In this document: positions 1 through 32,000 of the stretch, piece after piece
Layout: each line of letters begins with the position of its first letter
How positions within the stretch are numbered: the first letter of the stretch is position 1
Assembly: GCA_964497435.1 (NCBI GenBank)
Contig: CAZCCD010000001.1
Location: 29,914-61,913, forward strand
Origin: Candidatus Woesearchaeota archaeon
GTDB lineage: Archaea; Nanobdellota; Nanobdellia; Pacearchaeales; GW2011-AR1
Direction: 5' to 3'
Length of the DNA: 32,000 nucleotides
Translations under genes and position numbers: made by a program
Notes under the pieces: generated by a model
Database searches by the model: none
The model's input: the letters and a program-made list of their open reading frames with translations, nothing else
What the model was told of the DNA's origin: nothing

Positions 1-609
1 ATAATTTCCTTCATAAATTGTTCTGTTTATTTTTCTTGAAACTAATCTGTTTGTTTCGACTATAAAAAATGGATCCTCAAATTCTTCGATAGGAACAAAG
101 GCATTTATTATTTGTTTTTTCTGCCATAATGCAAGATTCTGATTATCCCTCATGATAAAATCAGACACCATTGTGAACTTTACATGCCAGGGATCATCCT
201 GGCTGACATCAACTGTTGTGTTTTCTATTATTATATTTACATTAATTTTTGATGCCTTGCTGTTTATTGAGTCAATTATATCTTGATATGTTACTCCTAG
301 CATTATATCACTTGGAGCTCCATTAACTGTTCCATTAAAAAACGCCTCTTCAAAGAAAGCGTCAACATTACTTATATAAGATATATATGTTGCAGTGTAA
401 TTTTGAGCCTCGAAAATTGTCCTGTATCCTGATATGAAAAGCTGTCTCTCTAAATTCTCTTCAATAGAATGCAAAAAACTATCCATTGTCTCTACCCTTG
501 TTTTTACAGATTGTTTTTCCCTGAATATGGAAAATATTTCAAAAGAAAGAAATATTAATGCTATTAAAAGAATTGCTACAATTGTAAAAAATTGACCTCT
601 TTTGTTCAT
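1..609 (-). CDS. pilin-like protein with class III (archaeal type IV prepilin-like) signal peptide; partial, C-terminus beyond window edge
   Basis: Not in the ORF track because there is no stop in the window. Hand translation from ATG 609-607 stays open to base 1 (203 codons): MNKRGQFFTIVAILLIALIFLSFEIF... This is a short basic N-terminus, then G|Q, then ~20 hydrophobic residues. The ATG overlaps the TGA of the upstream gene (ATGA at 606-609), so the gene is operonic. Confidence 0.6.
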   Translation of the reverse strand, partial: MNKRGQFFTIVAILLIALIFLSFEIFSIFREKQSVKTRVETMDSFLHSIEENLERQLFISGYRTIFEAQNYTATYISYISNVDAFFEEAFFNGTVNGAPSDIMLGVTYQDIIDSINSKASKINVNIIIENTTVDVSQDDPWHVKFTMVSDFIMRDNQNLALWQKKQIINAFVPIEEFEDPFFIVETNRLVSRKINRTIYEGNY

Positions 610-1004
610 CTTAAATCCTTTACCAGATTTTTAACTTTATTTTTTATTTTATTTGATATGAATAATATTCTATTTTTATCTGCTTGATTTGCATCAGGTA
701 TTTTCCATTTTATTATTTTTTTTGTTTTGTTTTTAAACAATGAAGTAGGAATATCGTCTGCGACTATAATTATGGTATCCATATCTTTAACTAATCTTTC
801 ACTCAAACCTTTTGTTTTTTTGTTAATGTATATGCCTAATTTCTTCCCAACTGAAATAACATTGTTATGAACTGGAAATCCTTTAAACACTCCCGCACTA
901 TAAGCCCTAAATTTTTTATTCTTATTTATTTTATTAAAAAAAGCTTCAGCTATCTTGCTTCTGAATCTGTTGTGCTTGCAAACAAATAAAATTTTTTCAC
1001 TCAT
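606..1004 (-). CDS. low-molecular-weight protein-tyrosine phosphatase family protein (LMW-PTP/ArsC fold)
   Basis: 132 aa. The N-terminal P-loop VCKHNRFRS fits the C-X5-R-S signature. WKIPDA lies where the DP general-acid loop normally sits. There is a single Cys, so it looks PTP-like rather than a thioredoxin-coupled ArsC. Confidence 0.7.
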   Translation of the reverse strand: MSEKILFVCKHNRFRSKIAEAFFNKINKNKKFRAYSAGVFKGFPVHNNVISVGKKLGIYINKKTKGLSERLVKDMDTIIIVADDIPTSLFKNKTKKIIKWKIPDANQADKNRILFISNKIKNKVKNLVKDLR

Positions 1005-1031
1005 ATTTTATTCCTCATTTTGTTTTTTAAT

Positions 1032-1104
1032 TCGAATCAGTCAGAGGCAACGAAAAGATTCGGCGAGGTTGCTGGAGTTGTGAAGAACCCGCTGGAGGTT
1101 CTCA
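1032..1104 (-). repeat. hairpin-repeat element, copy A, abutting the stop codon of the 1017-aa gene
   Basis: Stem-loop agaacc-CGCTGGA-ggttct at 1084-1102 touches the stop codon at 1102-1104. It is preceded by GAGGTTGCTGGAGTTGTGA. A second stem pairs gcaac (1047-1051) with gttgc (1068-1072). The same module recurs at 4698-4735 and 16866-16903. Confidence 0.6.
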
Positions 1105-4100
1105 TCTCCATGCTCTTGCCTGCACCTCTGTATCCCATGTGAAAGGAATTCCTGTTATTTCTATAGTATTTATTGTTAAATCCTGGTCTGTGAATTTTGT
1201 CTCTATTTTTCCATTAAGATTTAAATCCAAACCTTTCAATAAATCATACGTTGATATTTGAATAGCATCATTATTATTGAAAAGTGCAAAACTCGGAATT
1301 GATGAGTTATAGTAACATCTATTACTCCCTGTGTAGTTTTTAGGCACTGAAATACTTCCAACAGTGTTATCTTCAAATTCTATATCCCACAAACATCCAT
1401 CTGCTGATATTACTACAGGAGTATATGATGATATATTTTTCACAATTGAGTAAACAACCTTGTCATAAATAGAACCGCCTGAAGAATTTGAAGGACCTGC
1501 TCCTGTAGAAACTATTACTGAATTGTCGCCTTTTTTTAATTTACTTCCTGGAATATTTACTATATAAGGGTCACCTAGCTCAAAATAACTGTTACTGTTA
1601 TATTCAGCGAGATTAAAAACATCTTCCCACACACCAGAACTGTTAATTTGGAGCATGTCTGTCCATCTTGGTCCAGAGTAAGAAACAACGCCTGCTTCAT
1701 AAGGCTCTGCATCAAGAGGAACGAAAAAGTTTCCTTGAGAGATATTGTTGTTGAATATCGCTGTTTCTGTTGTTATTGAAACTCCATTTGGAATGACTTT
1801 GTCATAATCCATCGATATATAAGAGTCAGAATAAAGCAATGTGTAGATTCCTTTTCCAATAACTGTCTGTTCAATGAACGCTGTACTGATAATATCTTGT
1901 GTTATCTGCTGATATATACTAACCAATTCCCCAACATTTCCAAAGTAAAAATTACCCTGGCCACATGATGATATGTCCTCTAGCGTATCTGTGTCTGCAC
2001 CATTTCCAAATCCAACAGCGTGGACAGTTATGTTGTGTTTATTTTTTGCATCGCATGCTGCTTGGATTGCATGATCTTGTGAATCATCGGTTGTATCCCC
2101 ATCTTGATCATAGTCAACAACAGGATCTAAACCACAAGCCCTGTTTGCCTGTCCGTCAGTCATTACAATAGCAACCCTGCTTCTATTTTCTGGAGGCAAG
2201 GCATTGCATATTTCATCAGTTAAAAATATACTGACATTACCTGCTGTATATCCAACGTTAGAATTCTCTGTTAAAAAAGACACTCTTGCTATATTTGTTC
2301 TTGTTGAATAAACAGAAAGATCATTTCCCTCTAAAACATCATCTACATATAAATCATAAACATTTGAGCCAGGAAAAATTTCAACTTTTATTTTATAATT
2401 TGTATTCAATGTATAAGAATATACTTGAGCATCATTATTCCTAATCCATCCATCATACATTTTAATTATTATATAATTTTGAAAATCACTAAATCCTGAA
2501 TTTGCTCCTTCTACATAAACTACAATTCTACCAGTTCCAGAATCATGCCTTACCAAAAATTCAACAGATATTTTATCTTCTTGTGGTGCAAAGTAATGTC
2601 TCATTACAGGATTTTGAGACGATAAACGGGAGATATTTACTGCCTTGTTTCCTTCTAATCCAGGAGAAATTATCCTTATTCTACCATTTCCTTCTGTAAC
2701 ACTCCATCTTGTTGGATTGCTTCCAATTGTTTGGTCATTAAAATTATCGTTAAATATATTTTTATCAAAACAATTTATTGCCTTAATTATTCCGCAGCAT
2801 ATACATGTATATCCTCCAGCATTCCAGGTATTGACTTCATTTATTAATGATGCACTATTATTAGATAATGCATGGAAATCACTTTTTTCAGCCCATGTCC
2901 TGTATCCTTCTAATCCAACATTATTTCCAGAAAAATTTAAAATTCCATTGATTAATTCTATATTAGCATTTTTTGCATCTGTTATTTTTTGTCCGCCCAT
3001 GCTTCCTGATAAATCAGTCACTGAAATCACATCGACTTTTATGTCTTTTCCAAGGCCAGAAACATTTTCTATGCCAAGTCTTATAGGAATATTTTTTTCA
3101 TTCATTGAAGAGTAATCTAAAATAGAAGATAATGTTGGATTATCTATTGTAACACTCAAATTAGCCCCAGAGCTGTTTCCAGAATAAATGCTTTTATTTC
3201 CTATTGTCATAAATATGTCAAAGCTGCTGTTGTAATGAAGGAAAACTTCCATAGAATTTAGTGTTCCAGGAACATAAATGCTATCATAAATATTTATCAG
3301 GCCTTTAATTCCTGGGAATTTTTTCTTGTAATATGAAGAAAGATTGCTGACATCATTGTAAACAGCTTTTAAATAACCTCCAGCTATATACAAATTCCCA
3401 TTTGTTGATTTAAACTCAACAGTGTTTTTACCTATGGCAAACATGCTTAAATTTGAATTTAAATCTATTTTATATGGAACATTTGATATTGGAGAATGAC
3501 TGCTTGCATATATATCATTTATATATAAATCAAAATCCCTTGAAAAAACTCCTTCTATATTCGCACTTATTACTTCTCCTTCAATTTCTGCAGTTATATT
3601 TCCATCTCCAATATAACCCCCAAAGTAAAAATACTCTATTTTATTTTCTGCGGTTAAGAAAGCCCTGGAAGAAAATCCTGTTGCAGAGCTCCCATTTATA
3701 ATCCCGCTTATTATTTGTCTTGATGTTAAAACTGTTAATGCATTACTAAAACTCGTATTTCCTGTTGAAGCTATTAATACATCATTGAAATAAAGCCCTG
3801 TGTTGTCTCTAAGAGCAAGGCTGTCTAAGATGTTTTGAGCGAGTTGATTTGCAAGAGGATTAGAGCTTGCATAAAACTCCCCTATCTGCTCAAGCACAGA
3901 CTGGTTTAATTTTTTTATATCTCCATTGGCTATTAACTGTTTAACGTAACTATTATTAATTTCCCCAATTTGTAAATCTGAAAGAACAGATAAGAGGTCT
4001 TCATGAACTCTTGAGTCATAGCTAACTTGAGTTTGACTTGGCTTAATAAAAAGAACAACCCCTATAATTAAGAGCAAGGCTATTAAAGCATCTAAACTAA

Positions 4101-4155
4101 AGAAATACCCTTTCTTATTTTTGGTTTTGAAGCTATTTTTATTTTTTATTCCCAT
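1102..4155 (-). CDS. large pilin-anchored vWA (MIDAS) domain protein with inserted LamG/concanavalin-like beta-sandwich; putative filament-associated adhesin (TadG/PilY1-like logic)
   Basis: 1017 aa. N-terminus ...NKKG|YFFSLDALIALLLIIGVVLFI is pilin-like. vWA elements: DVISVTDLSGSMGG (DxSxS), GGYTCICCGI (MIDAS Thr), VAIVMTDGQAN (MIDAS Asp) and ITVHAVGFG. A ~200-aa beta-rich insert (NPTRWSVTEGNGRIRII...GNVSIF) lies between the TCICCGI and MTDG segments. There is an acidic DYDQDGDTTDD loop. The start overlaps the upstream gene by 10 nt. Confidence 0.75.
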   Translation of the reverse strand: MGIKNKNSFKTKNKKGYFFSLDALIALLLIIGVVLFIKPSQTQVSYDSRVHEDLLSVLSDLQIGEINNSYVKQLIANGDIKKLNQSVLEQIGEFYASSNPLANQLAQNILDSLALRDNTGLYFNDVLIASTGNTSFSNALTVLTSRQIISGIINGSSATGFSSRAFLTAENKIEYFYFGGYIGDGNITAEIEGEVISANIEGVFSRDFDLYINDIYASSHSPISNVPYKIDLNSNLSMFAIGKNTVEFKSTNGNLYIAGGYLKAVYNDVSNLSSYYKKKFPGIKGLINIYDSIYVPGTLNSMEVFLHYNSSFDIFMTIGNKSIYSGNSSGANLSVTIDNPTLSSILDYSSMNEKNIPIRLGIENVSGLGKDIKVDVISVTDLSGSMGGQKITDAKNANIELINGILNFSGNNVGLEGYRTWAEKSDFHALSNNSASLINEVNTWNAGGYTCICCGIIKAINCFDKNIFNDNFNDQTIGSNPTRWSVTEGNGRIRIISPGLEGNKAVNISRLSSQNPVMRHYFAPQEDKISVEFLVRHDSGTGRIVVYVEGANSGFSDFQNYIIIKMYDGWIRNNDAQVYSYTLNTNYKIKVEIFPGSNVYDLYVDDVLEGNDLSVYSTRTNIARVSFLTENSNVGYTAGNVSIFLTDEICNALPPENRSRVAIVMTDGQANRACGLDPVVDYDQDGDTTDDSQDHAIQAACDAKNKHNITVHAVGFGNGADTDTLEDISSCGQGNFYFGNVGELVSIYQQITQDIISTAFIEQTVIGKGIYTLLYSDSYISMDYDKVIPNGVSITTETAIFNNNISQGNFFVPLDAEPYEAGVVSYSGPRWTDMLQINSSGVWEDVFNLAEYNSNSYFELGDPYIVNIPGSKLKKGDNSVIVSTGAGPSNSSGGSIYDKVVYSIVKNISSYTPVVISADGCLWDIEFEDNTVGSISVPKNYTGSNRCYYNSSIPSFALFNNNDAIQISTYDLLKGLDLNLNGKIETKFTDQDLTINTIEITGIPFTWDTEVQARAWR

Positions 4156-4613
4156 ATGTAAAAATCAAATCTTGATGGTTTATTTTTGTAGATTGTTATT
4201 CCTGTTACTTGTATTAAGTTTTCTGTATTGCTTGAATTAACCATTCCTACATAACTCGCTGGTAGGCCATTTATCTCTAAATTTTCCATGACAAAATAAA
4301 AATTTCTAGTAACTCCTATTATTGTTTTTTCTGCGTTATAATTTGCCTGAAAAAAATCAAGCTTTGATTGATTAACCCTTCCTTCTGTTAATATTCCTGC
4401 ATCTCCCTCACTCAATATCTGTTCTACAGCAACATTTCCCTCGTAAAATAATTCATCAAGATGTTTTTGTGATTGAGAAGAATAATTAATTGCATAAATA
4501 TAGAGAGTTATTATTCCTGCCATGAAGATAACCCCTGCTATTATAATATCAAGCCCCCATCCCTGCCCATTTTTGTCTTTTTTTATGTTACACATTTTTT
4601 TATTTTTATTCAT
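4146..4613 (-). CDS. pilin-like membrane-anchored protein (shortened start)
   Basis: The track ORF 4146..4793 is trimmed to the ATG at 4613-4611: MNKNKKMCNIKKDKNGQGWGLDIIIAGVIFMAGIITLYIY... This is a basic N-terminus, then G|Q, then a hydrophobic helix. The longer version would translate a non-coding tandem repeat and overlap the upstream gene by 62 nt. Confidence 0.55.
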   Translation of the reverse strand: MNKNKKMCNIKKDKNGQGWGLDIIIAGVIFMAGIITLYIYAINYSSQSQKHLDELFYEGNVAVEQILSEGDAGILTEGRVNQSKLDFFQANYNAEKTIIGVTRNFYFVMENLEINGLPASYVGMVNSSNTENLIQVTGITIYKNKPSRFDFYIWE

Positions 4614-4735
4614 GGTTGCTGGATGCATTAAAACTGGTAGAGGTTTCCTATCTCTGGTTGCTGGATGCATTAAAACTGGTAGAGGTTTCCTATCTCTGGT
4701 TGCTGGATGCATAGAAACCCGCTGGAGGTTTCTAT
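4614..4735 (-). repeat. tandem array of the hairpin-repeat element (two identical 42-bp units plus one variant unit), copies B1-B3
   Basis: Units at 4614-4655 and 4656-4697 are identical (ggttgctggatgcattaaaactggtagaggtttcctatctct). The third unit at 4698-4735 keeps ggttgctggatgcat and carries a perfect 9-bp stem, atagaaacc-CGCTGGA-ggtttctat (4711-4735). That stem contains the TAG stop (4732-4734) of the upstream pilin gene. Confidence 0.85.
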
Positions 4736-5145
4736 TGATTAAGGTAAACTGTGTCATTTTCTTTTTTGATTGAGTTTGAACCTTTCTGTACATTACCTAT
4801 AATTTCTGGAACCCTATAAGCCATGCCATGTCTATCTGTGGAAACATATACAAGGCCCGATGAAATTTCTATATTATAATCATTTCCAAGAACTTTTAAA
4901 GGAACTTGGAATATTCTATTATAGCCGTTTGTTGCTCCTGAAGCTAAGCCAAGTTCGCTTTGAACATCTAGTGCAATGTTTTGAAGCAATATTCTTTCTT
5001 TTTCCTTCTCTTTTTCTAATTGATTCTCTTTTATAATTACGAAAAATGTTACAAATGCAAATAAAACAAATCCAAATATTATCACAAATTCAATAGCACT
5101 CTGACCTCGTGAAGATCTTTGATCTGATCTTTTTATTTTAAGCAT
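4732..5145 (-). CDS. type IV pilin-like protein, class III signal peptide (first gene of the - strand operon; candidate major pilin)
   Basis: 137 aa. The N-terminus MLKIKRSDQRSSRG|QSAIEFVIIFGFVLFAFVTFFVII matches the archaeal QxSxEF-type prepilin N-terminus. Confidence 0.75.
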   Translation of the reverse strand: MLKIKRSDQRSSRGQSAIEFVIIFGFVLFAFVTFFVIIKENQLEKEKEKERILLQNIALDVQSELGLASGATNGYNRIFQVPLKVLGNDYNIEISSGLVYVSTDRHGMAYRVPEIIGNVQKGSNSIKKENDTVYLNQ

Positions 5146-5710
5146 TACACACCTCTAATTTTACATATTTACAGCATCCTTTTTATAAATTATTTACTAT
5201 TATGATTAAGTTAAAGTATCTATATAAAATTAAGCTTTCTGTGATACTGTTAAGTTATCAAGACATATCTCAAATTTGTGATTTTCTAAATTGCTGTTCA
5301 CTTTCGTTCACAGATTTAACATTTTAATAAATTCACGACGAGCAAATGCGAGGAGTGCAAATTTTACATATAAATAAAAAGCAATCCTTAAGATTATTTA
5401 AATTAAAAGAAGAATATCATTTTAGGTTGACAGTATAGCCTTCTGTTAAGCCCGTTATATATCATGAAATACTTCTTAGTTTATATATTGACTATTAATT
5501 AATATTAAAGGATAAATTTATTATGATGTGTTTAAACTCCCTGATTTATCATTAAAAAATTTGATATTTAACTGTTAACTCTAACTCATAATAAACATTT
5601 AAATAATGGATGACTAATTATAACCCTAGATTATACTCACTTATCATTAATATCTCTTTTATAAACTAAATTAAAATAAGGGGTTTGTTTTATGTTTTCA
5701 CAAGATTTTC

Positions 5711-5777
5711 GTAGGAGTAGAACACCCGAAGATGCCCTATCAAATCCTTAAGGATCTGAACGGAAACCGCCTCCTAC
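5711..5777 (-). ncRNA. candidate structured small RNA, four-helix (cloverleaf-shaped but not tRNA)
   Basis: Minus-strand fold: GUAGGAG-[GCGG UUU CCGU]-[UCAGAUCC UUAA GGAUUUGA]-UA-[GGGCAUC UUCG GGUGUUC]-UA-CUCCUAC. Five positions that are A-C mismatches on the + strand are G.U pairs on the - strand. It is a relatively G+C-rich island in a very AT-rich 885-bp gap. Confidence 0.45.
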
Positions 5778-5797
5778 AAAAAATACAATAAAATGAA

Positions 5798-5806
5798 TTT
5801 TTTAAA
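5798..5806 (-). promoter_or_regulatory. TATA-box-like element upstream of the candidate ncRNA
   Basis: Minus-sense TTTAAAAAA ends 20 nt upstream of the first base of the closing stem (5777). This is the usual archaeal TATA-to-start geometry. Confidence 0.35.
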
Positions 5807-6030
5807 CTTATCTCTATTCAAGATGAGATTTTTAAAAGATTTATTTAATCTATATATTATACTTTTTATCAAAAACAATACATATGAGATATCTCTCTAA
5901 TTCTATCTCTTACTTTAACAGTTACCCAAGCTTTGTTTAAACTGAATATAACATAAAATTTATCAACATTAAGTTATTTAGTTTTGTGTATTATCAACCT
6001 TATTTTAATATTCGCGAAAGCGACAATTTT

Positions 6031-7890
6031 TTAAAAATTCCAGGTTTCAAGCAGTGTACCTGCAAATTCTTCTCCAGACGAAAGTATTACTATAGGATAA
6101 ATCTCGACCTTTATTATTGGTGCTACTAATCCAGATGTTGTTAAATCAAAATCATATTTAGTTACCTGCAATATTTCAGGGGCTGGTTTGTCAACAACAG
6201 CTGTATTTGATGAAGAATCAAAGAATACAAATCTTAAAAAATTGTAATTGTGTACAGATTGTGTCTTTTGTGTAAATTGATTTGCGATTGTTTGGTAGAT
6301 GTTTGTTAAATCTGTTACATCTCCATAAGGAGAAAAGGAGAAGTTTCCGCCTCCACAATTTGCAATTTCTTGCATAGTTACTTTATCTACGCCAGCACCT
6401 ACACCTATAGCATGGATTGTTAAATTTTGTATACTTGCATTTGCATCGCATGCAGCCTTAATTGCATCATCCCTACCTGTATCAGGAATTCCGTCGTTAT
6501 TTAAATCACCAGTAACACCCTGTAATGCACACCCTGTAACTGAATCTCCATCACTCATAACAATCATTACCCTTTGAGGGTTAGTTGATGGTGTTAGTTT
6601 ACTTGTGGCGTCATTAATTCCACAGCACATACAAGAAGAAGGTGTGTAGGCTTCCCATGAATCAATTTTGGAATTTAAAGTGCCTGAACCAGAATTATCG
6701 ACTAAATTATTTGAAGAAGTCGTGTCTATAGCATTTCTAAAGATTGAAAATCCAACCCTATTATTTGCCCCTGTAAAAATAGAACTAATCAATGCTTTGT
6801 TTGCAGTTTGTGCCGGCCTTATTTTATCTATCATTATTGAGGTTAAGACTGGCTGCGTATTACAGGTAGACTGACAACTGTTTATTGATGCTGTGGAAAC
6901 ACCTCCACACTCTCCAAGTGGCGGTGATGGTTCAGGAAGAGGGTTTGAATGAGGATCATTAATACCATCTATTAAAGTATTTTTGTGATGCCCCTGGCCA
7001 CCAACACTATTATTTACATCAATATACATGCTACTCACACTTACACTGGCAAGAGATGTATCAACACTACCTAATTCAATTTCAGAAAGCCACATACTTT
7101 CTGTATAATTAATATTTGGGTTGCTCAATTTTATCCACCCCATATTTTCCTGCTGCCAAAGTCTAATGCTTGTTGTTGAGACACTAGAAAAAGTGTAACT
7201 TGAATTTGATACATTATCATTAACAATATTGTGTGCGGCAATTGTTTGATAAGAACTTCCATCCCAGTATTGTATGTCAATTTGTTGAGAAACCATATAG
7301 TTTCCTCTGTAATTATTCCATCCCCACCAAATTGTCACATTATCAATATTTTGTGGAGTCGAAAAATCAAGTGTAGCCCAATGAGGTCCTTGATCATTAA
7401 AACCCCAATCACATGTCGTGAATTCTCCAGTGCAACTACCCCACGTGTAAGACATAAAATGTCTTCTCCAGATAGCGTTACCAGCAGAATTTAGTGAGGC
7501 TGTGCAACAAGTTTGATTAACAAAATTACATACAGACATACTTTCAGATAAATCCACAACACTCATTACATCGACTTGAGGACTCTGTCCTTGAATTTCT
7601 ATGCTTCCTTGAGTTATTATTTTCCCTGTTCTTTTTTGAATTGTTATACTCAAATTTAAATTATTGTTTTGATCGACTTCGGCATTAGTTATGTCAATAT
7701 TTTCTGCTAAAAGATATGCCTTTATAGCTGATTTTTCTGATTCTTTTTCTATAAATACTCTTACTAATGTCCAGATTATGGCTATGGCAACAATTGTAAG
7801 CAAGATTAATAATAATGTAGTTATTATTGTTGAAAGTCCTTTTTTGTTTTCTAATAAACAAATGTAATTAACTTTGCCCTCTTTTTTCAT
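6031..7890 (-). CDS. pilin-anchored adhesin paralogue 1: vWA/MIDAS domain interrupted by a discoidin (F5/8 type C)-like domain
   Basis: 619 aa. The N-terminus NKKG|LSTIITTLLLILLTIVAIAIIW is an archaellin/pilin-type N-terminus. MIDAS motif DVMSVVDLSESM. Insert: ...HWATLDFSTPQNIDNVTIWWGWNNYRGNYMVSQQIDIQYWDGSSYQTI...SIRLWQQ...WLSEIEL (discoidin-like pattern). The rest of the vWA domain follows: SSCMCCGIND, VMIVMSDGDS, LTIHAIGVG. There is a DLNNDGIPDTGRDD Ca-loop-like motif. Confidence 0.8.
   Translation of the reverse strand: MKKEGKVNYICLLENKKGLSTIITTLLLILLTIVAIAIIWTLVRVFIEKESEKSAIKAYLLAENIDITNAEVDQNNNLNLSITIQKRTGKIITQGSIEIQGQSPQVDVMSVVDLSESMSVCNFVNQTCCTASLNSAGNAIWRRHFMSYTWGSCTGEFTTCDWGFNDQGPHWATLDFSTPQNIDNVTIWWGWNNYRGNYMVSQQIDIQYWDGSSYQTIAAHNIVNDNVSNSSYTFSSVSTTSIRLWQQENMGWIKLSNPNINYTESMWLSEIELGSVDTSLASVSVSSMYIDVNNSVGGQGHHKNTLIDGINDPHSNPLPEPSPPLGECGGVSTASINSCQSTCNTQPVLTSIMIDKIRPAQTANKALISSIFTGANNRVGFSIFRNAIDTTSSNNLVDNSGSGTLNSKIDSWEAYTPSSCMCCGINDATSKLTPSTNPQRVMIVMSDGDSVTGCALQGVTGDLNNDGIPDTGRDDAIKAACDANASIQNLTIHAIGVGAGVDKVTMQEIANCGGGNFSFSPYGDVTDLTNIYQTIANQFTQKTQSVHNYNFLRFVFFDSSSNTAVVDKPAPEILQVTKYDFDLTTSGLVAPIIKVEIYPIVILSSGEEFAGTLLETWNF
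6089..6246 (-). repeat. 158-bp block 100% identical to 9419-9576 (3' coding end of the adhesin paralogues)
   Basis: Base-by-base comparison by eye. The flanks diverge immediately on both sides. The block encodes the shared C-terminal segment YNFLRFVFFDSSSNTAVVDKPAPEILQVTKYDFDLTTSGLVAPIIKVEIYPIV. Confidence 0.9.
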
Positions 7891-7911
7891 ATATTTATTA
7901 TGAAATGTATA

Positions 7912-7931
7912 TTTAAATATCTTAGGTTAAA
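7912..7931 (-). promoter_or_regulatory. conserved promoter (TATA box) of adhesin paralogue 1
   Basis: tttaaatatcttaggttaaa is identical to 11059-11078. Minus-sense ATATTTAAA lies 22-30 nt upstream of the ATG, which implies a leaderless or near-leaderless transcript. Confidence 0.5.
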
Positions 7932-7970
7932 GAGCATAGGTTTTATATATGTATTTTTCCTAATTTTTTT

Positions 7971-8627
7971 ATGGAAGAGTTTGTGAACAAAAAGAGAAAT
8001 ACTAAAAAAATCCTTCTTATTACTATTAATGCTGTTATTGTAGTTTTGATTATATCTTTTATCTTATTATTTAGGTCAGAAAAACCAAATCCTGTCAAAG
8101 ATGTAGTTCAAAATATAATTGATAGTGTGACTAATAATGAAGACGATGAAATCCTTTTTCCTCCTGAAGAAAAACTTGGGGGAGGTGGTGGAGGTTCTGG
8201 AGGAGGCGGTTCTGGAGGCGGAGGAGCAAGCAGTGGAGGTGGTGGGGGTTCTGGAGACGGAAGTTCAAATTGCTATACACAAGAAATTTCCTACTACATC
8301 TTAAATGTAAATAAACAAGAGATATGCAATTCCTACAATGGAACAATATGCATAGATAAAACAGTCTCATGCTCGGCAGAGATACATAATGAAGATTTCA
8401 GTATTTCAGGAAATTTCCATTTTATGCTATCAATTGTCGCAATAGGAGAAAACAAAGATAATTCAGTAAAAAATTTTGAATCAACCTTTTCTATAGCCCC
8501 ACAAATGTTCGCTGTTTTTGAAGACTCTGTTAATCTTCAAAGTTCTGAAGAAAATGGTCCTGCAAATAAAGAATATAATTGCTTTTACAATTCTGTTGAA
8601 GTTCCTTTAGCTACTGTTTGTACCTAG
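7971..8627 (+). CDS. membrane-anchored secreted protein with (G4S)-like glycine linker and Cys-rich C-terminal domain
   Basis: 218 aa. N-terminal TM segment (ILLITINAVIVVLIISFILLF). Linker GGGGGSGGGGSGGGGASSGGGGGSGDGSS. The C-terminal ~125 aa contains 7 Cys. TTTTATATAT lies 22-31 nt upstream of the ATG. Confidence 0.65.
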   Translation: MEEFVNKKRNTKKILLITINAVIVVLIISFILLFRSEKPNPVKDVVQNIIDSVTNNEDDEILFPPEEKLGGGGGGSGGGGSGGGGASSGGGGGSGDGSSNCYTQEISYYILNVNKQEICNSYNGTICIDKTVSCSAEIHNEDFSISGNFHFMLSIVAIGENKDNSVKNFESTFSIAPQMFAVFEDSVNLQSSEENGPANKEYNCFYNSVEVPLATVCT

Positions 8628-8901
8628 ATGACACAAACAGGTTTAGATAATTTAGTTCGCTTTAACGCGAAAATTAATTTAATTATAATATTAATAATAA
8701 GATAATAAAGTTTAAATGTTGCATGATTAATTTATTCATTAAGTTAATTTACATCTTAAAATAATTTAGTTTACTCTTGATTTGTATATAATTATAAATT
8801 AATAATTAAAGTTTATCATAACTCATGAACTTACCTCTCACTAATATAAATATTAGCTTTAAAAAATAAATTAAATCATTCAAATATTGCAACTAAAAAT
8901 A

Positions 8902-9321
8902 TTAACTCGCCTGGCTTATTAAAACATCACTGCTTCTTGCCTCAATTACTATCCTTCTTATTCCTTCTCCTGGAGTTAGACTTCCGCTTAGAGGAACCTT
9001 GCTGTCAAAAGCCCTTTTATTAATTTGTCCTCCACTTACACTAGTTGTTATGACTACTGCATTTTGAATTATTGTTATGTTTTCTACACCATCAGGAAGA
9101 TATAATCTTATAGTTGTCTTGCTTGGCTCTCCTGCAAAGAAAACAGATTCTGAAGAACCGATAAGCTGGTTTGCAAAATTTTCAACCTGATTTAATCTTA
9201 TCCTATCTTTTATGTCATTTGAAAAAATAAAAGCAAAGGCAAGTATAGACATTATTGCAAATGTTAAGAAACCTATGACAATCATATACTCTGTTCCTAT
9301 TTGCGCTTTTTTATTTTTCAT
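8902..9321 (-). CDS. pilin-like protein, class III signal peptide
   Basis: 139 aa. N-terminus MKNKKA|QIGTEYMIVIGFLTFAIMSILAFAFIF. It lies 30 nt downstream of adhesin paralogue 2 on the same strand. Confidence 0.7.
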   Translation of the reverse strand: MKNKKAQIGTEYMIVIGFLTFAIMSILAFAFIFSNDIKDRIRLNQVENFANQLIGSSESVFFAGEPSKTTIRLYLPDGVENITIIQNAVVITTSVSGGQINKRAFDSKVPLSGSLTPGEGIRRIVIEARSSDVLISQAS

Positions 9322-9351
9322 ATCTTAAAATTTACTTTATTTGAATTTATA

Positions 9352-11037
9352 TTATTCTTCTTCAAATTCCCAGGTTTCAAGCAACGGTCCTGCAACTTCT
9401 CTTCCTGATGAGAGTATCACTATAGGATAAATCTCGACCTTTATTATTGGTGCTACTAATCCAGATGTTGTTAAATCAAAATCATATTTAGTTACCTGCA
9501 ATATTTCAGGGGCTGGTTTGTCAACAACAGCTGTATTTGATGAAGAATCAAAGAATACAAATCTTAAAAAATTGTATTTTTGTATTGTTTTTGATTGCTG
9601 TATTGATTGGCCTGCTATTGTTGTGTAGATGTTTGTTAAATTATCTATGCTTCCATTAGATGCGTAATAAGTTCCATTTCCGCAGTTTGCGATGGCTTGT
9701 AGAGTCGCAGCATCAGCAGTAGGTTCAATACCAACACTATGGATTGTTAAATTCTGTATACTTGCATTACAAGCTGCATTAATGGCCTGTTGCGCAGGAG
9801 TTCCAGCCCCACCACAACCAAAATTTGCCAACCCATCACTCATAACAATCATTACTTTTTGTTTGTTTAACACTGAGTTATTTCCAAATTCAGCCGAGGC
9901 ATTGTTTATCCCACAACAAATGCAAGTTGCTCCCCAAGCCTCCCAACTATCTATTTTTGAGACTAGAATTCCAGAATTTGTAACTAAACCACTTGAATTA
10001 GAAGAATCTAAAGAACCCCTATATGCTGATAAACCAACTTTATTATTACTCCCAGTGAAAATTTCACTAACTAAGGCTTTATTTGCATTTATAAGAGGGT
10101 TAATTCTATCAATAAGATTCCCTCCACAGATAGGTTCACAATTGTTTAATGATGTTTTAGGTACTTCAGTACAATCGTAAGGAGGAGTAGTTGTTGCGTT
10201 GTTTAACTGGATTTCACTAATCCACATTATGTTTGGATAACTGGGAGGTCCCATTCCTGATTGTTGTACAAACCTTAAAGCTTGTGTTGAAAATTGTGGA
10301 AGAATGATTGTAGAATTTGATATGTTTTGAGCTCCGCCGCTGTTGAAAGTGACTAATGGCTGGAATACATATCCTGCATCTGCGTATTGAATCTCAACCT
10401 GTTGTGAAGTCATATATCTTGAAGTAGTTGCGTTCCAACCCCACCAAATTGTTATATTACTTACAGTTACTTGACCTACTATAAAGTCCATCGTAATCCT
10501 ATGGGGGAAAGGGCCTGTACTAGAACTTGCCCAGGAATTTGTCGTATTAATTATTCCGTCGACTAAATCACTTTCACTCCCAATGCTTGTGCTCCTAACA
10601 GTAACTTGTGCAAAAGGATCCATGCCTTCATTATACAAAAAAGCGCAACAATCTAAAGTTATATCTTCACAAACAGCCATGCTTCCGCTTAAATCCACAA
10701 CACTCATTACATCGACTTGAGGACTCTGGCCTTGTATCTCTATACTTCCTTCAGTTATTATTTTCCCTGTTTTCTTTTGGAGTGTTATGCTTAGACTTAG
10801 ATTATTGCTTTGGTTTATTTCGTCATCTATCACTTCAATGTTTTCACCTATTAAAGACGCTTTTATCGCCGATATTTCAGAATCCCTTTCTAAAATCAAT
10901 CTGACAATAATCCATATAATTGCAATTAAGACTATAGCAATTAAAATAATTAAAAGTGTTGTTATTATTGTTGAAAGGCCTTTTTTCTTTCTACAAATTG
11001 GAGAAACAACTAAACTAACACCTCTTTCTTTTTCCAT
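9352..11037 (-). CDS. pilin-anchored adhesin paralogue 2: vWA/MIDAS domain interrupted by a discoidin (F5/8 type C)-like domain
   Basis: 561 aa. N-terminus RKKKG|LSTIITTLLIILIAIVLIAIIW. MIDAS motif DVMSVVDLSGSM. Insert: HRITMDFIVGQVTVSNITIWWGWNATTSRYMTSQQVEIQY...ALRFVQQ...WISEIQL. Then ATCICCGINN, VMIVMSDGLAN, LTIHSVGIE. The C-terminus is identical to paralogue 1. Confidence 0.8.
   Translation of the reverse strand: MEKERGVSLVVSPICRKKKGLSTIITTLLIILIAIVLIAIIWIIVRLILERDSEISAIKASLIGENIEVIDDEINQSNNLSLSITLQKKTGKIITEGSIEIQGQSPQVDVMSVVDLSGSMAVCEDITLDCCAFLYNEGMDPFAQVTVRSTSIGSESDLVDGIINTTNSWASSSTGPFPHRITMDFIVGQVTVSNITIWWGWNATTSRYMTSQQVEIQYADAGYVFQPLVTFNSGGAQNISNSTIILPQFSTQALRFVQQSGMGPPSYPNIMWISEIQLNNATTTPPYDCTEVPKTSLNNCEPICGGNLIDRINPLINANKALVSEIFTGSNNKVGLSAYRGSLDSSNSSGLVTNSGILVSKIDSWEAWGATCICCGINNASAEFGNNSVLNKQKVMIVMSDGLANFGCGGAGTPAQQAINAACNASIQNLTIHSVGIEPTADAATLQAIANCGNGTYYASNGSIDNLTNIYTTIAGQSIQQSKTIQKYNFLRFVFFDSSSNTAVVDKPAPEILQVTKYDFDLTTSGLVAPIIKVEIYPIVILSSGREVAGPLLETWEFEEE
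9419..9576 (-). repeat. 158-bp block 100% identical to 6089-6246
   Basis: See 6089-6246. A second identical run of 39 bp (10690-10728 = 7549-7587) covers the MIDAS-encoding segment. Confidence 0.9.
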
Positions 11038-11058
11038 TCATTTATAATGAAAATTGTG

Positions 11059-11078
11059 TTTAAATATCTTAGGTTAAA
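11059..11078 (-). promoter_or_regulatory. conserved promoter (TATA box) of adhesin paralogue 2
   Basis: Identical 20-mer to 7912-7931, at the same 22-nt distance from the ATG. Confidence 0.5.
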
Positions 11079-11431
11079 TTAACTTTATTTTGTAGCTTAA
11101 CATAAATACACTATCTTAAATTATATATTAACTGACTCAGAGACTCTGTCAAGAATCTCCGCTATAAAATAGCTTATAAATGAATTTATTAAGAGATAAG
11201 TTTATCTTAAGTCAAAACTTTGTTGACATTTATCATTGATGTAAATATTAATATGTATATTAAAGTGAATTAAATGCTAAGTTAATTTGTTTGTTTTACA
11301 GTTACTCTTATATTATATTTATTAATTCTTACAAAACTTACTTAACTAATTTTATTCTTTGAATTTTCAGTAAGGTTTATATAACTAATACTCTATTTAG
11401 AAATAAGAGAGGTATATAAAAATTTTTAGAC

Positions 11432-11926
11432 ATGGCAAAAAAAGTAGGTATAATTTTAATGGCTATTTTTGTAGTCTCTTTTTTAGGAATAAATTTGTAT
11501 AACTTTTTTTGGGATAGAGATTCAACCTCCCCAACAGGTTCTCTTATAACTGATTTACCTCTCGGCCTTAATATGAGTGTTCTTGCATTTGTTCTTCAAT
11601 GGGTCATACTTTTGGTTGTTGTTATATTTGCATACACGAGATTTTTGAAGCATAGAAAAGAAGAAGACGCAAAGATTGCAGGGCTAGTCCTTCCTAAACT
11701 CACATCAAAATCTCAAACTTATATGGATGTTTTTTACAATCTTCTTAAAGAAAAGAAAAGTTTAAGCATTAGGTCTGTATCCATACTTTTTAATATTAAG
11801 AAAGACAAAGCAATGGAATGGGCAAAAATATTAGAAGACCATGATCTTGTAATAATCGAATATCCTGCTTTCAGTGACCCAGAAGTTAAAATAAAAGAAG
11901 GGAAAATGGAACTTGACATGATTTAA
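11432..11926 (+). CDS. small membrane protein with possible C-terminal winged-helix-like domain; first gene of the filament machinery operon
   Basis: 164 aa. Two predicted TM helices (IILMAIFVVSFLGINLY; VLAFVLQWVILLVVVIFAY). The soluble C-terminal ~70 aa (SIRSVSILFNIKKDKAMEWAKILEDHDLVIIEY) is helix-turn-helix-like by pattern only. Confidence 0.5.
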   Translation: MAKKVGIILMAIFVVSFLGINLYNFFWDRDSTSPTGSLITDLPLGLNMSVLAFVLQWVILLVVVIFAYTRFLKHRKEEDAKIAGLVLPKLTSKSQTYMDVFYNLLKEKKSLSIRSVSILFNIKKDKAMEWAKILEDHDLVIIEYPAFSDPEVKIKEGKMELDMI

Positions 11927-11992
11927 ATTAAAAAGAAAATGATAAAAAATAAAAAACAAATAAATATTAAACTGTTAAATAAAAACTGAAAA

Positions 11993-13966
11993 ATGCTTTT
12001 GAAAAAAAAGAGTGATTATGTTAGAGATTGGGTAAAGAGGGCTATTGAAAAAGGATATCATTTTAAAGATTTACGAAGAGTCCTAACTAAAAGCGGATTT
12101 AACCACAGACAGATTTTGGCTATTCTTTCAATTTATGAAAAAGTTAAGAAAGATCCACATTTTATAATCACTCAAAAAAACATCCCTCTTACAATAAAAA
12201 AAATGCCTTCTTTAGTTTTAAAGCCTTTAGTTACTAAAGAAGATTTACAAAAACAATTCTTGCCTCCTCCTCCACCAAAAAAAACCATTTTTGAAAAAGA
12301 AGAAAGACAGGAACAAAAGAAAGATGATAAAAATATTTTTGAAAATGAACAAAAAAATAAGATATTTCCTTCTCTAAAATTAAGTGAAAAACCTCCTTCG
12401 TCCAGGCTTGACCGAAGTGAAGAAAAAAGCTTAGAACCCATTAAATTAGCTCCTGTATTAATCAAGCCTAAGCCTAAAGGAAAAGTCATAGATGAATATG
12501 AATTAGAAATTGACAAGGCAAAGGTCACGATATCTATTGAAAAAGTAACAGAAGGCCTAATCTATAATGTTTATTTTCCAGAAATAGATATTGCTACAAA
12601 AGCTTTGCTTGAAGAAATAAGAAAAGAATTAATAGCTGTCACAACGCTTGCGATAGGAGAGATAGTTGATCAGAAATCTGTCCAGAATGTAAAAGAAAGA
12701 TTCATGAGAGAGGCTAATACTTTATTGAGAGATAAAGTTCCAGGAATATCAAAAGATACAGAGGATTTTCTTGTAGGAATTTTAATGCAAGAAATGCTTG
12801 GACTCGGCAAGATAGAATTTTTGATTAATGACCCGAATTTGGAGGAAATTGTAATTGTTAGCAGTATTGAAGTAAGAGTTTACCATAAAAAATACGGTTG
12901 GCTTCTTACTAATATAACTCTAAGGTCAGAAGATGAAGTTACCAACTATGCAAATATAATAGCAAGAAGAGTTGGAAGACAAATAAGCATTTTAAACCCT
13001 TTACTTGATGCGCATGTAGTTACTGGAGACAGGGCTAACGCGGTTCTCTATCCTGTAGCTACTAAAGGAAATACAATAACAATTAGAAAATTCTCAAGAG
13101 ACCCCTGGACAATAATAGATCTTATTAACAATAATACAATGAGTAAGGAAATTGCTTCAATATTATGGCTTGCAATGGAGTATGAGATGAATGTCATATT
13201 TTCAGGAGGCACGGCATCTGGAAAAACAGTCTGTTTGAATGCATGTATGCCTTTTATCCCCCCAAATCATAGAGTCATAAGTATGGAAGATACAAGAGAG
13301 TTAATGCTTCCAACATTTCTTTACTGGTGCCCTTTAGTGACAAGGACATCAAATGTCGAGGGAAAAGGAGAGGTTTCTATGCTTGACCTCCTTGTAAATT
13401 CACTTAGAATGAGGCCTGATAGAATAATACTTGGAGAGATAAGAAGACAGAGAGAGGCAGAAGTTTTATTTGAGGCTATGCATACAGGACACTCTGTTTA
13501 TTCTACAGTTCATGCAGACACAGCCAACGAAACAATCAGAAGGCTGACAAATCCTCCAATAAACATCCCCCCTTCAATGCTTTATAGCGTCAATCTTAAT
13601 CTTGTCATGTTTAGAGACAGGAAAAAAGGAGTAAGAAGAGCTTTCCAGCTTGCAGAATTTATTCCTGGCAAAGAATCATTGACTGCTAATTTGCTTTATA
13701 GATGGATTCCTGACAGAGATCAGTTTGTAGCTCATAACAGGAGTCTTTCTTTTTTTGAAACACTAAGCAGAAATACTGGAATGGACGAGAAAGAAATAAA
13801 TTCTGAGATAAACAACAAAAAAGATATTTTTGATTGGCTCATAAAAAACAAAATAAGAGACCTCGAGTCTTTTGGAAAATTAACAAATCTTTATTATACT
13901 GACAGAGAAAGAATGTATTCAATTATAAAAAATAATAAAGTTTCAGAGATTTTAGAGAAAAAATAA
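11993..13966 (+). CDS. type IV filament/secretion ATPase, TadA/FlaI/VirB11 (T2SSE) family, with long Lys/Pro-rich N-terminal extension
   Basis: 657 aa. Walker A FSGGTASGKT, Walker B-like RPDRIILGEIR, His-box TGHSVYSTVHA. The first ~190 aa are low-complexity (PPPPPKK, KPKPKGK). Confidence 0.85.
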   Translation: MLLKKKSDYVRDWVKRAIEKGYHFKDLRRVLTKSGFNHRQILAILSIYEKVKKDPHFIITQKNIPLTIKKMPSLVLKPLVTKEDLQKQFLPPPPPKKTIFEKEERQEQKKDDKNIFENEQKNKIFPSLKLSEKPPSSRLDRSEEKSLEPIKLAPVLIKPKPKGKVIDEYELEIDKAKVTISIEKVTEGLIYNVYFPEIDIATKALLEEIRKELIAVTTLAIGEIVDQKSVQNVKERFMREANTLLRDKVPGISKDTEDFLVGILMQEMLGLGKIEFLINDPNLEEIVIVSSIEVRVYHKKYGWLLTNITLRSEDEVTNYANIIARRVGRQISILNPLLDAHVVTGDRANAVLYPVATKGNTITIRKFSRDPWTIIDLINNNTMSKEIASILWLAMEYEMNVIFSGGTASGKTVCLNACMPFIPPNHRVISMEDTRELMLPTFLYWCPLVTRTSNVEGKGEVSMLDLLVNSLRMRPDRIILGEIRRQREAEVLFEAMHTGHSVYSTVHADTANETIRRLTNPPINIPPSMLYSVNLNLVMFRDRKKGVRRAFQLAEFIPGKESLTANLLYRWIPDRDQFVAHNRSLSFFETLSRNTGMDEKEINSEINNKKDIFDWLIKNKIRDLESFGKLTNLYYTDRERMYSIIKNNKVSEILEKK

Positions 13967-14854
13967 GTGTTCAAAATGAAATTTAGAATTCCCTTCACTT
14001 TTTCTGATATAGAGATTCTTAAGAGAAAGAGCAAGCCTTTTATAAAATTCACCAAACCAAAAAAATCTAGACTCGATGATTATCTTTTAAGCTCTGGAGA
14101 AAATATTTACAGGAGGCAATATTTAGCCATATGTTATAGGTCTTTTTTAGTTAATATACTCGTTTTTTCTGTTTTGTTCACCTCTATACTTGGAGTTTTT
14201 AGGGCAAGTCTTTTTTATTTTTATGGATTAGGATCAGCCATAATGATTTCTGGATTAATATTTTTAAATCAGCTTAATTATCCAAGAATCTTCTCCTTGA
14301 ATAAAGAAAGAAATATAGAAAGCAACCTTATTTCGGTTCTTCAAGATATGATTGTTCAGTTAAATTCAGGAATACCGATGTTTAAAATAATAGTGAATAT
14401 TTCTGAATCTAAATATGGAGAGGTTAGCAACGAATTCAGAAAAATTACAAAAGAAATAAATTCAGGTATTTCTCAGATAGAAGCAATAGAAAAAGCAGGA
14501 AAAATTAATACTTCGACTTATTTTAAAAGAGTGCTGTGGCAGATTAGTAATGGAATGAGATCAGGCGCTGATATGACTAATATTATAGAAGAAGGTATAA
14601 GAAATTTAACTGACGAGCAAGAAATTCAAATTCAAAACTATGGTGGTAAACTTAATCCATTAATAATGTTTTACATGTTGATGGCAGTTATATTGCCTTC
14701 TTTAGGTATAACCTTCCTTATAATTGTGTCTTCTTTAATGAACCTCCCTAGTATTTTGACGCAGTTGGTTTTCTTCGGAATTTTTGGGGTTGTAATATTT
14801 ATGCAGATTATGTTTCTTGGCTTAATTAAATCAAGGAGGCCTAGCCTACTATGA
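13967..14854 (+). CDS. TadB/TadC-like (T2SSF/FlaJ-family) platform membrane protein, half 1
   Basis: 295 aa. It starts directly after the ATPase stop (GTG at 13967; alternative ATG at 13976). It has TM helices at both ends flanking a soluble helical domain. The family call rests on size, topology and position, which are typical of single-domain TadB/TadC proteins. Confidence 0.65.
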   Translation: MFKMKFRIPFTFSDIEILKRKSKPFIKFTKPKKSRLDDYLLSSGENIYRRQYLAICYRSFLVNILVFSVLFTSILGVFRASLFYFYGLGSAIMISGLIFLNQLNYPRIFSLNKERNIESNLISVLQDMIVQLNSGIPMFKIIVNISESKYGEVSNEFRKITKEINSGISQIEAIEKAGKINTSTYFKRVLWQISNGMRSGADMTNIIEEGIRNLTDEQEIQIQNYGGKLNPLIMFYMLMAVILPSLGITFLIIVSSLMNLPSILTQLVFFGIFGVVIFMQIMFLGLIKSRRPSLL

Positions 14855-15813
14855 ACACACTTAATTTTTATCCTGAAAAAATGAGGAAGCAATACATAAA
14901 AAATATTAGGAATGCTGGCATAAAACATACGCCTGAAAAATATCATAATTTTGTTTTTTGGCTAAGTGTTATAATCACCTTAGTCGTTTCTCCTTTTTTT
15001 TATCTTTTCAATGTTCAGATTTATTTTTCAATACTGGTATTTCTCTTTTTTATAATATTTTTTTACATTCAAACAAGCCTTAAAGCTATGAATAGAATAA
15101 AAAAAATGGAAAATGTTTTCCCAGACGTTATTTCTTTAATGGCTAGCAATCTGAGATCAGGCATAACAATAGACAAGGCTTTTTTACTCGCTGCAAGGCC
15201 CGAATTTTACCCTCTCGATCAGGAAATTCTGAAGACTGGGAGAGATATTACAACAGGACAGGATATTGTTTTTGCCTTAAAATCTATGAGTGATAGGGTT
15301 GACTCAGAGAAAATAGAGAAAGTTATCATGCTTATAATTTCAGGATTAAGAGCAGGAGGAAATATTTCTGATTTGCTTGAGCAAACCGCCAATAATATGA
15401 AGAAAAAAGAGCTTCTTGAAAAAAAATCAAGGTCAACCATACTCATGTATGTAATTTTCATATTTTTTGCCGTGGCGCTTGGAGCACCTGTTCTTTTTGG
15501 ATTAAGCTCTGTCCTTGTAGAAATCATAATAGAGCTTACTTCAAGACTTCCTGAAGTAGGAACAATACCAACTGACCTGCCATTCACTTTTAACGAAGTC
15601 TCAATCTCCTTAAATTTTGTAATTTACTTTTCAATAATTTTTATGGTAATATCAAGCTTTATTTCTTCGATGGTTGTGGGACTCGTAAGAAAAGGGGATT
15701 CAAAATCCGGGTTAAAATACTTTTTGCCCATAGTTTCAATTAGCCTTGTCATTTATTTTATAGTTAGGAAAATCTTGGCAGGCATTTTGCTTGATCTTAT
15801 CTCAAATGTTTAG
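14851..15813 (+). CDS. TadB/TadC-like (T2SSF/FlaJ-family) platform membrane protein, half 2
   Basis: 320 aa. Its ATG overlaps the previous stop (ATGA). The topology matches the preceding gene (N-terminal TM pair, soluble helical domain, C-terminal TM cluster). Confidence 0.65.
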   Translation: MNTLNFYPEKMRKQYIKNIRNAGIKHTPEKYHNFVFWLSVIITLVVSPFFYLFNVQIYFSILVFLFFIIFFYIQTSLKAMNRIKKMENVFPDVISLMASNLRSGITIDKAFLLAARPEFYPLDQEILKTGRDITTGQDIVFALKSMSDRVDSEKIEKVIMLIISGLRAGGNISDLLEQTANNMKKKELLEKKSRSTILMYVIFIFFAVALGAPVLFGLSSVLVEIIIELTSRLPEVGTIPTDLPFTFNEVSISLNFVIYFSIIFMVISSFISSMVVGLVRKGDSKSGLKYFLPIVSISLVIYFIVRKILAGILLDLISNV

Positions 15814-15847
15814 AAATATTTAAAAGAGAGATTAAATTTAATTTACT

Positions 15848-16543
15848 ATGGCAGAAAAAAGAGTCGCATCTGGAATTCCTGGATTTGACAGACTAATTGG
15901 AGGTGGTTTTAATGCCAACTCAATTAACATAATTTCAGGAGGAAGTGGAAGCGGAAAAACAATTTTCTCATTACAGTTTTTACTTGAGGGTTTAAAAAAA
16001 GGAGAAAAAGTTCTTTATGTTACATTTGAAGAGAAAAAAGAAGATGTTTACGACAATGTTAAAAAATTTGGCTGGAATTTAGAAAAGGCGGAGGCAACAG
16101 GAAAATTTATCTTTCTTGAGTACTCTCCAGAGAAAGTTAAGATGATGTTGGACGAAGGAGGAGGAGCAATAGAATCAACTGTCTTAAAAAATCAGATTTC
16201 TAGGCTTGTTATAGACAGTGTCACAAGTTTTACCTTACTTTTTGATGATGAGCAATCTAGAAGACAGGCAGTTCTTGGCCTGGTTGATATTATAAGAAAG
16301 TGGAATTGTACAACCTTACTTACTGTGCAACATGATCCTCTTGAAAAGAGCAGTGAAGGCCTATCTTTTATAGAATTCGAAGTTGATGGAATAATTCTTC
16401 TTTATTATCCTAGCACAGGAGGAAGGAGAAGAAGATATCTTGAAGTCTTGAAGATGAGAGGCACAGAACATTCTAAAGACATGCATGTTTTTAAAATTGA
16501 CAGGGGAATTAAAGTCGGTCCTGTTACTTCAATTAGGAGATGA
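15848..16543 (+). CDS. KaiC-like/RecA-superfamily ATPase (FlaH-like accessory ATPase)
   Basis: 231 aa. SGIPGFDRLIGGG, then Walker A GGSGSGKT and Walker B RLVIDS. It is the last gene of the machinery operon. Confidence 0.8.
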   Translation: MAEKRVASGIPGFDRLIGGGFNANSINIISGGSGSGKTIFSLQFLLEGLKKGEKVLYVTFEEKKEDVYDNVKKFGWNLEKAEATGKFIFLEYSPEKVKMMLDEGGGAIESTVLKNQISRLVIDSVTSFTLLFDDEQSRRQAVLGLVDIIRKWNCTTLLTVQHDPLEKSSEGLSFIEFEVDGIILLYYPSTGGRRRRYLEVLKMRGTEHSKDMHVFKIDRGIKVGPVTSIRR

Positions 16544-16706
16544 ATCACATATTAGATTTTTATTTAGTTCACTTAACACGAAATGAGACTCATAATAGAA
16601 TTTATTCATTATATTAATCTATAGCTAATCTATGAGCTTAAAGCGAGTCTATTTATGTTTGGTTATTTGATTTAATATACTTTAATTTAAATATCCAATT
16701 CACAAT

Positions 16707-16713
16707 AAAAAAA
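16707..16713 (-). terminator. oligo-T terminator of tRNA-Gly
   Basis: Seven consecutive T on the - strand directly follow discriminator base A73 (16714). Confidence 0.5.
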
Positions 16714-17000
16714 TGCGCGGACCGGGAGTTGAACCCGGCTCACCTCGTGTTTGCTTTTTGTTGTTAATTTATTAATTGGAGCTTTGATTCCTTACATTGT
16801 CCTTCTCTATAAAAGGAGGGGTTGTGCGAGCAATTTCATGAGACAAATCGCTCGGAACTCACAACGAGTGAGGTTGCGAGTTAGGAAGAACCGTAGGTTC
16901 TCTATCAGCCTTGAGCACTATCTTAAGGGAGATGGTGTGAGGAAGAACCGTAGGTTCTTCTCATTGGCAACGAGATATTCTACCGATAAACTACCCGCGC
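16714..17000 (-). tRNA. tRNA-Gly(GCC) interrupted by a ~215-nt intervening sequence at a non-canonical site after the anticodon arm (approx. 16744-16958)
   Basis: 5' part on the - strand (17000-16959): GCGCGGG-TA-GTTT-ATCGGTA-GAAT-A-TCTCG-TTGCCAA-TGAGA. 3' part (16743-16714): GTGAG-CCGGG-TTCAACT-CCCGG-TCCGCGC-A. All four stems pair and the anticodon loop is intact. The junction is placed only to within a few nt. Confidence 0.7.
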
Positions 17001-17023
17001 ATAAAAAAACTAGAATGAATCAT

Positions 17024-17033
17024 TATTTAAAGA
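17024..17033 (-). promoter_or_regulatory. TATA-box-like element upstream of tRNA-Gly
   Basis: Minus-sense CTTTAAATAA lies 24-33 nt upstream of G1 (17000). Confidence 0.4.
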
Positions 17034-17061
17034 TTGTTAAATTAAAAATAAGAGGTGAAAA

Positions 17062-17922
17062 ATGTTAAATCTTATTATTCCTGTTGTAGCTGCTTTTTTT
17101 GCAGGCATTGCAACAACGCTTGAAAAATTTGTTTTAAGAGTGAGGAAAATTGACTTTAGATTTTACCAGGTTTTGTCTTTTCTAGCAATCAGCCTTGTAA
17201 TGTTGCCATTTATTCTTTTTTTCTTTAAAATGGATTTTCAGGCTTTAGAAATTAAAAATATAATTATTTTTTTGTTAGTTGTTATTTTTTCAATATTGGC
17301 TAACTTCTTTGTCTTTTATTCTATGAAATGGGAGAAAATCACTAATTTAGAACCAGCAAAGCTTTTAGAACCACTCCTCACAATTATCTTAGCAATTATT
17401 TTCAGTTTTATTTTTGGTCAGGCTCTTTATGAAAGAAGCACAAGAGTTGTTATACCTGCATTGATTGCTGGCTCTGCCTTGATTTTTTCTCATTTAAAAA
17501 AACATCATCTTGAATTTAATAGATATTTTTTGGCTATGATTCTGGGGAGTTTCTTCTTTGCCCTAGAGTTAGTAATAACAAGGTTAATTCTTGATTATTA
17601 CTCTCCACTAAGTTTCTATTTTTTAAGGAGTTCAATGATTTTTCTTTTTAGTCTTATTATCTTTAGGCCTAAATTTAAAAAATTAGGAAAAAAAATAACA
17701 TTTGAAATTTTTCTAGCTGGTGCAATTTGGGTTGGATACAGAGTTCTCCTTTATTATGGTTATTTGAATTTAGGAGTCATATATACTACTTTATTAGTTC
17801 TGCTTGGGCCTGTATTCATCTACTTGTTTGCCTGGAAATTTTTGAAGGAAAAATTAGAATTCAGAAATGTTATAGCAGCAATAATTATAATTGCATGTAT
17901 TCTTTATGTTATTATTTCATAA
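17062..17922 (+). CDS. EamA/DMT-superfamily transporter
   Basis: 286 aa, about 10 hydrophobic helices in two similar halves. A strong SD (AAGAGGTGA) lies 5 nt upstream of the ATG. Confidence 0.6.
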   Translation: MLNLIIPVVAAFFAGIATTLEKFVLRVRKIDFRFYQVLSFLAISLVMLPFILFFFKMDFQALEIKNIIIFLLVVIFSILANFFVFYSMKWEKITNLEPAKLLEPLLTIILAIIFSFIFGQALYERSTRVVIPALIAGSALIFSHLKKHHLEFNRYFLAMILGSFFFALELVITRLILDYYSPLSFYFLRSSMIFLFSLIIFRPKFKKLGKKITFEIFLAGAIWVGYRVLLYYGYLNLGVIYTTLLVLLGPVFIYLFAWKFLKEKLEFRNVIAAIIIIACILYVIIS

Positions 17923-17958
17923 ACATAGTTTTATAAACTAATAATTTATGCCTCTTTC

Positions 17959-18801
17959 ATGGCAGAGGAAACTGAAAAATACCAACATGAAGAAAGCCTT
18001 GGAGATACCCTTGTTGAAAAGGGCGAGGATAGAGCTCCAACAGACAGGGATTTAAGAATATATCCTATTTCTAAAATTCTTTACATAGTTCAAGAAGGTC
18101 AGGGGGGTGTAAGACTTAGATTTGGAAAAAGATTAGATAACAGATTACTTTCCTCAAGTTTAAAACCAAGATTGCTTCCAAGATTAAGAATACCTTTATT
18201 CCATAGAGATTATTTGATGGATACAAGATTAAGGACTTTAGACATTCATCCTCAAAATATGAAGACAAAAGATAATGTTGAAATAGGAATAGATGCTATA
18301 CTAGATTTTCAGGTTGAAGAGCCGTGGAAAGCAATACTTAATTCTCAAAACTACATTTTAACAACTGAAAAATACGGATCATCTCTTGTTTATGGAATGG
18401 TTCAGCAAACAAACTTAGATGATGTCTCAACTGAGAAAATGGATGAGCATTTTGAAAAATCTGACAGCTATTTATATGACAGCATTGGTGTTAAAATAAA
18501 GAGAATAAAAATAGAGCAAATTAATCTTCCTCAAGAATACAGGGAAAGCCTTGCACAGGGAGTTATTGCGTTGCAGGAAGCAAATGCGAGAAGGGAACTG
18601 GCAAGAGTTGAAAAAGGCATAGCCTTAGATTTGAAAGAAGCCGCTGATCATTATCAAGAAAATCCAATTGCTTATGAATTAAGGAGATTTAAAACACTTG
18701 AAAAGATTTCAGAAGGAAGAGGGAATACAATAATCTTAGACATGGGAAGAACTTTAGGCGATTTACTTGGAGAAGTGAAGCCAAGGGTTGTAAAGCAATG
18801 A
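17959..18801 (+). CDS. SPFH/band-7 (stomatin/prohibitin-like) domain protein
   Basis: 280 aa. VQEGQGGVRLRFGK...TKDNVEIGIDAILDFQVEEPWKA, then a helical RE/A-rich tail (QEANARRELARVEKG). No obvious N-terminal TM segment. Confidence 0.65.
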   Translation: MAEETEKYQHEESLGDTLVEKGEDRAPTDRDLRIYPISKILYIVQEGQGGVRLRFGKRLDNRLLSSSLKPRLLPRLRIPLFHRDYLMDTRLRTLDIHPQNMKTKDNVEIGIDAILDFQVEEPWKAILNSQNYILTTEKYGSSLVYGMVQQTNLDDVSTEKMDEHFEKSDSYLYDSIGVKIKRIKIEQINLPQEYRESLAQGVIALQEANARRELARVEKGIALDLKEAADHYQENPIAYELRRFKTLEKISEGRGNTIILDMGRTLGDLLGEVKPRVVKQ

Positions 18802-18885
18802 TTCCTATTTTTATCCATCACTTCTAAGTTACAACAAAATAGTAAGATTTATAAATAGGTTTTTTCTTGAAGAAATAAGGGAAAA

Positions 18886-19173
18886 ATGGAAGAATTTGAA
18901 CAATTTAATTTATTTGAGTTTAGAAGGAGAAGATTTAGCCATAATTCTGCTGAAGAATTTTTAAGATTTAAAGGAGAAACAATTGAGGATTATATTCCTA
19001 TACATTTAAGTGCCGCTTATGTTGATGCAGAAACTGAAGATGATAGAATTCATCAAACAGAACTTAAATTAGCAAAAGAAGCTCTTGATGAAGGTTGTCG
19101 GTATGTTACAAACATAGACTATTGTGGTCCTTGCATTGCTGCGACTGGATTAAGAGCAGTAAGAGGAGAATAA
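18886..19173 (+). CDS. hypothetical protein
   Basis: 95-aa ORF directly upstream of the surface-protein gene. No recognisable motifs. Confidence 0.4.
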   Translation: MEEFEQFNLFEFRRRRFSHNSAEEFLRFKGETIEDYIPIHLSAAYVDAETEDDRIHQTELKLAKEALDEGCRYVTNIDYCGPCIAATGLRAVRGE

Positions 19174-19178
19174 ATAAA

Positions 19179-20483
19179 ATGAAAGAACAAAAAATATTAT
19201 TTAATAAGGTTTTATCTGTATGCTTTGCCTTACTTTTAACTATATCTTTAATCGCAGGAGCAAGCACTATATTAACAACTTCAACAACTCAAACCTCGCT
19301 AAATACTCTTAATACAAAAATAACAGATACTTCAAGCACTGATTTTGTAGAGGAAAACCCACAATTAATTTATGATATTCAAGAACCAATTACAAAGACT
19401 TTTGATAATAATTTAATAGTGATAGAAGAGAAAGAAACATTAACAAAAACAGAGCTAATTTCTATTAATAATTTAGATAGCAAAACAACTTTAATGACTA
19501 ATTCAAATGATTTAGAATTAAGAGATATTAATTATAATAAAGAAAATCAGTATCTTGCTGTTTATTCTATGACAAATCCTACAGAAGCACAAAATGAAAA
19601 CATAATTCTTGTAAATCATGCCCCTGTTTCTCAAAACTTAAATTACGAGACAAACAAAAACACAGCAGCAGCAATGACTTCAGTTACAATAACTTTAAAG
19701 GCAACAGATGAAGACAATGACAATATTGCTTATTTAATTATTCAAGGTCCAAGCAATGGAATAATTCCTGGAAAAACTAATTCATTAACAGATATATTCA
19801 AAGGAGACACACTCTTATTTTTGACAAAACCAACATTTACTTACACCCCAAACATTGGTTTTGTTGGAGAAGATTCTTTTACTTACATTGCTTATGATGG
19901 AGAAAAATATAGCAATGTTGCAACAGTTAAAATTAATGTTAAAGAAACAGCAGATACAACTGCTCCTGTCATTACAATAATTTCCCCAAGAGACAGAACT
20001 TATGATGACGATGATGTTTTGTTTAAAATAACAACTAATGAGGATGTTTCAGAAGCATGGTTTAACCTTGATGGTGGTTCAAGAGTTTCAATGACAAAAG
20101 TTGATTCAAGAACTTTCACTTATTCAGCAAGAAATCTCGATGATGATTCTTACACAATCACCTTCTACGCAAAAGATCTTGCAGGAAACATAGGAAGTAA
20201 GAGTGTTGATTTTGAAGTTGATACTGATAATGGTGATGGAGAGAGAGAAACAAGAAAATTCTTAACATTCAATGGAGATGATTTAACTAAAAAGCCAACA
20301 ACTCCATATATAGATGAGAAAGAAAGAATTGAATTAAAGCCAGAACCAAAAACTAAAGTTTCTTCAATATACTGGATTATACTGATTTTAGCAGTTGGAA
20401 TATTAATCTTAATAACTTTAATATTGATTATTTCGAGGATGAGAAATAATGTGAGGGGAAGATATACTCAAGAGATAAGATGA
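19179..20483 (+). CDS. surface protein with cadherin-like/Ig-like repeats and C-terminal TM anchor (start trimmed)
   Basis: Start moved to the ATG at 19179, which has an upstream AAGAGGAG and gives the signal peptide MKEQKILFNKVLSVCFALLLTISLIAGAS. Repeat-like segments: ...TLKATDEDNDNIAYLIIQGPSNG...FTYTPNIGFVGEDSFTYIAYDG..., then TAPVITIISP.... The C-terminus is IYWIILILAVGILILITLILII plus a basic tail. Confidence 0.7.
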   Translation: MKEQKILFNKVLSVCFALLLTISLIAGASTILTTSTTQTSLNTLNTKITDTSSTDFVEENPQLIYDIQEPITKTFDNNLIVIEEKETLTKTELISINNLDSKTTLMTNSNDLELRDINYNKENQYLAVYSMTNPTEAQNENIILVNHAPVSQNLNYETNKNTAAAMTSVTITLKATDEDNDNIAYLIIQGPSNGIIPGKTNSLTDIFKGDTLLFLTKPTFTYTPNIGFVGEDSFTYIAYDGEKYSNVATVKINVKETADTTAPVITIISPRDRTYDDDDVLFKITTNEDVSEAWFNLDGGSRVSMTKVDSRTFTYSARNLDDDSYTITFYAKDLAGNIGSKSVDFEVDTDNGDGERETRKFLTFNGDDLTKKPTTPYIDEKERIELKPEPKTKVSSIYWIILILAVGILILITLILIISRMRNNVRGRYTQEIR

Positions 20484-20821
20484 TAGAAAGAATTTTAGAC
20501 TGGACAGATGATTTCTTAAAATTTAGATCAAAGGTTGAATCTGTTTTTGGAAATTTAGAGCAGTTGGCCGAGACTGCGCCAGATATTTATGCACATATGG
20601 TTTTATCTCATGGATTCGTGGAGTATTCAGTAGTTAGGAAAATAAGCGAGGGGGTAAAATACCAAATACAATCTGAAAAAGGCTCGTTTAATCCTAAAGA
20701 TCCTGTTCACACTAAGTTATATTGGGCTCATTTAAGAGATGAATATTTACGATGGGCAAGAAAAAATAACCTCGCAGAGCATTTATTGGATAGAGGATGG
20801 GCAGAATTTGTTAATGATTAA
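20480..20821 (+). CDS. hypothetical protein
   Basis: 113 aa. Its ATG overlaps the previous stop (ATGA), suggesting co-translation with the surface-protein gene. Confidence 0.5.
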   Translation: MIERILDWTDDFLKFRSKVESVFGNLEQLAETAPDIYAHMVLSHGFVEYSVVRKISEGVKYQIQSEKGSFNPKDPVHTKLYWAHLRDEYLRWARKNNLAEHLLDRGWAEFVND

Positions 20822-20832
20822 ACTCATAATTT

Positions 20833-22431
20833 CTAATCCATCTCCGGCATTCTCATACTCTGACCTGAACTTCTTCCTGAAGAAGCTATAACATCATCTA
20901 TCCTTAAAATCATTATTGCAACTTCACTCGCAGAATTAATTGCCTGTGTTTTTATTTTCAAGGGCTCAATTATTTTTGCTTCAAAAACATTTTCAATTTT
21001 ATTGGTGAATAAATTAATTCCTGTATTTTTGTCTCCTGAATCATGTCTTGATTTTAACTCAGTTAAGATATCAATAGGATCTAAGCCTGCGTTTTCTGCA
21101 AGTGTCGAAGGAATAAACTCAAGAGCTGAAGCAAATTCTTCAACAGCAAGCTGTTCTCTGCCTAAAAGCCCTTGAGAAAATTCTCTTAACCTTCTTGCAA
21201 GTTCAATTTCAATTGCTCCTCCCCCAGGAACCACATAACCAGATTTTAAAGAGCATATAACGTCTCCTAAACCATCTTTTAATGCTCTTTCAATCTCGTC
21301 AATAACATGAGTCGTGCCTCCATGAATTAATATTGTTAATGCTTTAGGATTTTGACAGCCTTTAACATGAGTGTAGTTATCCTCTCCATGTTTAACTTCT
21401 TCAACAATTTCTGCATTTCCGAGTTCAAATGGTGTTAGCTCTGATAAATTCCCGACTATTTTTGCTCCTGTAGCCTTTGAAAGTTTTTCCATGTCACTTT
21501 TTTCAACTCTTCGACAAGCATAAATACCTTCTTTTGATAACAAATATTGTGCGAAGTCATCGATTCCTTTCTGACAGAAAATAACATTCGCTCCAGATAA
21601 TTTGACTTTTTCAACCATGTTTTTTATGAATTTTTCTTCCTCGTTAAGGAAGCTATGTAGTTGTTCAGGAGATGTTATTGAAATTTTCGCCTCTATTTCT
21701 GGATTTTTTAATTCTAAAGGAAAATCAATTAGAGCTATTCTCGCATTAGTTATTTTTGAAGGCATATCATGCGAGACCTTTTCTTTGTCTAAAATTACCC
21801 CTGAAACTAATTCAGTGTTTTGAATACCATCGCCCTTTGATTTTTCAATTTTTACATCATTGATATCTATTTTTTTGTCATCTCTTATCTGTCTAACAGC
21901 CTTGACAATTATATCTGCAAATCTCTCTTTTGAATCTTCAGCTCCTTTTCCTGTCATTGCTGTCATCGCAACCTGTTTTAACATTTCAGTATCCTCACTC
22001 GTTATTCTTATACATATCTCTTCTAATATTTCTTGGCATTTTTCTGCAGCAATTCTATAACCTTTAGTTATCACAGTCGGATGAATTTTTTTGTCAAGGA
22101 GTTTTTCTGCATTCTCTAACAACTTTCCAGCAATCATTACAGCTGTAGTTGTCCCGTCTCCAACCTCGCTTTCTTGAGTTTTAGCTATCTCCACCATCAT
22201 TTTTGCTGCAGGATGCTCTATCTGCATTTCTTCAAGAATCGTGACTCCGTCATTTGTAACAATTATATCTCCTGTTGGAGAGACAAGCATCTTATCCATG
22301 CCTTTTGGTCCAAGAGTTGTCTTTACAATTTCAGAAACCATTCTTGCAGCTAAGATATTATTTCTTTGTGCATCCTTGCCTAGCAATCTCTGAACATCTT
22401 CAGGTAATAATACAACTGGTTTATCTGCCAT
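20833..22431 (-). CDS. ths: thermosome subunit (group II chaperonin, Cpn60/TCP-1 family)
   Basis: 532 aa with [21 protein letters not shown] and VVPGGGAIE motifs. Confidence 0.95.
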
Positions 22432-22536
22432 ATTATCCCTCTATTATTGGCTTATTTAAATTTTATTATGCTTAACTAAATATTTTCATTAGGGGACAGA
22501 AATATTTATAAACCATTATTACTATAAAATGACACA

Positions 22537-22995
22537 ATGACAATTGCAGATGCGTTTCAGATAGGCATGTCTACCATAGGAAGATATGCAACAAAAAATA
22601 TATTCAACAGAAATATGTTTAAACTAGGGGTCGTGGCTTTATCAGGAAAAGCTCTAGGATCTGCAGTTTATACAGGAGAATTTCTTTATCAAAATCAAGA
22701 TACTCAAATCAGAGAGATAAGCAATTTATTTAATGCAGCTTTCACATCTACTAATCCTAGTGAACTTGGTTTACAGACAGTTTATGCTTTAACAGGATAT
22801 GGAGTATATAGAGCAGGGTCAAAATGGTTTGTGCCGATTATTAGGGGGGTAATTAATAATTTTGATGGGGCTCTTGGTGAAGCGACAAGAAAACACAAAG
22901 AAAAATTAGAAGATAGGGCTCTTGATGAAGAACAAAGATCTCTAAATGCTCAATTTAATGCAAAGAGAGCTGGCATGAGGGCTCAACGCCATTAA
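22537..22995 (+). CDS. hypothetical protein
   Basis: 152-aa ORF in a clean intergenic context. No motifs recognised. Confidence 0.45.
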   Translation: MTIADAFQIGMSTIGRYATKNIFNRNMFKLGVVALSGKALGSAVYTGEFLYQNQDTQIREISNLFNAAFTSTNPSELGLQTVYALTGYGVYRAGSKWFVPIIRGVINNFDGALGEATRKHKEKLEDRALDEEQRSLNAQFNAKRAGMRAQRH

Positions 22996-23083
22996 GCCCT
23001 TTTAAACACTATTGTTTTATAATCCTCATATTATTTATAAGCAAAATTTATAAGTTATAAAGCCTTTATTTTTTTGTCTTAAA

Positions 23084-23638
23084 ATGGAAAAAATCTTAGT
23101 GTCAGACATAATGACACGAGACCCAATAATTATAAAACCAACTACAAATCTTTTAGAGTGCGCCAAGAAAATGGTTAAGAAAAAAGTTGGTAGCCTTCTT
23201 ATCGTGGATAATAAAAGACTTGTTGGTTTTGTTTCAAGGAAGGACATTTTATGGGCATTGGTAAAAAAATCTAGAAAAGATCTTTTAGATATCACTGCTG
23301 TTGATATTTCTCCAAGAAAAATTGCGGCAATAAAACCAACATCGAGTATAAGAGAAGCTTTAGATAAAATGAAGAAACTTAAATTTCAAACACTTCCAGT
23401 CATATACAACGGAAGTCTTGTTGGCATGGTTACTATTAAAGACATATTAAATTTCTATCCTGAAGCATATGAGGAATTAGGAGAGTTTGACAAGATAAGA
23501 GAAGAGTCTCAAAAACTTAAGAGGATAAGCAAGGCAAAAAACAGGAGAGAGGGAATATGTGAGGAATGCGGTAATTTTGATATATTATACAAAGTTAATG
23601 ATACATTAATGTGCGAATCCTGCATGGAAAAGATTTAG
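23084..23638 (+). CDS. CBS domain pair protein with C-terminal zinc-ribbon
   Basis: 184 aa. Two CBS-like units (VSDIMTRDPIIIKP...LLIVDNKRLVGFVSRKDIL; ...LPVIYNGSLVGMVTIKDIL), then CEECG...CESC. Confidence 0.8.
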   Translation: MEKILVSDIMTRDPIIIKPTTNLLECAKKMVKKKVGSLLIVDNKRLVGFVSRKDILWALVKKSRKDLLDITAVDISPRKIAAIKPTSSIREALDKMKKLKFQTLPVIYNGSLVGMVTIKDILNFYPEAYEELGEFDKIREESQKLKRISKAKNRREGICEECGNFDILYKVNDTLMCESCMEKI

Positions 23639-23940
23639 ATATATTTTATTTTAATATTCTATACCTTAAAAATAAGTTGGTTCGTAACAATTATATTAAT
23701 ATCAACAATAAAGTTAATAAAATTTGAATTCTTAATAATTAGTTTTGTTCGTTAATATTAATTTATAGCAAAGAGCCATTATATCTCTGAATCTAAGCAA
23801 TAATATATAAACTAAACATTAAATGATTTCTTTAATCAAATCATTAAAAACATTTAAATATCTTCTTTAACTTTAAATTAAGAGGTGAAAAATGGTTGAA
23901 GTAATAATAAAAAGAGTAAACGAGCCATTTTATAGATAAA

Positions 23941-24447
23941 ATGCCTGAAGAAGAAATAATGTTCTCAAGTAAAGTTAAGTATAATGGCATATTCTCACTT
24001 AAAGATTTCTATCAATTTTGCTATGATTGGCTTACTCAACAAACATTACTCTTATTAATCGAAGATCAATATACTGAAAAACTGAAAGGGGAGATGAAAG
24101 ACCTTGAAATAAAATGGACTGGAACAAGAAAAGTGACAGATTACTTTAAATTTAAGATTGGCGTTAATTTTAGAATAAATGATTTGGCAAACGTTGAAGT
24201 TATTCAAGATAATATAAAAATGAAGACAAATAAAGGCACAGTTGAGGTTGGAGTCAAAGGAACCTTGATGAGAGACTACGAAGGCAAATTTGAGAGAGGA
24301 GCTTTCAGGAAATTTTTAAGAGGAGTCTATGAAAAATGGGTCATACCTTCAAGAGTAGAGCAGTTTAAAGAAAGAATTATATTTGATTGCGATGAATTTT
24401 TAGGACAGGCAAAGGCTTGGCTTGACCTTGAGGGAAGAAGGAGTTAA
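23941..24447 (+). CDS. hypothetical protein (preceded in-frame by a 15-codon SD-driven mini-ORF)
   Basis: 168-aa ORF. See the finding on 23881-23943. Confidence 0.5.
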   Translation: MPEEEIMFSSKVKYNGIFSLKDFYQFCYDWLTQQTLLLLIEDQYTEKLKGEMKDLEIKWTGTRKVTDYFKFKIGVNFRINDLANVEVIQDNIKMKTNKGTVEVGVKGTLMRDYEGKFERGAFRKFLRGVYEKWVIPSRVEQFKERIIFDCDEFLGQAKAWLDLEGRRS

Positions 24448-24516
24448 TAAAAGTTTGAAATAATTATTGATTACTCAATCTCAAAACCAACCCTATTAAA
24501 TCAAATACCCTATGTA

Positions 24517-25659
24517 TCATTTTTCTCCTATCATCTCATAAACTAAATTTGTAACCCTTTCTGTCGCTTTGCCTTCTGTCCTAAATGACGAAGCTTCTTC
24601 AATTAATTCTTCTTCTCTAAATCTTCTATCTTTAAATGCGAGGCTAACTAAATCTCTGCAATCACTAGTCCTATATCCGACAGGAATTATTCCATTAGTC
24701 GTCAAAACAGAGAGATAATCCTGGCATTTTAACCCAGGTTGTAGACTTATTAATGGTTTTTTCATATAAACTGCTTCAAAACCCAAAGTAGAAAATGGAG
24801 TAAATGTTATGTCTGATGCAAGTATTAATTTTTGGGCGTCAATGTCTCTAACAAGTTTTATTTTTCCGCCGGAATTTTGTTCGACATAATTTTCAGCTTC
24901 ATCTAAATCTTCTTTTGGAGCTCTCGGATGCAATTTGGCAACCATTCCATAATCGCTGTTTGACAGGCTTTGAAAAAATTCATTAACTATTTTTATGATA
25001 TCTAAATCCCAGAAACCAAATCTCTCTGTTTCATTTTTCCATGAAGCTGTTCCTGCAAAAAACCCTAACACGTTAGGATTTAATCCTATTTTATTTCTTA
25101 CTTCTTCTCTATCTTTTTTTGTGAATTCTCTCGCCTTAGCTTCAAGGCCATCAAAATGTGGATTACCTGTTATGACTAATCTACTCTCTTCAAAACCCTC
25201 TTTCAACATTTCAGCCTTAGCATATTCATCCATTATAGCAACCTTGTCTGGAAGAAACCTAAACCTTTGCTCAGAATAAATGTCACTAAATCTCTGCCAG
25301 TAATTAGCCCAGAAATCTAAGACAGCTAAAGTAGAAATGCCTCTTTGAGTCGCTGTTAAAGTTAGTGTTTGCTCAATAACCTCTCTATTTTTATCATCTT
25401 GCACACTGGTTCCTGTTAAAACCATGCCTGGATTTTCCTCATTTAAAACTCTTTCCATAGAGCCAAGAGAAACATCACTTAAACCATAATCCATTATTGC
25501 CCTATAATTAATTCCCTCTCTTCTAAAAATATCTTCAGAATATTGATGCCCTATTGCAACAACGTCAACTTTTCCTTCTTCTCTCAATCTTTTAACAACA
25601 GGCACAATCGCATTTGCCCCTCCAGGATGCCATGATGTTGCCAGGATCTTTTTGGACAT
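24517..25659 (-). CDS. putative GT-B-fold glycosyltransferase-like protein
   Basis: 380 aa. An N-terminal Rossmann-like start (KILATSWHPGGANAIVPVV) and the two-lobed length pattern resemble GT-B enzymes. No catalytic motif was verified. Confidence 0.35.
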   Translation of the reverse strand: MSKKILATSWHPGGANAIVPVVKRLREEGKVDVVAIGHQYSEDIFRREGINYRAIMDYGLSDVSLGSMERVLNEENPGMVLTGTSVQDDKNREVIEQTLTLTATQRGISTLAVLDFWANYWQRFSDIYSEQRFRFLPDKVAIMDEYAKAEMLKEGFEESRLVITGNPHFDGLEAKAREFTKKDREEVRNKIGLNPNVLGFFAGTASWKNETERFGFWDLDIIKIVNEFFQSLSNSDYGMVAKLHPRAPKEDLDEAENYVEQNSGGKIKLVRDIDAQKLILASDITFTPFSTLGFEAVYMKKPLISLQPGLKCQDYLSVLTTNGIIPVGYRTSDCRDLVSLAFKDRRFREEELIEEASSFRTEGKATERVTNLVYEMIGEK

Positions 25660-25660
25660 T

Positions 25661-26380
25661 TTATTCTTGTTTTTTTGTTAAAGGTAGAGTATGTTGCCTA
25701 AATGTTTCTCTTGGCGTTAAATCACTTGAAAACCAGGCCCATCCAACAAAAAGAGAATTTCTGAAAACAACCTCTGGTGAATTTTTACTTTTATAACTAA
25801 GACTTGGTGCACCATTCCACTTAACATCTGAAATATTTTTAAAATAGTCATGGGTTTTCATTCTTGAATATTTATGAGATTCTACTAAACTATTAGCATA
25901 AGGGTGGTCTGTCATAGGATATGATGTTCCAATAAGTAAGTGGTTCCAATCTTCATCTCCGCTAAATCCTTCAACTCCTTCAAGAAAGCAATGAATACCC
26001 TCTTTCAATGTAAGACCCCTCAATCCTGTTGGACATTTTTCACGCACTTTACTAACATTTCTCTCTCTGACAAGTTGATCTGTTCTCACTGGTATCCAAT
26101 AAGGTGTATTAGAAAGATTAAAAGTATCACAAGCTTCTCTTAAATCAACAAAAGACCCGCGCCTACACCCAGCTTCTTCAACCCTCTCTCCAAGCTGATC
26201 AATATCAACCCTAGGATCAATAAGAGCAAGGTCAAACTTGCTGTCCAGTCTTGTATAATCAGGTAAAGAAGGAATTGATAAAGCATATTTATCTTTGGCT
26301 AATCCCAAAATTCTATAAAAATCCAATTCAATTAATCTCTCTATCCTGTCTTCTGAAATTTTCTGGGCTTTTACCATCAT
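25661..26380 (-). CDS. hypothetical protein
   Basis: 239-aa ORF. Its stop lies 1 nt from the start of the downstream GT-B-like gene, so the two are probably co-transcribed. Confidence 0.5.
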   Translation of the reverse strand: MMVKAQKISEDRIERLIELDFYRILGLAKDKYALSIPSLPDYTRLDSKFDLALIDPRVDIDQLGERVEEAGCRRGSFVDLREACDTFNLSNTPYWIPVRTDQLVRERNVSKVREKCPTGLRGLTLKEGIHCFLEGVEGFSGDEDWNHLLIGTSYPMTDHPYANSLVESHKYSRMKTHDYFKNISDVKWNGAPSLSYKSKNSPEVVFRNSLFVGWAWFSSDLTPRETFRQHTLPLTKKQE

Positions 26381-26481
26381 TTTTAAATAATAACACCCTT
26401 TATAAAATTACTTCTTTTTCAATATATAAAATATTTTTGCATTACCGAAATCCTTAAATAGAATATTTTTGTGCAATAGAT

Positions 26482-27867
26482 ATGAAAAAAGAATATATTT
26501 TCCCAATACTGCTCATTTTTATTTTTCCATTAATTTCATCTTTAAACCTAACAATAGATAAAGTAAGTAGCGGAGAGGTCATGATTGCTGGTTTAAACAG
26601 GCCAGCTTCACTTGATTTTAAAATTACAAACAACGAAGCCAGTACCTCATTAGAGTTTTACAATCTTGTTGGATTTAGGATATTTCCAGCAGGCAAAATT
26701 CCTATAGATGCATTTGAAACAAAAGAAATAACCCTGGAAATTTATCCTATTGGAGATTTTACATATGAAGGATTTTATACTTTTCAGTATTTCATAAAAG
26801 CCGATGATGGCTCTGAGATTGAAAGAACTTTAACATTTAAAAGAATAAAATTAGAAGACGCCATAGAAATAGGGGCTTCTTCTTTTGATCCTGAATCGAG
26901 TTCTATAGATGTGTTTGTAAGGAATAACGAAAACTTTAATTTTGGAGATATGACTGCTAAACTTTCATCTCCTTTTTTTAATGTAGAAAAAACATTTTCT
27001 TTAGAGCCTAATGAGAAGGAAATAATTACTATATCACTTAACAAAGAAGATTTCAAGCAACTTGTTGCTGGTTTTTACACAATGAAGGCAGAGATTAACG
27101 CAGACGAGGCAAAAGCTGTTCTTGAAACAGGTTTACAGTTTTCTGAAAAAGACATAGTAACAACAACACAAAGAGATTTTGGTTTAGTTGTAAACACAAA
27201 AACAATAAAAAAAATAAATGAAGGAAATGCCATAACTCCTACTGAAACAATAGTAAAGAAAAATATTATTTCAAGGCTGTTTACAACATTTAATCCTGAA
27301 CCAGATTCTGTTAATAGGAACGGTTTTTCTATTACATATACCTGGAGCAGAGTCCTCAAACCAGCAGAGTCATTTGAAGTGGCTGTGAAAACAAATTGGC
27401 TTTTCCCTGTTTTGATTGTCTTGTTAGTTGTTGTGATAGTTGCTCTTGCAAAACAATATACAAAAACAAATCTTGAAATTAGAAAAAGAGTTTCATTTGT
27501 CAGAGCCAAAGGAGGGGAATTTGCACTTAAAGTTCATATAACAGCTATTGCTAACAAACATGTCGAGAAAGTAAATGTAATTGACAGGCTTCCTTTAATG
27601 GTTAAGATTTATGAAAGATTTGGAACAGAGACTCCTTCAAAAGTTGACGAAAAAAATAGAAGGATAGAATGGTATTTTGATAAGCTTGAGCAAGGAGAAG
27701 TAAGGAGTATTTCCTATATAATTTATTCCAAAGTCGGTGTTTTTGGGAAATTTGAACTTCCTTCTGCAAAAGCAATCTATGAAAGAGAAGGGAAGCTTCA
27801 TGAGTCAGATTCAAATAAAGCATTTTTTGTCGCAGAGCAAAGAACAAAAGATTTGCCTGAAGAATAA
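26482..27867 (+). CDS. membrane protein with N-terminal signal peptide, beta-sandwich-like ectodomain and internal TM helix
   Basis: 461 aa. Signal peptide MKKEYIFPILLIFIFPLISS. Repeated FSLEPNEKEIITISL-type strands (CARDB/DUF11-like pattern). TM helix WLFPVLIVLLVVVIVALA. Confidence 0.55.
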   Translation: MKKEYIFPILLIFIFPLISSLNLTIDKVSSGEVMIAGLNRPASLDFKITNNEASTSLEFYNLVGFRIFPAGKIPIDAFETKEITLEIYPIGDFTYEGFYTFQYFIKADDGSEIERTLTFKRIKLEDAIEIGASSFDPESSSIDVFVRNNENFNFGDMTAKLSSPFFNVEKTFSLEPNEKEIITISLNKEDFKQLVAGFYTMKAEINADEAKAVLETGLQFSEKDIVTTTQRDFGLVVNTKTIKKINEGNAITPTETIVKKNIISRLFTTFNPEPDSVNRNGFSITYTWSRVLKPAESFEVAVKTNWLFPVLIVLLVVVIVALAKQYTKTNLEIRKRVSFVRAKGGEFALKVHITAIANKHVEKVNVIDRLPLMVKIYERFGTETPSKVDEKNRRIEWYFDKLEQGEVRSISYIIYSKVGVFGKFELPSAKAIYEREGKLHESDSNKAFFVAEQRTKDLPEE

Positions 27868-27879
27868 GATTTGGGAAGA

Positions 27880-28143
27880 ATGACAATTAACAAAAACGTT
27901 GAATCTTTAGAAGAAAAAAGAGTAGAGAGGCCAGATCCTAAGAAAATGAGTCTTGGAGAATTAGTCTACTACATCTCTTCTGAAGTTAGCATTATTTCTG
28001 CTAAAAGATATACTATGTGGATGAGCCACAAGACATTTAAAGAAACAATTGATAATGAATCTAGAAGATTAAAACCATATATTAATGAGCTAAATATAAG
28101 AGAACGAAGGTATAGGGCCTCGTGTACAAGTACACTTGGATAA
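27880..28143 (+). CDS. hypothetical protein
   Basis: The track ORF starts at TTG 27871. The in-frame ATG at 27880 is preferred. Confidence 0.4.
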   Translation: MTINKNVESLEEKRVERPDPKKMSLGELVYYISSEVSIISAKRYTMWMSHKTFKETIDNESRRLKPYINELNIRERRYRASCTSTLG

Positions 28144-28179
28144 CAAAACTCTTAATCTTAAATAAACTAAATTAGTAAA

Positions 28180-29025
28180 TCACGTTGAAACATCCACATA
28201 AATGGGCTTGCGTTTTTTCTTAAGCACTTTAAATAATAAATATCCAATTCCAAATATGGAAGTAATTACTCCTGCAGCAATAAGATTTGACAGGAGATTT
28301 ACATTATTTTCTTTTTCTTCTTCACTAATCTCTGAATTATTGGCTGTTGTATTTGAAGTGTTTACTTGAGCATTTATAGGTGGTGATTGAGTATTGTTTG
28401 CAGTTGGAACAATCTGAGATTCTTCAACAATTGTCGTATTTGGGGTATTACACACACCTACTTTTATCAAGGCATTGTCTGTTGATGCACCATAAATACT
28501 CACTAAAAATTCTTCTCCACCATAATTTATAATCTGTCCGATGTTATTTTGGTTAGAAAGAAAATATTTCCCCCTTCCTAATAAAAGTTTCACGCTAGCT
28601 ATTCCAGGATATGCTCCTACAGAATCAATAAGAATTAAATCTATACCATCTATATTAGAAATTACTCCTTCTTCAATAATACCTGATTTACTCCCTACAG
28701 AGATATTTGCATCATTTTCTGTTGAGTTTGTTAAATTTACATTTTTCGTTGTCTCATCATAAAAAACAGCCTGGCTTGAAGGTTCAGAATCTGTTAAAGT
28801 TAAATATACTGGATCAACAAACACATCTGCCTCTATTCTTCCTAAAATATCGCTTGAAAAAGTAGTAGCAAGACCTAATTCAATACCATTAATTGCAGTG
28901 CTTTTTCCTAAATCAACTTCTTTTGTTTTTTCATTTAAAGGGTTTCCATCTGAGCAAACATATGCAGAAGATATAAAACTGATTAACAGCACAAAGATAA
29001 AGACACAAATCACCTCTTTTTTCAT
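28180..29025 (-). CDS. secreted protein with C-terminal TM anchor and Asn/Thr-rich stalk
   Basis: 281 aa. Signal peptide MKKEVICVFIFVLLISFISSA. NTQSPPINAQVNTSNTTANN linker. C-terminal LIAAGVITSIFGIGYLLF plus KKKRK. Confidence 0.6.
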   Translation of the reverse strand: MKKEVICVFIFVLLISFISSAYVCSDGNPLNEKTKEVDLGKSTAINGIELGLATTFSSDILGRIEADVFVDPVYLTLTDSEPSSQAVFYDETTKNVNLTNSTENDANISVGSKSGIIEEGVISNIDGIDLILIDSVGAYPGIASVKLLLGRGKYFLSNQNNIGQIINYGGEEFLVSIYGASTDNALIKVGVCNTPNTTIVEESQIVPTANNTQSPPINAQVNTSNTTANNSEISEEEKENNVNLLSNLIAAGVITSIFGIGYLLFKVLKKKRKPIYVDVST

Positions 29026-29278
29026 AAAAACTAAAGGATTTGAATGTATAAAAAATTATCTTTTTGATTTTTTTATTTTATATTGAACCAATTTTATAGC
29101 TAACATAAATACATTCATAAATATATTCGCCTCTCGGCTCATAAATTAACTTAATTTTAACAAATAAATCCATATGAAGTTTTTAACCTGACAATATATT
29201 ATTAATATTAACGTGAGCGTTAAAGCGAACCAACTTGCTTATTCTTTAATTAACAAGTTTTAAAAATCAAGTAATCCT

Positions 29279-29674
29279 CTAAACATCTCTGATTATAGAC
29301 GCATAACCCTCTATCTCATCTTTTAAATCAGCTATTTCTTCATCTCTTTTTGCTATCTCTTCTTCTTTTTGTTCTAGCTCTTCTTCTCGCTTTTCTTTAT
29401 CTTCCTCACTCAGAAGATTGTATCCTGTTTCAGAAACCTGTTTGACAATTGATCCCAGATTCCTATAACATCTTATTAAATCTACAGCCCATTCAGCTTC
29501 TCTGCCAAAAGGAGTCTGAGAACCTCTCAAAATATCATATATTGATGCCAAACTCTCCAGAATCTTTCTAGAATCTTCAGCCCCACTTAATTCTTCTAAT
29601 CCACTTAAGTATTTTTCTCTTTCAGAAAGCGCAAGTTCATATCCTGCTTCCGGATATGGAAGTTCATAATCCAT
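29279..29674 (-). CDS. acidic coiled-coil protein, unknown function
   Basis: 131 aa. The C-terminal half is EEDKEKREEELEQKEEEIAKRDEEIADLKDEIE. Confidence 0.5.
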   Translation of the reverse strand: MDYELPYPEAGYELALSEREKYLSGLEELSGAEDSRKILESLASIYDILRGSQTPFGREAEWAVDLIRCYRNLGSIVKQVSETGYNLLSEEDKEKREEELEQKEEEIAKRDEEIADLKDEIEGYASIIRDV

Positions 29675-29769
29675 TATTATTTATGTTTACATCATTTTAT
29701 AAAAATTTATCTACTCTAGAATATACTAAACAAAAACCCTTAAAAAGCAGTTAATTCTTTTTATTTTAT

Positions 29770-29914
29770 CTCCTCATAGCTCAATGGCTTAGAGCGCCTG
29801 GCTGTAGTTAACTGTAATGCTAAGATAAATGTTTCAGAAGATATTAAATAAAGCTCGATAAATAAAAGGTTCAACAGAACCCGGGATATCCCAGTTCGAT
29901 TCTGGGTGGGGAGA
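29770..29914 (+). tRNA. tRNA-Tyr(GTA) with 72-nt canonical (37/38) intron, 29808-29879
   Basis: CTCCTCA-TA-GCTC-AATGGCTTA-GAGC-G-CCTGG-CTGTAG|intron|C-CCGGG-ATAT-CCCAG-TTCGATT-CTGGG-TGGGGAG-A. The C1-G72 pair and A73 are the archaeal/eukaryal tRNA-Tyr identity set. Loop CTGT pairs with intron ACAG, flanked by 3-nt bulges AGT and AAC, giving a BHB core. Confidence 0.85.
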
Positions 29915-30104
29915 TGTTAATGATGATTCGGACATTTCAAGTGCAGATATTATTTATTTGATTAATTATGTATTTAAGGGAGGACCTGCTCCCTATTTAT
30001 TACTGTTGGGAGATTTCAATGGAGATGGAGTGATAACTTCGTCAGATATAATACGCCTTGTTAACTTTGTATTTAAAGGTGAGTCTGAGCTGTCTTGTGG
30101 CTGA
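29913..30104 (+). pseudogene. orphan dockerin-type C-terminal fragment (gene relic, no start codon)
   Basis: Hand translation: [63 protein letters not shown]. It has two DxNxDGxIxxxD-type Ca-binding repeats typical of dockerin. The frame is open only from 29862, inside the tRNA-Tyr gene. It has no ATG or GTG, and the only in-frame TTG would give 49 aa. Confidence 0.6.
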
Positions 30105-30327
30105 ATTATTAAACGATTACTTTTAATTAGGTTCTGGGCAACTAGTAAGAGGATAGCAACTTTTAAATACATTAATTCATTCGTTCTTTTATGAAAGAAA
30201 AGAGGTTGAATAAAGAGGTGGTAACAAAAATCTATATACCTTTTAATGATAATCTTTATATAGTCAATCCAGTGTCTAAAGATTACAGAATTAAACAAGT
30301 AATGTCACTATATAATTAATACATAAA

Positions 30328-30573
30328 ATGGAAGATAAAGAAGTATTATCGCAATTTATTAGTTTTGAAGCAAGTGGTGCTTATATCTCCAAAAATTATG
30401 GATATATACAAGAAAATTTCCCAGATTTGTACATTGCAGTAGAAGATGGTAAAGTGATAGCTAGTTCTAAGGATTTTAATAGGTTAATGGATAAATTAAA
30501 AAAAATGAATAAAGATCCTAAGTTAGTAGTAATAGAGTTTATTCCTCATTCTGGACAAATAGTGCTTTATTAA
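30328..30573 (+). CDS. small DUF5678-like protein
   Basis: 81 aa. The pattern YIAVEDGKVIASSKDFNRLMDKLKK...VIEFIP resembles small archaeal proteins that commonly precede retropepsin-like genes. This is from recall, not a search. Confidence 0.45.
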   Translation: MEDKEVLSQFISFEASGAYISKNYGYIQENFPDLYIAVEDGKVIASSKDFNRLMDKLKKMNKDPKLVVIEFIPHSGQIVLY

Positions 30574-30581
30574 ACTAAAAA

Positions 30582-31037
30582 ATGAGATTTGATTTAGAGT
30601 TTGTGAAAGAACTTGGTAATGAAAGGATCTTCGTTGCTATTGGATCAAGATATCCTCACTCTTTTGGTTTTATTAGAGCTTTAGTTGATACCGGAAGCCC
30701 GAGAACTATTATAAGCGCGCAGGATACACAGAAATTGAACTTACCAATTTCTAATCTCAATAAAGGTGAACCCATAAAAGGATATGGTATGGGGGTTGTT
30801 CCCACCAAATCTATAACCAATTACCCAATTTCTATAAAAAGTAAAGATAATAATCTTAAACATTTTAAAATCCCGGTGGTATGCATAGACTTAACTGCTT
30901 TGAGAAGCTGTAATAAAAGTTTACAAGACAGTGCTTATCAAGCTCCTTCTATAGTTGGGATGGATTTTCTAAAATTTTTACAACTTAAACTAGTAGTAGA
31001 TTTCAAGAAAAATGAATTTTACTTAGAGGAAAATTGA
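30582..31037 (+). CDS. retropepsin-like (clan AA) aspartic protease
   Basis: 151 aa. ALVDTGSPRTIIS contains the D-T/S-G catalytic motif, and IVGMDFL is a retropepsin-like C-terminal motif. Confidence 0.65.
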   Translation: MRFDLEFVKELGNERIFVAIGSRYPHSFGFIRALVDTGSPRTIISAQDTQKLNLPISNLNKGEPIKGYGMGVVPTKSITNYPISIKSKDNNLKHFKIPVVCIDLTALRSCNKSLQDSAYQAPSIVGMDFLKFLQLKLVVDFKKNEFYLEEN

Positions 31038-31052
31038 ATTATTAAACTTAAA

Positions 31053-31124
31053 ATGGCAAGAAAAAGATTGAAGAAAAACAAAAAACGAGGAATGACTAGA
31101 AGAATAAGAAGCAGAAGAAGATAA
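31053..31124 (+). CDS. possible 23-aa highly basic micro-protein
   Basis: Hand-found: MARKRLKKNKKRGMTRRIRSRRR*. 15 of 23 residues are Lys or Arg. It starts 15 nt after the protease stop. Too short to be supported by sequence alone. Confidence 0.2.
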   Translation: MARKRLKKNKKRGMTRRIRSRRR

Positions 31125-31366
31125 ATTGATTTCTTAATGGAATACCTTTGATTCGTCCATATATAATGTATCCCTGTGTATCAAATTGTGTCAAAAAGTA
31201 TTTAAAGTCTAACAGCTTGTAACAGATATGGGAAAGAAGAAGAACACTTTAGAAAAGAAACAGAGAATTAAAGATTTGAAAGAGATAATATTTACAGTTC
31301 GAAGAGATGCGGATTTAAAGAAAGATATTAAAAAGTTAATTCAAGTTTGTTATATCCCTCTAAAAT

Positions 31367-31528
31367 TCAAACCTGCCCAGTCTCGGTAAACTTCTTCATT
31401 AATTTTTCAATTACAACTTGCGGTGCAAATCCTTTCCTACTGCACGATTTAGCAAACTCGTCATAGATTTTTCTGTCTATGTTGTAGTCAATTCTCATTT
31501 TCTGAGGGCCTGGTGGTGTTGCTGCCAT
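31367..31528 (-). CDS. ribbon-helix-helix (CopG/Arc-like) DNA-binding protein (start trimmed)
   Basis: Trimmed to the ATG at 31528: MAATPPGPQKMRIDYNIDRKIYDEFAKSCSRKGFAPQVVIEKLMKKFTETGQV. This fits a beta-strand plus two helices pattern. The longer track ORF overlaps the upstream gene by 53 nt. Confidence 0.5.
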   Translation of the reverse strand: MAATPPGPQKMRIDYNIDRKIYDEFAKSCSRKGFAPQVVIEKLMKKFTETGQV

Positions 31529-31577
31529 GTAATAGACTAAATAAAATGAGTTTATAAATACATTTTTACCTATTATT

Positions 31578-31856
31578 TTACAATCTTCTTCCAAACTGGT
31601 TATAAATTTGCTCATAGACAGAACTAACAACTTCCTGACCTCTTGGTTTAACAGCCATTCTTAAGTATGTTGAAACAACATTCCAAAATCTTTCTTGAGG
31701 CAGTGTTGTGGAGGAATATAAATGTTTTAATTCAGAAACTAAGTCTTCAGGAGTATACTCTAGATCATTAATAAAGGGAGTTATAACTGTTCTAAGCCTA
31801 TAATAATCCATTTTTTGGCCTTCTTTTAGTCCATTCAAAACTTTGTTTTCTAGCAT
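31578..31856 (-). CDS. hypothetical protein
   Basis: 92-aa ORF upstream of the RHH gene on the same strand. Confidence 0.4.
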   Translation of the reverse strand: MLENKVLNGLKEGQKMDYYRLRTVITPFINDLEYTPEDLVSELKHLYSSTTLPQERFWNVVSTYLRMAVKPRGQEVVSSVYEQIYNQFGRRL

Positions 31857-32000
31857 TTGAGATTTACATAGTTTGCATATAAAAACCTTATTAATCCTTA
31901 ACGAGTGAGAAATATTATCTATTAATATTCATTTAAGTGAAGATAATCTTATAAAGGAGGAAATACACAATCATATAAGATGGAAGAATATAAATCAGTA

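What the first reader, a model, noticed from the sequence alone, without database searches (positions are those of the whole stretch)
1..16543. Tad/Epd-like archaeal type IV filament locus built around three pilin-anchored vWA adhesins
Seen in sequence:
- The + strand operon 11432-16543 encodes a T2SSE-type ATPase (Walker A GGTASGKT, His box), two separate single-domain platform proteins and a KaiC-like ATPase.
- It faces - strand genes for five short proteins with class III signal-peptide-like N-termini (RG|QSAIEF, KA|QIGTEY, RG|QFFTI, NG|QGWGLD, KKG|YFFS).
- It also faces three large proteins (1017, 619 and 561 aa) whose pilin-type N-terminus (KKG|LSTIITTLL..., KKG|YFFSLDALIA...) is fused to a full MIDAS vWA domain.

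Established knowledge: bacterial Tad loci combine TadA, split TadB/TadC, TadE/F pseudopilins and a vWA-containing TadG. T4P tip proteins such as PilY1 also carry vWA-like modules. Bacterial Tad systems have been argued to descend from archaeal Epd-like pili. As far as I know, none of the experimentally characterised archaeal pili has a vWA tip adhesin.

Inference: this is an adhesion filament whose minor or tip pilins are lectin-vWA adhesins. In a small-genome archaeon it is a plausible host- or cell-attachment apparatus, and a possible archaeal counterpart of the TadG arrangement. No prepilin peptidase is present in the window.
Basis: partly seen in the sequence, partly recalled or inferred. 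Interest (0 to 1): 0.8.

Follow-up and report, generated by a model that had tools for sequence, protein, structure and literature searches.

The report
Archaeal pilus locus with vWA adhesins
This is a type IV pilus gene cluster of a small-genome (DPANN-type) archaeon whose pilin-like genes include three large proteins carrying von Willebrand A and lectin domains. One of the three is a conserved core part of the same cluster in dozens of related archaea, which makes it a concrete candidate for the attachment device of these host-dependent cells.

Summary
Window 1-16543 encodes a secretion-type ATPase, two one-domain platform proteins and a KaiC-like ATPase on the + strand. These face seven - strand genes with class III (prepilin-like) N-termini, three of which carry a vWA domain with a MIDAS motif (Ser for Thr in the 619-aa copy) and a lectin-type insert. 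No prepilin peptidase is in the window.

The machinery matches the published Epd-like/Tad-like layout, so it is a known kind.

New here:
- The 1017-aa vWA protein belongs to a large DPANN family that sits in a conserved cluster. The cluster holds a membrane protein, the ATPase, two platform genes, KaiC, four smaller pilin-like genes and the vWA giant. 39 of 45 related genome loci with enough flank carry the machinery.
- The 619- and 561-aa proteins belong to a different family, archaeal modular pilins with the same vWA subtype. Elsewhere these genes stand alone. Here two recent paralogues are inserted into the cluster.
- The likely major pilin lies just beyond the window's left edge.

Best reading: an adhesion filament whose priming or tip complex carries vWA-lectin adhesins, analogous to bacterial TadG/CpaL, PilB and PilY1. 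Cleavage, filament assembly, tip location and ligand are all inferred.

Verdict: new variant of a known kind, moderate to good interest.

The parts
1..609 (-). g01: pilin-like protein (MNKRG|QFFTIVAILL...), 5' two thirds only. The gene runs off the left edge of the window. Its family is about 310 aa and has no Pfam match.
   Evidence: Translation. Orthologue directly downstream of the vWA giant in 61 of 69 related loci. N-terminal logo KK[GA]|[IQM]FFT. No Pfam family.
606..1004 (-). Low-molecular-weight phosphotyrosine phosphatase, a variable passenger between g03 and g01.
   Evidence: PF01451 at 1.9e-15. Found at this position in only 3 of 73 related loci.
1102..4155 (-). g03: 1017-aa pilin-like giant. 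Class III-type N-terminus (KKG|YFFSLDALIAL), a helical plus beta N-domain, a vWA domain with full MIDAS (D381, S383, S385, T450, D667) split by a sialidase-CBM/ConA-like lectin insert (about 485-645), and C-terminal beta domains. It is the conserved core adhesin candidate.
   Evidence: AlphaFold model with pLDDT 89.7. Foldseek hits to ITIH1, Mfa5 and PilB vWA domains and to sialidase lectin domains. Synteny.
4146..4613 (-). g04: pilin-like protein of about 150 aa (…KDKNG|QGWGLDIIIAGV). The start is probably at 4613 or 4595. It overlaps g03 by 10 nt.
   Evidence: Q+1, W+3 and D+6 invariant in 53 of 53 orthologues. Start options. Present in 51 of 67 loci. Weak DUF7287 and Pilin_N hits in a few members.
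4613..4712 (.). Perfect 42-bp x 2.4 tandem repeat in the g05-g04 spacer. A degenerate third copy extends to 4738.
4732..5145 (-). g05: 137-aa pilin-like protein (SRG|QSAIEF), a minor-pilin candidate.
   Evidence: Q+1 and E+5 in 50 of 52 orthologues. Family members hit DUF7266 (30 of 42) and Class_IIIsignal PF04021 (13 of 42). Homologous to g08 over its full length (hhalign probability 96%).
5146..6030 (.). AT-rich non-coding stretch of 885 bp with a GC island (5711-5777, - strand) that folds into a closed three-hairpin structure. It is specific to this genome.
   Evidence: No protein, DNA, Rfam or tRNA match.
6031..7890 (-). g06: 619-aa modular pilin. Archaeal pilin signal (NKKG|LSTIITTLL), a 43-residue alpha-1 helix, then a vWA domain with an F5/8-type-C (discoidin) insert right after DxSxS, and a conserved C-terminal beta domain.
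   Evidence: TIGR02537 at 1.9e-5, above its cut-off. Model with pLDDT 78. Foldseek vWA hits including S. sanguinis PilB and neuropilin b1b2. Family data.
7971..8627 (+). g07: 218-aa membrane-anchored Gly-rich and Cys-rich protein. It is a recurrent neighbour of unknown role and has no class III signal.
   Evidence: Homologue in 18 related loci, several at the same position between g08 and g05.
8902..9321 (-). g08: 139-aa pilin-like protein (KKA|QIGTEY).
   Evidence: Q+1 and E+5 invariant, Y+6 in 47 of 49. PF04021 hit in 16 of 42 family members. N-terminus homologous to that of the putative major pilin (hhalign probability 96.8%).
9352..11037 (-). g09: 561-aa modular pilin, a paralogue of g06 (48% identity overall; C-terminal 93 aa nearly identical).
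11432..11926 (+). g10: 164-aa membrane protein, first gene of the machinery operon.
   Evidence: Conserved upstream of the ATPase in 37 of 45 loci. No Pfam family.
11993..13966 (+). Assembly ATPase (T2SSE/VirB11 superfamily) with an N-terminal Lys/Pro-rich extension of about 220 aa.
   Evidence: Closest solved relatives are A. fulgidus GspE 2OAP (237 bits), FlaI (193 bits) and CpaF (160 bits).
13967..14854 (+). Platform protein a (one T2SSF domain; TadB/TadC-like).
14851..15813 (+). Platform protein b (one T2SSF domain).
15848..16543 (+). Single-domain KaiC-like ATPase, the secondary ATPase of the system.
   Evidence: PF06745 at 8.8e-60. KaiC_arch_3 scores 160 bits against 62 bits for ArlH. 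KaiC is the best solved relative at 218 bits. Present in 38 of 45 loci.

Best explanation
Proposed mechanism.
- The locus encodes an Epd-like archaeal type IV filament of a DPANN-type archaeon.
- The ATPase, the two half-size platform proteins, a small membrane protein and a KaiC-like secondary ATPase form the membrane motor.
- A co-conserved set of pilin-like proteins (g08, g05, g04, g01) together with the 1017-aa pilin-like vWA-lectin protein g03 would form the priming complex. That complex starts filament assembly and ends up at the tip.
- A highly conserved pilin of about 125 residues, encoded just past the window's left edge in related genomes, would build the shaft.
- The MIDAS site of g03 and its swappable lectin insert would bind a ligand on another cell or surface.
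- g06 and g09 are modular pilins of a second family. They have an archaellin/PilA-type signal and the same vWA subtype, here with a discoidin insert. They would be alternative adhesive subunits, recently duplicated and inserted into the cluster.

Shown: gene content, domain content, predicted folds, conserved N-terminal motifs, and synteny across DPANN.

Inferred: signal cleavage by a peptidase encoded elsewhere, assembly into a filament, tip position, the adhesin role, and the nature of the ligand.
For: Machinery. It matches the Epd/Tad layout described in PMC6668835 and 'System 1 ... in DPANN' in the preprint 10.64898/2026.04.22.720090.

Class III-type N-termini conserved over about 50 orthologues per family. 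PF04021 hits in family members. g06/g09 hit TIGR02537 and Pilin_N, and 65 of 84 family members carry K[RK]G|[LIV]S.

Synteny: of 45 genome loci with at least 9 kb upstream of a g03 homologue, 39 carry the ATPase and both platform genes and 38 carry KaiC. g01 follows g03 in 61 of 69 loci. Four metagenome loci show the same arrangement.

A pilin with a nearly invariant N-terminus, KKG|QAAMEFLMTYGWAIL, follows g01 in about 45 loci.

Structure: the g03 model has pLDDT 89.7 and shows vWA plus a lectin jellyroll. The g06 model has a 43-residue alpha-1 helix and a vWA domain. MIDAS check.

The vWA modules of the two families are close relatives (hhalign E = 4.6e-62).

Bacterial precedents for pilin-vWA tip subunits: PilB and CpaL/TadG.
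Against: - No prepilin peptidase in the window or among conserved neighbours.
- Only 3 of the 7 N-termini fit the strict FlaFind core pattern at the expected site.
- In the g03 model the N-terminal helix is only about 20 residues and is followed by a helical bundle, not a canonical pilin head.
- The candidate major pilin has an Ig-like head, unlike the very short Epd and Flp pilins.
- The KaiC-like protein is much closer to KaiC than to ArlH/FlaH.
- g06-type genes are not linked to the machinery elsewhere.
- There are no expression, microscopy or binding data.
Confidence: 0.65

Rival explanations
1. Surface-display (bindosome-like or pseudopilus-like) system. The machinery assembles only a short membrane-proximal stalk. 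The class III signals serve to anchor and present the vWA-lectin proteins on the cell surface rather than at the tip of a long filament.
For: Archaeal class III signals are used for non-filament surface proteins. The 2026 preprint proposes SPIII-bearing binding proteins that 'functionalise' TFF machineries. The ATPase also scores on the bindosome BasE model (152 bits). Three large ligand-binding SPIII proteins sit in one locus.
Against: The BasE score is far below its cut-off and below the FlaI score. A small pilin with an almost invariant N-terminus, typical of a polymerising major subunit, is part of the conserved cluster. No substrate-binding-protein domains were found.
Confidence: 0.15
2. 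g03 is mainly an assembly, anchoring or mechanosensing component rather than the ligand-binding adhesin. Precedents are the old proposal that TadG anchors the pilus and the plug and surface-sensor roles of PilY1 and CpaL.
For: TadG was hypothesised to anchor the pilus (quoted in PMC4858521). CpaL affects pilus number and surface sensing. g03 is as strictly conserved in the cluster as the motor genes. Its N- and C-terminal domains are highly conserved.
Against: The variable, swappable lectin-type insert fits ligand diversification. Family members carry no insert, a sialidase-CBM-like domain, LamG, or Cys-rich repeats. The MIDAS residues are invariant. The assembly and adhesin roles are not mutually exclusive.
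Confidence: 0.12
3. The vWA proteins are ordinary N-terminally anchored membrane proteins (uncleaved signal anchors) that merely neighbour a pilus operon.
For: No cleavage prediction tool could be run. g03 fails the strict FlaFind pattern at the expected site. g06-type genes occur away from pilus genes.
Against: A conserved [KR][GA] followed by a hydrophobic stretch in every family. g06 passes NCBI's archaellin/pilin N-terminal model above its cut-off. g03 is embedded between pilin-like genes with overlapping reading frames in about 60 genomes.
Confidence: 0.05
4. A reduced archaellum (motility) locus.
For: The best NCBIfam hit of the ATPase is the FlaI model (292 bits). A KaiC/ArlH-like ATPase is present.
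Against: The FlaI score is far below its 550-bit cut-off. The platform is split into two genes. No archaellin (PF01917) and no ArlF, G, C, D, E or X were found. The KaiC-like protein scores only 62 bits on ArlH against a cut-off of 215.
Confidence: 0.02

Closest known systems
Epd (EppA-dependent) pilus of Methanococcus maripaludis; 'Epd-like' clade of Denise et al. 2019; 'System 1' / Clade 1 of Makarova et al. 2016 and Sivabalasarma & Albers 2026
   Same: - Two contiguous one-domain platform genes, the ATPase, and a secondary FlaH/KaiC-type ATPase.
- Several minor pilin-like genes in the locus.
- Pilins with Q at +1 (Class_IIIsignal motif).
- Large adhesin-like SPIII proteins, including one with a galactose-binding domain in M. 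maripaludis.
- The system is reported to occur in DPANN.
   Different: - The large pilin-like protein here carries a vWA/MIDAS domain. That is not mentioned for archaeal TFF loci in any of the three surveys.
- The candidate major pilin has an Ig-like head rather than being a roughly 70-aa helix-only pilin.
- The secondary ATPase is KaiC-like rather than ArlH-like.
- The gene order differs.
- EppA was not seen.
- ATPase clade membership was not tested.
Bacterial Tad pilus minor-pilin set: TadE/TadF (CpaJ/CpaK) plus TadG/CpaL
   Same: - Split platform (TadB/TadC) and a related ATPase (CpaF, 160 bits).
- G|xxxxEY-type pilin N-termini.
- CpaL is a pilin-like module fused to a MIDAS vWA domain interrupted by a beta-rich insert, and is predicted to sit at the tip with two minor pilins. 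g06 and g09 have the same plan, and g03 has a larger version of it.
   Different: - No secretin and no TadZ in the window. A MinD-like gene occurs in the flanks of 14 related loci.
- No Pfam Tad or TadE match, apart from one weak TadE hit among 42 members.
- The N-termini are archaeal in type.
- g03 is roughly 60% longer than CpaL (626 residues in the domain map) and has extra N- and C-terminal domains.
- Whether the vWA-pilin fusions are homologous or convergent was not tested.
Modular type IV pilin PilB of Streptococcus sanguinis (PDB 7B7P)
   Same: A class III signal, a small pilin module and a bulky vWA module with MIDAS. PilB appears among the Foldseek hits of both models and in the profile search. 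Its direct adhesin role is shown experimentally.
   Different: PilB is bacterial, with an N-methylation-type prepilin motif and no lectin insert. The published survey of modular pilins searched a bacterial prepilin signature and does not mention archaea.
PilY1 plus the minor pilins FimU-PilVWX of Pseudomonas and Myxococcus type IVa pili
   Same: About four minor pilins plus one large vWA-containing protein are encoded together. They prime assembly and are carried to the tip (as summarised).
   Different: PilY1 is not itself a pilin and has a C-terminal beta-propeller. The system is diderm-specific and has a secretin.

Membership tests
Epd-like / System 1 archaeal type IV filament | Two contiguous platform genes, each with a single T2SSF domain | tested here: met
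   13967-14854 and 14851-15813 each have one PF00482 domain. Feature definition from PMC6668835.
Epd-like / System 1 archaeal type IV filament | Secretion-type assembly ATPase adjacent to the platform genes | tested here: met
   T2SSE at 6.9e-34 with all four nucleotide-binding boxes.
Epd-like / System 1 archaeal type IV filament | Secondary FlaH-type (RecA/KaiC-like) ATPase next to the main ATPase and platform genes | tested here: met
   KaiC PF06745 at 8.8e-60, in 38 of 45 related loci. It is closer to KaiC than to ArlH.
Epd-like / System 1 archaeal type IV filament | Pilins with Gln at +1 (Class_IIIsignal / DUF361 motif) | tested here: met
   Q+1 and E+5 invariant in the g08 and g05 families. 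PF04021 hit in 16 of 42 and 13 of 42 family members. The window copies themselves score below threshold.
Epd-like / System 1 archaeal type IV filament | Dedicated EppA-type (9-TM) prepilin peptidase | not testable with these tools
   None in the window and none among conserved neighbours within 10 kb. The rest of the genome is not available.
Epd-like / System 1 archaeal type IV filament | ATPase and platform genes branch within the Epd-like/Tad clade | not tested
   No reference Epd sequences were available. The solved relatives only show A. fulgidus GspE > FlaI > CpaF. The 2026 preprint also notes subsystem 4A loci with two platform genes in DPANN, so 4A is not excluded.
Epd-like / System 1 archaeal type IV filament | Very short major pilin lacking a globular head | tested here: inconclusive
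   The candidate major pilin in related loci is about 125 aa when mature and has an Ig-like domain. Its gene lies outside the window, and a short stand-alone pilin elsewhere cannot be excluded.
Modular type IV pilin (pilin module plus grafted functional module) | Class III signal peptide and N-terminal pilin helix followed by an unrelated functional domain | tested here: met
   g06: TIGR02537 at 1.9e-5 (above cut-off), Pilin_N at 4.3e-4, predicted helix 18-60, then the vWA domain. Family: 65 of 84 with K[RK]G|[LIV]S and 82 of 84 with DxSxS. Cleavage itself is not testable here.
vWA domain with MIDAS | Rossmann-like vWA fold with the DxSxS...T...D metal site | tested here: met
   Pfam hits, Foldseek hits, and motif positions. 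g06 has Ser in place of the Thr.
Bacterial Tad pilus | Secretin RcpA/CpaC, TadZ/CpaE, Flp pilin, TadE/F/G Pfam signatures (PF07811, PF13400) | tested here: not met
   No such hits in the window. One weak TadE hit among 42 g05 homologues. The organism is archaeal (thermosome at 20833-22431).
Archaellum | Archaellins (PF01917), ArlF/G, ArlC/D/E or ArlX, a single two-domain ArlJ, and ArlH | tested here: not met
   None found. FlaI and ArlH models score far below their cut-offs.
Bindosome (Bas) system | BasE/BasF plus substrate-binding proteins with class III signals | tested here: not met
   BasE scores 152 bits against a cut-off of 1000. No substrate-binding-protein domains.

The most novel reading that the evidence does not exclude
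The pilin-vWA tip subunit known from bacterial Tad pili (TadG/CpaL) is not a bacterial invention. It was already part of the archaeal Epd-like ancestor and was transferred to Bacteria together with TadA/B/C. In DPANN archaea it survives as the conserved g03 protein, whose exchangeable lectin cassette sets host or partner specificity, making it the long-sought recognition device of these episymbionts.
Probability: 0.2. Interest if true: 0.8.

Novelty: new variant of a known kind. Interest (0 to 1): 0.58.

Why it matters
How DPANN archaea recognise and hold on to their hosts is an open question. Pili-like appendages reaching into host cells have been imaged (PMC7906910), but without genes attached to them.

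This work defines a conserved gene set spread over Woese-, Pace-, Nano-, Aenigmat-, Micr- and Nanohalo-archaeotal genome bins, about ten genes in its full form. Its only obviously ligand-binding component is a pilin-like protein carrying a MIDAS vWA domain and an exchangeable lectin module. That gives a specific, testable candidate for the attachment apparatus.

It also extends two ideas to Archaea:
- the 'modular pilin' concept, so far surveyed only for bacteria;
- a pilin-vWA subunit like TadG/CpaL inside an archaeal system of the kind from which Tad pili are thought to derive. This bears on what was transferred from Archaea to Bacteria.

Tried and rejected
- Rfam (gathering scores on the whole window; E-value mode on 5100-6080) and ARAGORN found nothing.
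- The 885-bp non-coding stretch has no protein or DNA homologue in 80 related loci. Its structured element has no exact match in viral contigs.
- The look-up of encoding contigs had no record for the window's own 619-aa protein.
- The first word-indexed search found only 7 relatives of g06. The exhaustive profile search showed the family is much larger (265 clusters below 1e-30).
- The strict FlaFind core pattern fits only g05, g06 and g09 at the expected site, so I relied on orthologue conservation instead.
- No Pfam or NCBIfam family exists for g01, g10 or the candidate major pilin.
- hhalign between g01 and g03 shows only N-terminal similarity (probability 29%).
- Archaellum, bindosome and Tad membership were considered and rejected (see the membership test).
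- A phylogenetic placement of the ATPase could not be done because no reference Epd sequences were available.

Full report
**What is in the window.**

On the + strand, five genes form a tight operon with gaps of 66, 0, -4 and 34 nt:
- a 164-aa membrane protein at 11432-11926;
- an ATPase at 11993-13966 (T2SSE 6.9e-34; Walker A GGTASGKT, Asp box, Walker B and His box all present);
- two platform proteins at 13967-14854 and 14851-15813, each with one T2SSF domain;
- a single-domain KaiC-like ATPase at 15848-16543 (PF06745 8.8e-60).

On the - strand lie seven genes whose products begin with a short basic leader, then Gly or Ala, then a hydrophobic stretch:
- g09 (561 aa), g08 (139 aa), g06 (619 aa) and g05 (137 aa);
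- g04 (about 150 aa; the true start is most likely 4613 or 4595);
- g03 (1017 aa);
- g01 (at least 203 aa, cut by the window edge).

A low-molecular-weight tyrosine phosphatase gene (606-1004) and a + strand gene for a Gly/Cys-rich membrane protein (7971-8627) are interspersed. The organism is archaeal (thermosome at 20833-22431) with about 31% GC. Its closest protein relatives come from Pacearchaeota and Woesearchaeota genome bins. No ORF in the 32 kb hits a prepilin peptidase family.

**The three vWA proteins are real but belong to two families.**

*g03.* It hits PF00092 above Pfam's cut-off. Across 120 homologues, the MIDAS residues D381, S383, S385 and D667 are invariant and T450 is nearly so. 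An AlphaFold model built on that alignment is confident (mean pLDDT 89.7). It shows:
- an N-terminal hydrophobic helix (17-36) and a helical subdomain (50-113);
- a beta-rich domain (118-362);
- a vWA domain in two pieces (374-470 and 659-761) interrupted by a jellyroll (485-645);
- C-terminal beta domains (772-1016).

Foldseek against the PDB returns vWA domains of adhesive proteins: ITIH1, the type V pilus tip protein Mfa5 and the S. sanguinis minor pilin PilB. It also returns sialidase carbohydrate-binding and ConA-like lectin domains. Within the family the insert is absent, sialidase-CBM-like (as here), LamG, or Cys-rich repeats. The flanking domains stay conserved.

*g06 and g09.* These are 48% identical paralogues.
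- g06 passes NCBI's archaellin/type IV pilin N-terminal model above its cut-off (TIGR02537 1.9e-5) and hits Pilin_N, a galactose-binding F5/8-type-C domain and VWA.
- Its model (pLDDT 78) has a continuous 43-residue helix (18-60) typical of pilin alpha-1. Short beta strands follow, then the first vWA strand with DxSxS, a lower-confidence discoidin insert, the rest of the vWA fold and a C-terminal beta domain. Foldseek again finds vWA domains including PilB, and neuropilin b1b2 for the insert.
- An exhaustive profile search finds 265 sequence clusters below 1e-30, and roughly 100 of the best 150 listed hits are full-length proteins of 350-650 aa.
- Of 84 members, 78 hit VWA, 82 have DxSxS and 65 carry K[RK]G|[LIV]S followed by about 20 hydrophobic residues. 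The only N-terminal signatures found are archaeal ones: Pilin_N, one archaellin and DUF7289. No bacterial signatures appear.

The vWA modules of the two families are close relatives that share the TCICCGI, VMSDG, AIxAAC and CGxGxYY signatures (hhalign E = 4.6e-62). The same vWA subtype therefore sits on two different pilin-type N-termini, with inserts at different positions.

**The smaller pilin-like proteins.** I extracted orthologues from 73 related genome loci and built N-terminal logos.
- g08: K[KR][GAS]|Q[IVA][SG]xEY, with Q+1 and E+5 invariant.
- g05: KK[GSA]|QxAIEF, with Q+1 and E+5 in 50 of 52.
- g04: K[KR][AG]|QAWGxD, with Q+1, W+3 and D+6 invariant.
- g01: KK[GA]|[IQM]FFT.
- g03: [KR][GA]|[YVI]FFSxDA.

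Members of the g08 and g05 families hit Pfam Class_IIIsignal PF04021 (16 and 13 of 42). The g05 family also hits DUF7266 (30 of 42). g08 and g05 are homologous over their whole length. Only g05, g06 and g09 fit the strict FlaFind core pattern at the expected site. The case for the others rests on conservation and context.

**Synteny.** Scanning one genome per species with the g03 family gave 73 loci. They come from Woese-, Pace-, Nano-, Aenigmat-, Micr- and Nanohalo-archaeotal bins. tblastn with all window proteins gave these counts:
- Of 45 loci with at least 9 kb upstream of g03, 39 contain the ATPase and both platform genes, 38 KaiC, 37 the small membrane protein, 39 g08 and 40 g05.
- g04 precedes g03 in 51 of 67 loci.
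- g01 follows g03 in 61 of 69 loci.

Two layouts occur. In 22 loci the arrangement is divergent, as in the window. In 14 it is co-directional, with g08 and g05 flipped. Four more metagenome loci show the same picture.

Clustering all flank ORFs revealed one further conserved member. It is a pilin of about 150 aa with an almost invariant N-terminus (KKG|QAAMEFLMTYGWAILAAII) and an Ig-like head. It is present in about 45 loci and in most of them lies downstream of g01. Its N-terminus is homologous to that of g08. It is the obvious major-pilin candidate. In this genome it would lie just beyond coordinate 1. No curated family covers it. A MinD/FleN-like ATPase recurs in 14 flanks, and no peptidase does.

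The g06-type genes behave differently. In every recovered context they are solitary, next to RNase HII, SMC, tRNA synthetase or similar genes. Contigs reached 54 kb, with 1-10 kb of flank recovered on each side, and none held a pilus gene. In the window, g09 and g06 flank g07 and lie between g08 and g05, together with an 885-bp non-coding stretch. In other genomes g08 and g05 are adjacent or separated only by g07. The 3' 279 nt of g06 and g09 are 89% identical while the middle has diverged. This points to recent duplication or gene conversion.

**Comparison with what is known.**
- *Denise et al. 2019* define Epd-like and Tad systems by two contiguous one-domain platform genes followed by the ATPase and a secondary ATPase (TadZ in Tad, FlaH in Epd). 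They argue that Tad derives from an archaeal Epd-like system.
- *Makarova et al. 2016* note two tadC genes in Clade 1 and many Clade 2 loci, KaiC-family ATPases linked to type IV pilus loci, and large PilY-like (DUF2341) adhesins in Clade 1. They mention vWA only for cytoplasmic ArnB-type regulators, and TadG only as a bacterial case.
- *The 2026 preprint of Sivabalasarma and Albers* reports System 1 loci in DPANN, some DPANN 4A loci with two platform genes and a PilY-like adhesin, and adhesin-like proteins in many subsystems. It does not mention vWA, MIDAS or lectins.
- *The survey of modular pilins by Raynaud et al. 2021* used a bacterial prepilin signature and does not mention archaea.
- *Caulobacter CpaL*, the TadG orthologue, is described as a pilin module plus a MIDAS vWA domain split by a beta-rich insert, predicted to sit at the tip with CpaJ and CpaK. 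This is the architecture of g06 and g09.
- Full-text searches combining DPANN, pili or pilin and vWA or von Willebrand returned nothing relevant.

The machinery is thus a known kind. A conserved pilin-like vWA-lectin component of a DPANN-wide cluster, and an archaeal family of vWA modular pilins, appear to be undescribed in the literature I could search.

**Mechanism and rivals.** The most economical reading has four parts:
- A class III peptidase encoded elsewhere trims the seven precursors.
- g08, g05, g04, g01 and g03 form the priming complex on the ATPase-platform motor.
- The QAAMEF pilin polymerises beneath them and carries the vWA-lectin head of g03 outward.
- g06 and g09 are alternative adhesive subunits.

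None of these steps is shown. Points that fit less well:
- the g03 model lacks a long alpha-1 helix;
- the candidate major pilin is not of the short Epd/Flp type;
- the KaiC-like protein is nearer KaiC than ArlH;
- ATPase clade membership is untested, so 'System 1' versus '4A with split platform' stays open.

The rivals are:
- a short surface-display stalk (bindosome-like);
- a mainly structural or sensing role for g03;
- mere adjacency of ordinary membrane proteins (unlikely, given overlapping reading frames and conservation in about 60 genomes);
- an archaellum (excluded by gene content).

**Verdict.** It needs correction on 'three adhesins at the core': one is core and two are accessory insertions. 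It remains untested on function. I rate this a new variant of a known kind, with moderate to good interest, because it gives a specific candidate for DPANN attachment and bears on the archaeal origin of the Tad minor-pilin set.

Noticed in passing
window 5706-5782 (- strand), core 5711-5777: A GC island (45% against about 20% around it) inside the 885-bp non-coding stretch folds into a closed three-hairpin, cloverleaf-like structure. MFE is -36.7 kcal/mol, z = -5.65, and 0 of 200 shuffles fold as well. It is not a tRNA by ARAGORN. It has no Rfam match, no match in the 80 related loci then held and no exact match in viral contigs. It is a candidate small structured RNA of unknown kind.
   Followed up: partly
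window 4613-4712 (degenerate third copy to 4738): A perfect 42-bp x 2.4 tandem repeat lies directly upstream of the likely g04 start. Each unit carries an in-frame ATG (MHPATRDRKPLPVL), which makes the mechanical ORF 215 aa long.
   Followed up: partly
window 6031-6310 and 9352-9640: The 3' ends of g06 and g09 are 89% identical over 279 nt, giving nearly identical C-terminal 93 residues, and the 5' roughly 330 nt are 77% identical. The lectin and vWA middle has diverged. This is the pattern of recent duplication or gene conversion of the anchoring modules.
   Followed up: partly
related loci, e.g. L079:15185-15646, L024:8228-8668, L048:13426-13905: A pilin of about 150 aa with a nearly invariant N-terminus (KKG|QAAMEFLMTYGWAILAAII) and an Ig-like head is present in about 45 related loci, in most of them downstream of the g01 homologue, sometimes in two copies. 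It is the likely major pilin. In this genome it would lie just left of the window. No Pfam or NCBIfam family covers it.
   Followed up: yes
window 606-1004: A low-molecular-weight phosphotyrosine phosphatase gene is wedged between g03 and g01, overlapping g01 by 4 nt. It is found at that position in only 3 of 73 related loci (L015, L023, L027). A link to the autophosphorylating KaiC-like ATPase is conceivable but untested.
   Followed up: no
related loci, e.g. L032:170-925: A MinD/FleN-type ATPase recurs in the flanks of 14 related loci. This is the family that Makarova 2016 and Denise 2019 link to Clade 1 and TadZ. It is not present in the window.
   Followed up: no
window 11993-12650: The ATPase carries an N-terminal extension of about 220 residues, rich in Lys and Pro (657 aa against a family median of about 572 aa). 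The 2026 preprint argues that variable ATPase N-domains track subsystem identity.
   Followed up: no
window 19095-20483, 26482-27867, 28180-29025: Three further probable surface proteins lie outside the locus. One has Big_9, cadherin-like and Big_13 domains and a C-terminal membrane anchor. The other two have signal-peptide-like N-termini and a hydrophobic segment further on, near the C-terminus in one. They may belong to the same cell-surface repertoire.
   Followed up: no
L037 (MNXB01000016.1): A contig labelled 'Elusimicrobia bacterium' carries the archaeal g04-g03-g01 cluster and is nearly identical in layout to a Pacearchaeota contig (L038). It is probably a mis-binned contig.
   Followed up: no
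window 30582-31037: A 151-aa ORF has a retroviral-type aspartyl protease domain (PF13975 5.1e-6, just below its cut-off). It follows an 81-aa ORF and may be a small toxin-antitoxin-like or mobile-element remnant.
   Followed up: no

Follow-up and report, generated by a model that had tools for sequence, protein, structure and literature searches.

Short hairpins at the ends of two genes in an archaeal pilus operon raise the question of whether they belong to that operon as a signal or are copies of an element that moves. The preliminary description of this locus (the window, meaning the whole stretch of 32,000 nt) had offered both options. The hairpins at the two pilin gene ends are local copies of a repeat with a wide archaeal distribution. 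The minus strand of the window carries six copies, of which two are intact (A and B3), two are decayed tandem units (B1 and B2) and two are relics in a tRNA-Gly intron (H1 and H2; Table 1). Below, PO denotes the orientation found on the window's minus strand and OO the complementary strand.

Table 1. Element copies and adjoining features in the window, with the basis on which each was assigned.
Feature	Position	Strand	Basis	Composition
Second module, directly 3' of copy A on the minus strand	1027-1066	minus	fold	CGAAUC...GAUUCG hairpin, then AAUUA
Copy A, intact	1067-1104	minus	ORF position; covariance model, 54.4 bits	TGAGAACC / UCCAGCG / GGUUCUUCA / CAAC / UCCAGCAACC
Copy A, plus-strand parts	1067-1104			GGTTGCTGGA 1067-1076; GTTG 1077-1080; TGAAGAACC 1081-1089; CGCTGGA 1090-1096; GGTTCTCA 1097-1104
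Copies B1 and B2, identical decayed 42-bp units	4614-4697	minus	Tandem Repeats Finder; find_repeats (family D4); covariance model, 17 bits each	
Copy B3, intact	4698-4735	minus	ORF position; covariance model, 58.3 bits	AUAGAAACC / UCCAGCG / GGUUUCUAU / GCA / UCCAGCAACC
Copy B3, plus-strand parts	4698-4735			GGTTGCTGGA 4698-4707; TGC 4708-4710; ATAGAAACC 4711-4719; CGCTGGA 4720-4726; GGTTTCTAT 4727-4735
tRNA-Gly(GCC) gene	16713-17001	minus	ARAGORN, introns allowed	
Intron copy H2	16872-16909	minus	covariance model, 14.2 bits, E 0.0018	GAGAACC-UAC-GGUUCUU plus tail relic CUCGCAACC
Intron copy H1, weak relic	16934-16966	minus	sequence; covariance model only 6.8 bits, E ~1	GAACC-UAC-GGUUC

The element is approximately 38-45 bp long. 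Read in PO, it starts from a hairpin of about 9 bp with inner pairs that are always AACC/GGUU and outer pairs that change in a compensated manner. The loop of seven nucleotides (UCCAGCG) is invariant, and a spacer of 3-5 nt leads to an equally invariant 10-nt tail, UCCAGCAACC, usually followed by an A. In an alignment of 44 distinct archaeal copies (A1), 92.6% of the cells are paired and 54 cells are changed on both sides, and the observed values were reached in 0 of 500 shuffles; the alignment shows the hairpin to be kept by compensatory changes. Furthermore, an A before CC and TT after GGG are invariant in 44 of 44 copies, although the search pattern does not demand them. Each element also holds two direct TCCAGC repeats about 19-20 bp apart, at near-constant spacing.

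Several known classes were considered and rejected. The invariant columns (AACC, UCCAGCG, GGUU and the tail) contain neither the C box (RUGAUGA) nor the D box (CUGA) of an archaeal C/D box sRNA. Integron attC sites do not fit either, as the arms depart from the RYYYAAC/GTTRRRY core consensus, the length is about 40 nt where some 55 nt or more would be required, and the roughly 8 kb around each copy show no enrichment of an integrase such as IntI. A MITE with terminal inverted repeats is at odds with arms that are internal and a conserved 10-nt tail outside them, and one with fixed-length target-site duplications with duplications that occur in some copies only and measure 8-23 nt. Rfam 15 gave no match at gathering thresholds and, at E up to 1, nothing beyond three spurious matches to eukaryotic lncRNAs, which lie in other parts of the window. 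A literature search found no published description of the element, in agreement with the earlier failure to assign it to a known repeat class.

The hairpins with a common 7-nt loop and stems at stop codons that had been reported for the pilin genes are all present in the sequence, with the coordinates of copy A shifted by 2-3 nt. The TGA stop codon (1102-1104) of a 1017-aa VWA pilin ORF (1102-4155) lies within the 5' arm of copy A, and the TAG stop codon (4732-4734) of a pilin-like ORF (4732-5145) within that of copy B3. A covariance model trained on copies from other genomes only, one row of which equals copy A, matched B3 (58 bits), A (54 bits) and both B1 and B2 (17 bits each, E ~2e-4), each of them on the minus strand. 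One strand of the window holds four exact matches to the 10-mer GGTTGCTGGA, against about 0.06 expected in 32 kb by an arithmetic estimate. Copy A matches a locus in another assembly (L100) without a difference over the stretch from GAACC through the tail. Its core and the second module share 82% identity over 74 nt with locus L117, where this unit of core and 40-nt flank stands upstream of dnaG, a gene context unlike that in the window. Similarly, T-loop introns of two Aenigmatarchaeota assemblies (L018 and L109) contain copies that match the 38-nt core of copy B3 exactly.

The identity of the 42-bp tandem units, also reported earlier, was confirmed by Tandem Repeats Finder, which gave a period of 42, 2.4 copies and 100% matches over 4613-4712. 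In B1 and B2 the tail is intact and the loop and 3' arm are degenerate, and the last tail of the array adjoins the ATG (4613-4611) of the next pilin-like gene. A CRISPR array was rejected for these units, which are identical and directly adjoining, without spacers. Copies A and B1-B3 lie outside tRNA genes, and no bulge-helix-bulge motif is evident in the folds of A and B3.

A strict pattern scan (CCTCCAGCGGG-N8-20-TCCAGCAACC) matched at least 116 loci, and the further copies for which the preliminary description had looked to a pattern search thus exist, at no fewer than 105 archaeal loci in at least 73 assemblies. Eleven of the matches listed are from GC-rich bacteria, with the arms absent, and viral contigs gave no match to the strict pattern. 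The hosts are mostly DPANN, but also include DHVE2, Thermoplasmata, Bathyarchaeia and Hydrothermarchaeota, and neither loop nor tail differs between phyla.

The contexts of the family are tRNA introns in both orientations, sites beside duplicated tRNA 3' ends, tandem arrays (with periods of 32-50 bp) and the starts and ends of genes. An ATG follows GGAGG on the opposite strand by 3-9 nt in 46 of the 105 unique contexts listed (44%), and in 33 of these 46 it opens an ORF of at least 60 aa. Genes behind the element encode ribosomal proteins, aminoacyl-tRNA synthetases, SMC, RFC and DnaG. This opposite-strand placement at start codons is dominant, whereas a same-strand ORF stop lies within 12 nt upstream in only 6 of 122 copies; the claim that the hairpins sit exactly on stop codons is correct for both intact window copies, but in the family such a position is in the minority. 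Nor does the suggestion that the elements act at the RNA level and are co-oriented with their host transcripts generalise, since both orientations occur inside tRNA genes. By a hand count, the two senses number about 18 and about 20 within or next to tRNAs.

In the window, the tRNA-Gly(GCC) gene was missed by ARAGORN at default settings and by Rfam. It contains a 216-nt intron at 37/38, running from 16964 down to 16749, the removal of which gives a canonical tRNA (ARAGORN), and the pre-tRNA fold reaches -92.8 kcal/mol (z = -5.8). The related copies noticed earlier in this intervening sequence were recovered, one of them weakly. The loop of H2 is cut from 7 to 3 nt and its tail aligns with that of copy A except for a 2-nt deletion; H1 has the same hairpin a few nucleotides past the 5' splice site, and its tail is decayed. 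At L092 an H1-type GAACCTACGGTTC hairpin adjoins an intact element. Two other loci (L121 and L122) have near-identical tRNA-Gly(GCC) exons with an unrelated 61-nt intron, and three (L118, L120 and L123) have tRNA-Gly(GCC) without an intron. Judged from these gene sequences, the element-carrying intron is specific to the window's lineage.

Removal of the intron also restores a canonical tRNA at L040, L053, L065, L081 and L083. In the six T-loop intron copies, the hairpin is preceded at 1-3 nt by the T-loop segment (TTCGAA or a close variant), of which a near-duplicate stands beyond the tail. A hand re-reading of the predicted fold of L109 suggests a bulge-helix-bulge motif, a UUCG/CGAA helix flanked by AAA and AUU bulges, with the junction at 59/60; cuts of this type would leave a 7-nt T-loop according to the manual reading, and brute-force in-silico splicing with ARAGORN was ambiguous. 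Flank duplications vary in length, those at T-loops spanning 8-12 nt and those at tRNA 3' ends 20-23 nt, and most copies have none above background. The duplicated tRNA 3' ends beside the element (L063, L085, L045, L101 and L089) enclose only 65-130 bp and no gene.

Comparison within and between genomes points to dispersal. In CAYOFN01, one two-unit array of about 82 bp stands against three different right-hand flanks (L050, L080 and L085), and L097 carries the same array with its distal end altered. L066 has two identical copies in two different introns of one tRNA. Orthologous junctions, whose comparison the preliminary description had in mind, differ in presence at uL4 (element in L005, absent from L030), uS19 (in L014, absent from L005, L012 and L030), uL23 (in L030, absent from L005 and L014) and RFC (in L056, absent from L033 and L081). 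Identical copies at unrelated loci of one genome, tandem arrays, presence/absence at these junctions and the lineage-specific tRNA-Gly intron all favour the option of a small mobile structured element. However, the element is found upstream of SMC in three of four divergent genomes and of uL11 in three of three (two being close relatives), with differing arms. The identity of loop and tail across phyla and the SMC and uL11 recurrence look more like selection on single copies, and hence function, or like insertion hot-spots, than like neutral insertion. No transposase, integrase or reverse-transcriptase family recurs among the 1062 ORFs of the 105 loci (about 8 kb per copy), which gives no support to derivation as a MITE from an autonomous transposase- or integrase-bearing relative.

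The preferred reading, with a probability of about 0.5, is that of a dispersed copy-and-paste miniature element which survives only where it is harmless. The element would multiply by a copy-and-paste process, and in compact genomes its copies would be retained only at harmless sites, three kinds of which (tRNA introns, before starts and behind ORFs) fit the placement data. Within tRNA introns the element would be spliced out. At the T-loop, the palindromic TTCGAA duplicate past the element may pair with the first copy to give a 4-bp helix with two 3-nt bulges, and because paired TTCGAA copies would constitute a bulge-helix-bulge splice motif, a T-loop insertion would create its own intron. 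In OO, right before a start codon, GGAGG of the element could serve as a Shine-Dalgarno sequence; in PO, right behind an ORF as in the window, TGA or TAG in the arm would end the gene. A and B3 would then have been inserted into two spacers between cistrons of the pilus operon and have stayed intact; B1 and B2 would be a decayed unit that was probably duplicated recently, and H1 and H2 relics that may have inflated the tRNA-Gly intron. A putative effect of the hairpin on the stability or processing of the pilin transcript would be secondary, and a functional leader or antisense role is possible. More tentatively, the element could be an archaeal 'introner', a DNA element making bulge-helix-bulge tRNA introns upon insertion into the palindromic T-loop. 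The family may show the origin of some archaeal tRNA introns.

A rather unlikely alternative is a selected cis-acting mRNA leader or translation-initiation cassette. The element, read on the GGUUGC strand, would form a 5' UTR or an intercistronic spacer in which GGAGG at the loop/arm boundary lies 3-9 nt before AUG, and its hairpin would adjust the access of ribosomes or link translation to that of the gene upstream. It draws on the frequent ATG placement in front of real housekeeping genes, on nine copies with an upstream co-oriented stop 2-11 nt before the tail, on a TATA-like box about 25-35 nt before GGTTGC in several promoter-proximal copies, on the recurrence at SMC and uL11 in divergent genomes, where arms are compensated and loop and tail unchanged, and on the copies L017 and L024, which are 100% identical despite diverged flanks. 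The window copies would be reversed, and non-functional or functioning differently. However, no coherent regulon emerges from the genes downstream, a plain Shine-Dalgarno function would leave the invariant GGUUGCUGGA and CGCU bases idle, and tRNA intron copies in both orientations, copies at duplicated tRNA 3' ends, spacer-less tandem arrays and the reversed copies behind stop codons are left unexplained. Invariant loop and tail would be accounted for by a very improbable two-sense RNA network, in which PO-sense hairpin RNAs from tRNA introns and from 3' UTRs such as those in the window would kiss the GGUUGC-sense mRNA leaders of many housekeeping genes (loop UCCAGCG with CGCUGGA, tail with GGUUGCUGGA in the 5' segment) and mask or expose the Shine-Dalgarno sequence, which belongs to the leader loop; both complementarities are exact. 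Archaea release and often circularise tRNA introns. Such a network would explain an invariant loop and single-stranded tail beside freely varying stems, and at least some genomes probably transcribe both senses, as in JACOYL01 with a PO-sense tRNA-Gln intron (L083) and an opposite-sense uS19 leader (L014); if true, the network would tie the output of tRNAs to how genes for ribosomal proteins, synthetases and replication are translated. Yet the senses are about equal in number around tRNAs, intron and leader share one sense in some genomes (L036 with L103; L084 with L023), and the window's tRNA-Gly intron copies lack the loop.

It is also improbable that the element acts as DNA, as the target of a conserved archaeal protein (a recombinase, nucleoid protein or replication factor, for example) that would bind the direct TCCAGC repeats or an extruded cruciform. 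The near-constant spacing of that pair at about two helical turns, the occurrence of either orientation in tRNA contexts and the resemblance of duplicated tRNA 3' ends to integrase att sites speak for it; against it stand the lack of an enriched recombinase gene nearby, the shortness of the DNA between those ends, a fixed position relative to ATG and splice sites that would be unexpected, and hairpin covariation, which indicates a folded single strand. Least probable is the other option raised at the outset, a signal peculiar to this operon, located between its cistrons and acting by processing, stability or attenuation, that would set the proportions of the pilin products. Both intact copies do occupy intercistronic spacers of one co-directional pilus operon, with hairpins that start at stop codons and have a moderate stability (z = -2.0 and -2.5 for the regions of A and B3, respectively). 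Nevertheless, the element is restricted neither to pilin operons nor to stop codons, also occurring before housekeeping genes and inside tRNAs in at least 73 other archaeal assemblies; B1 and B2 are decayed; and a covariance model search found no copy in the paralogous pilin genes at 6031-7890 and 9352-11037. No oligo-T tract, the mark of an archaeal terminator, lies 3' of A or of the B array on the coding strand, nor does the U-run that would follow the hairpin of a bacterial one, and a transcription terminator was rejected.

The preferred reading of a harmless miniature element has partial parallels. In eukaryotic algae and fungi, spliceosomal introns can be generated by DNA transposons known as introner elements. 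Here, too, a repeat would become an intron on insertion, with a target duplication supplying part of the splice signal, the duplicated palindromic TTCGAA (a candidate target duplication) corresponding to the central bulge-helix-bulge helix; unlike introners, the archaeal element would depend on a protein endonuclease instead of the spliceosome, is 40 nt long and has no known transposase. Bacterial REP/BIME sequences and small MITEs such as the Correia elements of Neisseria are intergenic hairpin repeats, often clustered, that can affect mRNA stability, termination or translation of neighbouring genes. REP elements differ from species to species and go together with a gene for a RAYT transposase. 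The archaeal element is likewise a short, intergenic and clustered hairpin repeat, but its loop and tail do not differ between phyla, tRNA introns count among its main habitats, and no RAYT (TnpA-REP) or IS200/IS605 gene was seen, or is enriched, in the roughly 8 kb around each copy at the 105 loci. Also comparable are the transposed bulge-helix-bulge tRNA introns of Thermoproteales, whose mechanism, as summarised in PMC4090602, is unknown and thought to act at the DNA level (Fujishima et al., 2010). In comparison with those introns as portrayed in that summary, the window family is abundant beyond tRNAs as well, where genes start or end and in tandem arrays; it extends over many phyla, DPANN groups for the most part, and has a defined hairpin, loop and tail. 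In Caldiarchaeum subterraneum, a tRNA gene is disrupted by an integrating mobile element of 1.8 kb that encodes a recombinase (PMC3293823); there, as here, duplicated tRNA fragments stand beside the inserted DNA and a mobile element is associated with the gain of an intron, whereas the duplicated tRNA 3' ends of the present family enclose a far shorter, gene-free segment.

The window (G+C 32%) is archaeal, and its left half carries a type IV pilus locus. Every feature reported for the hairpin repeats in the preliminary description was located in the sequence (see table). On the minus strand (the PO reading; the complementary strand, GGTTGC...GGAGG, is the OO reading), copies A and B3 are both intact and read PO, each occupying an intercistronic spacer, and an arm of each supplies the stop codon of the pilin gene upstream of it: the TGA of the VWA pilin gene falls within the 5' arm of copy A and the TAG of ORF 4732-5145 within that of B3. 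The claim that the hairpins lie exactly on stop codons thus holds for both intact copies in the window, but in the family this is a minority placement, found for 6 of 122 copies among the matches listed. B1 and B2 are identical 42-bp units, with the tail kept and the loop and 3' arm degenerate, and represent a decayed unit that was recently duplicated in tandem; the last tail of the B array directly abuts the ATG of the next pilin-like gene. A period of 42 bp corresponds to 14 codons, so both strands have ORFs that run uninterrupted across the array, and gene callers may lengthen the pilin gene or predict a spurious ORF across it.

A covariance model trained on copies from other genomes found six copies in the window, all on the minus strand (58, 54, 17, 17, 14, and 7 bits). 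The motif GAACC-UAC-GGUUC occurs twice in the intron of tRNA-Gly, and after the second hairpin comes CUCGCAACC, a match to the copy A tail except for a deletion of 2 nt; the 7-bit copy in this intron is a weak relic only. The hairpin regions of the window have folding z-scores of -2.0 to -2.5, with about -12 kcal/mol for the B3 region, and hairpins of the element will, by fold prediction, be present in the pilus operon transcript.

Features of the window discussed in the text
Feature	Position	Strand	Details
Copy A	1067-1104	-	AUGAGAACC-UCCAGCG-GGUUCUUCA-CAAC-UCCAGCAACC
Copies B1, B2	4614-4697	-	
Copy B3	4698-4735	-	AUAGAAACC-UCCAGCG-GGUUUCUAU-GCA-UCCAGCAACC
ORFs open through the B array	4146-4793; 4522-4773	-; +	(MHPATRDRKPLPVL)n; (VAGCIKTGRGFLSL)n
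VWA-domain genes	1102-4155, 6031-7890, 9352-11037	-	class III signal-peptide-like N-termini
Two short pilin-like ORFs	4146-4613, 4732-5145	-	
VWA/pilin-N paralogues	6028-7890, 9352-11037	-	with upstream regions, a duplication of ~3.1-3.3 kb
T2SSE ATPase and two T2SSF membrane proteins		+	
KaiC-like ATPase gene	15848-16543	+	Pfam PF06745, E 9e-60; directly 3' of the pilus ATPase and membrane genes
tRNA-Gly(GCC)	c[16713,17001]	-	216-nt intron; ARAGORN, introns allowed
tRNA-Tyr(GUA)	29769-29915	+	72-nt intron; ARAGORN, introns allowed

The proposal of a pilin-operon signal is not supported, since nothing links the hairpins specifically to pilin expression and the covariance-model search of the window found no copy at the paralogous pilin genes 6031-7890 and 9352-11037. 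These duplicated VWA/pilin-N segments are 73-88% identical in a repeat search of the window. A terminator reading was dropped, the window hairpins having no U-run on their 3' side. CRISPR, C/D box sRNA, and attC readings were considered and dropped after class-criteria tests, and an origin-recognition box was likewise considered and dropped. The statement that the repeat could not be matched to a known class was borne out by Rfam, which gave no match in the window at gathering or E-value thresholds, and full-text literature searches by sequence or by concept likewise gave no description of the element. Its nearest known counterparts are the transposition of tRNA introns in Thermoproteales, the disruption of tRNA genes by an integrating element in Caldiarchaeum (PMC3293823), the introners of eukaryotes, and the REP or MITE repeats of bacteria. 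We place the element among mobile tRNA introns or among small hairpin repeats with a dispersed distribution, and in this company it is unusual in its spread over phyla and in its link between introns and gene-start spacers.

A scan of one genome per GTDB species with the pattern CCTCCAGCGGG-N8-20-TCCAGCAACC returned at least 116 loci, with at least 105 archaeal loci in at least 73 assemblies labelled Woesearchaeota, Pacearchaeota, Nanoarchaeota, Aenigmatarchaeota, Iainarchaeum, Parvarchaeota, Altiarchaeota, DHVE2, Thermoplasmata, Bathyarchaeia, and Hydrothermarchaeota. Among the matches listed, 11 are in GC-rich bacteria, inside ORFs and without hairpin arms, which is roughly the number expected by chance. 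The 44 distinct archaeal copies that were aligned carry A (mostly AA) before CC and TT after GGG, neither of which the pattern demands, and their outer arm positions vary yet remain complementary (92.6% of cells paired and 54 double-change cells; none of 500 shuffles was as high). Loop and tail are unchanged across phyla, while the arm variants form subfamilies common to distant lineages; for example, the 38-nt core of B3 exactly matches copies in two Aenigmatarchaeota assemblies. Tandem arrays occur with periods of 32-50 bp.

Some copies depart from the standard unit. In a DHVE2 assembly (loci L113 6390-6510, L082 2686-2820, L027, and L051), arrays without spacers are built of standard units in alternation with a variant unit, GGGAACC-ACCAGCG-GGTTCCC-ATTCCC-TCCTGCAACC, whose loop on the opposite strand is GCTGGTGG. 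In archaeon 354-166 (L067 2452-2536, L115 5-88, L074 ~3750), a GC-rich module of ~45 nt, GTTTTCCGAGCC..GAGCTCCC, is positioned precisely where the loop ends on its 3' side (TCCAGCG|) and is enclosed by the element arms in L067 and L115, the 3' arm being absent in L074; this module shares TTCCGAGC with the window tRNA-Gly intron.

One major setting of the element is the gene start. The arrangement GGTTGCTGGA...CCCGCTGGAGG-N3-9-ATG on the OO strand is present in 46 of 105 unique contexts among the matches listed, and in 33 distinct cases among these matches a real ORF follows, including the genes for uL4, uS3, uS19, uL23, uL11, SRP54, ArgRS, PheRS beta, RFC, SMC, DnaG, RNase HII, and Hjc. With the ATG 3-9 nt past it, the GGAGG lies at Shine-Dalgarno distance. 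On the upstream side, a co-oriented gene ends 2-11 nt before the OO element in nine cases among the matches listed, and other OO copies have a TATA-like box ~25-35 nt upstream. Judged from sequence, dozens of essential genes in the reduced genomes of DPANN archaea appear to receive a ready-made Shine-Dalgarno sequence from the element, and as such it may shape the translation signals of these archaea. Many OO-strand leaders (e.g., L009, L014, L033, L042, and L103) also contain upstream ORFs of 12-20 codons, often MVAG..., which start at AT|GGTTGC and end in the 3' arm or overlap the main ATG (ATGA, TAATG). As a designed feature this upstream ORF was rejected, being indistinguishable from composition effects; the AT before GGTTGC mostly mirrors the A that tends to follow the tail on the opposite strand (61%). 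Duplication of the start codon around the element found no support, the distribution of prefix matches being the same as in a swapped-flank control.

The second major setting is the tRNA gene: at least 30 copies, some in each orientation, lie within such genes or next to them. In 37/38 introns of PO sense the hairpin usually begins 1-2 nt past the 5' splice site (L040, L053, L065, L081, L083, and L066), and the relic in the window tRNA-Gly begins a few nucleotides into the intron; in OO sense (L036 and L084) 2 nt separate the end of the hairpin from the 3' splice site. In T-loop introns, the element is preceded at 1-3 nt by the T-loop segment (TTCGAA or a close variant), and after its tail the T-loop is repeated as a near-duplicate, as in L094, where TGGGTTCGAAA is matched by TGGGCTCGAAA. 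Elsewhere, copies in antisense orientation have a duplicated tRNA 3' end of 20-23 nt after them (L063, L085, L045, L101, and L089). The 216-nt intron of the window tRNA-Gly(GCC) is unusually long and highly structured (-92.8 kcal/mol, z = -5.8), its fold including a 10-bp hairpin, CGAGCGAUUU/AAAUUGCUCG. As tRNA-Gly(GCC) genes with almost identical exons have an unrelated 61-nt intron or none, this intron and its two relics are specific to the window lineage. tRNA genes that carry the element are hidden from default tRNA finders: ARAGORN at default settings and Rfam (gathering and E-value thresholds) gave no RNA gene in the window, so that tRNA-Gly(GCC) was missed by Rfam too.

The T-loop copies suggest a route by which introns could be made. 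TTCGAA is palindromic, so that in RNA the first copy could pair with a direct duplicate lying after an insert, and insertion into the T-loop with TTCGAA duplicated around the insert would create a splice motif. In the fold of L109, read by hand, the T-stem is followed by an AUU bulge (3 nt), a UUCG/CGAA helix (4 bp), an AAA bulge (3 nt), and then the element hairpin. Cuts past the second bulge nucleotide would regain a 7-nt T-loop and place the intron at 59/60; this putative bulge-helix-bulge and its cuts are a manual reading of a predicted fold, and when T-loop copies were spliced in silico by brute force, ARAGORN accepted many permissive solutions, an ambiguous result. Position 59/60 is a known non-canonical tRNA intron position, and the mechanism of archaeal tRNA intron gain at new positions is called unknown in reviews (PMC4090602). 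A single sequence family that exists in tRNA introns and also as free repeats between genes would offer a concrete candidate for the agent of this gain.

Dispersal is visible within and between genomes. In CAYOFN01, the same two-unit array of ~82 bp stands before a membrane-protein gene (L080) and against 3' tRNA fragments, from a different tRNA in each case (L050 and L085), and it recurs with an altered distal end in L097; two introns of one tRNA carry identical copies (L066). Copy A with its 40-nt 3' module is found again upstream of dnaG (L117), the only recurrence of that second module. In the conserved ribosomal-protein operon, the junction that holds the element differs from genome to genome, and the other genomes lack it there. 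Several results speak against a purely selfish element: genes for a transposase, integrase, or reverse transcriptase are not enriched around the copies, clustering of neighbouring ORFs for a partner enzyme returned housekeeping genes only, a scan of viral contigs gave 0 matches, and flank duplications are irregular.

Two more points count against pure selfishness: the loop and tail are invariant across phyla, and the element recurs, with different arms, upstream of the SMC gene (three of four divergent genomes) and of the uL11 gene (three of three genomes, two being close relatives). Both points suggest hot-spots of insertion, concerted evolution, or selection acting on single copies, and for this reason two rivals to a dispersing repeat are kept. 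That the element is a functional leader is unlikely, and a two-sense antisense model is considerably more improbable still.

The element sometimes lies in frame within an ORF, where 36 nt would add 12 residues (L020). This copy (410-442, +, Nanoarchaeota WY1.bin114) would contribute NLQRVLPSSSNQ as residues 45-56 of a 382-aa putative RNA methyltransferase (UPF0020/RMKL-like domain), and UUUAAU 6 nt before the hairpin could pair across the copy with AUUAAA 2 nt past the tail. In L096 and L098 (3' end of a GatA-like gene) and in L100, the upstream ORF is lengthened by the element in a common NLQRV... frame, the native C-terminus and stop being replaced and the 5' arm absent or degenerate. Many copies lie within ~100 nt of contig ends (L011, L013, L026, L029, L039, L050, L067, L072, L074, and L079), so the repeat appears to break metagenome assemblies. 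Finally, the 72-nt intron of the window tRNA-Tyr(GUA) has at its 3' end a GGTTC-AACA-GAACC hairpin, with the arm sequence of the element in reversed order.

Follow-up and report, generated by a model that had tools for sequence, protein, structure and literature searches.

A conserved four-way-junction RNA encoded beside a type IV pilus-like locus in DPANN archaea

We analysed a 32,000-nucleotide stretch of DNA (here called the window; GC content, ~32%) that encodes an archaeal type IV pilus-like locus. The locus includes pilin-like proteins with class III signal peptides, some of them fused to VWA domains, together with a T2SSE/FlaI-type ATPase, two T2SSF proteins and a KaiC-like ATPase; a thermosome is encoded in the window as well. 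The best full-length relatives of the pilus ATPase are only 63 to 66% identical to it and come from MAGs labelled Nanoarchaeota, Candidatus Nanoarchaeia or Pacearchaeota, which indicates that the host is a DPANN archaeon without a close sequenced relative. Archaea of the DPANN group are very small episymbionts that have not been cultured, and their non-coding RNAs have hardly been explored.

On the minus strand, an operon begins with an ATG at 5145 and encodes p137 (pilin-like), p215, a giant VWA/laminin-G protein and an LMW phosphatase. Upstream of it lies a gap, 5146-6030, that had been described as gene-free. This description holds: the gap contains no ORF longer than 47 aa, and tblastx and tblastn found no similarity between it and the related loci fetched or the rest of the window. 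On the side of the RNA described below that faces away from p137, a lineage-specific gene for a 619-aa pilin-VWA protein has been inserted. An exact look-up of the downstream protein returned no record.

The part of the gap that lies nearer to p137 holds a further non-coding element. A block of ~208 bp (5237-5444) is 74% identical to positions 1296-1504 of a related contig, L020 (E 2.5e-25; nhmmer E ~1e-58). In both sequences the block sits between the RNA gene and p137, and its orientation relative to both of these is opposite in the two. An imperfect inverted repeat of 29 nt (5200-5228 and 5480-5508) flanks it in the window. The block shows no conserved ORF and no convincing conserved fold; it may be an invertible switch, or else a regulatory module whose orientation changed a single time in evolution.

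An earlier reading of this DNA (the original prediction) had placed a minus-strand four-helix junction at 5711-5777, and RNAfold reproduces that structure exactly, including the 7-bp closing stem. The minus strand folds into a closed four-way junction with a minimum free energy of -30.5 kcal/mol, which accounts for 61% of the ensemble (Table 1). The arms had been given as 4, 8 and 7 bp; the first two lengths stand, and the UUCG-capped arm has 9 bp rather than 7 (UAGGGCAUC/GGUGUUCUA). The five predicted G.U pairs can all be counted in the sequence (G8.U18, G22.U35, G42.U57, G43.U56 and U46.G53, where RNA position i is window coordinate 5778 - i). Dinucleotide shuffling, the folding-energy control that had been proposed for the structure, gives z = -5.28 with 0 of 200 shuffles equally stable, and 12 homologues give z scores from -3.4 to -7.3. 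The plus strand of the same segment reaches only -15 kcal/mol (z = -1.85). When all 70-nt windows on both strands of the 32 kb were ranked by stability (6,400 windows scanned), this segment came first, both by raw energy and after correction for GC content. The RNA has a GC content of 50% against 21% in its flanks.

Table 1. Features of the RNA gene and of the downstream operon promoter. Read in the order closing stem 5' strand, arm 1, arm 2, arm 3, closing stem 3' strand, the segments give the minus-strand sequence of the RNA.
Feature	Position in window	Strand	Remarks
RNA core	5711..5777	-	67 nt, closed four-way junction; family model R2, 73.3 bits, E ~1e-20; folding z score; covariation
Closing stem, 5' strand, GUAGGAG	5771..5777	-	7 bp; G1-U2-A3-G4 and G7 invariant; positions 5 and 6 covary with their partners
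Arm 1, GCGG-UUU-CCGU	5760..5770	-	4 bp in window copy; first two pairs (G.U, C-G) invariant
Arm 2, UCAGAUCC-UUAA-GGAUUUGA	5740..5759	-	8 bp and tetraloop; loop variable across family
Arm 3, UAGGGCAUC-UUCG-GGUGUUCUA	5718..5739	-	9 bp and UUCG loop; 22 nt in 20/20 homologues
Closing stem, 3' strand, CUCCUAC	5711..5717	-	terminal CUAC invariant
TATA box of RNA gene, TTTAAAAAA	5798..5806	-	starts 29 bp upstream of G1; preceded by A-rich BRE-like stretch
First T4 run, putative archaeal oligo-T terminator	5673..5676	-	35 nt downstream of RNA
TATA box of pilin operon, TTTATAAAAA	5180..5189	-	context, outside RNA; ~44 nt upstream of ATG at 5145
Shine-Dalgarno of pilin operon, GAGGTG	5155-5150	-	from sequence

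Because the flanking 619-aa protein has almost no homologues in a homologue search, we used the conserved pilus ATPase to find syntenic loci. Contigs with related ATPases are syntenic to the window across ~20 kb. With only the window sequence and its fold as input, a covariance model (R1) gave one match each, at 50 to 57 bits (E ~1e-15 to 1e-17), in syntenic relatives L001, L002-L004, L005, L010 and L011/L012, and every match lies at the equivalent intergenic spot on the equivalent strand. A degenerate pattern derived from these matches was scanned in GTDB genomes and metagenomes. The metagenomes yielded 18 contigs, from Hainich groundwater and several JGI samples, and 17 of the 18 carry a strong model match; L031 matches the pattern doubtfully and fails to form the junction, and it was left out. 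In the GTDB genomes there was one archaeal match ('Nanoarchaeota archaeon H41-bin116_1') and three bacterial ones. We regard the bacterial matches as chance, given family-model scores of at most 18 bits (none at all for L009) against 60 to 86 bits for true copies. The family model (R2) found the RNA in two more syntenic MAGs, L033 (Candidatus Pacearchaeota, GCA_016181885.1) and L034 (GCA_964361515.1). After removal of duplicates, synteny, covariance model and pattern scan together gave 20 distinct homologues. Conservation among relatives, one of the checks proposed for the RNA, is thus clear, with the RNA at the same genomic spot in all 20.

The RNA is single-copy in the window and in every locus examined, and a model search of the window with filters off found no second copy. 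An apparent second copy in L034 proved to be an artefact of a scaffold gap of Ns. Viral contigs gave no match to the exact or family patterns. Four related lineages (L013/L014, L035, L036 and the P0104 contig) have no copy within 10 kb on either side of the locus; no hidden copies appeared in these relatives when filters were off, and on the P0104 contig the intergenic space is just 70 nt. On present evidence, the family is restricted to one DPANN clade (Nanoarchaeota/Pacearchaeota-like).

Do the homologues share the fold? In a MAFFT alignment of the 20 sequences, which uses sequence only and is fitted to no structure, 96.7% of the cells in the 31 pairs form standard pairs, versus 38 to 52% when partners are slid by 1 to 3 columns. 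Both sides of the pair change in 20 of the 31 pairs, and 0 of 500 shuffles reach the observed value on any of five pairing measures; the covariation analysis by which the prediction was to be judged therefore supports it. At some positions, the pattern used for the metagenome scan accounts for part of the conservation. Since the scan could bias which columns look invariant, we repeated the test on the eight sequences found from synteny alone. These give pairing in 95.9% of cells and double changes in 19 pairs, RNAalifold predicts the same 31 pairs from them unaided, and the invariant positions are the same as in the full set.

Folded individually, each of the 20 sequences gives the same four-helix architecture, and 19 of the 20 minimum-free-energy folds have zero unpaired nucleotides at the junction. 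The RNA is 66 to 77 nt long; a typical member has 74 nt, with a 7-bp closing stem and tetraloop-capped arms of 7, 8 and 9 bp. The closing stem has 7 bp in 20/20 copies and arm 3 is equally fixed (9 bp plus 4 nt), while arm 2 mostly has 7 to 8 bp and arm 1 ranges from 4 to 8 bp. In the window copy arm 1 is shortened, with 4 bp and a UUU loop instead of the usual 7 bp and UNCG-type tetraloop. The loops vary freely (UUCG, UCCG, CUCG, UUAG, UUAA, GCAA and others); they are 3 to 6 nt in size and mostly tetraloops, and that of arm 2 alone occurs as UUAA, GCAA, UUAU, GUAG and other variants. Some members (L002, L005 and L019) have a 2x2 internal mismatch in arm 2.

Sequence conservation is concentrated in two places. 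The outer four base pairs of the closing stem, G1 U2 A3 G4 with the CUAC of the 3' end, are invariant, and so are the pairs that line the junction, namely G7-C, G8.U, C9-G and the first U-A pair of arm 2 and of arm 3. A C-G pair near the top of arm 3 is also invariant, and its neighbour is mostly A-U. Because the four pairs closing the junction are the same in every copy, their pairing cannot be demonstrated by covariation; up to six conserved nucleotides there might instead be unpaired and form a ligand pocket.

The strand of the transcript can be read from the same data. About 15% of the paired cells in the alignment are G.U, the invariant G8.U among them, and the family model scores 73 to 86 bits on the minus strand versus 24 to 28 bits on the plus strand. 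The structure thus belongs to a minus-strand transcript and not to duplex DNA, as the original prediction had argued when it preferred an RNA to a DNA palindrome.

The RNA also appears to have its own promoter. A TATA box, TTTAAAAAA, had been noted 20 nt before the first stem base, and it does lie at 5806-5798, 20 nt from G5777. That it belongs to the RNA is borne out by the homologues: the TATA box starts exactly at -29 from G1 in 19 of the 20 and at -30 in the remaining one, and the motifs (TTTAAAAA, TTTAAATA and similar) follow an A-rich BRE-like stretch. The tRNA genes of these genomes have a similar layout: counted from the mature 5' end, their TATA boxes begin at about -30 to -33, and the RNA gene is thus organised in the manner of the tRNA genes around it. 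Since the centre of an archaeal TATA box lies ~26 bp before the start site, a box at -29 predicts initiation at G1 or within 1 to 2 nt of it.

At the other end, a T-rich tract had been noted ~40 nt downstream, and the first T4 run follows 35 nt past the RNA, at 5676-5673. If it acts as a terminator, it would yield a primary transcript of ~100 to 105 nt. Across the family, a T4 or T5 run occurs 2 to 35 nt past the 3' end in 17 of the 20 copies, and 3 have no T4 within 50 nt. An independent archaeal RNA gene should have a BRE/TATA element at the canonical distance and an oligo-T run after the RNA, and both are found here. It had also been suggested that the junction might be one domain of a longer RNA; this idea finds no support, as conservation stops at the four-way junction and, downstream, resumes only with the promoter of the following operon. 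The 3' tail of the RNA (5693-5681) is complementary over 13 nt to the coding region of p137 (5061-5073), a match that we set aside because the tail is not conserved in the family.

Rfam 15 (4227 models) gave no match in the window at gathering thresholds and, at E <= 10, none in 5100-6100 and none on the RNA of 9 homologous loci; its models include those for twister-sister, the hairpin ribozyme, riboswitches, C/D and H/ACA sRNAs, Hgc RNAs, SRP RNA and RNase P RNA. A literature search found no description of the RNA. The original prediction could assign it to no known family and had proposed an Rfam search as the check; the searches bear this out, and the RNA is a new family without a match in Rfam or the literature. 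We are highly confident that the minus strand of 5711-5777 is a real, selected, structured RNA gene.

What might such an RNA do? Tentatively, we favour a stand-alone, trans-acting architectural RNA that would be recognised by a protein at its junction and helix end and would serve as a scaffold or decoy. RNA polymerase would start at G1 or within 1 to 2 nt, directed by the BRE/TATA element 29 bp upstream, and the 66- to 77-nt RNA would fold into four helices, with the 7-bp closing stem and three arms bearing interchangeable stable tetraloops. Transcription would stop at an oligo-T a short, variable distance downstream, and the tail would presumably be trimmed. The invariant, blunt helix end would then carry the primary 5' end, and the protein partner would read the rigid shape that selection maintains, made up of the invariant parts, the tetraloop caps and the constant lengths of three helices (closing stem, arm 2, arm 3). 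We infer transcription, the transcript ends, action in trans and the protein partner alike. Base-pairing to targets is unlikely because the RNA has no conserved single-stranded stretch and its loops vary; in an antisense sRNA one would look for conserved unpaired nucleotides, and here these are the variable loop caps and a 3' tail that is not conserved.

The genomic setting bears directly on whether the RNA acts in trans. In every locus with enough flank, it lies upstream of the p137 operon on the same strand, and a divergent gene, p218, is usually back-to-back with it. Such a constant place could equally mean a role in cis. However, the operon has its own promoter and Shine-Dalgarno sequence: motif AATTTTATATAT, the operon TATA, precedes the orthologous gene in relatives, RNA-less lineages included, and the GAGGTG is likewise present in those lineages. 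The distance from the RNA to the ATG varies from ~60 to 570 nt (566 nt in the window). Lineage-specific genes have been inserted on either side of the RNA in several genomes; in L001 an extra gene and in L034 an antisense ORF separates RNA and operon, and the RNA is intact in both. Together, these observations point to an independent, trans-acting gene, whose fixed position we read as part of the general synteny of the region. The four lineages that have no RNA at the locus suggest that it is dispensable for the pilus system as such. Orthologues of p137 are only 44 to 55% identical, and the RNA is far better conserved than its protein neighbours.

The alternative that fares best, though we still think it unlikely, is that the RNA is a cis-acting element of the pilin operon, with transcripts from the RNA promoter reading through weak oligo-T signals. 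It could then be a 5' stabiliser, a processing signal or a riboswitch-like sensor with a junction pocket that tunes read-through or promoter interference. Its unvarying place ahead of the p137-p215-VWA operon is what such an element would show, and in many relatives the two units stand in tandem, with the operon TATA beginning just 5 to 30 nt past the 3' end of the RNA. The three copies that have no nearby T4 run fit with read-through, and sequence conservation centred on the junction and closing helix would suit a sensor. However, the promoter and Shine-Dalgarno sequence of the operon are conserved in their own right, four lineages have the operon without the RNA, and the intervening spacer is AT-rich, variable in length, full of T runs and, in L001, interrupted by a gene. 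No expression platform or alternative pairing is conserved, and 19 of the 20 folds predict no unpaired conserved nucleotides.

A more ambitious proposal, and a decidedly improbable one in our estimation, makes the four-way junction a sensor or regulatory RNA for the DPANN adhesion (type IV-like) pilus. The junction would bind a ligand or a protein of the pilus system and would set pilin expression, either through its tandem position or in trans, possibly together with the ~208-bp block. If this were true, host attachment in episymbiotic archaea would be under the control of a tRNA-shaped RNA that lacks an anticodon.

The resemblance to tRNA raises another possibility. The four-way junction of the RNA is closed by 7 bp, as by an acceptor stem, and carries three hairpin arms; members typically measure 74 nt, and the gene, like those of the neighbouring tRNA-Val and tRNA-Gly, has a BRE/TATA aimed at or near the first stem base and T runs after it. 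The RNA could thus be a tRNA-derived, anticodon-less mimic that is handled by tRNA-binding enzymes (end-processing, CCA-adding or modification) or acts as a decoy for them, or else a tRNA-like integration target, for which the lineage-specific gene insertions on both sides in several genomes might speak. The invariant G.U and C-G pairs at the base of arm 1 resemble G10-Y25 and Y11-R24 of the tRNA D-stem, which we take as a lead only. However, the likeness is one of outline and gene layout. The RNA has no connector nucleotides 8, 9 and 26, no variable region and no anticodon, T or D loops; in place of 7-nt anticodon and T loops it has variable tetraloop-type caps, its arms have 7, 8 and 9 bp versus 4, 5 and 5 bp in tRNA, the T-loop and D-loop consensus nucleotides are absent, and CCA is not encoded. 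ARAGORN finds the neighbouring tRNA-Val and tRNA-Gly but calls nothing at this site, neither in the window nor in 9 related loci, and the Rfam tRNA and tRNA-like models have no match at E <= 10. The original prediction had likewise ruled out a tRNA, and without tRNA loops or connectors the RNA is not one. tRNA end-processing enzymes measure 12 bp, and the closing stem stacked on arm 3 would present 16 bp, not 12. We therefore consider the mimic quite unlikely.

Least probable by far is a DNA-level element (a cruciform, a recombination site or a cluster of protein-binding palindromes): each arm is a DNA palindrome, the setting is a promoter-rich divergent intergenic region and the neighbouring ~208-bp block is inverted relative to another genome, but the G.U cells, the invariant one included, would be A-C mismatches on the other strand, the model scores strongly on one strand only, free covariation of the stems would destroy a fixed protein-binding site, and the promoter, whose distance is constant, points at the base where the first stem starts.

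The family is cleanly defined by its promoter, a predicted exact 5' end, a covariation-backed fold and its phylogenetic range, and it can be synthesised and tested directly. It would provide a handle on a putative RNA-protein interaction in reduced genomes and a marker gene for one DPANN clade, and it may offer a lead into the control of the pili that are thought to attach these organisms to their hosts. Its design is unusual: four capped helices surround an invariant junction, in a gene built like that of a tRNA minus every tRNA loop.

How does this design compare with known structured RNAs? Self-cleaving ribozymes such as hairpin and twister-sister depend on conserved unpaired catalytic nucleotides, placed at the junction or in internal loops, and we found none in the family, whose helices are continuous. 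The sole recurrent internal mismatch, that in arm 2, is not conserved. With no conserved internal loops predicted, the fold argues against a ribozyme.

Riboswitch aptamers are a further comparison. NiCo/czcD and the Mn2+ yybP element are four-way-junction aptamers, and in four-way-junction riboswitches such as NiCo conservation is centred on the junction and closing helix. The yjdF riboswitch has a tRNA-like fold (PMC9142559). Like these, the present RNA is compact, has four helices, lies upstream of an operon and is conserved around its junction. However, the known aptamers are bacterial, have conserved unpaired nucleotides in their junctions or loops, carry an expression platform and lie within an mRNA leader, whereas here a separate promoter for the operon follows the RNA ahead of the ATG, the spacing varies, nothing is conserved past the closing stem and Rfam gives no match. 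In a riboswitch reading, the only part that could form a pocket is the invariant junction, the pairing of which is itself unproven.

In genomic character, the RNA resembles the high-GC small RNAs (Hgc RNAs) of AT-rich archaea, reportedly found as GC islands by Klein, Misulovin and Eddy in 2002. The present RNA is also a GC-rich island in an AT-rich archaeal genome and a stand-alone gene. It differs in that neither its sequence nor its structure matches the Rfam Hgc families and in that its host is a mesophilic groundwater DPANN archaeon, not a hyperthermophile.

Among tRNA-like elements, mascRNA/menRNA, the tRNA-like element upstream of the Haloferax 5S rRNA and the plant mitochondrial t-elements share with the RNA a small, non-decoding cloverleaf that adjoins another transcription unit. 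In these elements the loops remain tRNA-like, and a longer precursor is cut by RNase P or tRNase Z to release them. In contrast, the present RNA is served by a promoter of its own that points at the first base, it lacks the loop features of tRNA, and it gives no match to the mascRNA-type models of Rfam.

In topology, the RNA resembles the 4H junctions, in which four helices meet fully paired. Examples are the natural hairpin ribozyme, U1 snRNA, HCV IRES domain IIIabc and coronavirus SL5 (PMC10927501). Several of these also have UUCG-type arm caps. If the present RNA has no unpaired junction nucleotides, as its folds predict, this implies two coaxial stacks. Each of those known junctions sits within a larger RNA, and it is the internal or apical loops that carry the function. 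In contrast, the present RNA consists of the junction and its capped helices alone, and it is conserved only at the junction and the helix end.

The window and L020, one of the loci from related DPANN archaea and metagenome contigs, share a conserved non-coding block of about 208 bp, placed in each case between the gene for the four-way-junction RNA and the pilin gene. The orientation of the block is opposite in the two loci, and in the window it is bracketed by an imperfect inverted repeat. The block may have flipped during evolution, or it may be a regulatory switch that can invert. We found no conserved open reading frame (ORF) or fold in it. A separate inverted repeat overlaps the TATA box of the RNA gene, and it may be a mere reflection of AT-rich promoter sequence.

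The pilus locus is otherwise conserved, with two paralogous genes as insertions, each encoding a pilin N-terminus and a von Willebrand factor A (VWA) domain. The two proteins are 48% identical to one another and have almost no homologs elsewhere. One of the genes stands between the RNA gene and p218, its usual divergent neighbor. In a further related locus, L034 (GCA_964361515.1), 3′-half sequence of the RNA is duplicated on the flanks of a run of Ns (7051-7150); we rejected a second RNA gene copy there and attribute the duplication to a scaffolding artifact of the public assembly.

Features in the window and in related loci
Feature	Locus	Position	Strand	Details
Inverted repeat at TATA box	Window	5788-5806 / 5831-5849		19 nt, AT-rich, 84% complementary
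Tandem repeat	Window	4613-4712		42 bp, perfect, 2.4 copies
Listed p215 ORF	Window	4146-4793		215 aa
GC-rich hairpins at stop codons	Window	1082-1102; 4715-4735	-	
Hairpins in tRNA-Gly intron	Window	16885-16901; 16942-16958		
Further GC-rich hairpin site	L034	19571-19585		
Conserved non-coding block	Window; L020	5237-5444; 1296-1504		~208 bp, 74% identity
Imperfect inverted repeat around block	Window	5200-5228; 5480-5508		29 nt
Pilin-VWA paralogs	Window	6031-7890; 9352-11037	-	
tRNA-Gly(GCC) gene	Window	16713-17001	-	216-nt intron
ORF opposite tRNA-Gly(GCC)	Window	16751-17068	+	105 aa

Within the pilin operon, the start of p215 likely lies inside the listed ORF, downstream of a tandem repeat array that follows the stop codon of the pilin-like p137. 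The array gives rise to the MHPATRDRKPLPVL repeats at the N-terminus of the listed protein, and alignments with p215 orthologs begin only at about residue 62.

The window also holds a tRNA-Gly(GCC) gene, overlooked by ARAGORN at default settings, with an intron at the canonical position 37/38. At the same spot in relatives, between the KaiC and EamA genes, tRNA-Gly(GCC) has no intron. We regard the ORF on the other strand as probably spurious.

The stop codons of the giant VWA gene and p137 each overlap a GC-rich hairpin, (A/G)AACC-UCCAGCG-GGUU(C/U), and these two sites share an identical 15-mer (chance expectation, 0.02). Two copies of a related hairpin, GAAGAACC-GUA-GGUUCU, lie within the tRNA-Gly intron, and this hairpin recurs in another related locus (L011), just upstream of tRNA-Gly. 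These recurring elements may represent a family of 3′-end, processing or protein-binding hairpins.

Follow-up and report, generated by a model that had tools for sequence, protein, structure and literature searches.

Archaeal tRNA introns are usually quoted at "less than 100 nt" (PMC4033280), and in the published definition of the bulge-helix-bulge (BHB) motif, a helix of 4 bp, to which the first two anticodon bases belong, has a 3-nt bulge on either side, relaxed hBH and HBh' forms being accepted as well (PMC4090602). The mechanism by which such introns are gained and move has been called unknown (PMC4090602). In Thermoproteales, intron transposition (Fujishima et al., 2010, as summarised in PMC4090602 and PMC4033280) involves closely similar introns in tRNAs of different identity. 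A guide RNA has been described in a tRNA-Trp intron (PMC4090602), and integrating elements leave tRNA gene fragments behind, as in the model for the tRNA-Thr of Caldiarchaeum (PMC3293823). With respect to DPANN archaea, a loop of the splicing endonuclease has been linked to more disrupted tRNA genes, EndA types have been reviewed, and "missing" tRNAs have been reported for their genomes (PMC5829648).

We describe here a tRNA-Gly(GCC) gene from a DPANN archaeon of the Woesearchaeota/Pacearchaeota type, located in the 32-kb stretch of DNA that was analysed as a whole (hereafter the window), and we consider it very likely (probability of about 0.85) to be a working gene split at position 37/38 by a 216-nt protein-spliced intron. 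Like canonical 37/38 BHB introns, cut by EndA and joined by RtcB, this intron lies one base 3' of the anticodon, with the same 4-bp helix on positions 32-35 (first two anticodon bases included), the same 3-nt splice-site bulges, the anticodon stem as helix h, and a cloverleaf on excision. It differs from them in its length, more than twice that usually quoted, and in having, at the place of the outer helix h', a local hairpin from intron nt 2 and not an intron-closing helix. The splicing mechanism is probably ordinary, the length is unusual, and the hairpin element, HP1, is dispersed and probably new.

C/D box sRNAs have a 5'-proximal C box (RUGAUGA) and a 3'-proximal D box (CUGA), which together form a K-turn. 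Like the introns and flanks that harbor them, and like the Haloferax tRNA-Trp intron, the intron studied here is long and holds a conserved structured RNA that would be releasable by splicing, and the HP1 module is likewise fused to tRNA ends. The HP1 intron nevertheless lacks a terminal C/D pair, a K-turn and any Rfam match: a single CUGA occurs at intron nt 56-59, with no C box within one mismatch and no Rfam snoRNA family. A C/D box or H/ACA guide RNA was rejected, boxes, pocket and K-turn all being absent. MITEs and other transposon-derived repeats are bounded by terminal inverted repeats and by target-site duplications whose length is fixed. Bacterial REP/BIME or MITE-like repeats resemble HP1 as short, imperfect, bulged hairpins found in either orientation at housekeeping-gene boundaries; HP1, however, is archaeal, has neither terminal inverted repeats nor an associated transposase, and shows a strong association with tRNA genes and their splice sites.

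The closest described phenomena to a mobile HP1 are the Thermoproteales intron transposition (PMC4090602, PMC4033280) and the tRNA fragments that result from integration (PMC3293823). As in the former, sequence is shared across tRNAs (Gly and Asp; diverged in Ala and Leu), but the host phylum differs (DPANN), the sharing is limited to a 5' module of 45 nt instead of extending over the whole intron, and HP1 has further copies outside introns, at tRNA flanks, in an rRNA spacer and at ORF boundaries, which lie in both orientations. As in the Caldiarchaeum tRNA-Thr model, a duplicated tRNA 5' fragment lies upstream of the full gene at three loci (L047, L059, L070), but only 80-95 nt separate the two, no recombinase gene is present, and the intervening DNA includes a stretch antisense to the duplicated fragment.

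Gene Structure and Detection

A preliminary description, made from the letters of the sequence, had noticed a tRNA-Gly(GCC) in two pieces about 215 nt apart; both pieces are indeed present on the minus strand (17000-16714), as are the TATA-like box and the run of seven T that it had taken for a terminator (Table 1). It had placed the insert at position 43/44 and advised a search for introns with ARAGORN. Run with introns allowed, ARAGORN put a 216-nt intron at 37/38 instead, where a BHB core lies and with which the orthologues agree (see below). Excision of this intron restores a clean 71-nt tRNA-Gly(GCC) with a standard cloverleaf, exon 2 including the discriminator A73, and CCA not being encoded.

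With introns allowed and at the default threshold, ARAGORN made two calls in the whole 32 kb, this gene and a tRNA-Tyr, likewise with an intron (72 nt). By contrast, ARAGORN in its default mode (no introns) and Rfam at the gathering threshold returned nothing in the window, and both tRNA genes were thus missed. Lowering the ARAGORN threshold (-ps80) gave 59 calls, mostly spurious, which were discarded, and Rfam at E<=10 on positions 16600-17100 gave a sub-threshold tRNA match that made use of the false anticodon arm drawn previously, the rest being noise. That default ARAGORN and Rfam miss both genes helps to account for the "missing" tRNAs of DPANN genomes (PMC5829648), and calls for practical caution.

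The genes surrounding tRNA-Gly are archaeal (thermosome, T2SSE/T2SSF, KaiC-like), and the nearest relatives of the window are Nanoarchaeota/Woese-/Pacearchaeota MAGs. The intron-bearing allele was identical across three independent assemblies obtained from different sequencing runs.

Table 1. Features of the tRNA-Gly(GCC) gene and its intron (positions of the window; an arrow marks a splice site).
Feature	Positions	Strand	Basis or remark
Whole tRNA-Gly(GCC) gene	16714..17000	-	ARAGORN -i; exon 1 + 216-nt intron + exon 2
Exon 1, tRNA positions 1-37, 36 nt, end ...UCUCG UUGC CA	16965..17000	-	
Intron, 216 nt, canonical 37/38	16749..16964	-	ARAGORN -i; same junction in 8 orthologues
Exon 2, tRNA positions 38-73, 35 nt, A CGAGG UGAG CCGGG UUCAACU CCCGG UCCGCGC A	16714..16748	-	
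TATA-like box TTTAAATA, -31 to -24 counted from tRNA position 1	17024..17031	-	Read from sequence; putative function
7-T run immediately 3' of discriminator	16707..16713	-	Read from sequence; likely archaeal terminator, putative function
5' half of BHB core	16964..16975	-	UCUCG 16975-16971; H strand UUGC 16970-16967; bulge CA↓A 16966-16964
3' half of BHB core	16743..16754	-	H strand GCAA 16754-16751; bulge AC↓A38 16750-16748; CGAGG 16747-16743
HP1 copy 1, 11-bp hairpin, one bulged C, UAC loop: UGAGAAGAACC UAC GGUUCUUCCUCA	16938..16963	-	Starts at intron nt 2
HP1 tail CACCAUCUCCCUU, conserved, single-stranded, C-rich, anti-Shine-Dalgarno-like	16925..16937	-	Invariant columns, alignment A2
HP1 copy 2, AGAGAACC UAC GGUUCUUCCU, tailless, after CAAGGCUGAUAG	16883..16903	-	19.6 bits
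Hairpin 3, AACUCGCAAC / GUUGUGAGUU	16856..16882	-	10 bp in minimum-energy fold
Hairpin 4, CGAGCGAUUU GUCUCAUG AAAUUGCUCG, 10 bp	16827..16854	-	Fold
Hairpin 5, UCCUUUU AUAG AGAAGGA	16800..16817	-	Fold
Linker, A-rich, mostly unstructured, into GCAA strand of H	16755..16799	-	Fold

Splice Junction

The 5' splice site lies between 16965 and 16964, in the bulge C36 A37↓A, and the 3' splice site between 16749 and 16748, in the bulge A C↓A38, the core reading in order anticodon stem, 3-nt bulge, 4-bp helix H (UUGC with GCAA) and 3-nt bulge. The preliminary description had found no convincing BHB at the junctions it considered and had recommended folding the precursor; in the unconstrained minimum-energy fold, h, a 3-nt bulge and H are already formed. 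Ensemble probabilities predicted for the window were 0.91 for h and 0.67 for H, the bulges being unpaired with probabilities of 0.95 and 0.74, and those predicted for h and H in three orthologues (L083, L010, L085) were low. The whole precursor fold was much stronger than those of shuffled sequences (z = -5.1). The central 4-bp H and the two 3-nt splice-site bulges were present in all eight intron-bearing orthologues, with a C-A mismatch in L087.

Between the two intron ends, h' amounts to at most 1 bp in the window, and a local hairpin (UGAG.../...CUCA) starts from intron nt 2 instead; in L087, the closing helix is of 2 bp. Since a local hairpin forms the 3' side of the 5' bulge, which is therefore no true bulge, and an intron-closing helix is lacking, the motif belongs to the relaxed hBH/three-way-junction form (hBH plus a hairpin), and since HP1 starts at intron nt 2, its foot UGAG/CUCA would occupy the place of h'. 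The predicted junction geometry matches the published BHB definition in its relaxed form (PMC4090602).

In the mechanism that we propose, the anticodon stem (UCUCG with CGAGG) of the precursor would be lengthened by the 4-bp helix between loop bases 32-35 (UUGC) and the GCAA near the intron 3' end, and the bulges CA↓A and AC↓A on either side of this helix would hold the splice sites. HP1, as a stable local hairpin just after the 5' bulge, may stand in for the outer helix h', the remaining 190 nt of the intron forming an insert across from the bulge. Both bulges would be cut by the archaeal splicing endonuclease, assuming that the enzyme of this lineage cleaves the relaxed form; an RtcB-type ligase would join the exons, and the intron would probably be circularised, with a junction reading ...GCAAAC↓AUGAGAAG.... 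No splicing endonuclease or ligase gene was found in the 32-kb window.

Conservation and Alternative Explanations

In 12 relatives, tRNA-Gly(GCC) stands beside the KaiC-like gene, its intron measuring 159, 156, 102, 73, 63, 56, 41 or 0 nt. Eight syntenic orthologues in Woesearchaeota/Pacearchaeota-type MAGs have introns of 41-216 nt at one common site, and four are intronless. The junction common to all eight introns reads (stem) UUGC CA↓N ... (G or A)CAA NN↓A (stem), with ACAA in L087, and an A-rich run lies upstream of GCAA/ACAA in seven of the eight. As introns occur at the same site in seven relatives, the interrupted state of the gene must be regarded as old and maintained. Across 11 orthologues, the spliced sequences were 99.6% paired in the cloverleaf, with compensatory changes in eight cloverleaf pairs, among them 28-42 and 29-41 in the anticodon stem; the gene therefore looks functional, not dead. 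Between the window and its closest relative, L083, the exons were 90% identical (64/71) and intron nt 1-40, in the HP1 module, 95% identical (38/40), while the remainder of the intron was unalignable, no better than shuffles.

These data bear on three other explanations of the interrupted gene. The intron could have a non-canonical position, 43/44, after a complete anticodon arm, and be removed there. Joining ...UUGCCAAUGAGA to GUGAGCCGGG... indeed yields a 72-nt cloverleaf that ARAGORN accepts, and the product would read ...CCAAUGAGA↓GUGAGCC... at its junction. This cloverleaf, however, arises only because intron nt 2-6 (UGAGA, the hairpin foot) happen to pair with UCUCG. Such pairing exists only in the window and in L083, where UGAGA is the foot of HP1; in six of the eight orthologues (L087, L007, L010, L086, L008, L085), the five bases after UUGCCAA are unable to pair with the 5' strand of the anticodon stem, which always pairs, and covaries, with the strand of the 3' exon. 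No BHB can be drawn at 43/44, where the junction is not conserved in these six, whereas the core at 37/38 is complete. Removal at 43/44 is contradicted by the orthologues, and we regard it as very improbable. A self-splicing group I intron is practically ruled out. Group I introns of bacterial tRNA genes sit in the anticodon loop and measure about 200-250 nt, and this length and position are all that the present intron has in common with them. Their other hallmarks are a catalytic core that is conserved, a 5' exon ending in U and a G as the last intron base. Here, no Rfam group I match was obtained at E<=10, the intron ends in C and not in G, a 7-nt anticodon loop is not restored by any junction that has a U ahead of the 5' site, and the introns of orthologues at this site, some of only 41-73 nt, are much too small to contain a group I core.

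It is also improbable, though less so than the two preceding explanations, that the gene was killed by insertion of a repeat element, as the preliminary description had envisaged, another gene then ensuring decoding. HP1 does act like an inserted repeat elsewhere, with direct repeats at L042, L047, L059 and L070 and a filled site in L077 facing an empty one in L050, and the search for tRNA genes covered the 32 kb. Against inactivation, the exons are intact, close to those of the nearest relative and marked by compensatory changes among the orthologues, the core with the splice sites is likewise undamaged and conserved, the gene has a promoter-like box and a T-run, the relatives have introns (41-159 nt in seven of them) at the same site, the allele is the same in three assemblies, and the tRNA-Tyr of the window bears an intron too. 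The working gene with a protein-spliced intron at 37/38 is thus the reading that we retain; the long intron with a functional or mobile RNA that had also been envisaged holds as to its length, its apparent transcription and the behavior of its module as a functional or mobile unit, but not as to a non-canonical position.

Organisation of the Intron

The hairpin that had been noticed at the start of the insert, with its second copy, was found again: the 8-bp core GAAGAACC-UAC-GGUUCUUC lies at 16942-16960, and a copy with two mismatches 57 nt downstream, at 16885-16903. It had been taken for a repeat of the window, but occurs there only in the tRNA-Gly intron; no other copy was detected in the 32 kb, where the chance expectation is also none. 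Model R1 scored 72 bits across 16922-16968. The two HP1 copies form a dimer, and an alignment with the L010 tandem showed the same arrangement upstream of tRNA-Gly in that orthologue, where it is antisense, whereas it lies inside the intron in the window. The further stems that had been pointed out were recovered in the fold, namely the 10-bp stem at 16854-16827 (hairpin 4) and the stem around CUCAC...GUGAG, in the region of hairpin 3. Hairpin 4 looks like a degenerate copy of M2, a module that accompanies HP1 at other loci. A comparable C/U-rich hairpin is found in the L083 intron at the position of hairpin 5. A protein-coding intron or homing endonuclease was discarded: the sense frame has only 13 codons, and an antisense 105-aa ORF (16751-17068) has no Pfam family. 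The window copy of HP1 showed no complementarity to its host tRNA.

The intron holds HP1, with its C-rich tail, one and a half times, together with an apparently degenerate M2 and lineage-specific hairpins, which would account for its length. HP1 itself belongs to a dispersed family of small repeats in related DPANN genomes, whose copies lie in introns and flanks of tRNA genes, in an rRNA spacer and at the borders of genes.

The HP1 Module

HP1 is a 47-nt module, made of an 11-bp stem with a bulged C followed by the tail NACCAUCUCCCUU, and has no match among Rfam families. The 47-nt model scored 53-72 bits at about 13 distinct metagenome loci, unrelated to one another, a set which was collected with an exact 18-mer and is biased towards near-identical members. 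This 18-mer gave 56 metagenome matches, about 35 of which were set aside, being isolated chance matches or lying in an unrelated coding context with the conserved translation EPTVLP, putatively DNA gyrase A. Near-identical 40-nt cores occur in unrelated flanks in at least eight metagenome projects; the taxonomy of most of these loci is deduced only from archaeal rRNA/tRNA features. The lower stem covaries in its two lowest pairs (UGAG/CUCA, UAAG/CUUA, CAAG/CUUG).

HP1 begins at intron nt 2 in the introns of tRNA-Gly, tRNA-Asp, tRNA-Ala and tRNA-Leu. It is accompanied by its tail in Gly (window, L083) and Asp introns (L082/L063/L067), and diverged copies are found in an Ala (L050) and a Leu intron (L074). 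It also occurs immediately 3' of tRNA ends, at ORF boundaries (0-20 nt from the starts or stops of housekeeping ORFs) and in an rRNA spacer, in both orientations. Most copies have the same orientation as a tRNA and abut its processing site, while three (L077, L045, L010) are antisense to the host transcript. At L047, L059 and L070, a duplicated tRNA 5' fragment (about -3 to +14) precedes HP1 and then the complete gene, the bulge-plus-hairpin geometry being the same there. For these loci, a genuine intron at 13/14 was considered and rejected; because no 3' bulge exists at the required distance, the upstream piece was read as a leftover fragment. In L077, HP1 corresponds to an insertion of about 55 nt in an otherwise conserved 23S leader, which is empty in L050. 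Direct repeats of 14-30 nt flank HP1 at four loci (L042, L047, L059, L070), and repeats of about 6 to 30 nt were seen at only about five loci overall. Thirteen loci with unrelated flanks and a filled site facing an empty one are the marks of a dispersed repeat family; those of a MITE are lacking. No transposase or integrase adjoins any copy, and viral, phage and plasmid collections gave no match.

M2 has a covarying stem and a conserved loop (..UGCCUCYGAUG), and the G-U pairs of HP1 and M2 variants are compatible only with the sense strand. In L054, the tail UCUCCC is able to pair with a GGGAGA ahead of the next ORF.

Significance and Nature of HP1

Taken alone, the tRNA-Gly gene is a curiosity of length, as its splicing mechanism is textbook, and the HP1 module is the more useful result. 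Its exon-like conservation, its fixed offset at nt 2 in four tRNAs, the loci with duplicated fragments and the filled and empty sites make intron gain and expansion directly testable. We tentatively propose, at somewhat less than even odds, that HP1 with M2 makes up a family of small structured elements not described before and confined to DPANN of the Woese-/Pacearchaeota type, which spreads among tRNA introns and ends, rRNA spacers and gene boundaries, and which may bring an outer helix beside a 3-nt bulge, so creating a half or full endonuclease site near a short complementary stretch. If so, HP1 would be a vehicle of intron gain and growth in archaeal tRNA genes, and might also leave tRNA processing as a (possibly circular) small RNA with anti-Shine-Dalgarno-like C-rich loops.

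Two readings of HP1 can be discussed, each compatible with a spliced intron. HP1 may above all be a mobile or REP-like DNA element, small and non-coding, surviving only in the "safe" sites of a compact genome (introns, spacers, gene ends), the window intron being long through trapped copies; we hold this to be quite possible, though short of an even chance. The near-identical cores in unrelated flanks, the insertion in the 23S leader, the direct repeats, the two orientations, the proximity to housekeeping ORF ends, and the same dimer within the intron of the window and upstream and antisense of tRNA-Gly in L010 all argue for it. The lack of terminal inverted repeats, repeat lengths too variable for a classical transposase, the absence of transposase or integrase genes beside the copies and of matches among viral, phage and plasmid sequences argue against it, and the constant start of HP1 at intron nt 2, in four tRNAs, suggests selection or targeting at the level of RNA structure. 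Alternatively, the intron could be kept as the precursor of a functional RNA, HP1 and its C-rich tail (plus M2) acting in trans after release by tRNA splicing, probably as a circle, or by RNase Z/P in tRNA flanks; its CAUCUCC/CCUCC, which are anti-Shine-Dalgarno-like, might for example pair with ribosome-binding sites. Precedents are the C/D box sRNAs of tRNA introns and the tRNA-sRNA dicistrons of Nanoarchaeum. This possibility, rather unlikely in our opinion, would fit the conservation of HP1, like that of an exon, between distant relatives in which the rest of the intron is randomised, the co-orientation of most copies with a tRNA at its processing site, the sense-strand G-U pairs, the M2 covariation around a conserved loop, and the complementarity in L054. 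It fits poorly with the antisense copies and with the absence of C or D boxes and of an Rfam family, and the motif resembled the 16S 3' end no more than shuffles did.

Some other resemblances of HP1 were set aside. A hammerhead-like reading of the CUGAUAG/CUGAUGA beside HP1 lacked GAAA and stem III. A tRNA-like minihelix with CCA (hairpin + N + ACCA) had its spacing off by one, and CCA was not invariant (L050, L059). A mimic of 16S helix 45 and 3' end was rejected, its score being reached by 153 of 500 shuffles. A 7-nt HP1 tail is still able to pair with GGAGGUG.

Intron Position and Splicing Motif

The tRNA-Gly(GCC) gene of the window is interrupted by a 216-nt intron at the canonical position 37/38, and not at the non-canonical 43/44 put forward in the preliminary description. 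Default ARAGORN found no RNA gene in the whole window, nor did Rfam at gathering threshold, while ARAGORN at normal threshold with introns allowed returned two, tRNA-Gly(GCC), with its intron at 37/38, and tRNA-Tyr(GUA). Both carry introns and are thus invisible to default finders. The 5' piece of tRNA-Gly, from 17000 on the minus strand (5'->3'), reads GCGCGGG UA GUUU AUCGGUA GAAU A UCUCG UUGCCA, and the 3' piece, to 16714, reads A CGAGG UGAG CCGGG UUCAACU CCCGG UCCGCGC A. That this tRNA is split was a real observation, given the hairpin present twice (2 mismatches between copies), a 287-nt precursor folding at -92 kcal/mol against -66 +/- 5 in shuffles (z = -5.1), the TATA-like box TTTAAATA at -31 to -24, and seven T directly after the discriminator; the insert position had to be revised.

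A cloverleaf can indeed be obtained from both junctions, 43/44 (after UGAGA) and 37/38, but the archaeal splicing motif, defined by a 4-bp helix that takes in anticodon bases one and two and lies between 3-nt bulges (PMC4090602), is present at 37/38 only. There, outer helix h forms between UCUCG of the anticodon stem and CGAGG of the 3' piece, and central helix H between loop bases 32-35, UUGC, and GCAA, 3 nt upstream of the CGAGG strand; the bulges are AC|A between h and H on the 3' side and CA|A after UUGC on the 5' side. This core, which had not been recognized by eye, is already present in the unconstrained minimum-energy fold, and forcing it together with the cloverleaf arms costs only 3.6 kcal/mol above that minimum. 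In the ensemble, P(h) = 0.91 and P(H) = 0.67, with the bulges unpaired at 0.95 and 0.74. The two ends of the intron do not close a second outer helix h'; a stable hairpin starts from intron nt 2 instead, and the other ~190 nt fold as a hairpin series and an A-rich linker, leaving opposite the 5' bulge. On this modelling, the motif would be of the relaxed, hBH type. Such motifs are substrates of broad-specificity endonucleases, and DPANN enzymes bear a loop that has been linked to more disrupted tRNA genes (PMC4090602, PMC5829648); we infer that the endonuclease of this lineage cleaves the window motif.

From a mechanistic point of view, we favour the reading that the gene is functional, with the splicing endonuclease cutting the precursor at 16965|16964 and 16749|16748, the foot of HP1 (the hairpin module opening the intron) acting as h', and the halves being ligated after cleavage. 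The mechanism is apparently of a known kind; what is new is the size of the intron together with a dispersed hairpin module that has apparently not been described before. The tRNA-Tyr intron (72 nt) also lies at 37/38, with H = CUGU/ACAG and bulges AG|U and AA|C, and HP1 is absent from it. The ORF antisense to tRNA-Gly, for which no Pfam family was matched, is almost certainly not a gene.

Positions of features in the window and in loci of relatives or metagenome stretches (L-numbers)
Feature	Position	Strand	Remark
tRNA-Gly(GCC) precursor	window 17000-16714	-	sequence reading
tRNA-Gly(GCC)	window, complement 16713-17001	-	ARAGORN, introns allowed; 216-nt intron between ...UGCCA and ACGAG...
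Hairpin copies	window 16942-16960, 16885-16903		
Hairpin 4	window 16854-16827	-	
Antisense ORF, 105 aa, TTG start	window 16751-17068	+	spans whole intron and tRNA 5' exon
tRNA-Tyr(GUA), C1-G72 pair	window 29770-29914	+	ARAGORN, introns allowed; intron 29808-29879
Pilus-like locus	window 1102-16543		
HP1 behind duplicated tRNA 5' fragment	L047:1377-1470; L059:3660-3760 (-); L070:58-170 (-)		directly behind fragment, upstream of complete tRNA
Two tandem HP1-like units	L010:6897-7010	+	directly upstream of and antisense to tRNA-Gly(GCC)
HP1 in 23S leader	L077:3400-3470		empty site L050:920-950
HP1 near LigT-like ORF	L054:4558-4623	-	
HP1 between direct repeats	L042:7090-7175	-	
M2 copies	L007:8380-8415; L082:1665-1700; L061:1470-1590; L008:10380-10425 (-) and ~4800-4840 (-)		
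Repeated tRNA 3' ends	L082:1770-1990; L063 ~1120-950 (-); L047:1585-1760		
Group II intron match	L050:12-90	+	
RVT_1 gene	L087:11433-12086	-	

Orthologous tRNA-Gly Loci

The neighbours of the gene are archaeal (thermosome, T2SSE, two T2SSF, KaiC-like ATPase). The KaiC-like protein, encoded 170 nt from tRNA-Gly, has its best relatives, at no more than 74% identity, among MAGs that carry the labels Nanoarchaeota, Woesearchaeota and Pacearchaeota, and tRNA-Gly(GCC) adjoins the KaiC-like gene in twelve relatives. The intron measures 159 nt in L083, 156 in L087, 102 in L007, 73 in L010, 63 in L086, 56 in L008 and 41 in L085, and 0 nt in L005, L012, L013 and L090. With 216 nt, the window intron is the longest of eight orthologous ones and more than twice the review figure of 'less than 100 nt' for archaeal and eukaryotic tRNA introns (PMC4033280), as its early description as unusually long had suggested.

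All orthologous introns share the junction pattern 5' [27-31] UUGC CA|N; 3' (G/A)CAA NN|A [39-43]. After splicing at 37/38, the cloverleaf is 99.6% paired over eleven aligned sequences, eight pairs being changed on both sides (two of them in the anticodon stem), and slid controls all drop to 32-52%. By contrast, the 43/44-type pairing, in which the stem would pair with the five nucleotides that follow UUGCCAA, is confined to the window and L083 and is impossible in the six other orthologues; the intron position is therefore canonical. The same comparison bears on the suggestion that insertion had inactivated the gene: the exons are under tRNA-type constraint, and the interruption is long established in this lineage. 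The intron-bearing allele also has the same sequence in three assemblies from separate sequencing runs. A dead gene is considered unlikely.

Ahead of tRNA-Gly lies a large archaeal type IV pilus-like locus, with gene order kept in relatives; it comprises VWA-domain proteins, an archaeal-pilin-N-terminus protein, a T2SSE ATPase, two T2SSF membrane proteins and the KaiC-like ATPase. In L087, a reverse-transcriptase gene lies ~500 nt from tRNA-Gly.

A Dispersed Hairpin Module

The hairpin has no further copy in the window, where none is expected by chance. Searching metagenome stretches with the exact 18-nt core common to both window copies matched 56 of them, ~35 of which were set aside as unrelated protein-coding context or isolated chance matches. 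In sixteen stretches, representing 13 distinct loci from at least 8 projects, similarity extends well beyond the core to an 11-bp stem interrupted by a single bulged C, a UAC loop and the tail NACCAUCUCCCUU; identity to intron nt 1-46 is 90-100%, and the flanks are unrelated. Covariation is seen in the two lowest pairs of the stem (UGAG/CUCA, UAAG/CUUA, CAAG/CUUG, AAAG/CUUU), and covariance-model scores are 53-72 bits in the 13 loci and 55 bits in the L083 intron. HP1 has no Rfam family, and no copy was found in viral, phage and plasmid collections. When the window is compared with L083, whose KaiC-like protein is 74% identical, the tRNA-Gly exons agree at 64/71 positions and intron nt 1-40 at 38/40, while for the rest of the intron the alignment does not exceed that of shuffled sequence; HP1 is therefore either subject to selection or homogenised through exchange among its copies. 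The earlier idea of a functional or mobile RNA in the intron is supported to the extent that HP1 behaves like such a unit.

The tandem unit HP1-tail-...CAAG(G/C)CUGAUA-HP1 of the window aligns with the tandem of L010, and the paired copies are therefore not a duplication private to the window. HP1 is absent from the 73-nt intron of the L010 tRNA-Gly itself. A second module, M2, accompanies HP1 in four loci, usually downstream; it combines a covarying 7-8-bp stem (GCGAUUU, GCGACUUU, GCGGCAU, AACUUCC...) with a conserved loop ..AAYUGCCUCYGAUG and has no Rfam family. Hairpin 4 of the window looks like a degenerate M2 copy. We propose that the intron is long because copies of this hairpin family accumulated in it.

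Contexts and Possible Nature of HP1

HP1 may be, with M2, a small RNA released through tRNA processing, and it may also be a mobile or REP-like DNA element persisting in safe sites, the two readings being compatible. The former is favoured by sense-strand G-U pairs and by the position of HP1 next to processing sites. It lies at intron nt 2 in tRNA-Asp(GUC) (L082/L063/L067, H = CUGU/GCAG) and, diverged, in tRNA-Ala (L050) and tRNA-Leu (L074), and one to three bases past the discriminator of tRNA-Leu and tRNA-Ala (L053, L074, L050). C-rich single strands resembling anti-Shine-Dalgarno also speak for a small RNA. The tail CAUCUCC is in general complementary to GGAGGUG, and in L054, where HP1 stands 18 nt upstream of a LigT-like 2',5'-RNA-ligase/phosphoesterase ORF, tail UCUCCC is complementary to GGGAGA, 9 nt ahead of AUG; from its sequence, this copy could be a ribosome-binding-site-sequestering hairpin.

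A mobile element is suggested by the occurrence of HP1 in both orientations, by a filled and an empty site, and by flanking repeats. On the opposite strand, HP1 abuts the tRNA 5' end in L045 and L010, and no TATA-like box is left within ~45 nt of the L045 tRNA-Glu or the L010 tRNA-Gly. A ~55-nt HP1 insertion, antisense to the rRNA operon, fills the 23S leader in L077 and is missing in L050; the unit consists of the hairpin and a second hairpin formed by the tail, flanked by the short duplication ATATT(A/C)AAT in an otherwise conserved leader (...GGGAGCUGAGAxAU / CUCAAUGAAGCGA). In L042, HP1 lies between 23-30-nt direct repeats; they correspond to the 9 codons (TAIKIEKRI*) that end a HerA-like ATPase gene of the opposite strand and differ from each other by two synonymous changes. 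At housekeeping ORFs (LigT-like, S3Ae, phosphoglycerate mutase, HerA-like, Sua5, nucleoside deoxyribosyltransferase), copies lie 0-20 nt from the start or stop, and no transposase or integrase was found near these. In L047, L059 and L070, the duplicated fragment spans roughly tRNA positions -3/-5 to +14, making direct repeats of 14-19 nt, with an identical insertion point in two different tRNAs. Their element includes a short sequence that is antisense to tRNA positions 3/6-11, giving a helix, the 3-nt bulge U12 C13|A14 and then the hairpin, the geometry of the intron 5' splice site; this arrangement is like half a splicing motif. The nearest described phenomena are intron transposition in Thermoproteales (PMC4090602, PMC4033280) and tRNA fragments left by integrating elements (PMC3293823), each matching HP1 incompletely.

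L050, a DPANN rRNA operon fragment, also matches group II intron domains D1-D4 of Rfam weakly, at 37 bits for a threshold of 35, in a stretch lying upstream of the 16S 3' end. In L082, L063 and L047, the last 11-12 nt of the tRNA (in L047 together with 26 flanking nt) recur 100-190 nt downstream, and these repeats look like further insertion scars. The inserts between the repeats differ in L082 and L063, two population variants, and part of the L047 insert is approximately antisense to the tRNA 3' end.
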